Positions 1 through 23,344 of a stretch of DNA of 23,344 nt are shown one piece after another. Location of the stretch: NCBI GenBank assembly GCA_048940645.1, contig JBHLOI010000053.1, positions 1-23,344 on the forward strand. The letters are read 5' to 3'. The position numbers and the translations under genes were made by a program. The stretch's first letter is position 1. Each line of letters opens with the position of its first letter. The DNA comes from Promethearchaeota archaeon (GTDB taxonomy: Archaea; Asgardarchaeota; Lokiarchaeia; Sigyniarchaeales; SOKP01). The notes under the pieces are model-generated. The model made no database searches. It was not told where the DNA came from and worked only from the letters and a program-made list of their open reading frames with translations.

Positions 1-1
1 A

Positions 2-94
2 AAATCTTTAGGAAGTATATTTTGCTGTATTATCACGTACAATTTATGTCGAATTTATGAAGCTTTAAATATAATTCCAGCATATTATCAATAA
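2..94 (+). CDS. possible 3' end of an upstream gene truncated by the window edge (…KSLGSIFCCIITYNLCRIYEALNIIPAYYQ*)
   Basis: Frame +2 is open from the window start to TAA at 92-94. No family recognised. Confidence 0.3.
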   Translation, partial: KSLGSIFCCIITYNLCRIYEALNIIPAYYQ

Positions 95-117
95 ATAAGA
101 AATGATGATGGTTTTTT

Positions 118-261
118 ATGGATTCTTACAAAAATGGCAAACGAAATGGCTTCAACTATACCGATAAATCTGCTAAACAAAATATTGAAAATAATGAAGT
201 TATAAAAAAAATCCGTAAAAAATTAGCAGAAGAAAAACTTAAGAGGAAATTTCAAAATTAA
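118..261 (+). CDS. small basic hypothetical protein, 47 aa (MDSYKNGKRNGFNYTDKSAKQNIENNEVIKKIRKKLAEEKLKRKFQN)
   Basis: Translated by hand: ATG at 118, TAA at 259-261, followed directly by a T-tract. The C-terminus is K/E-rich and helical. It is below the ORF-track cutoff. Confidence 0.45.
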   Translation: MDSYKNGKRNGFNYTDKSAKQNIENNEVIKKIRKKLAEEKLKRKFQN

Positions 262-292
262 TTTTTTTCTTTTTAAAAGAAACTTTTTCTTT
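262..292 (+). terminator. oligo-T archaeal terminator region between convergent genes
   Basis: tttttttctttttaaaagaaactttttcttt lies directly after the TAA at 261. Confidence 0.4.
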
Positions 293-310
293 GCTAAACT
301 TAAATTTTGG

Positions 311-985
311 TTATTCTGGCCATCCATATTTTCCTATAAGGCTTACAAATCTAACCCCTGTGATGTTCTCAGATTCAAACTTATCTCCCTTTCTACGAAT
401 TATATAGAGATTTTGCCCCCATTCTCTAGATCCGGCTGGTATACAAAGAATGCCGCCCTCTTTTAATTGCTTCTTATAGGGAGGAGGAACTTTTTTAGGT
501 GAAGCTGCTGTTACAAGAATTTTATCGTATGGCGCTTCTTCAGAATATCCTAAGGTGCCATCTCCATGAATTACAGTCACCCGATCCCCATAATTAGTAT
601 CCTCAAGACTTTTTCGAGCTTTATCAGCTAATTTTTTATGGCGTTCAATGGTGTACACATGACCTGGATTTTTACAATCTTCTGGAGCTACAATTTCAGC
701 ACACAGAGCAGCATGATATCCCGAACCTGTTCCTATTTCTAACACTTTATCTCCTTCTTTCAATTCTAAATGTTCACACATCATAGCATTCATATGAGGA
801 GCACTGATTGTTTGCCCTAAACCTATAGAAAGCGGAGAATCTAGATAAGCTGATGATACTGCTCCTTGAGGTAAAAATTTATGCCTAGGAACTTTCAACA
901 ATGCCCTAATAACATTAGGATCATTTACTATTTTACGATTTACTAGACTTTCAACCAAATTTTTTCTTTTTTCCTCAAAATCCAT
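311..985 (-). CDS. pcm: protein-L-isoaspartate O-methyltransferase
   Basis: PIMT motifs: VPRHKF, AYLDSPLSIGLGQTISAPHM, VLEIGTGSGYHAA, GDGTLG, APYDKILVTAA, VRFVSL. Confidence 0.95.
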   Translation of the reverse strand: MDFEEKRKNLVESLVNRKIVNDPNVIRALLKVPRHKFLPQGAVSSAYLDSPLSIGLGQTISAPHMNAMMCEHLELKEGDKVLEIGTGSGYHAALCAEIVAPEDCKNPGHVYTIERHKKLADKARKSLEDTNYGDRVTVIHGDGTLGYSEEAPYDKILVTAASPKKVPPPYKKQLKEGGILCIPAGSREWGQNLYIIRRKGDKFESENITGVRFVSLIGKYGWPE

Positions 986-1077
986 TTATAGTTGTCAGTC
1001 TCTCAACCTTTTAATTTGGAATCTTAACAAAAATCAATTGATTTATGTTTAATAAATGATATAAATTTTATCTATGA

Positions 1078-2316
1078 TTATTTTTTTTCCAGAATATAGA
1101 TTTTATCATTTTCTTCACAATTATCAATTCTTAAATTGATTTTAACTGGATCAGAGTACCTTTTTCTCGCAATACTTTTAATTTTTTCCCCTTTAAAGAT
1201 CATCTTATTTATTTTTTCAATTTGATAAGTATTATTTCCAATAATGATAATTTCATCTCCTAACTTTAAGGGCAAATCTAAACTTTCCAACAAAACATTG
1301 GCAGTTTTAGAATTCGGATCAAATGTTAATACTTTCCCTATATAGTGTTTTTTATAAGGAGATATGTTGCCTCTTTTTTCTAGCTCAATGTCTTCTAGTG
1401 TAGGCCTATGAAAGTAGAAGCCGGTGTGAAATCCTCGATTGTACACTTTAGATAACCTTTCTATCCAATTGGTTACTTTTTGTTTAGTGAATGTCCCTTC
1501 AAAATGACTATCTATTGCTTCTCTATAACATTCAGATACAGTCTTTATATAGAGCGGATCTTTCATACGCCCCTCAATTTTGAAGGCGTTAATATTGGCC
1601 TTAATTAGTTCAGGTATATGTTCTATCATACAGAGATCTTTTGTATTTAAGAACATTTGACCATTATAAAGAAGTTCATTATTTTCATCATCTATAACTC
1701 TCCATTCTCTTCTACATGGTTGTACACAATTGCCGCGATTTGCTGAATACTCCTCTGAATCACATAAAGTAGCAGAAAGATAACAGCGTCCTGAAATCGA
1801 GGTGCACATTGATCCATGTACAAAACATTCAATTTCAGTAGTCTTCAGATGATGTTTTATGAGTTTAATCTGCTTTAAAGATAATTCACGGGCTAAAATT
1901 ATCCGTTCTGCTCCTAATTCTTCAAAAAATTTAGCGGATTCTGTATTCGATATATTTACCTGTGTGGATATATGAAAAGGTAAATTTAATTTTCTAGCAA
2001 ATCTAATGGTTGCTATATCATGAGTGATAATAGCATCTATTCCTCCTCTTTTTGCTTGATCTAGTAATTTTTCTAAATCTTGAAGTTCTGAGTCATAAAT
2101 TAGAATATTGGTTGTTAAATATGCTTTAATTGGAGGATTTCTACTATGACAATAATTTATTACATCCTTAAGGTCTTCTCTCAAAAAGTTTTTAGCACCA
2201 GCTCGCATATTATAATTTTGAACTCCAAAATATACTGCATCTGCTAAACCTTCAATAATCCTTAATGAGTTCCAATCTTGAGCAGGAACTACTAATTCAG
2301 GTTTCATTAAATTCAT
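1078..2316 (-). CDS. U32 'peptidase' family Fe-S protein (TrhP/RlhA-like O2-independent hydroxylase family)
   Basis: PELVVPA, ADAVYFG, HISTQ, RIILARELSL, ECFVHGSMCTSISGRC, NRGNCVQPCR, KIEGRMK and RGFHTGFY are present, with the four conserved Cys. Confidence 0.92.
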   Translation of the reverse strand: MNLMKPELVVPAQDWNSLRIIEGLADAVYFGVQNYNMRAGAKNFLREDLKDVINYCHSRNPPIKAYLTTNILIYDSELQDLEKLLDQAKRGGIDAIITHDIATIRFARKLNLPFHISTQVNISNTESAKFFEELGAERIILARELSLKQIKLIKHHLKTTEIECFVHGSMCTSISGRCYLSATLCDSEEYSANRGNCVQPCRREWRVIDDENNELLYNGQMFLNTKDLCMIEHIPELIKANINAFKIEGRMKDPLYIKTVSECYREAIDSHFEGTFTKQKVTNWIERLSKVYNRGFHTGFYFHRPTLEDIELEKRGNISPYKKHYIGKVLTFDPNSKTANVLLESLDLPLKLGDEIIIIGNNTYQIEKINKMIFKGEKIKSIARKRYSDPVKINLRIDNCEENDKIYILEKK

Positions 2317-2417
2317 ATTTTATTTAATTCTATTGAAAACATAGAAATTATAGAATAAAATTGTTATTAATCAAAATCTTATATTTTAATATTTTATTTT
2401 AATAATTATGAATTATT

Positions 2418-2423
2418 GGTGAT
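2418..2423 (+). promoter_or_regulatory. Shine-Dalgarno-like site (GGTGAT)
   Basis: GGTGAT ends 9 nt upstream of the ATG at 2433 and matches the archaeal GGTGA consensus. Confidence 0.55.
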
Positions 2424-2432
2424 TTATTTCAA

Positions 2433-2999
2433 ATGAAAGTTGTACTATTTAATGGGAGCCCAAGAAAAGTAGGAAATACTTATCATTGCTTGAATATTGT
2501 TATGGAAGAATTGAAAAAAGAAGGAATCGAATGTCAATACTTCTGGATAGGAATGGATAAGTTACAAGGTTGTACTGCTTGTTTAAAATGCATTGATAAT
2601 GATGATCAAAGATGTGTATTACCAGATGATAAAATGAATGAATATATTCAAGCAATGCTTGAATCTGATGGAATAATCATTGGTTCTCCAACTTACTTTT
2701 CTGATTTATCAACGAATACAAAAGCCTTAATAGAGCGTGCAGGATATGCTACTGGAAGACATTTAAAACATAAAGTAGGCGCTGCTGTAGTAGCTGTTAG
2801 ACGTGCTGGTGCTAATCATGTCTTTTCAAGTATCAATTTTTTCTTTTTGATCAAGGAAATGATAGTTGTAGGAAGTACATATTGGAACATGGGTATTGGG
2901 AAAACGCCTGGAGAAGTTTTAGATGATGAAGAAGGGGTTAAAACGTTCCAGAATCTAGGGAAAAATATAGTTTATGTACTTAAAAAACTAAAAGCTTAA
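2433..2999 (+). CDS. iron-sulfur flavoprotein (Isf) / flavodoxin-like NADPH-dependent FMN reductase family
   Basis: FNGSPRKVGNT FMN loop, compact CxxCxxCx7C cluster motif (CTACLKCIDNDDQRC), GSPTYF, RRAGA, GSTYWN, DEEG. Confidence 0.92.
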   Translation: MKVVLFNGSPRKVGNTYHCLNIVMEELKKEGIECQYFWIGMDKLQGCTACLKCIDNDDQRCVLPDDKMNEYIQAMLESDGIIIGSPTYFSDLSTNTKALIERAGYATGRHLKHKVGAAVVAVRRAGANHVFSSINFFFLIKEMIVVGSTYWNMGIGKTPGEVLDDEEGVKTFQNLGKNIVYVLKKLKA

Positions 3000-3033
3000 T
3001 CTTTTTTCTTAATACCATTAATTTTTTTTTGTT
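3000..3033 (+). terminator. oligo-T terminator after the Isf gene
   Basis: tcttttttctt and a T9 run lie just downstream of the stop codon. Confidence 0.45.
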
Positions 3034-3150
3034 TTAAGAAGGTTTTTTATTTCTCAATTAATTTAAATAGTAGTTTTTTTATGTATTTTAGAGATATAGC
3101 AGTGATATCAATTATCAAATTAATAGGAAAATGGAGTATTTAAATTAGCC

Positions 3151-5400
3151 TTGAAACATTTAAAAAGAATTTTTTTACTTAATTTATTTCTATTGGTATT
3201 TATATTAGGGTATTTCTCCCAAATTAACTACTCGAAAGCTCAAGTTGAGGGAGTTTCTTTAACTTTTCCTGCTAATTTCAAAATGGAAGAATTTACTGAA
3301 AATTTTGATAAATTAGAAAATATAACTTCAATTGAAGTTCCTCTGCCCTCCAGCTCTTGGAACGTAACAAATTTACAGTTAAATTTTTCAAATATTAAAC
3401 TACAACGCGAAGTAAAACCAATTGAGGATCAGCATCATGGAGATTATGGAAATATTTATTATACGAATCCTTCCTGGAGAACTCATGGACTTGGAGCTCA
3501 AATAAATATAACCGAAACCACTAGAGTATTTGGTGCATATATTTATGGTTATAAAAGTCCTGAAACAACCGAAGTTATTCAAGTTCAAATACGCGGATAT
3601 AATGAAGCAGAAAACAAACCGAATGATACAATATATGCTTTTACTAACATCAATGTTTCTTTAATTCCAGGCTGGTATTTACAAATTTTTAATTCTTCAG
3701 TAAAACTACCAAAAGGTAATTATTATTTAGTTTTATTTGGTATTGTATCTGGCAGCACTGATTATTATTGGGCTTATAATGAAGACGATCCGACAAATCC
3801 GAACCTTTATTCATCAAAATATACAAGTAATTGGAATACTGGAGTTCAAAATGCTCCTTATCTATATAAGTTGATTCAAAAAATAAATAAAAGTTATAAT
3901 CCAGAAGAAATTAATATGAGTGCCGAAATTAACGGTGGATCCTATGACATTTTAAATTCAACAAGCCCTTTTTCTGGAATTCTATCAATTAATGGATTAA
4001 ATTGGAACCTAAATCATACTAATTTACTCATTCCTATAAAAAATGATTTAGATATTGAATTAAATTTTACTCTTGACTATAATATTGAGCTTAAAAATTA
4101 TCTCCCTTCGAATGCTTCAGTTGTAATTGAAGCAGAAAAGGATAACATCTGGACTTTAAATCCAAAAATTACTAAATATTTCTGGAATTATTCTATAAAA
4201 TTTTATTATCCTTCTAATTGGAATAATTTAATGGTTTTTAGAAATGGAGTAAATATTTCCTCTTTAGTTTATATTGACCCATTTGAAAAATCACTTCTTA
4301 TAACAAATAACGCTATAATTAATGGAGCAGAATGGAATATTACAGCTACTTCTCCATTATTTAATTTTGGTTTAGATATACGTCTTTATGAATATACACC
4401 TGGTCAGGAATTAAGATTTTTAATAGATGAACCGGCAACATCAGGTATTTATACCCTAATTATATATGATCCAGTTCATTTACCAATTAACGATGCTCAA
4501 CAAACTATATCATTACCAGCAGAAACAAATCTATTTTCCTACACGTTCGACACACACCCACTTGAAGGAGAATATCTCGCATATGTTTATTTTTTCGATG
4601 GAATAAATGCGGGTGTAGAAACTGCTACATTTGTTATGACTGTTCCTTTTACAATTGATCCCTTAACCCTATTTCTTATTATTTTAGCCTCAGTAATCGG
4701 TATATCAGTAACCCTCTCTATGGTAGTAGTTGCTAAAAGGCATAAAAGGAAAATTGATGCTTATAAAGAAGAAGTATTCAATAAATGCATGGATATTCTA
4801 AATCTAAACTACATTATGGTTTCTGAGAAAAAATCTTCATTAAATGTGTATGAACAAGTATTTACTAAACAGAAACTTGATCCCACGCTAATTTCTGGAT
4901 TTTTATCAGCTATTCATTCCTTCGGAATTGAATTAACGAATACTGATGAGAAAACGCAAACAATCAAGCTGGAATATAAAAATTCAAAAGTTTTAATGTC
5001 AGAATTTAAAGATTTTAGAATAGTTATAATTATGAATGAATTACCCTCCCAAAAATTCTTCGATTCAATAAGTAATTTAGCTTTTGATATAGAACTTCAT
5101 TATAGTAGTTATCTTGAAAATTTTAAAGGAAACCTAGACCCCTTTAAAGGAATTGAAAATCTGCTTAAAAAGCATTTAAGCATCTCATTTTTATATCCAT
5201 TAAAAATAGTTAAAACTGGAAAAACTAAAGTATCTCAAACGGAAAAAATAATCATTGGGCAAGCATTAGAATCAATGAAAAGAAATAAGCAAAAATATTT
5301 CTATATAACAAATATTATGGAAGTAAAAACATGTGATTCCAAGGATATCGAAGCGATATTTAGTTTAATTGATAAGAATATCTTTCAACCAGTTATATAA
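3151..5400 (+). CDS. P1: type I membrane protein with signal peptide, beta ectodomain, TM helix, cytoplasmic longin-like domain and winged-helix-like tail (subfamily A)
   Basis: TTG start. Signal peptide ends SKA|Q. Many N-x-S/T sequons. TM LTLFLIILASVIGISVTLSMVVVA is followed by KRHKRK. Contains LDPTLISGFLSAIHSFGIE. Colinear with three paralogs in the window. Confidence 0.85.
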   Translation: MKHLKRIFLLNLFLLVFILGYFSQINYSKAQVEGVSLTFPANFKMEEFTENFDKLENITSIEVPLPSSSWNVTNLQLNFSNIKLQREVKPIEDQHHGDYGNIYYTNPSWRTHGLGAQINITETTRVFGAYIYGYKSPETTEVIQVQIRGYNEAENKPNDTIYAFTNINVSLIPGWYLQIFNSSVKLPKGNYYLVLFGIVSGSTDYYWAYNEDDPTNPNLYSSKYTSNWNTGVQNAPYLYKLIQKINKSYNPEEINMSAEINGGSYDILNSTSPFSGILSINGLNWNLNHTNLLIPIKNDLDIELNFTLDYNIELKNYLPSNASVVIEAEKDNIWTLNPKITKYFWNYSIKFYYPSNWNNLMVFRNGVNISSLVYIDPFEKSLLITNNAIINGAEWNITATSPLFNFGLDIRLYEYTPGQELRFLIDEPATSGIYTLIIYDPVHLPINDAQQTISLPAETNLFSYTFDTHPLEGEYLAYVYFFDGINAGVETATFVMTVPFTIDPLTLFLIILASVIGISVTLSMVVVAKRHKRKIDAYKEEVFNKCMDILNLNYIMVSEKKSSLNVYEQVFTKQKLDPTLISGFLSAIHSFGIELTNTDEKTQTIKLEYKNSKVLMSEFKDFRIVIIMNELPSQKFFDSISNLAFDIELHYSSYLENFKGNLDPFKGIENLLKKHLSISFLYPLKIVKTGKTKVSQTEKIIIGQALESMKRNKQKYFYITNIMEVKTCDSKDIEAIFSLIDKNIFQPVI

Positions 5401-5411
5401 ATAATTTATCT

Positions 5412-7691
5412 TCAAAAGCTATTATTTTGATCCTTATTGGGTTGAAATATTCCTTTCTTCATTAGACTAAGAATTGTTTCATAATCTTTTGGACCACATA
5501 CATTCTCTGGAAGAAGATAAACTGCGTAAAAATATTTAAAATTATTTTCTTTCATAAATGTTGATGCTTTCTCCACCATTTCTTTTTCATCTTGAGTGAG
5601 TTTTATATTTTTAGAAATTGAAAGCTTTAAAGGATAACGTATAGATACATTTAAATCGCTGTCAATTAGCTTCTGGATATTAAGAAATGGTTTTTGGTTT
5701 CCCTCGAATTTATCAATAAGTTTTCCATAATATTTATAGATATGATAAGCTAAAGATTCAATAGCATAAAGAAAATTCTTAGAAGGATTACTCTTCATAA
5801 TAACAATCAACCTTAAATTAATAAATTCAGTCATTATGATGAAAGAATTTTTATAATCCACTTTAACAATCCTGGAGTCTTTAGCACCATCTATTACCTC
5901 AACTCCAAAATTATGGATAGCTTGAAGGAATCCCGAAATTAAAGTAGGATCTAATTCTTTTTCTTCAAAAGATTTAGCAAATAAATCAATTCCAGTTTTG
6001 ACATCTAAAACTATCACGTATTTTAAATTTAATATGTCATTACATTGCTCTAATATTTGCTTTAATTTATTTCTGCGATTAGATTGAACTTTTCTTAATG
6101 TGATATAGCTAAACCCTGCAATAACGCCACCAATGATTATAATCAGACCAACAATCAAATATAAAGAAAAGTCTTCCCCAGATGGTGGAATATTAAGAGA
6201 TATAGTAAAAACTTGAGATTGAACTCCAGCGTCTGTTTTATTATTCCAATAAATGTAGGCAATATAATTTCCCTCAATAGAATTTGATGGAATAGTATAG
6301 GAGAATGTATTTTCTTGGGATGGTATTTCTTTTGTCACTTGATATTCTTCTAAATCGAGTGGATCAACAAGTAAAAATGTGTAATTGCCAGCTAGAGGTG
6401 AAGTAATAGAAAAACTTAATTTTTGTCCAGTAAGATAGTCAGTTTTCGGTGCGTAAATATTAAATTCTATATTGGGAGAATTTGCTAGAATCTCCCAAAA
6501 AGCATCATTTTCAATGAAATTATTTGGAATTATTATAGAATAATTTATAGGATCTATAGTAACATTTGGAGAAATGTCAATCCCATTTTTCAAAACCTTT
6601 AGATTAGTCCAACTTTTTGGATGAATAAATTTTACTCTATGGTAATCTGAAACTTTTGTAATTTCTGGATTTATATTCCATTGATTTGAATTGTTAAGTT
6701 CAACATTTACTGAGCCAACAGCCTTAAAATAGTTATAAATATTAAGAGTATAAAGTAAATTGAATTTCAATTGTTCAGTTTTATTATTTTTAACCCTAAT
6801 TTTAACAGTTTTATTATTAGGATGATAGCTGATATTATTTTTTTTCAGATAACCTTTTCCTTGAAGATTTCTATTTAACACTTTAAATGATTCTCCATTA
6901 ATTAGTGCACTCATATTAATGTCTTCTGGAAAAATAGTTTGATTAATCTTTTGATTTAATTTTACTAAGAAAGGAGTTTTTGGGGAATCTAATATCCAAC
7001 TACTTCCATCATAATATGAAGTATTTAAGCTAGGATATTGAGGATTTACATCATTATAATACCAATAATAGTCTGAATTATCAGATGGTAAAAACTCTGT
7101 TCCATTAAGCACTAAATAATAATTTCCTGGTATAAGATATAAAGGATTTTGAAAGTGTTGATTATACCAACCTAAAGTAGTGGATAGATTTAGAATTGTG
7201 TAAGCATTAATAATTTGATTAGGTATATTACCTATTGCATCGTATCCATTAATTTGTATATATAAAGGGCTAACCGGGTTATAATTCTCAACATTACCAT
7301 AAATTTGAACTCCATAAAGAATAATAGGATCTAAAATCTTCAACTGAATGCCAAAGGCTTGAATAGATTTACTTTTATCCATCAATCTTCTTTGGCCTAT
7401 ATCGTTATCTTCAATAATTTTAGTTTCATTCCCAAAGGCTATATTAGTAAAATTTAATTCAATATCTTCGATATACCAAGATGAATTAGGCAAATCAAAA
7501 TCAATTGAACTTGCGTTCTCAGAATAGCCTTCTGAAATTGAGGATTCTAACATTTCAAAATTAAGAGATATAGACCTACTCTCGTGATTATTATTTAATG
7601 CGAAACCATCTTTAATACTAAAAATAAATATAAATAAGGCTATTATGGCTAAAGTAAGAATAACTTTTTTTAAAAATTTCTCAGACTTCAT
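5412..7691 (-). CDS. P2: paralog of P1 with the same architecture (subfamily B)
   Basis: The likely start is the ATG at 7691 (MKSEKFLKK plus hydrophobic h-region, DGFA|L) rather than the TTG at 7727. TM LYLIVGLIIIIGGVIAGFSYITL. Contains LDPTLISGFLQAIHNFGVE. Converges on P1 with an 11-nt gap. Confidence 0.85.
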   Translation of the reverse strand: MKSEKFLKKVILTLAIIALFIFIFSIKDGFALNNNHESRSISLNFEMLESSISEGYSENASSIDFDLPNSSWYIEDIELNFTNIAFGNETKIIEDNDIGQRRLMDKSKSIQAFGIQLKILDPIILYGVQIYGNVENYNPVSPLYIQINGYDAIGNIPNQIINAYTILNLSTTLGWYNQHFQNPLYLIPGNYYLVLNGTEFLPSDNSDYYWYYNDVNPQYPSLNTSYYDGSSWILDSPKTPFLVKLNQKINQTIFPEDINMSALINGESFKVLNRNLQGKGYLKKNNISYHPNNKTVKIRVKNNKTEQLKFNLLYTLNIYNYFKAVGSVNVELNNSNQWNINPEITKVSDYHRVKFIHPKSWTNLKVLKNGIDISPNVTIDPINYSIIIPNNFIENDAFWEILANSPNIEFNIYAPKTDYLTGQKLSFSITSPLAGNYTFLLVDPLDLEEYQVTKEIPSQENTFSYTIPSNSIEGNYIAYIYWNNKTDAGVQSQVFTISLNIPPSGEDFSLYLIVGLIIIIGGVIAGFSYITLRKVQSNRRNKLKQILEQCNDILNLKYVIVLDVKTGIDLFAKSFEEKELDPTLISGFLQAIHNFGVEVIDGAKDSRIVKVDYKNSFIIMTEFINLRLIVIMKSNPSKNFLYAIESLAYHIYKYYGKLIDKFEGNQKPFLNIQKLIDSDLNVSIRYPLKLSISKNIKLTQDEKEMVEKASTFMKENNFKYFYAVYLLPENVCGPKDYETILSLMKKGIFQPNKDQNNSF

Positions 7692-7748
7692 GCTGAATTT
7701 TTTGGTATCTGAGTTTAATTGATACAATTTTAGTTAAAAAAATTTTGG

Positions 7749-7757
7749 TTTATATAA
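7749..7757. promoter_or_regulatory. candidate TATA box in the divergent P2/sulfatase intergenic region
   Basis: TTTATATAA reads TTATATAAA on the minus strand. The AT-rich background lowers specificity. Confidence 0.3.
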
Positions 7758-7842
7758 TTATGTATATAATACCAATTGAAAGCATCCTAAATTTTATTTT
7801 CTACTCTAAATTCTCTTGAATTAATTTTAAATTTTTCTTAAA

Positions 7843-9384
7843 TTGTTTCATATGAGTGCCTCTAAGGAAAAAATGAATGTCCTTTTCATTATTACCGATG
7901 CGCAACGCGCTGATCATTTGGGTTGTGCTGGGAATCCCATAGTAAAAACACCGAATCTTGACAGGCTCGTAAAAACAGGGGTTAGATTCTCACAATTCTT
8001 CTGTACAAATCCAATATGCATGCCAAACCGAGCTACGTTAGCAACAGGTTTATATCCTAATGTTCATGGGGTTAGAAGCAATGGTATAAACCTACGTCAA
8101 GATATTCCAACAATATTTCAAACATTAAGGAAAAGAGGATGGTATACTGCAGCTATTGGTAAAATACACCATCAATATTGGCTAGGACCATTCCGACATA
8201 AGACTAGATCTGCGGAAAGTTTAACTGATTGGGCTATAGCAAAAGATAAAACTTATCCCGTCAGAGATAATTTCCCTCTTCCCTACTATGGATATAATGA
8301 AGTAGAATTAATTTCTGGGAATGGTACAGTATGTTCAGGACATTATCTTCAGTGGTTAGAAGAAAAATCACCAAAACATGCAAATGCTATGAAAAAAAGG
8401 GTTCAAAATTATGATAATCTTTTTAATCTTTTTTGTGATGAGATTCCTGAAGATCTATATAATACTACCTATGTGAAAGAACGTACTATTACATTTTTAG
8501 AGAGACATGCAAATGGAGATTATGGAAATATGCCCTTCTATTTACATTGCTCCTTTCCAGATCCACATTATCCATTGTATCCACCCAAGCGTTATCAAGA
8601 TATGTATAATCCTAAGGATATTGAACTTCCTCCAAGTTTTAATGACATTAAAAATTTATACAGCCATAAATTCTTGGCATATCATTTAAAGAATCCACCT
8701 TTTAAAAAAGCATTCTTACGTGAATCTACGGAAGAAGAAATACGAAAAATTACCACATTAACATATGCAGCCATATCGTACGTAGATTATAGTATAGGTC
8801 AAATTATTGCTGCCTTAGAGAAATTAGGTTATTCTGATAATACGATTATTGTATTCATGAGCGATCATGGAGATTTAATGGGTGATCATGGATTACTATT
8901 CAAAGGCCCTTGCCCATATAATGGTGTTTTACAACTTCCATTAATATGGAAAGTACCAGGATTAACAAAATCAGCCATTTCTAATTCTTTAGTGAGCTCA
9001 ATTGACTATCCTAAAACGATTCTAAACCTATTGCACATTACCGAAAGACACCAACCCCCAGATATGCAGGGTTTTGATATTACTCCTATTTTAACAAATC
9101 CCAACGAAAAAGTAAGAGATTGTATTTTTATCGAAAATGATGAGGAAGTTGGTCCACTTCAAGCAAGGTTAAGGCATCTAATTACTGAAAATTTTAAATT
9201 GACGATCTATGAAGGTATGAATGATTATGGGGACATATATGATCGAAAAAGTGATCCTTATGAACTAAAAAATCTATGGGAGAATCGGGATTTCAGGGGA
9301 GAAAGATTTAAATTAGTAAATAGATTGTTGCAGGAAAATTTAAAAGCTCAAACTAAATATCCAAAAAGAATAGCAGGAACATAA
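7843..9384 (+). CDS. formylglycine-dependent (Cys-type) sulfatase-like hydrolase, cytoplasmic
   Basis: NVLFIITDAQR, TPNLD, CMPNRATLATG (CxPxR), GKIH, DPH, SDHG, DPYELKNL. No signal peptide. The true start may be the ATG at 7852 or 7873. Confidence 0.93.
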   Translation: MFHMSASKEKMNVLFIITDAQRADHLGCAGNPIVKTPNLDRLVKTGVRFSQFFCTNPICMPNRATLATGLYPNVHGVRSNGINLRQDIPTIFQTLRKRGWYTAAIGKIHHQYWLGPFRHKTRSAESLTDWAIAKDKTYPVRDNFPLPYYGYNEVELISGNGTVCSGHYLQWLEEKSPKHANAMKKRVQNYDNLFNLFCDEIPEDLYNTTYVKERTITFLERHANGDYGNMPFYLHCSFPDPHYPLYPPKRYQDMYNPKDIELPPSFNDIKNLYSHKFLAYHLKNPPFKKAFLRESTEEEIRKITTLTYAAISYVDYSIGQIIAALEKLGYSDNTIIVFMSDHGDLMGDHGLLFKGPCPYNGVLQLPLIWKVPGLTKSAISNSLVSSIDYPKTILNLLHITERHQPPDMQGFDITPILTNPNEKVRDCIFIENDEEVGPLQARLRHLITENFKLTIYEGMNDYGDIYDRKSDPYELKNLWENRDFRGERFKLVNRLLQENLKAQTKYPKRIAGT

Positions 9385-9411
9385 AAATAAGAAATTTTAT
9401 TTATTAAATTT

Positions 9412-9630
9412 TTATAAGTAAGTGCCGATTAAAATCAAAACACCAGAAATTGTAAAAATTAATGGACATAGTTTAAACACAATAAACTTTACTCGAGTAC
9501 CAGTAAACAAAGAAAGGATAGCTAAGCAAAAAAGCATAATAGAACTAATTAAATTGACATATGCTAAAGCGTAAGCTTCTCCTAGAATTGAAATTATTAA
9601 TACGAGAGCGATAAATTTTCTATTTTCCAT
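9412..9630 (-). CDS. small membrane protein (about 3 TM, 72 aa)
   Basis: ATG-started ORF that fills the gap between two + strand genes and is almost entirely hydrophobic segments. Confidence 0.6.
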   Translation of the reverse strand: MENRKFIALVLIISILGEAYALAYVNLISSIMLFCLAILSLFTGTRVKFIVFKLCPLIFTISGVLILIGTYL

Positions 9631-9672
9631 CTAAAAAGAAGATCACTTGAAAGAAGATTTATATTTCAGAAA

Positions 9673-10611
9673 ATGGATAAATTAACAATGAATTTAGAAG
9701 TATATGAAATTCTTATTTTAATAACTATCGGCGCTCTGGTAGGTATTGGTATGAGCTTTATGGGTCAAACAGGGCAAGGACTTGTTATGCCTATAATTCT
9801 CATGTTAACTGGAGATCCATTTTTAGCGATTTCTGTAAACTTATTAAATGATTTAATAGCTGCAGTAGCAGTAAGCATAGGATATATTAGAAAAGGAGAG
9901 TACAAACTTCAGGCTAACACCTTAATAGTAATCATACTAGCACTTATTTTTACATGTATAGGAGTTTATATTTTAATGGTAACTCCATTACAAAGTATAT
10001 ATGGATGGTTTATCCCTGCATTTATAATCTGCTTAGGTTTAGTTTTCATTAAAAGTGGATACGCATCTACAGAGCGATTAAAAACCATCCTTCGAAACAT
10101 TTATAATCGATTTCTTAGGGGTAAAGATAAAGAAACAAATCTGATTGATATAGATCGAAAGAATAATGATGAAGAGATTGCAAAAAATAATGAAATACAA
10201 GAAGTTATTCCTTATGGCTCAAAATTATTTTACATAATTGCTGTTGTTTTTGGCTTTTTCTTAGGTATCAATTCTGGAATGTTTGGCGCTAATTCAGGAA
10301 TGATTATAGTTTTAGCACTTATAATCCTTTATGGATACCCAATTAAAAAAAGCATTGGAACAGCCCTCATATTAAGTATTATTATTAGTATACTAACTTT
10401 AACATTATATCAGGTTTTTGGTACTTTAATAAAAGGGACTAATTACTTCAATCTAGAAATAACGGTTTTCCTAGCAAGTGGTTCAGTTATTACTGGATTT
10501 TTAACTTCAACATATATTCAGCGTTTATCTGCAAAAACAATGGGAAGAGCAATGGGAATTGTAATGGTTATTTTAGGGTTAACTGCTTTAATTTTTTATT
10601 TTATCACTTAA
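9673..10611 (+). CDS. TauE/SafE (TSUP) sulfite/organosulfur transporter family
   Basis: Two internal repeats with Gly-rich motifs (GALVGIGMSFMGQTGQGLVMP; GINSGMFGANSGMIIV), KKSIGTAL, about 8 TM, with a charged central loop. Confidence 0.85.
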   Translation: MDKLTMNLEVYEILILITIGALVGIGMSFMGQTGQGLVMPIILMLTGDPFLAISVNLLNDLIAAVAVSIGYIRKGEYKLQANTLIVIILALIFTCIGVYILMVTPLQSIYGWFIPAFIICLGLVFIKSGYASTERLKTILRNIYNRFLRGKDKETNLIDIDRKNNDEEIAKNNEIQEVIPYGSKLFYIIAVVFGFFLGINSGMFGANSGMIIVLALIILYGYPIKKSIGTALILSIIISILTLTLYQVFGTLIKGTNYFNLEITVFLASGSVITGFLTSTYIQRLSAKTMGRAMGIVMVILGLTALIFYFIT

Positions 10612-10702
10612 TTTAACATTTTTAATACTCTTACACTTTTTTATAATTTTATATACAGGATTAAACAATATATGACTATTTAAAATTTAAAGTTGGATAA
10701 AT

Positions 10703-12028
10703 ATGAACGAAATGAAAAAAGAATCAAAAGCTATAGTATTTGTAATTCTTTTAGCAGCATTTATTGCTTGGATGCATGATGGGTATTCTCTAGTTTTAAT
10801 AAGTTTGCTTGCTAGCGATCTAAAAGCATATTTTGGAGTAGGAGATGCTTCAATAGGATTAATTATATCTCTACAATTTGTATTTACAGTGCCGGGTGCA
10901 ATTCTTTTTGGAGAAATAGGTGATCGTTTTGGTAGAAAAAAGGCCTTAATTGTATCAATTGCGTGGGATGCTATATTTTCTTCATTAACAGCCTTAGTTC
11001 CACCAGATGGATTCATACTTTTTGCTGTATTAAGAATGATCTCTGGTTTAGGTGTTAGTTGGGGTATTTCTTTCTCTCTTATTTCTGAATACTTTTCGTC
11101 CAAAAGAAGAGGAGCTGCTGGTGGATTAGTCCATGCAACATTTGTAATTGGATATATTTCAGCAATTCTTGTTACTTTAGTCATCGGTCCTTTTGGATGG
11201 CAATGGTGTTTTCTTACCGCATTATATCCCCTTCCTTTCTTGGTTCTCTTTTGGTTTGCTTTACCTGAATCAGCAGTTTGGTCTGAATATGATAAAGTAA
11301 TGAAAGAGAGAAAAATTAAACAAAAAATTAGAGTGAAAGAAATTTTTGGTTCAAAATGGATTAAATTAACCATTCTGCTTATAATTCTCTTTTGGTTTGC
11401 TGAGACAGCTTATCACTCATTAGTAGATTTAGCACCAATATTTTTTGAATACCTTTTCCATACTATAGGTAATCCGAGTTATGTGGGTTCAGCAAGACTC
11501 TATATGTTAATTCTAATGGTAATTGCTGCATTTGGTCTGTTCTTCTTCGGATTTTTAAGTGATTATATTGGAAGGAAAAAAGCTTTTCTTATTGATAATA
11601 TAATTGGGATTTTTGGTGGCGTGCTATTTGCTATATTCACTCTTCTGATTTTCAATGATACATTAATATTGACCTCGGCCGTTTTTATAACACTTGGATT
11701 TGGCTTGCATGGAATCTTTGGTGTATGGTCTTCTGAATTATATGATACCGAAGTCAGAGCTTCAGCAAATTCAATAATATTTTCTATAGCACGCGGAGCT
11801 GGTTTCGGAGGATTTCTCGTAGGACTCATTTCCGAGACATTGAATCCATTTAGAGCGGACCCTTTTGCTAGTACGGCTACTTCATTTGTTTCTCTTCAGG
11901 CGCTAGGTACTGGAATGTTACTTAGTTTAATTGCATTTATTGGGGTTTTTATTGTATTGCAATTTGTACCTGAACCAAAAGATAAAACCATAACTGCTCT
12001 AAGTAAGGCTGATATACTTAAACCTTAA
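10703..12028 (+). CDS. MFS transporter (about 12 TM)
   Basis: Motif A GEIGDRFGRKK and its repeat GFLSDYIGRKK, LRMISGLG, SEYFSSKRRG, LPES, SELYDTEVRAS. Confidence 0.93.
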   Translation: MNEMKKESKAIVFVILLAAFIAWMHDGYSLVLISLLASDLKAYFGVGDASIGLIISLQFVFTVPGAILFGEIGDRFGRKKALIVSIAWDAIFSSLTALVPPDGFILFAVLRMISGLGVSWGISFSLISEYFSSKRRGAAGGLVHATFVIGYISAILVTLVIGPFGWQWCFLTALYPLPFLVLFWFALPESAVWSEYDKVMKERKIKQKIRVKEIFGSKWIKLTILLIILFWFAETAYHSLVDLAPIFFEYLFHTIGNPSYVGSARLYMLILMVIAAFGLFFFGFLSDYIGRKKAFLIDNIIGIFGGVLFAIFTLLIFNDTLILTSAVFITLGFGLHGIFGVWSSELYDTEVRASANSIIFSIARGAGFGGFLVGLISETLNPFRADPFASTATSFVSLQALGTGMLLSLIAFIGVFIVLQFVPEPKDKTITALSKADILKP

Positions 12029-12049
12029 ATTTTTTTCTTCTTTTTTTTT
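12029..12049 (+). terminator. oligo-T terminator after the MFS gene
   Basis: attttttcttcttttttttt lies immediately after the TAA. Confidence 0.5.
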
Positions 12050-12090
12050 AAAAAAATTTTTGAATAAGTGCGTATGTTTATATAATATAA

Positions 12091-12109
12091 GACAAAAACT
12101 TTTTTATAA
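12091..12109 (+). promoter_or_regulatory. candidate BRE-TATA upstream of P3
   Basis: Purine-rich gacaaaaa followed by TTTTATAA about 40 nt upstream of the start. A second TTTATATA is at 12077-12084. Confidence 0.3.
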
Positions 12110-12144
12110 TAAGAAGACGATTAAATTATCAAATAATATATAAG

Positions 12145-14406
12145 TTGAATATGGGTCAAGGTTTGCGAAAAAAGGGAATATTAATTATCTCTCTATTAAT
12201 TTCAGTATTATTTTTCAGTTTAATTTATCAGAGTAGATTTATAAAGGCTCAGGGGAATGGCTTATCATTGGATATTCCAAATAAATTCGAATTAAATGAA
12301 TATTCTAACATAAATGGTTCAAACTATATAGGGAGTGTTGTTAATATAAGTTTACCATCTACTGAATGGAATATCACTAAAATTGAATTAGATTTTACAA
12401 ACCTTACATTTGATAGAGAAACCCTTGTAATAGAAGACCAACCGATTGCATATGATATGGTATTTTACCAAAATTCTGTTTTCAATAATTTTGGTTTAGC
12501 AACCCAAATAAAATTAGATCATTCCGAAACTATTTATGGAGTATTTATTTATGGTAATAAATCTCTAGGTACTACTCAAGATATTCAGGTACAGATTCAA
12601 GGATTTAATGAACTAAATAACACTCCAAATGGAACAATCTTTGCGACAACAACAATTAATATTTCCTCGCAAGTTGGATGGTATTTTCAAAATTTTTCAT
12701 TACCCGTTGATTTACCAAAAGGTAATTATTTTTTAATCTTAAATGGAACTAATCTTAATGTTAACGGTCAATATTATAATTGGTATTACAATCCAGCCCC
12801 AAGTGATCCATCATTATATTCCTCATTCGCATATGATACCATTTGGAGTGATGGAGTAGATAATACAACCTTTTTATATAAACTGATACGTGAAAGTAGA
12901 GCTCCTCTTTTTCCAGAAAGTATCAATATGTCTGTAAATATAAATAATCAATATTGTAAAGTATTAAATGGTGTAAGTGAAGGTTCTGGAGTTTTAAATC
13001 AAACTTTTCAAAATTTTTTTCCTAACGATAATTCTCTTTATATGCCGATTTATAATAATGCTTCAAAAACATTGGTCTTTAATGTTTCCTATAGCCTAAA
13101 TCTTGAGAAAATTTTGAATACCCAATGTATAGCCAGCATAGAAGAATCTAAAAGTATTCAATGGATTCTCTCTCCGAACTTTAATCGCCAAACATTTAAT
13201 TATTCAGTTAAATTTGGCTTTCCAAAGAGTTGGAGTAATATTAGTGTTTTTCTAGACGAACAAAATCTAACTACAAACGTAATAATAGACTATGGAGGTA
13301 GATTTATTTTTATTCCAAATAATACAATTACTCAAGATTCAGGATGGGAAATACGAGCTAACTCTCCTAATATCTTATTTAATTTATATGCACCAAAAAC
13401 AGAATTTAATTTAGGTCAGGAATTACGTTTTTCCTTGCAAAGCCCAATTACTGGTAATTATACATTTATTTTAATGGATCCTGCTGACACTGAGGAGACT
13501 AGAATTAAAAAGATCATTCCAATTGATAATAATATATTTTCCTATGAACTCCCATTAACTTCTCCTGATGGAAAATATATAGCATATGTATTTTGGAATA
13601 ATGCAACTGATGCTGGCGCTCAATCACAAGAGTTTCTAATTTCTATTCCAAATTCAAGTCAACCTCTAGATTTATCATTGCTAATAACGATTATTATAAT
13701 CTCAGTAATTGTTGCTGGTTCTGGTATTTCAATTTATGTTGGAGTGAAACGTATTGTGAAAAAACGCAGGTATGACATGGAGAGGCTTCTTAATAAATGC
13801 ATTGATATTTTAAACTTAAATTACTTAATTGTTACTGACAATAAATCCGGGTTAGATGTATTTACTGAGTCTTATGGAGATAAAAAATTAGATTCTACCT
13901 TAATATCTGGGTTTTTACAAGCAGTGCGAGAGTTTGGTACGCATGTCGCTGATAAAGATACTAGAATAGTTAAGCTAGATTATAAGGACACTATTATCTT
14001 AATGAAAGAATTTGTTAATATCAGATTAATTTTAAATATGAAAGACACCCCCTCAGAAGACTTTATTTATTCAGTCGAATCATTAGCTTACGAGATTTAC
14101 AAAAAATATGGAGATCAGATTGAAAATTTTAGAGGAGGCATTAAACAGTTCAGTGGTATAAAAGAATTAATCGAAAAACATTTAAATGTATCGTTTCTAT
14201 TGCCTTTCAAGGTTGTTGAAAATCCTAATATTAAATTAACTCCCTCAGAAAAAGCAATGGTAAATAAAGCCATACGATTTGTAAAAGAACATAAATTTGA
14301 TTACTTTTATTCATTATATTTATTACCTGCAAATGAATGTACACCTAAGGACGCTGAAACAATATTAAATTTAATAGCAAAAGGAATTTTCAAACCGATT
14401 AAATAA
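12145..14406 (+). CDS. P3: paralog of P1 with the same architecture (subfamily B)
   Basis: Signal peptide ends IKA|Q (the start may be the ATG at 12151). TM LLITIIIISVIVAGSGISIYVGV is followed by KRIVKKRR. Contains LDSTLISGFLQAVREFGTH. Confidence 0.85.
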   Translation: MNMGQGLRKKGILIISLLISVLFFSLIYQSRFIKAQGNGLSLDIPNKFELNEYSNINGSNYIGSVVNISLPSTEWNITKIELDFTNLTFDRETLVIEDQPIAYDMVFYQNSVFNNFGLATQIKLDHSETIYGVFIYGNKSLGTTQDIQVQIQGFNELNNTPNGTIFATTTINISSQVGWYFQNFSLPVDLPKGNYFLILNGTNLNVNGQYYNWYYNPAPSDPSLYSSFAYDTIWSDGVDNTTFLYKLIRESRAPLFPESINMSVNINNQYCKVLNGVSEGSGVLNQTFQNFFPNDNSLYMPIYNNASKTLVFNVSYSLNLEKILNTQCIASIEESKSIQWILSPNFNRQTFNYSVKFGFPKSWSNISVFLDEQNLTTNVIIDYGGRFIFIPNNTITQDSGWEIRANSPNILFNLYAPKTEFNLGQELRFSLQSPITGNYTFILMDPADTEETRIKKIIPIDNNIFSYELPLTSPDGKYIAYVFWNNATDAGAQSQEFLISIPNSSQPLDLSLLITIIIISVIVAGSGISIYVGVKRIVKKRRYDMERLLNKCIDILNLNYLIVTDNKSGLDVFTESYGDKKLDSTLISGFLQAVREFGTHVADKDTRIVKLDYKDTIILMKEFVNIRLILNMKDTPSEDFIYSVESLAYEIYKKYGDQIENFRGGIKQFSGIKELIEKHLNVSFLLPFKVVENPNIKLTPSEKAMVNKAIRFVKEHKFDYFYSLYLLPANECTPKDAETILNLIAKGIFKPIK

Positions 14407-14449
14407 AAATTAAAAAGAAATAAACCTAATTTTTTTGTTAAAATCGGCT

Positions 14450-15733
14450 CTATTTCTTTAATTCTTTAATTTGATCTCTTATTTGGTACCTTGCGTTATC
14501 AATGATATTTGCAGCGATAAATGAGGATTCTTCCTTTACTTTTTGTTTTAATATTATATATTTTAAATCTAAGGCTTCTGAAAGAGTTTCTTTGCGATCT
14601 TTTTCAGCCCCTTTTAACACTATATCGAGTATATGTAGTGCTAACTGTGATTTACCTTCGTTAAACAAGTCTTTGGCATGATTTAAATAAGTACTTTCAT
14701 CACTAAGCTTTAAAAGTTCTTTTGCAATATCTTCTGATTTTGAAGGAAATAAATCTGTAGGATTACCCGTATTATACCAACCATGGTAAAGTCTGTAGGA
14801 AGCATGAATTGCAAACCGATAGCATCCATACATGGGTCTTAAAATAGGGTGGTTTTTGAATTTATCTGGAAAAATTTCCATCATTTCATGATAAATTTGT
14901 TCAAACCATTTGCCTTCGTTTAATCGCTTTACAACCTCATCATGGACAAAATGCATTGCCTCAGCTGTAATTGATAAAGCATCCCTGATTTTTGCTTCCC
15001 CCTTTATTAGCTGTCCATGACCCGGGACAAGATATTTAGCATCCTTTTCCATCATTTTCTCCATAGCTATAGCCCAATCCTTTGGATATCTTTGGACTTT
15101 ATATGGATTTCCTACGTTTGGAAATGAAGACACCATTAGATCGCCTGAACATATAACCTCTTTGTCAGGCACCCATAACCAAATAGAATCATCAGTTTCA
15201 CCTTTATCATGATATACTTCAAAATTAACGCTTCCTAATTCAAAGAAGTATTTGGCATCATTTCCTTTGAGAATTATATTTGGGTCAAGAGTTTCAAGAG
15301 CGGAGACTAAAACCTTTTGTCCCTTACCTCCAACAGACGCAAATTGCATTTTATTAATCCAATCATGATATTTACCTAACATCCTGTATTTTTCAAACCT
15401 TTTAATACAATTTTCATGGGCAATTACTTGAGGCATATTCCAGCCTTTCTCCTTTACCTCATTAATGAAAGGTTGAAATGCAAAGGCATGATCAAAATGA
15501 CCATGAGAATAAAGAAAAAATTTTACTGGTTTATCTGTTTTATTTCTTACTTCTCCGAATGTTTTTAATCCATACTGTTTTATTGGTAAATCGAATATCA
15601 CCAAACCATCATTAGTTTCAAATACACAAGTATTTCCCATGCCTGCTACAAAAAGACAGGAACCATCTGCAAATGTAGATGAACCAAACCATCCAAACCA
15701 ATCGCTCATTCCATTAGTTGTTTTTCGCACCAT
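14450..15733 (-). CDS. metallo-beta-lactamase-fold alkyl/aryl sulfatase (SdsA/BDS1-like), apparently lacking the C-terminal SCP2 domain
   Basis: YSHGHFDHAF (HxHxDH), GETDD, SGD, FPNVGNP, PGHG, and the dimerisation-domain motif YHGWYNTGNPTDLFP. Confidence 0.88.
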   Translation of the reverse strand: MVRKTTNGMSDWFGWFGSSTFADGSCLFVAGMGNTCVFETNDGLVIFDLPIKQYGLKTFGEVRNKTDKPVKFFLYSHGHFDHAFAFQPFINEVKEKGWNMPQVIAHENCIKRFEKYRMLGKYHDWINKMQFASVGGKGQKVLVSALETLDPNIILKGNDAKYFFELGSVNFEVYHDKGETDDSIWLWVPDKEVICSGDLMVSSFPNVGNPYKVQRYPKDWAIAMEKMMEKDAKYLVPGHGQLIKGEAKIRDALSITAEAMHFVHDEVVKRLNEGKWFEQIYHEMMEIFPDKFKNHPILRPMYGCYRFAIHASYRLYHGWYNTGNPTDLFPSKSEDIAKELLKLSDESTYLNHAKDLFNEGKSQLALHILDIVLKGAEKDRKETLSEALDLKYIILKQKVKEESSFIAANIIDNARYQIRDQIKELKK

Positions 15734-15853
15734 AGTTATTTCTCATTTTTTACTAGTTCTTGAATAATTATATCTTTACAATTAAATTATAAAAAGATTA
15801 TAACTGAATTTCTAACTATATTACCTTTTGAACTTTCAAAAATTATGCATAGC

Positions 15854-16897
15854 TTACAGGATCAAAGAAAGACCAATAAAAATTGACAAAAAGAATAACA
15901 GAAATGCTATAGAGCTAACCGCTCCATGCCAGGAAAACTTCCTTGATTTAAGAATCTTTTGTCCTAATCCTGAGAAATAACTCAGCATCAGAAGTACTAT
16001 TGAGAGAAGAGAAATTATTCCATGGACGGAATAAAAAATCCTACTTACAAATACATATACTTGATTTAGCCATGATATAAAAGTTATAGTCGTTAAAAGA
16101 ACACAAAAAATCGATGTATATAAATGAAATTTCCTAGAAACGAATTTTGGCAATCTTCTAAACACTTTACCGTAGCGACTGAACTTTATCCCTGAGATCA
16201 TGGATAACCCATATAACAGGAAAGAAATTGAAAATAAAAGCGCATGATTGCTATAATCCACAGCAATAGAGAGTAAACCCTCGTCACTATAACCCATACT
16301 CGCGTAAGTTCCCTTATAATCAAAATTAACAAATTCTATATGATCAACCCACCGAACCCATTTATATCCAAAATGATAGGGTGCAACAACTCTTAAAGGA
16401 TATCCTTGAGTAAGTGGTAGCGTTTCTCCATTCATTTCATAAGCAAGCAGAATATCATAATTAATTATCTGGTTAATTGTAAGGGAAGAAGAAAACCCAT
16501 CAACTGCATAAAATACAACCTCTATAGCATCTAAGGTTGGTTGTACCAAATTTAATAAACTTTTTACAGGTACTCCTTTCCATAAAGCTGTCCCAGAGGC
16601 TCCTGCTACGCATTGTATGGTAGCGATCAATTCAATACTTGATAATGAAGTAAAATTTTCATAGGAAAATGTAAGAGGATTTGAAACATTCCCATCTATT
16701 TCAAGTGTCCAAGTTGATATATTAATGTCTGGAAGAGGTTTGCTATAAAAAACAAAAAATTCATCATTAGGGGTAATCTGATATTTTTTTACTTCATGTA
16801 CTCCTAATATTATAAGAGGAGTTGATATAACTCCAACTAATATGATAAAGAATAAATAAGATATAATAATCGAAAAAACTTTGGAATCTTTTCTCAT
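15854..16897 (-). CDS. sulfite-oxidase-family molybdopterin domain (MsrP/YuiH-like) fused to a 4-TM cytochrome b561-like domain
   Basis: ITPNDEFF, WTLEIDGNV, IQCV (Mo-ligating Cys), WKGVP, LAYEMNGETLP, GYPLRVVAP, GYKWVRW. Four TM helices follow, each led by a His (NHA, RKFH, SVHG, WHG). The start is the ATG at 16897 or the TTG at 16909. Confidence 0.85.
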   Translation of the reverse strand: MRKDSKVFSIIISYLFFIILVGVISTPLIILGVHEVKKYQITPNDEFFVFYSKPLPDINISTWTLEIDGNVSNPLTFSYENFTSLSSIELIATIQCVAGASGTALWKGVPVKSLLNLVQPTLDAIEVVFYAVDGFSSSLTINQIINYDILLAYEMNGETLPLTQGYPLRVVAPYHFGYKWVRWVDHIEFVNFDYKGTYASMGYSDEGLLSIAVDYSNHALLFSISFLLYGLSMISGIKFSRYGKVFRRLPKFVSRKFHLYTSIFCVLLTTITFISWLNQVYVFVSRIFYSVHGIISLLSIVLLMLSYFSGLGQKILKSRKFSWHGAVSSIAFLLFFLSIFIGLSLIL

Positions 16898-17113
16898 AGT
16901 CAGCTGCAAAATTGAAAGTATTAACAGTTATTAAAATCTACTCCTAATTTTCTATAATCTACTAGTTTATAATCTTTTAGCGTCATATTCTTATGTTTCA
17001 ATTCAATTTCAATTTGATAGAATTTATTGAAATTTAAATCAAAATTTAAATATTTAAATGAAGATTACAAATTCGAATGAATTAATTTAAAATCATAGAT
17101 TTTTAGGGATATT

Positions 17114-19390
17114 ATGTTAAAAATAAAAAAATATAGATTTCTTTTCGTTTGTGGATTTATTTCTGTTTTATTCTTAAGTTTTATAATCAATTTACAATCT
17201 TCTTTTGCTCAGAGTAATGATCTTATTTTAAATAAATCGACAAATCTGGATATGATCGAATTTGCAGATAATATTAACACAAAAGAAAGTAATAGTTCAA
17301 TTACTATCCCTATAGCTTCATCCACTTGGAATATTACTCAAGTTAATTTCAATTTTAGTGATATTAGGCTTGAACGTGAAATAAATGCTATTGAAGACAA
17401 TACTACTCTACTAAAAGCACATTCTCTTGGAAAAGATGTACGTGGGTTAGGTGTTCAGATAAACATAACTGAGCCTACTAAAATCTTTGGTGTATATATT
17501 TATGGAGCTGCCACATCTAGATCAATTGTGGATGTTACTAAGTTTCAAATTACCGGATATCGATCGGGAGGACTTACTCCCGATTCCCCAAATAGCACAA
17601 TATATGGATCAACCGATTTAAATATGAATAATACATTAGGTTGGCATCTTCAAATGTTTTCTTCTCCAGTAAATCTTTCAATAGGGCAATATTATTTAAT
17701 TCTTAATCTTACAGAAGTTATGGCCATTGAGGGTCAAACTATTTATTGGTTTTATAACGATGAAAGTCCTATACATCCAGAACTTCATATTTCATTTTAT
17801 GTGAGGGATCTTCTAATTTGGCATTGGACTAGAGGAAAACAAGGGTCTCCTTTCCTTCATAAAATAATCCAAAGAACTAATAGGTTATATTATCCCAAAA
17901 GTATTAATATGACAGCTGAATTAGATGGTCAAATTTACAATGTTACAGATGGATTGGTAATTGGAGCAGGTAATCTAACTATAAAAAATTTAAATTATAA
18001 TCCTAATGACAATGATCTAAATATTCAAATAAATAATAATAACTCAGTACAGTTGTTTTTTAATCTGAGTTATAAACTTAAGCTTAAAAATTTATTAATT
18101 TCTAATGGATATGTGCTTATCCAAGAAAACCATGATAATAATTGGACTATGACTCCTGAGATATCCCGATTTTATATGAATCATTCATTAAAGTTTGATT
18201 ACCCTAAGAATTGGATCAATCCAAAAGTTTTTAGAAATGGAATAGATATATCTTCTCAAGTTCAAATAAATATTACTGAAAAGTTCATACTTATTCCAAA
18301 TAATACCATTATTGAGGGAGCTACTTGGAAAATAACTGCTAATTCTCCAAATTTAGATTTAACATTAAATACTCCAAAAACGTCTTTTGAACAGTCGCAA
18401 GAATTAAAATATTCTGCACTTGCTCCTCTATTAGATGGGAATTTTACCTTTATTTTACATGATGCTTTGGGATATCCAGAAGATAATATAACGCTCCCTG
18501 TTACTTCACTTGAAATTATTTATAGTTATAACTTGTCTTCTAACCCAAATGAAGGAACATGGGTGGGACATGCATTTTGGTATAATTTAACTGCTGCTGG
18601 TGTTAAATCCGTAAGTTTTGAGGTGAATATTGATAGATTACCACTAATTATCCTTATAACTGTTATAATTGGTTCTGTAAGTGTAACAAGTATTTTTACA
18701 ACATATAAAGTAGTTAAGAAAATAAAAAGAGAACGCGAAACATATCGACAAAGCATATATAACAAATACATGGACATTCTTAATCTGGATTATTTAATAG
18801 TGATTGACAAAAATTCTGGAATAAACATTTTTGATAAAGTTTTAGCAACTAAAAATATGGATGCTTCTTTAATTTCTGGATTTTTAGAAGCAATTAGAAG
18901 TTTTGGGATTGATCTAACTGGTTCGGATCAAAAATCTCAAGCCATTAAGCTCGAATATCAGGATTCCAAAATATTAATGTCTGAGTTTAAGAATTTCAGA
19001 ATGACCCTTATTATGAAAGATAATCCCTCTGAGGATTTCCTTGATTCAATAAAACAGTTATCTTACGATATTGAAGAAAAATATGGAAAAGAATTGGAAC
19101 ATTTTGATGGTGAGGTAGGAAAATTTGTGGGAATAAAAGACTTAATTGAACATCATTTACCAGTCAGTTTAATTTATCCACTTAAAATTAATGAATCTAT
19201 TGATGTTAAACTTAATTCAGGTGAAAAAGACCTAATTGATTCAGCAAAATCCATTATGAAACAAAAAGGAGTAAGCTACTTCTTTGTATCCAATTTAATT
19301 TCTCAAAAAGGTGGATTTCAAGCAAAAGAAGCGGAACTTATTCTAAATCTTATTGAGAAGAATGTATTCGAAACTTCAATTAACTTATAA
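17114..19390 (+). CDS. P4: paralog of P1 with the same architecture (subfamily A)
   Basis: Signal peptide ends SFA|Q. TM LPLIILITVIIGSVSVTSIFTTY is followed by KVVKKIKR. Contains MDASLISGFLEAIRSFGID. Confidence 0.85.
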   Translation: MLKIKKYRFLFVCGFISVLFLSFIINLQSSFAQSNDLILNKSTNLDMIEFADNINTKESNSSITIPIASSTWNITQVNFNFSDIRLEREINAIEDNTTLLKAHSLGKDVRGLGVQINITEPTKIFGVYIYGAATSRSIVDVTKFQITGYRSGGLTPDSPNSTIYGSTDLNMNNTLGWHLQMFSSPVNLSIGQYYLILNLTEVMAIEGQTIYWFYNDESPIHPELHISFYVRDLLIWHWTRGKQGSPFLHKIIQRTNRLYYPKSINMTAELDGQIYNVTDGLVIGAGNLTIKNLNYNPNDNDLNIQINNNNSVQLFFNLSYKLKLKNLLISNGYVLIQENHDNNWTMTPEISRFYMNHSLKFDYPKNWINPKVFRNGIDISSQVQINITEKFILIPNNTIIEGATWKITANSPNLDLTLNTPKTSFEQSQELKYSALAPLLDGNFTFILHDALGYPEDNITLPVTSLEIIYSYNLSSNPNEGTWVGHAFWYNLTAAGVKSVSFEVNIDRLPLIILITVIIGSVSVTSIFTTYKVVKKIKRERETYRQSIYNKYMDILNLDYLIVIDKNSGINIFDKVLATKNMDASLISGFLEAIRSFGIDLTGSDQKSQAIKLEYQDSKILMSEFKNFRMTLIMKDNPSEDFLDSIKQLSYDIEEKYGKELEHFDGEVGKFVGIKDLIEHHLPVSLIYPLKINESIDVKLNSGEKDLIDSAKSIMKQKGVSYFFVSNLISQKGGFQAKEAELILNLIEKNVFETSINL

Positions 19391-19448
19391 TTACATTTTT
19401 CCTTTTTTTAAAGACTAATAAAAAAAAAAATAAGTTAATAAAAAGAAA
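19391..19448. terminator. bidirectional oligo-T/oligo-A terminator region between convergent genes
   Basis: tttttccttttttt follows the P4 stop. An A11 run (T11 on the minus strand) follows the stop of the opposing gene. Confidence 0.5.
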
Positions 19449-20033
19449 TTATTCTTGTTTTTTTTTCCATTTTCTACTTAAGTAGATTATTATGATAATT
19501 AAAAATGGAATGCCAAGAACTATACAGACCCACAAAAATCCCCAAAGGTAGGCATATAGATAATAGCTATAGCTTAAATTACCGGCGAGCTCCCAGAAAT
19601 TACCATCGATATAAACAACTAACATAAAAACGAGAAAGAATAAGAGACCTGCTCCACCACTGCCTCCGGCAGCTTTTTTTGTTTTCTTTTTCTCCTTTTT
19701 CTCCCTACTTTTTATTGCCTGTTTGTCTTCTTCAGGTATAACTTTGTACCAAAGAATTACCGTTACAATTATGCAATATCCGATAACTGGAAGCCATACA
19801 TACAATAATTCCCATAAAATCAACCATATCACCCATAGAACCAATCCTCCTAATGAAAACTGGTCAAAGGTTGTAGTTGGAGGATATGCACTCCATGATT
19901 CAATATATTTCCAGAATACTATAAATCCTCCAGCAATTAATCCGGCTAAAGCGATACCGTAGATAATTAGGACATACCAATGTTTTTTTATCATTCCAAT
20001 CCAGAATTTTTCTTCGCTAACTTCATCACTCAT
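19449..20033 (-). CDS. hypothetical 4-TM Trp-rich membrane protein
   Basis: Four hydrophobic helices, a Lys-rich loop (KSREKKEKKKTKK) and a GGSGGAG linker. No family recognised. Confidence 0.8.
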   Translation of the reverse strand: MSDEVSEEKFWIGMIKKHWYVLIIYGIALAGLIAGGFIVFWKYIESWSAYPPTTTFDQFSLGGLVLWVIWLILWELLYVWLPVIGYCIIVTVILWYKVIPEEDKQAIKSREKKEKKKTKKAAGGSGGAGLLFFLVFMLVVYIDGNFWELAGNLSYSYYLYAYLWGFLWVCIVLGIPFLIIIIIYLSRKWKKKQE

Positions 20034-20212
20034 TTTAATTTCCCTTCAGTTAATTTTTTTAAATTAAAATTATCAAAAATTTATAGATCAAATTATTTAA
20101 AAGAAGTGGAGACCGTATTTTAATTTTATTTCAAATAACGAATATTAATTCAAAATGAATCTTAATTTTATTTTAAAAAAAGAAAAATTTATAGAAAGGA
20201 GAATCCAAAGTT

Positions 20213-21316
20213 CTAACTTTTACCAGCTCTTGCTAACTCAGCCTTTTTATCCATTATTGCCACGTATGTAGCTGCTGTATTTTTTGGTGGGATAATTTCA
20301 TTATCCTTCTTATAAAGCTTTATTGCTTCAGATGTACATGTAGGGACACAAACCCCACATCCTATACATCGCTTTTTATCAACCTGAGCAATAGCATCTT
20401 CAACATGTACAGCATCCATATTACATCTCTCTTCGCATGTACCGCACCCAATGCATAAATCCTCATCCACTTCAGCAAAATAGTTAGTAGCAAAAAACTG
20501 TGCAGGTTCAGGAAGCCTATTTTGACTTACTAAGAGTTCACAACAACAATCACAGCAGCAGCATATACACATTGGTCTCATAGAATTGCCCGGCTGTATC
20601 ACGAGTCCATCTTCTTCAGCTTTCTCTAAAAGATTTAAAGCCTCGTCTTTTGAAATTTTCTTTCCAAAGCCGCGTTCAATATAAGCGTCTGCCGCTCTCC
20701 TGAAAGAAAAACATATTTCTCGGAGATTGGTTTTTTTGCAAGGTTCGTCAATAAGATCCTTAGCTTTCCTACAAATACATTCTGCTACAGCGATAGGCTC
20801 TCCAATATTTTCGATGATTGTTCTAAGGTCATCATAAGTTGAGACTGTTTGTTTAGGAGTTAAGCTTTGTCCAATTGGGATTGTACGCAATTGGGGAATT
20901 CCGGATTTGTTGTATTCATCTATGAATGATTCTTCAAAATATTGATAGATATCTTTCACAAAAACTTCTGTGAGAGAATTTAATTGGTATTCATACATCC
21001 CAATTGCTAAAGGAGCGTTTGCATAAAATTTTTCATCACCACTTTTTCCATAATTAATAAGTCCCTTATGATACATTTCATCTAACTTTTTTTCAAGCTC
21101 CTCTATATTGATACCAAGTTTTTTTACTTTCCTATAGACTTTTTCGAGAGGTAGTGGTTGATATTTTAGATATAAGGCTAATTCTACTTGTTCAGGAGTA
21201 AAAAGATGTTTTAGAATTCGAACTTCTACACCAGATTCAGTTTCTGGATAACCAACAGGCATCTTATTAAGATGTTTCTGTAGGTCACGATAAATATCTA
21301 TTTCCTCTTCTATCAT
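20213..21316 (-). CDS. 4Fe-4S dicluster protein with N-terminal winged-helix-like region and Cys-rich core
   Basis: Two CxxCxxC ferredoxin motifs (CIGCGTCEERC, CIGCGVCVPTC), CICR…C…C, CICCCCDCCC, and N-terminal ILKHLFTPE. Confidence 0.88.
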   Translation of the reverse strand: MIEEEIDIYRDLQKHLNKMPVGYPETESGVEVRILKHLFTPEQVELALYLKYQPLPLEKVYRKVKKLGINIEELEKKLDEMYHKGLINYGKSGDEKFYANAPLAIGMYEYQLNSLTEVFVKDIYQYFEESFIDEYNKSGIPQLRTIPIGQSLTPKQTVSTYDDLRTIIENIGEPIAVAECICRKAKDLIDEPCKKTNLREICFSFRRAADAYIERGFGKKISKDEALNLLEKAEEDGLVIQPGNSMRPMCICCCCDCCCELLVSQNRLPEPAQFFATNYFAEVDEDLCIGCGTCEERCNMDAVHVEDAIAQVDKKRCIGCGVCVPTCTSEAIKLYKKDNEIIPPKNTAATYVAIMDKKAELARAGKS

Positions 21317-21367
21317 GCCAAATAATAATTTTTTAAATTTATTTAAAATTATGATTAAGATAAATAA

Positions 21368-22021
21368 TTACTTTCTTCCAACAATAATGTAATGTTCTTT
21401 TTTTTTTAAGATTAAAATTTGAAATCCCCGCTCGATCATCCATTTTTCAACCACCTCTGGGTCTAACCATGAATGCCTAGTTTTGAAATATCTCCATGCA
21501 TTTCTTAAGCCAATTCTAAAGAAAACTGAGATAAATTTCCATTTTGGGTACGTAGCACTTCTATCCTGTAAAACCAAAATACCTCTCCTCCTTAAAACAC
21601 GAAAACTCTCTTCTATAGTCCGCTTCATGTCTTTGAAATCATGCAGACTGTTAAAACATAAAGCAACATCAATAGAATTATCCTCAATTGGGATATCTTC
21701 AGCAAAACCCTTTCTAAATTCAAACTTCTTAACATTTTTCTCCTTAGCTTTCTTTCTAGCAGTGTTTACCATAAGTTCTGATGAATCAACACCTACTATT
21801 TCAATATCAGGAGCTAAATTCTGTAATTCAAATAGAAGAAATCCCGGGCCACAACCAATATCTAATATTCTTAGATTCTTGTTAATATGATATCGTTTCA
21901 TAAAGGTGTAGATTTCTTTAGCAAATGGTACATATTTTTTTTTAATTTTATCTTCAACTGATTTAATAAATCTTTCCGATCTTTCCTCTGTCCACTCATG
22001 GGATTTATGTTTACATGTCAT
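21368..22021 (-). CDS. class I SAM-dependent methyltransferase (UbiE-like)
   Basis: ILDIGCGPG, GVDSSELMV, AEDIPIEDNSID, SLHDF, RVLRRRG. Confidence 0.9.
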   Translation of the reverse strand: MTCKHKSHEWTEERSERFIKSVEDKIKKKYVPFAKEIYTFMKRYHINKNLRILDIGCGPGFLLFELQNLAPDIEIVGVDSSELMVNTARKKAKEKNVKKFEFRKGFAEDIPIEDNSIDVALCFNSLHDFKDMKRTIEESFRVLRRRGILVLQDRSATYPKWKFISVFFRIGLRNAWRYFKTRHSWLDPEVVEKWMIERGFQILILKKKEHYIIVGRK

Positions 22022-22038
22022 TCTTTACTTTAATCTCT

Positions 22039-23004
22039 CTATTTCCCTTTTAGATTTCTCCATTCCTTAGGTATTTGAGAAACCTTTTCCCTTCCAGTAG
22101 GTTTATGAATTTTTTTCCCTATAGGGCGCACTTTTAATTTACCTTGAAAATATTGTTCTAGTCTTTTTTTAGTTATGTCAATATACTCTGCTTCTTTATC
22201 AACGCCGATTATTTTTCTATTATGTTTAATTCCGGCAATCAAACTTGATCCCACCCCACAATATGGATCAAGCACATAATCCCTTTCATTAGTTAATGCC
22301 AAAATACAGCGTTCTGCTAATTCTATAGGAAATTGGCAAGGATGTTTTGTTTTTTCAGGGTGATTTGATTTTACGTTTGGGAATTCCCAAAAAGCGCTTT
22401 CCCAATCTTTATTAAGCATTTTCCATACATCAGAAGGATTTTTTCCAAGAGGATTACCTGAAGGTTTACCTTTATTTGGGCCTTTATATGCTCTTTTACC
22501 GGGATATTTGTGAGGGACTCTTACATTATCTAAATTAAAAATATAATCATCATTTTTAGTAAACCATAAAATCGTTTCATACCTTCCTGAAAATCTTTTT
22601 TTACAATGCAGTCCATGTCCAAAATGCCAAATTATTCTACTTCTTAGCTTTAAATTGAACTTTTTGAAAATCTTATAGAAATAAACGTCTAATGGATATA
22701 CTTCTCCGTCTTTTACATAGTTACCTATCTCCCAGCAAATACTTCCATTATCTGCTAAAACTCTGATTAATTCGTTTATTACTAATTCTTGCTCCATCAA
22801 ATATTTGTCTAATTCTATCTCATTTTCATATATCTTACCAAGATTATATGGGGGTGATGTTATAATCAATCTAACTATTTTATCTGGAAGTGTTTTTAAA
22901 AAATCATATGATAATCCTTGGTGTAATATTATTTTTTTATTTTCGTTGAATTCTGCTGAAATACTTCCTAATTCCGGAAATGCTGTAATTTTTTTTTGGA
23001 TCAT
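22039..23004 (-). CDS. site-specific DNA methyltransferase, beta class (N4-cytosine or N6-adenine)
   Basis: Motif IV ITSPPYN precedes motif I VLDPYCGVGS (beta order). HPCQFP and GKNPSDVW are also present. Confidence 0.93.
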   Translation of the reverse strand: MIQKKITAFPELGSISAEFNENKKIILHQGLSYDFLKTLPDKIVRLIITSPPYNLGKIYENEIELDKYLMEQELVINELIRVLADNGSICWEIGNYVKDGEVYPLDVYFYKIFKKFNLKLRSRIIWHFGHGLHCKKRFSGRYETILWFTKNDDYIFNLDNVRVPHKYPGKRAYKGPNKGKPSGNPLGKNPSDVWKMLNKDWESAFWEFPNVKSNHPEKTKHPCQFPIELAERCILALTNERDYVLDPYCGVGSSLIAGIKHNRKIIGVDKEAEYIDITKKRLEQYFQGKLKVRPIGKKIHKPTGREKVSQIPKEWRNLKGK

Positions 23005-23089
23005 AAAATTCTCAGAAACTCTTCTTAAAATCTATAAATAATAATTATAGATTTCTAAAATTAAGTTTGGTTATTAATTTATTAATTAT

Positions 23090-23344
23090 TCATGCTCTAT
23101 ACTTCTTAAAAGGATTTGGAATCCATTTTGATACTTTTTTCTTATAATCCAAAAATTGGTCACCAAACATACTTTCTAGAATTTTTTCTTCAAAATTTAC
23201 CATCCTGTTATAAACTAAAAATACCAGAAGAAAAAAGGCAATAGAAATCAAAGAAAGCGATAAAAAAATAAAAGACACATAAATTAATAAGATACCAAAG
23301 TACATCGGATTTCTCACATACTCCAAAATTCCAGTAGTTATAAG
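23090..23344 (-). CDS. ICMT/PEMT-family membrane methyltransferase, 5'-truncated by the window edge
   Basis: The frame stays open to the window end (LITTGILEYVRNPMYFG). C-terminal EEKIL…FGDQFLDYKKKVSKWIP is typical of the family. Confidence 0.85.
   Translation of the reverse strand, partial: LITTGILEYVRNPMYFGILLIYVSFIFLSLSLISIAFFLLVFLVYNRMVNFEEKILESMFGDQFLDYKKKVSKWIPNPFKKYRA

Follow-up and report, generated by a model that had tools for sequence, protein, structure and literature searches.

The four genes for receptor-like proteins present in the 23,344-nucleotide stretch of Promethearchaeota DNA analyzed here (the window) are most likely paralogs that arose long ago, members of a family of N-glycosylated type I surface proteins found across the Asgard archaea, as judged from their sequences. 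In the predicted structures of one of them, a lectin-like ectodomain stands outside the cell and a folded cytoplasmic tail inside. All structures reported here are predictions. Searches of Pfam, the PDB sequences and a set of papers yielded no characterized protein that combines a signal sequence, an ectodomain, a TM helix, a longin and a winged helix in this order, in agreement with the preliminary description of this DNA, whose author knew of none either.

Architecture of the four paralogs

The preliminary description had listed four paralogs of 749-771 aa, and four full-length reading frames of these sizes, pairwise 36-45% identical along their entire length, lie exactly where it had placed them. 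Paralog 1 (P0001; positions 3151-5400, plus strand; 749 aa) consists of a signal sequence, an ectodomain (about aa 31-505), a TM segment (about aa 509-527) and a tail composed of a longin and a winged-helix-like domain (aa 532-749); this tail has a 91% identical counterpart in another genome (L056). Paralog 2 (P0002; 5412-7727, minus strand) has 771 aa when read from a TTG codon, but Met13 is the likelier start and would yield a protein of about 759 aa. Paralog 3 (P0003; 12145-14406; 753 aa), the copy used for the structure models, and paralog 4 (P0004; 17114-19390; 758 aa) are both encoded on the plus strand. The paralogs had been described as colinear, which is correct for the order of their domains but not for the direction of their genes, because the second gene lies on the minus strand and is convergent with the first. 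The same gene is divergent from a sulfatase gene, the third paralog ends a co-directional sulfatase-TauE-MFS-receptor run, and the fourth is divergent from a pair of Mo-oxidoreductase and alkylsulfatase genes. The four proteins represent four old subclades, every one of which has orthologs elsewhere that are likewise found in a sulfatase context.

Each paralog begins with a hydrophobic segment that ends in a small-x-Ala site, consistent with cleavage at this putative position. All four contain a single strong TM segment (about residues 509-542) with a K/R-rich stretch after it, as the proposed TM helix with a basic stop-transfer signal implies; in P0003, the helix (13678-13734, plus strand; aa 512-530) precedes the sequence KRIVKKRR. 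The ectodomains contain 16-23 N-x-S/T sequons per paralog and the tails 0-2. When compared with composition-matched shuffles, sequons were 2- to 2.7-fold enriched in the ectodomains (P <= 0.002 for each) and not enriched in any of the four tails. The positive-inside rule and this asymmetry both fit a type I topology, which supports the orientation proposed earlier; the sequon-rich ectodomain described there is confirmed.

The ectodomain, about 475 aa long in the paralogs, had been assigned a beta-rich structure, and the AF2 model of its P0003 representative (12250-13674, plus strand; aa 36-510; pLDDT 90) is indeed all-beta. In this model, a jelly-roll lectin/CBM-like domain (about aa 90-252) stands atop a middle beta-sandwich and a membrane-proximal Ig/macroglobulin-like domain (about aa 408-505). 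VIA aligned the ectodomain with the lectin-like domain of Cwp84 (Z 14.1, rmsd 2.9 A over 148 residues) and with MG domains of alpha-2-macroglobulin and C3 (Z 11-12); surface-layer-associated and phage receptor-binding proteins were also among its structural matches.

Longins are the fold with which eukaryotes dock small GTPases, and the approximately 215-aa cytoplasmic part confidently models as one (P0003 tail, pLDDT 85), as the preliminary description had anticipated. The domain (13813-14202, plus strand; aa 557-686, model residues 18-147) is supported by AF2, VIA and Foldseek. The best VIA matches were Sec22b (Z 11.6, rmsd 2.9 A over 118 residues), the Lokiarchaeal longin 8yqg (Z 11.1) and VAMP7 (Z 11.0), with AP mu/sigma, sedlin, SRX and Mon1-Ccz1 among the other top longins, and these alignments span model residues about 18-147; Foldseek returned AP sigma, LAMTOR and Sec22b. 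At the sequence level, no Pfam longin or roadblock family matched the tail above threshold, the only hints being to Sybindin (1 of 56 members) and MAPKK1_Int (2 of 56). The tail lacks both a conserved Arg in the beta1-beta2 loop and the GP motif that marks the GAP longins of eukaryotes (PMC12290439). In the small domain that follows (14203-14403, plus strand; aa 687-753; pLDDT 82-96), the DSSP order strand-helix-strand-helix-helix-strand fits the winged helix postulated earlier, and one Atlas match of the tail model (residues 18-200) belongs to a cluster with the wHTH family HTH_47 in half of its members. The third helix of this predicted domain is acidic. Strong conservation of the cytoplasmic part had been overstated for these four proteins: the longin is their most conserved portion, yet its mean identity is 46% versus 37-39% for the ectodomain domains.

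The tail module belongs to no Pfam family and is not described in the literature searched. A count of homologs across Asgard genomes, a step suggested at the outset, found matches to its profile in 191 of 201 genomes, with many copies in each and at least 15 scored matches in some; a separate count gave 562 representative clusters. In the source genome, the same tail is also attached to surface proteins of 1578 and 1184 aa and to a soluble protein of 459 aa.

Sulfate-ester genes and a GTPase operon

The sulfate-ester gene context of the family is conserved. In the window it comprises, on the plus strand, a Cys-type (formylglycine) sulfatase that has a CMPNR motif but no signal sequence (7843-9384; Pfam Sulfatase, 2.8e-45), a TauE/SafE membrane protein of the sulfite or organosulfonate exporter type (9673-10611; Pfam TauE, 1.8e-26) and an MFS transporter (10703-12028; Pfam MFS_1, 8.5e-34). 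On the minus strand, it includes an alkylsulfatase-like metallo-beta-lactamase (14450-15733; Pfam Lactamase_B and Alkyl_sulf_dimr), convergent with paralog 3 across a 43-bp gap, and a molybdopterin oxidoreductase of the sulfite-oxidase type that ends in a membrane domain (15854-16909; Pfam Oxidored_molyb, 1e-37). When genes per 100 kb around family genes were compared with the background of their own genomes, densities were 1.95 versus 0.08 for the sulfatase, 1.11 versus 0.03 for TauE and 1.39 versus 0.03 for the alkylsulfatase-like lactamase, that is, 25- to 46-fold enrichment (25-fold for the sulfatase); the family loci are not independent observations, because this linkage is in part synteny inherited among related genomes. 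None of the 21 sulfatase matches is more than 5 kb away from a family gene, and the alkylsulfatase-like gene occurs at 15 loci, always on the opposite strand and 17-520 bp away. TauE accompanies 12 loci and the MFS transporter five. Linkage to the Mo-oxidoreductase is not conserved and was seen at a single family locus.

The suggestion that these receptors couple to small GTPases finds genomic support in relatives, where at least four species-level genomes of sister clades carry a conserved operon of a receptor, a Rag/Arf-like GTPase and a small longin-like protein; it finds none in the window, which contains no GTPase gene and in which the neighbors of the four copies are genes of sulfate-ester catabolism. 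At L048, L055, L063 and L072 (and also L049 and L050), an orthologous GTPase gene starts 73-141 bp downstream of the receptor gene on the same strand. The left flank of the window (U32 peptidase, FMN reductase, receptor) is shared with the L055 and L072 loci. The operon GTPases, which carry the motifs GLDNSGKT, WDFGGQ and HKYD, are 47-58% identical across genomes versus about 30% to other GTPases. Among solved structures, they are closest to Lokiarchaeal Rag-like GTPases (E 2e-32) and next to Arl3, Arl2 and Arf, and they match Pfam SRPRB (1.4e-15) alongside Arf and Gtr1_RagA. The third gene, encoding about 130 aa, follows either the GTPase gene or directly the receptor gene at 12 loci; the adjacency also occurs at G019:C126, G030:C133 and G159:C172. 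Its product aligns in register with the longin core of the receptor itself (hhalign E 2.7e-4, probability 42%). Taken over all family genes, the density of GTPase genes in their surroundings is just 1.4 times the genome background. The closest homolog of the operon GTPase in the source genome (C63:2708-3250; 44-47% identity) adjoins no family gene. A search of this genome for the small longin partner found none, and the five genomes of the same genus that were searched, three of them about 100% complete, yielded no clear ortholog, the only match being a weak one within a 305-aa frame.

Proposed function and alternatives

The reading we favor, at about even odds, is that the four proteins bind or sense something at the cell surface and that their longin tails form a platform on the inner side of the membrane, putatively for a Rag/Arf-like GTPase. 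The ectodomain would bind an extracellular ligand, at the window locus probably a sulfated glycan or another sulfate ester. The membrane-held tail, alone, paired with another tail or together with a soluble longin partner, could dock the GTPase or its regulators, possibly with GEF or GAP activity. Substrate presence or capture might thereby be coupled to uptake and catabolism by the adjoining sulfatases and transporters. We count against this proposal the missing window GTPase and source-genome partner, the lack of a GP motif and of a Pfam longin match, and the cytoplasmic location of the sulfatases, which have no evident need of a surface lectin.

A substrate-capturing or adhesive surface protein without signaling, either an archaeal equivalent of the glycan-binding surface proteins encoded in bacterial polysaccharide-utilization loci or a general envelope glycoprotein, is a possible but doubtful alternative; its tail would only anchor, sort or localize the protein. 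Protrusions, the cytoskeleton or vesicle-forming machinery are conceivable destinations of such a tail. The sequon-rich lectin/CBM-like and Ig-like ectodomain with its surface-layer and phage-type matches, the placement of the genes amid those for transport and catabolism, reminiscent of a utilization locus, and a common tail on very different ectodomains (frames of 460-2257 aa), as expected of a shared sorting or anchoring domain, all suit it, as does the role of longins in eukaryotic SNAREs and coat adaptors in sorting and not as GTPase switches (PMC10933270). However, a folded, conserved tail of 215 aa far exceeds what a membrane anchor needs, and the specific GTPase and small longin-like protein of the sister-clade operon point to a GTPase-coupled function, at least there.

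The tail might instead be a roadblock/LC7 domain of the MglB/LAMTOR type and would then form dimers like those of bacterial MglB, with a GAP-type or a scaffold role. This is unlikely, even though a helix (model residues 2-17) precedes the first strand as in roadblocks, the model clearly matches LAMTOR and MglB (Foldseek E about 1e-4, VIA Z 8-9.6) and MAPKK1_Int is hinted at. The helix continues the TM segment on its juxtamembrane side, and longins reach higher scores (Z 10-11.6), with alignments that extend to residue 147 or so and take in two C-terminal helices that roadblocks lack; since the folds are related, the choice concerns labeling more than mechanism. Quite unlikely is a membrane-tethered transcription regulator of the ToxR/CadC type, in which contact with an outside ligand would lead the winged helix, still attached or freed by proteolysis, to bind DNA and regulate the sulfatase and transporter genes next to it. 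Its winged-helix element order, the interleaving of the genes with catabolic genes (divergently in two cases) and a tail net charge (+5, +2, +4 and 0) that is positive in three of four copies would accord with such a role. The helix that would recognize DNA, however, has a slightly acidic mean net charge of -0.5; acidic residues prevail at three of its positions, and no basic or polar contact residue is conserved. The module also occurs in many copies per genome and in very different contexts, GTPase operons included. Winged helices beside longins in characterized eukaryotic complexes are known to bind proteins.

Comparison with known systems

In predicted fold and topology, the tail resembles eukaryotic and Asgard longins (Sec22b, VAMP7, the N-termini of AP sigma/mu, sedlin/TRAPPC2 and the Lokiarchaeal Roadblock-Longin protein 8yqg) over about 120-133 residues (Z 10.5-11.6), and like them it would be membrane-associated on the cytoplasmic face. 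It differs from them in lacking sequence-level family membership and in its position, being preceded by a signal sequence, a glycosylated ectodomain of 475 aa and a TM helix, whereas longin SNAREs are tail-anchored without an ectodomain and the others named here are soluble. The SRP receptor, in which the SRX longin of SR-alpha meets the Arf-like SR-beta (5ck3, 1nrj), offers a parallel for a putative longin-Arf-family GTPase pair at a membrane (SRX, Z 9.2-10.3), and the SRPRB match of the operon GTPase in relatives adds to it. Anchoring is reversed, however, with the longin in the membrane and the GTPase soluble here and SR-beta membrane-anchored there; there is no SRP-related gene context, and the pairing is a candidate drawn from gene arrangement.

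The nutrient-sensing assemblies Ragulator (LAMTOR)-Rag and GATOR1 (NPRL2/NPRL3) likewise place a membrane-held longin or roadblock platform beside Rag-like GTPases, the class closest to the operon GTPase, and LAMTOR subunits are among the Foldseek matches. Asgard archaea are reported to possess families of an NPRL2-like longin plus a small C-terminal domain (bioRxiv 10.1101/2020.10.19.343400), a domain order shared by the tails; NPRL2 is not among the structural matches listed for the tail. Whereas Ragulator is anchored by lipidated LAMTOR1, the platform here is held by a type I TM protein that also has an ectodomain; unlike Rags, the operon GTPase carries no C-terminal roadblock domain; and the missing GP motif sets the tail apart from GAP longins. 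The surface glycan-binding proteins and sensors of bacterial polysaccharide-utilization loci are similar in that lectin/CBM-like surface proteins are encoded among transporters and enzymes for one substrate class. The proteins described here differ from these in being archaeal, in being held by a TM helix instead of a lipoprotein anchor, in their folded cytoplasmic longin tail and in their association with cytoplasmic enzymes.

Architecture of the four paralogous surface proteins

The MAG from which the window derives (3.83 Mb, 89.6% complete, about 30% GC) is that of a Loki-type Promethearchaeota. Its four paralogous genes at 3151-5400 (plus strand; 749-aa ORF), 5412-7727 (minus strand; 771-aa ORF), 12145-14406 (plus strand; 753-aa ORF), and 17114-19390 (plus strand; 758-aa ORF) encode proteins that can be aligned from end to end with 36-45% identity. 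These paralogs had been called colinear in the preliminary description; the term applies to their domain order but not to the orientation of their genes, since the second gene is located on the minus strand. Pfam searches with the four proteins yielded no family and only sub-threshold noise (Phage_blade, Sigma_reg_N, LapA_dom, and DUF4082). The sequencing runs possessing matching DNA are sediment metagenomes, with no RNA run among those listed.

Each of the four proteins starts with a hydrophobic segment that ends in a small-x-Ala motif, and hydropathy analysis reveals a single strong transmembrane (TM) segment at about residues 509-542 that is followed by a K/R-rich stretch. Between 16 and 23 N-x-S/T sequons precede the TM helix of each paralog and 0-2 follow it, corresponding to densities of 3.2-4.5 per 100 aa on the outside versus 0-0.9 on the inside. 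The ectodomain sequons exceed those of composition-matched shuffles 2- to 2.7-fold (P <= 0.002 in each paralog), and the tails are not enriched. Because of the hydrophobic N-terminus, the TM segment with its basic flank, and this asymmetry in sequons, the data support the previously suggested topology, a predicted N-out/C-in, N-glycosylated type I single-pass surface protein. The cytoplasmic part had also been described as strongly conserved. Its longin region is indeed the best-conserved part of the four copies (mean 46%), but the ectodomain domains follow closely with 37-39%.

The AF2 model of the ectodomain (pLDDT 90.3) is all-beta and comprises three parts. The first, a jelly roll, superposes best on the lectin-like domain of Cwp84, a protein associated with the surface layer (Z 14.1; 148 residues with an rmsd of 2.9 A); further matches are to phage tail-tip and capsid decoration proteins as well as to PHR domains and CBMs. 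The jelly roll is followed by a middle beta-sandwich and a membrane-proximal Ig/FN3/macroglobulin-like domain (Z 11-12). This fold resemblance to lectin and CBM domains makes glycan binding a candidate function of the ectodomain. Homology to Eph receptor ectodomains, complement C3, or galactose oxidase was rejected, as the whole-ectodomain Foldseek TM of about 0.16 reflects a mere string of beta domains.

Predicted fold of the cytoplasmic tail

We modeled residues 540-753 of the third paralog with AF2 on the basis of a 56-sequence alignment (mean pLDDT 85.4, pTM 0.78); residue 18 of this tail model corresponds to aa 557 of the protein. The model starts with an N-terminal helix, continues with two strands, one helix, three strands, and two more helices, the first of them long, and ends in a small C-terminal unit (DSSP: E19-26, E32-37, H45-59, E69-74, E77-84, E87-93, H99-121, H133-146). 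Longins are defined by the order beta-beta-alpha-beta-beta-beta-alpha-alpha, the last two helices packing against the same face. In an exhaustive VIA comparison, the best structural match of the tail model was Sec22b (Z 11.6, rmsd 2.9 A over 118 residues), followed by the longin of the Lokiarchaeal Roadblock-Longin protein 8yqg (Z 11.1) and, at Z 9.7-11, by VAMP7, AP mu/sigma, sedlin, synbindin, SRX, Lst4, and Mon1-Ccz1. All these longin matches span residues 18-147 or thereabouts, while those to roadblocks (MglB, LAMTOR, and Asgard roadblocks) score Z 8-9.6 and end near residue 120, leaving residues 122-147 uncovered; Foldseek agrees with this ranking. Since longins rank above roadblocks, the assignment of the tail as a longin, proposed earlier from sequence inspection, holds at the level of the predicted fold. 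Roadblocks follow the order alpha-beta-beta-alpha-beta-beta-beta, in which an N-terminal helix replaces the alpha3 helix of longins. Such a helix (residues 2-17) is present in the tail model but is juxtamembrane, and the choice between the two names would largely be a question of labeling.

At the sequence level, none of the four proteins exceeds the curated Pfam thresholds of longin families (Longin, Sybindin, Sedlin, and others), and hints were restricted to Sybindin in 1 of the 56 tails (E 9e-4) and MAPKK1_Int in 2. A search of PDB sequences with the tail profile gave no match at E <= 10. The GAP-type longins FLCN, NPRL2, and SMCR8 carry a GP motif in their beta1-beta2 region (PMC12290439). 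No such motif was found in the beta1-beta2 loop of the 56 family members, whose consensus reads K-x-S-G followed by L/I/V, with the Gly present in 52 of them and as a rule not followed by Pro. We rejected a GAP-type reading of the tail on account of the missing GP motif. GAP-type longins also use a catalytic arginine finger. The loop lacks a conserved Arg among the same 56 members; the sole strongly conserved Arg of the module is R627 of the third paralog (window positions 14023-14025), which lies in strand beta5 and is present in 49 of the 56 diverse tails.

The last 67 residues of the tail model (pLDDT 82-96) contain E148-151, H161-177, a short strand at 182-183, H184-187, H195-206, and E210-212. 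This order of elements fits a winged helix, a fold consisting of three helices and a beta-hairpin wing (alpha1-beta1-alpha2-alpha3-beta2-beta3). Residues 18-200 of the model align at TM 0.60 with an Asgard cluster of the ESM Atlas, half of whose members contain the wHTH family HTH_47. The PDB matches listed for the tail model are longins, with no direct winged-helix match among them, and an ESM Atlas feature search with the 67-aa unit as the query gave no usable match. The model thus makes a winged helix the likely identity of this domain. A winged helix might suggest that the family consists of membrane-tethered, DNA-binding transcription regulators. We rate this reading as unlikely, because the third helix of the domain is slightly acidic on average, with acidic residues being commonest at three positions, a property that argues against sequence-specific DNA binding.

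Distribution and gene neighborhoods of the family

When 1.8 billion representatives were searched exhaustively with phmmer, 562 clusters matched at E <= 1e-3, of which 98 did so at E <= 1e-30; the proteins hosting the tail module in these clusters range from about 110 to 1887 aa. In line with the suggestion that homologs could be mapped across Asgard genomes, the module was found in 191 of the 201 phylum genomes searched, including 85 of 85 high-quality ones. The host genome alone contains at least 15 scored matches to the tail profile, and the module also terminates signal-peptide/TM surface proteins of 1578 and 1184 aa in this genome. Among 185,579 species genomes, a pattern scan detected 79 loci, all but one with an Asgard label (Loki/Promethearchaeota, Hod-, Hermod-, Thor-, Odin-, and Sigynarchaeota). 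The exception, a family fragment on a 5-kb contig of a bacterial (Phycisphaerae) MAG (JAUVYZ010000166.1, locus L084), probably reflects a binning error rather than a transfer, since every other locus is from Asgard archaea. Named homologs are all annotated as 'hypothetical protein', and the three nearest Atlas clusters consist of Promethearchaeota proteins without a name (734-764 aa). The host genome furthermore encodes a soluble 459-aa protein (L002:2632-4011, minus strand, on contig C48) with the same longin and winged-helix-like module as its core; the N-terminus of this protein is Cys-rich (C-x7-C-x7-C-x2-C), and a long coiled coil makes up its C-terminus. Genomes of the same genus contain orthologs of 460 aa. 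The protein is a candidate for partnering the receptor tails in the cytoplasm.

The genes surrounding the third paralog point to the metabolism of sulfate esters. A Cys-type sulfatase with a CMPNR motif and no signal sequence (7843-9384, plus strand), a TauE/SafE exporter (9673-10611, plus strand), and an MFS transporter (10703-12028, plus strand) are co-directional with it; an alkylsulfatase-like metallo-beta-lactamase (MBL; 14450-15733, minus strand) and a sulfite-oxidase-type molybdoenzyme (15854-16909, minus strand) are convergent with it. A 228-aa ORF antisense within the MFS gene (10687-11373, minus strand) has no family match and is best explained as a reading frame that arose by chance in AT-rich DNA. 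We compared gene densities near family genes (79 loci, 1.08 Mb) with those of the host genome as a whole. Per 100 kb, sulfatases reached 1.95 versus 0.08, TauE 1.11 versus 0.03, and alkylsulfatase-MBLs 1.39 versus 0.03, a 25- to 46-fold enrichment over 79 loci that are not independent observations because much of it is inherited synteny. None of the 21 sulfatase matches is more than 5 kb away from a family gene, and the alkylsulfatase, present in 15 loci, is always convergent and 17-520 bp away from the 3' end of the family gene. In the manner of polysaccharide-utilization loci, the family genes thus recur next to transporters and enzymes that serve a single class of substrate. In a tree of 101 tails, the window paralogs fall into four separate, well-supported subclades; since each of these has orthologs in other genomes that likewise reside in a sulfatase context, the tree indicates that the array and its neighbor genes are old.

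To the right of the array, a 194-aa ORF without a Pfam family (19449-20033, minus strand) is convergent with the fourth paralog. It is probably a real conserved gene because a 197-aa ORF occupies the equivalent position after the last receptor gene of a related contig (L004:6486-7079). Three genes in a row follow (20213-23004, minus strand). Their products are a 367-aa protein whose C-terminal domain is of the 2x[4Fe-4S] type, a SAM methyltransferase (21368-22021, minus strand), and an N6/N4 DNA methylase (22039-23004, minus strand), for which no restriction enzyme partner was seen within the window; the order of these genes is kept in L004. A few genes past this syntenic region, L004 carries a 218-aa GPP34/GOLPH3-family protein (PF05719; 11950-12606, minus strand) next to a PEMT-family methyltransferase. 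GPP34/GOLPH3 is a Golgi phosphoprotein family of eukaryotes.

Small GTPases show a different pattern around family genes. Their density is 2.69 versus a background of 1.90 per 100 kb, a 1.4-fold difference over the 79 loci that fits chance, yet their distances to family genes are bimodal, with 10 of 29 GTPase genes being located within 300 bp. The receptor genes of L048, L055, L063, and L072, like those of the closely related L049 and L050, have a gene for a GTPase of 180-187 aa 73-141 bp downstream on the same strand; in L063, 33 bp separate the receptor stop codon from the GTPase start. We regard these GTPases as one orthologous group because they are 47-58% identical to each other versus about 30% to other GTPases. 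They carry the motifs GLDNSGKT, WDFGGQ, and HKYD, match Pfam Arf, Gtr1_RagA, and SRPRB, and have the Lokiarchaeal Rag-like GTPases 8yl2 (E 2e-32) and 8zla/9m28 as their nearest solved relatives, followed by Arl3, Arl2, and Arf; unlike the Lokiarchaeal Rag-like proteins, they possess no C-terminal roadblock domain. There is hence no bulk enrichment of GTPases but a specific conserved operon in some subclades, and chance co-location is rejected solely for the immediately adjacent, orthologous GTPase of these sister clades. L055 and L072 are positional relatives of the window array, since the three share a left flank consisting of a U32 peptidase, an FMN reductase, and then the receptor.

A third gene, about 130-150 aa in length, follows the operon GTPase and in L063 overlaps its stop by 8 nt. 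It is found directly after the receptor gene in L052, L053, L054, L058, L064, and L067, and adjoins a family gene in L075, G019:C126, G030:C133, and G159:C172. Its product has a below-threshold Sybindin match and probably is a small longin, because its alignment with the receptor longin is in register over the beta-beta-alpha-beta-beta-beta core (hhalign E 2.7e-4, probability 42%, 82 columns); its profile recovered only noise-level rows from PDB sequences, including BET5 at E 0.5. The small longin gene was not found in the host genome of the window, and five genomes of the same genus (three about 100% complete) gave one weak match, in a 305-aa frame. A complex prediction for the L063 trio of tail, small longin-like protein, and GTPase, run without controls, scored 0.00, a value that carries no weight for or against binding.

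Among the roughly 70 GTPases of the host genome, the closest homolog of the operon GTPase (C63:2708-3250) adjoins no family gene. It is flanked (C63:1-3615, minus strand) by an ArsR-like wHTH gene of 111 aa on one side and, on the other, by the gene for a multi-pass membrane protein of 882 aa, with which it may form another membrane-protein/GTPase pairing. At L005, a CheB-type methylesterase and a gelsolin-domain protein are encoded directly upstream (7659-9568, plus strand) of the family member P0044, and a 309-aa Arf/RagA-like GTPase (13016-13945) is convergent downstream of it.

Possible function and relation to known systems

The predicted anatomy and both gene contexts are in keeping with a protein that binds or senses compounds at the cell surface and offers a longin platform on the cytoplasmic side of the membrane. 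Longins act by binding or regulating small GTPases, SNAREs, or coat partners; for this family, the evidence on such partners consists of the gene order in relatives. On the basis of gene order and predicted fold, a Rag/Arf-like GTPase is the most likely partner class of the tail because of the GTPase operons in sister clades, and a sulfated compound is the most likely ligand class of the window copies because of the sulfate-ester gene cluster. One can imagine that ligand binding by the lectin-tipped type I receptor would reorganize its longin tail, that the tail might be paired with another tail or with the small soluble longin, and that a Rag/Arf-like GTPase would thereby be switched or recruited. 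The full scheme, a kinase-free outside-in pathway from receptor through longin tail to GTPase that serves sulfated organic matter here and is a membrane-anchored forerunner of the Ragulator/GATOR-Rag nutrient-sensing platform or the SRX-SR-beta pair, strikes us as rather unlikely in its entirety and is offered tentatively. Its main rival is a non-signaling capture or adhesin protein whose tail serves only for sorting or anchoring.

The Asgard archaea, the prokaryotes most closely related to eukaryotes, have genomes with dozens of longin, roadblock, and small-GTPase genes. Through this family, one large group of these longin domains is physically attached to the cell surface, and genetic linkage in sister clades also connects it with one specific Rag/Arf-like GTPase and with a small longin-like protein. 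Receptor, GTPase, and small longin-like protein form a concrete three-protein set, and the window context suggests sulfate esters as a candidate ligand class. Should the coupling be real, receptor-to-GTPase signaling at the membrane, a hallmark of eukaryotic cell organization, would be older than the eukaryotes themselves; otherwise, the family would still constitute a major class of Asgard surface glycoproteins that lacks annotation.

The papers searched describe Asgard longins, roadblocks, GTPase-longin fusions, and fusions of NPRL2-like longins to two-component domains; families consisting of an NPRL2-like longin plus a small C-terminal domain (bioRxiv 10.1101/2020.10.19.343400), adaptin-Vps28-longin multidomain proteins, and FLCN/SMCR8-type GAP longins (PMC12290439) have been reported as well. 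Our incomplete search of the literature found no signal-peptide/ectodomain/TM/longin architecture, which agrees with the initial impression that no protein with this type I topology had been characterized; as absence of evidence only, this leaves the family without an earlier description in the literature searched. The models suggest that it represents a new architecture among longin-domain platform proteins, with the platform function itself being a candidate. For the outside half of the family proteins, the surface glycan-binding proteins of bacterial polysaccharide-utilization loci serve as an analogy. Ragulator/GATOR-Rag provides a close working analogy for the tail platform, and SRX-SR-beta likewise brings a longin together with an Arf-like GTPase at a membrane, although the anchoring is reversed in the family proteins.
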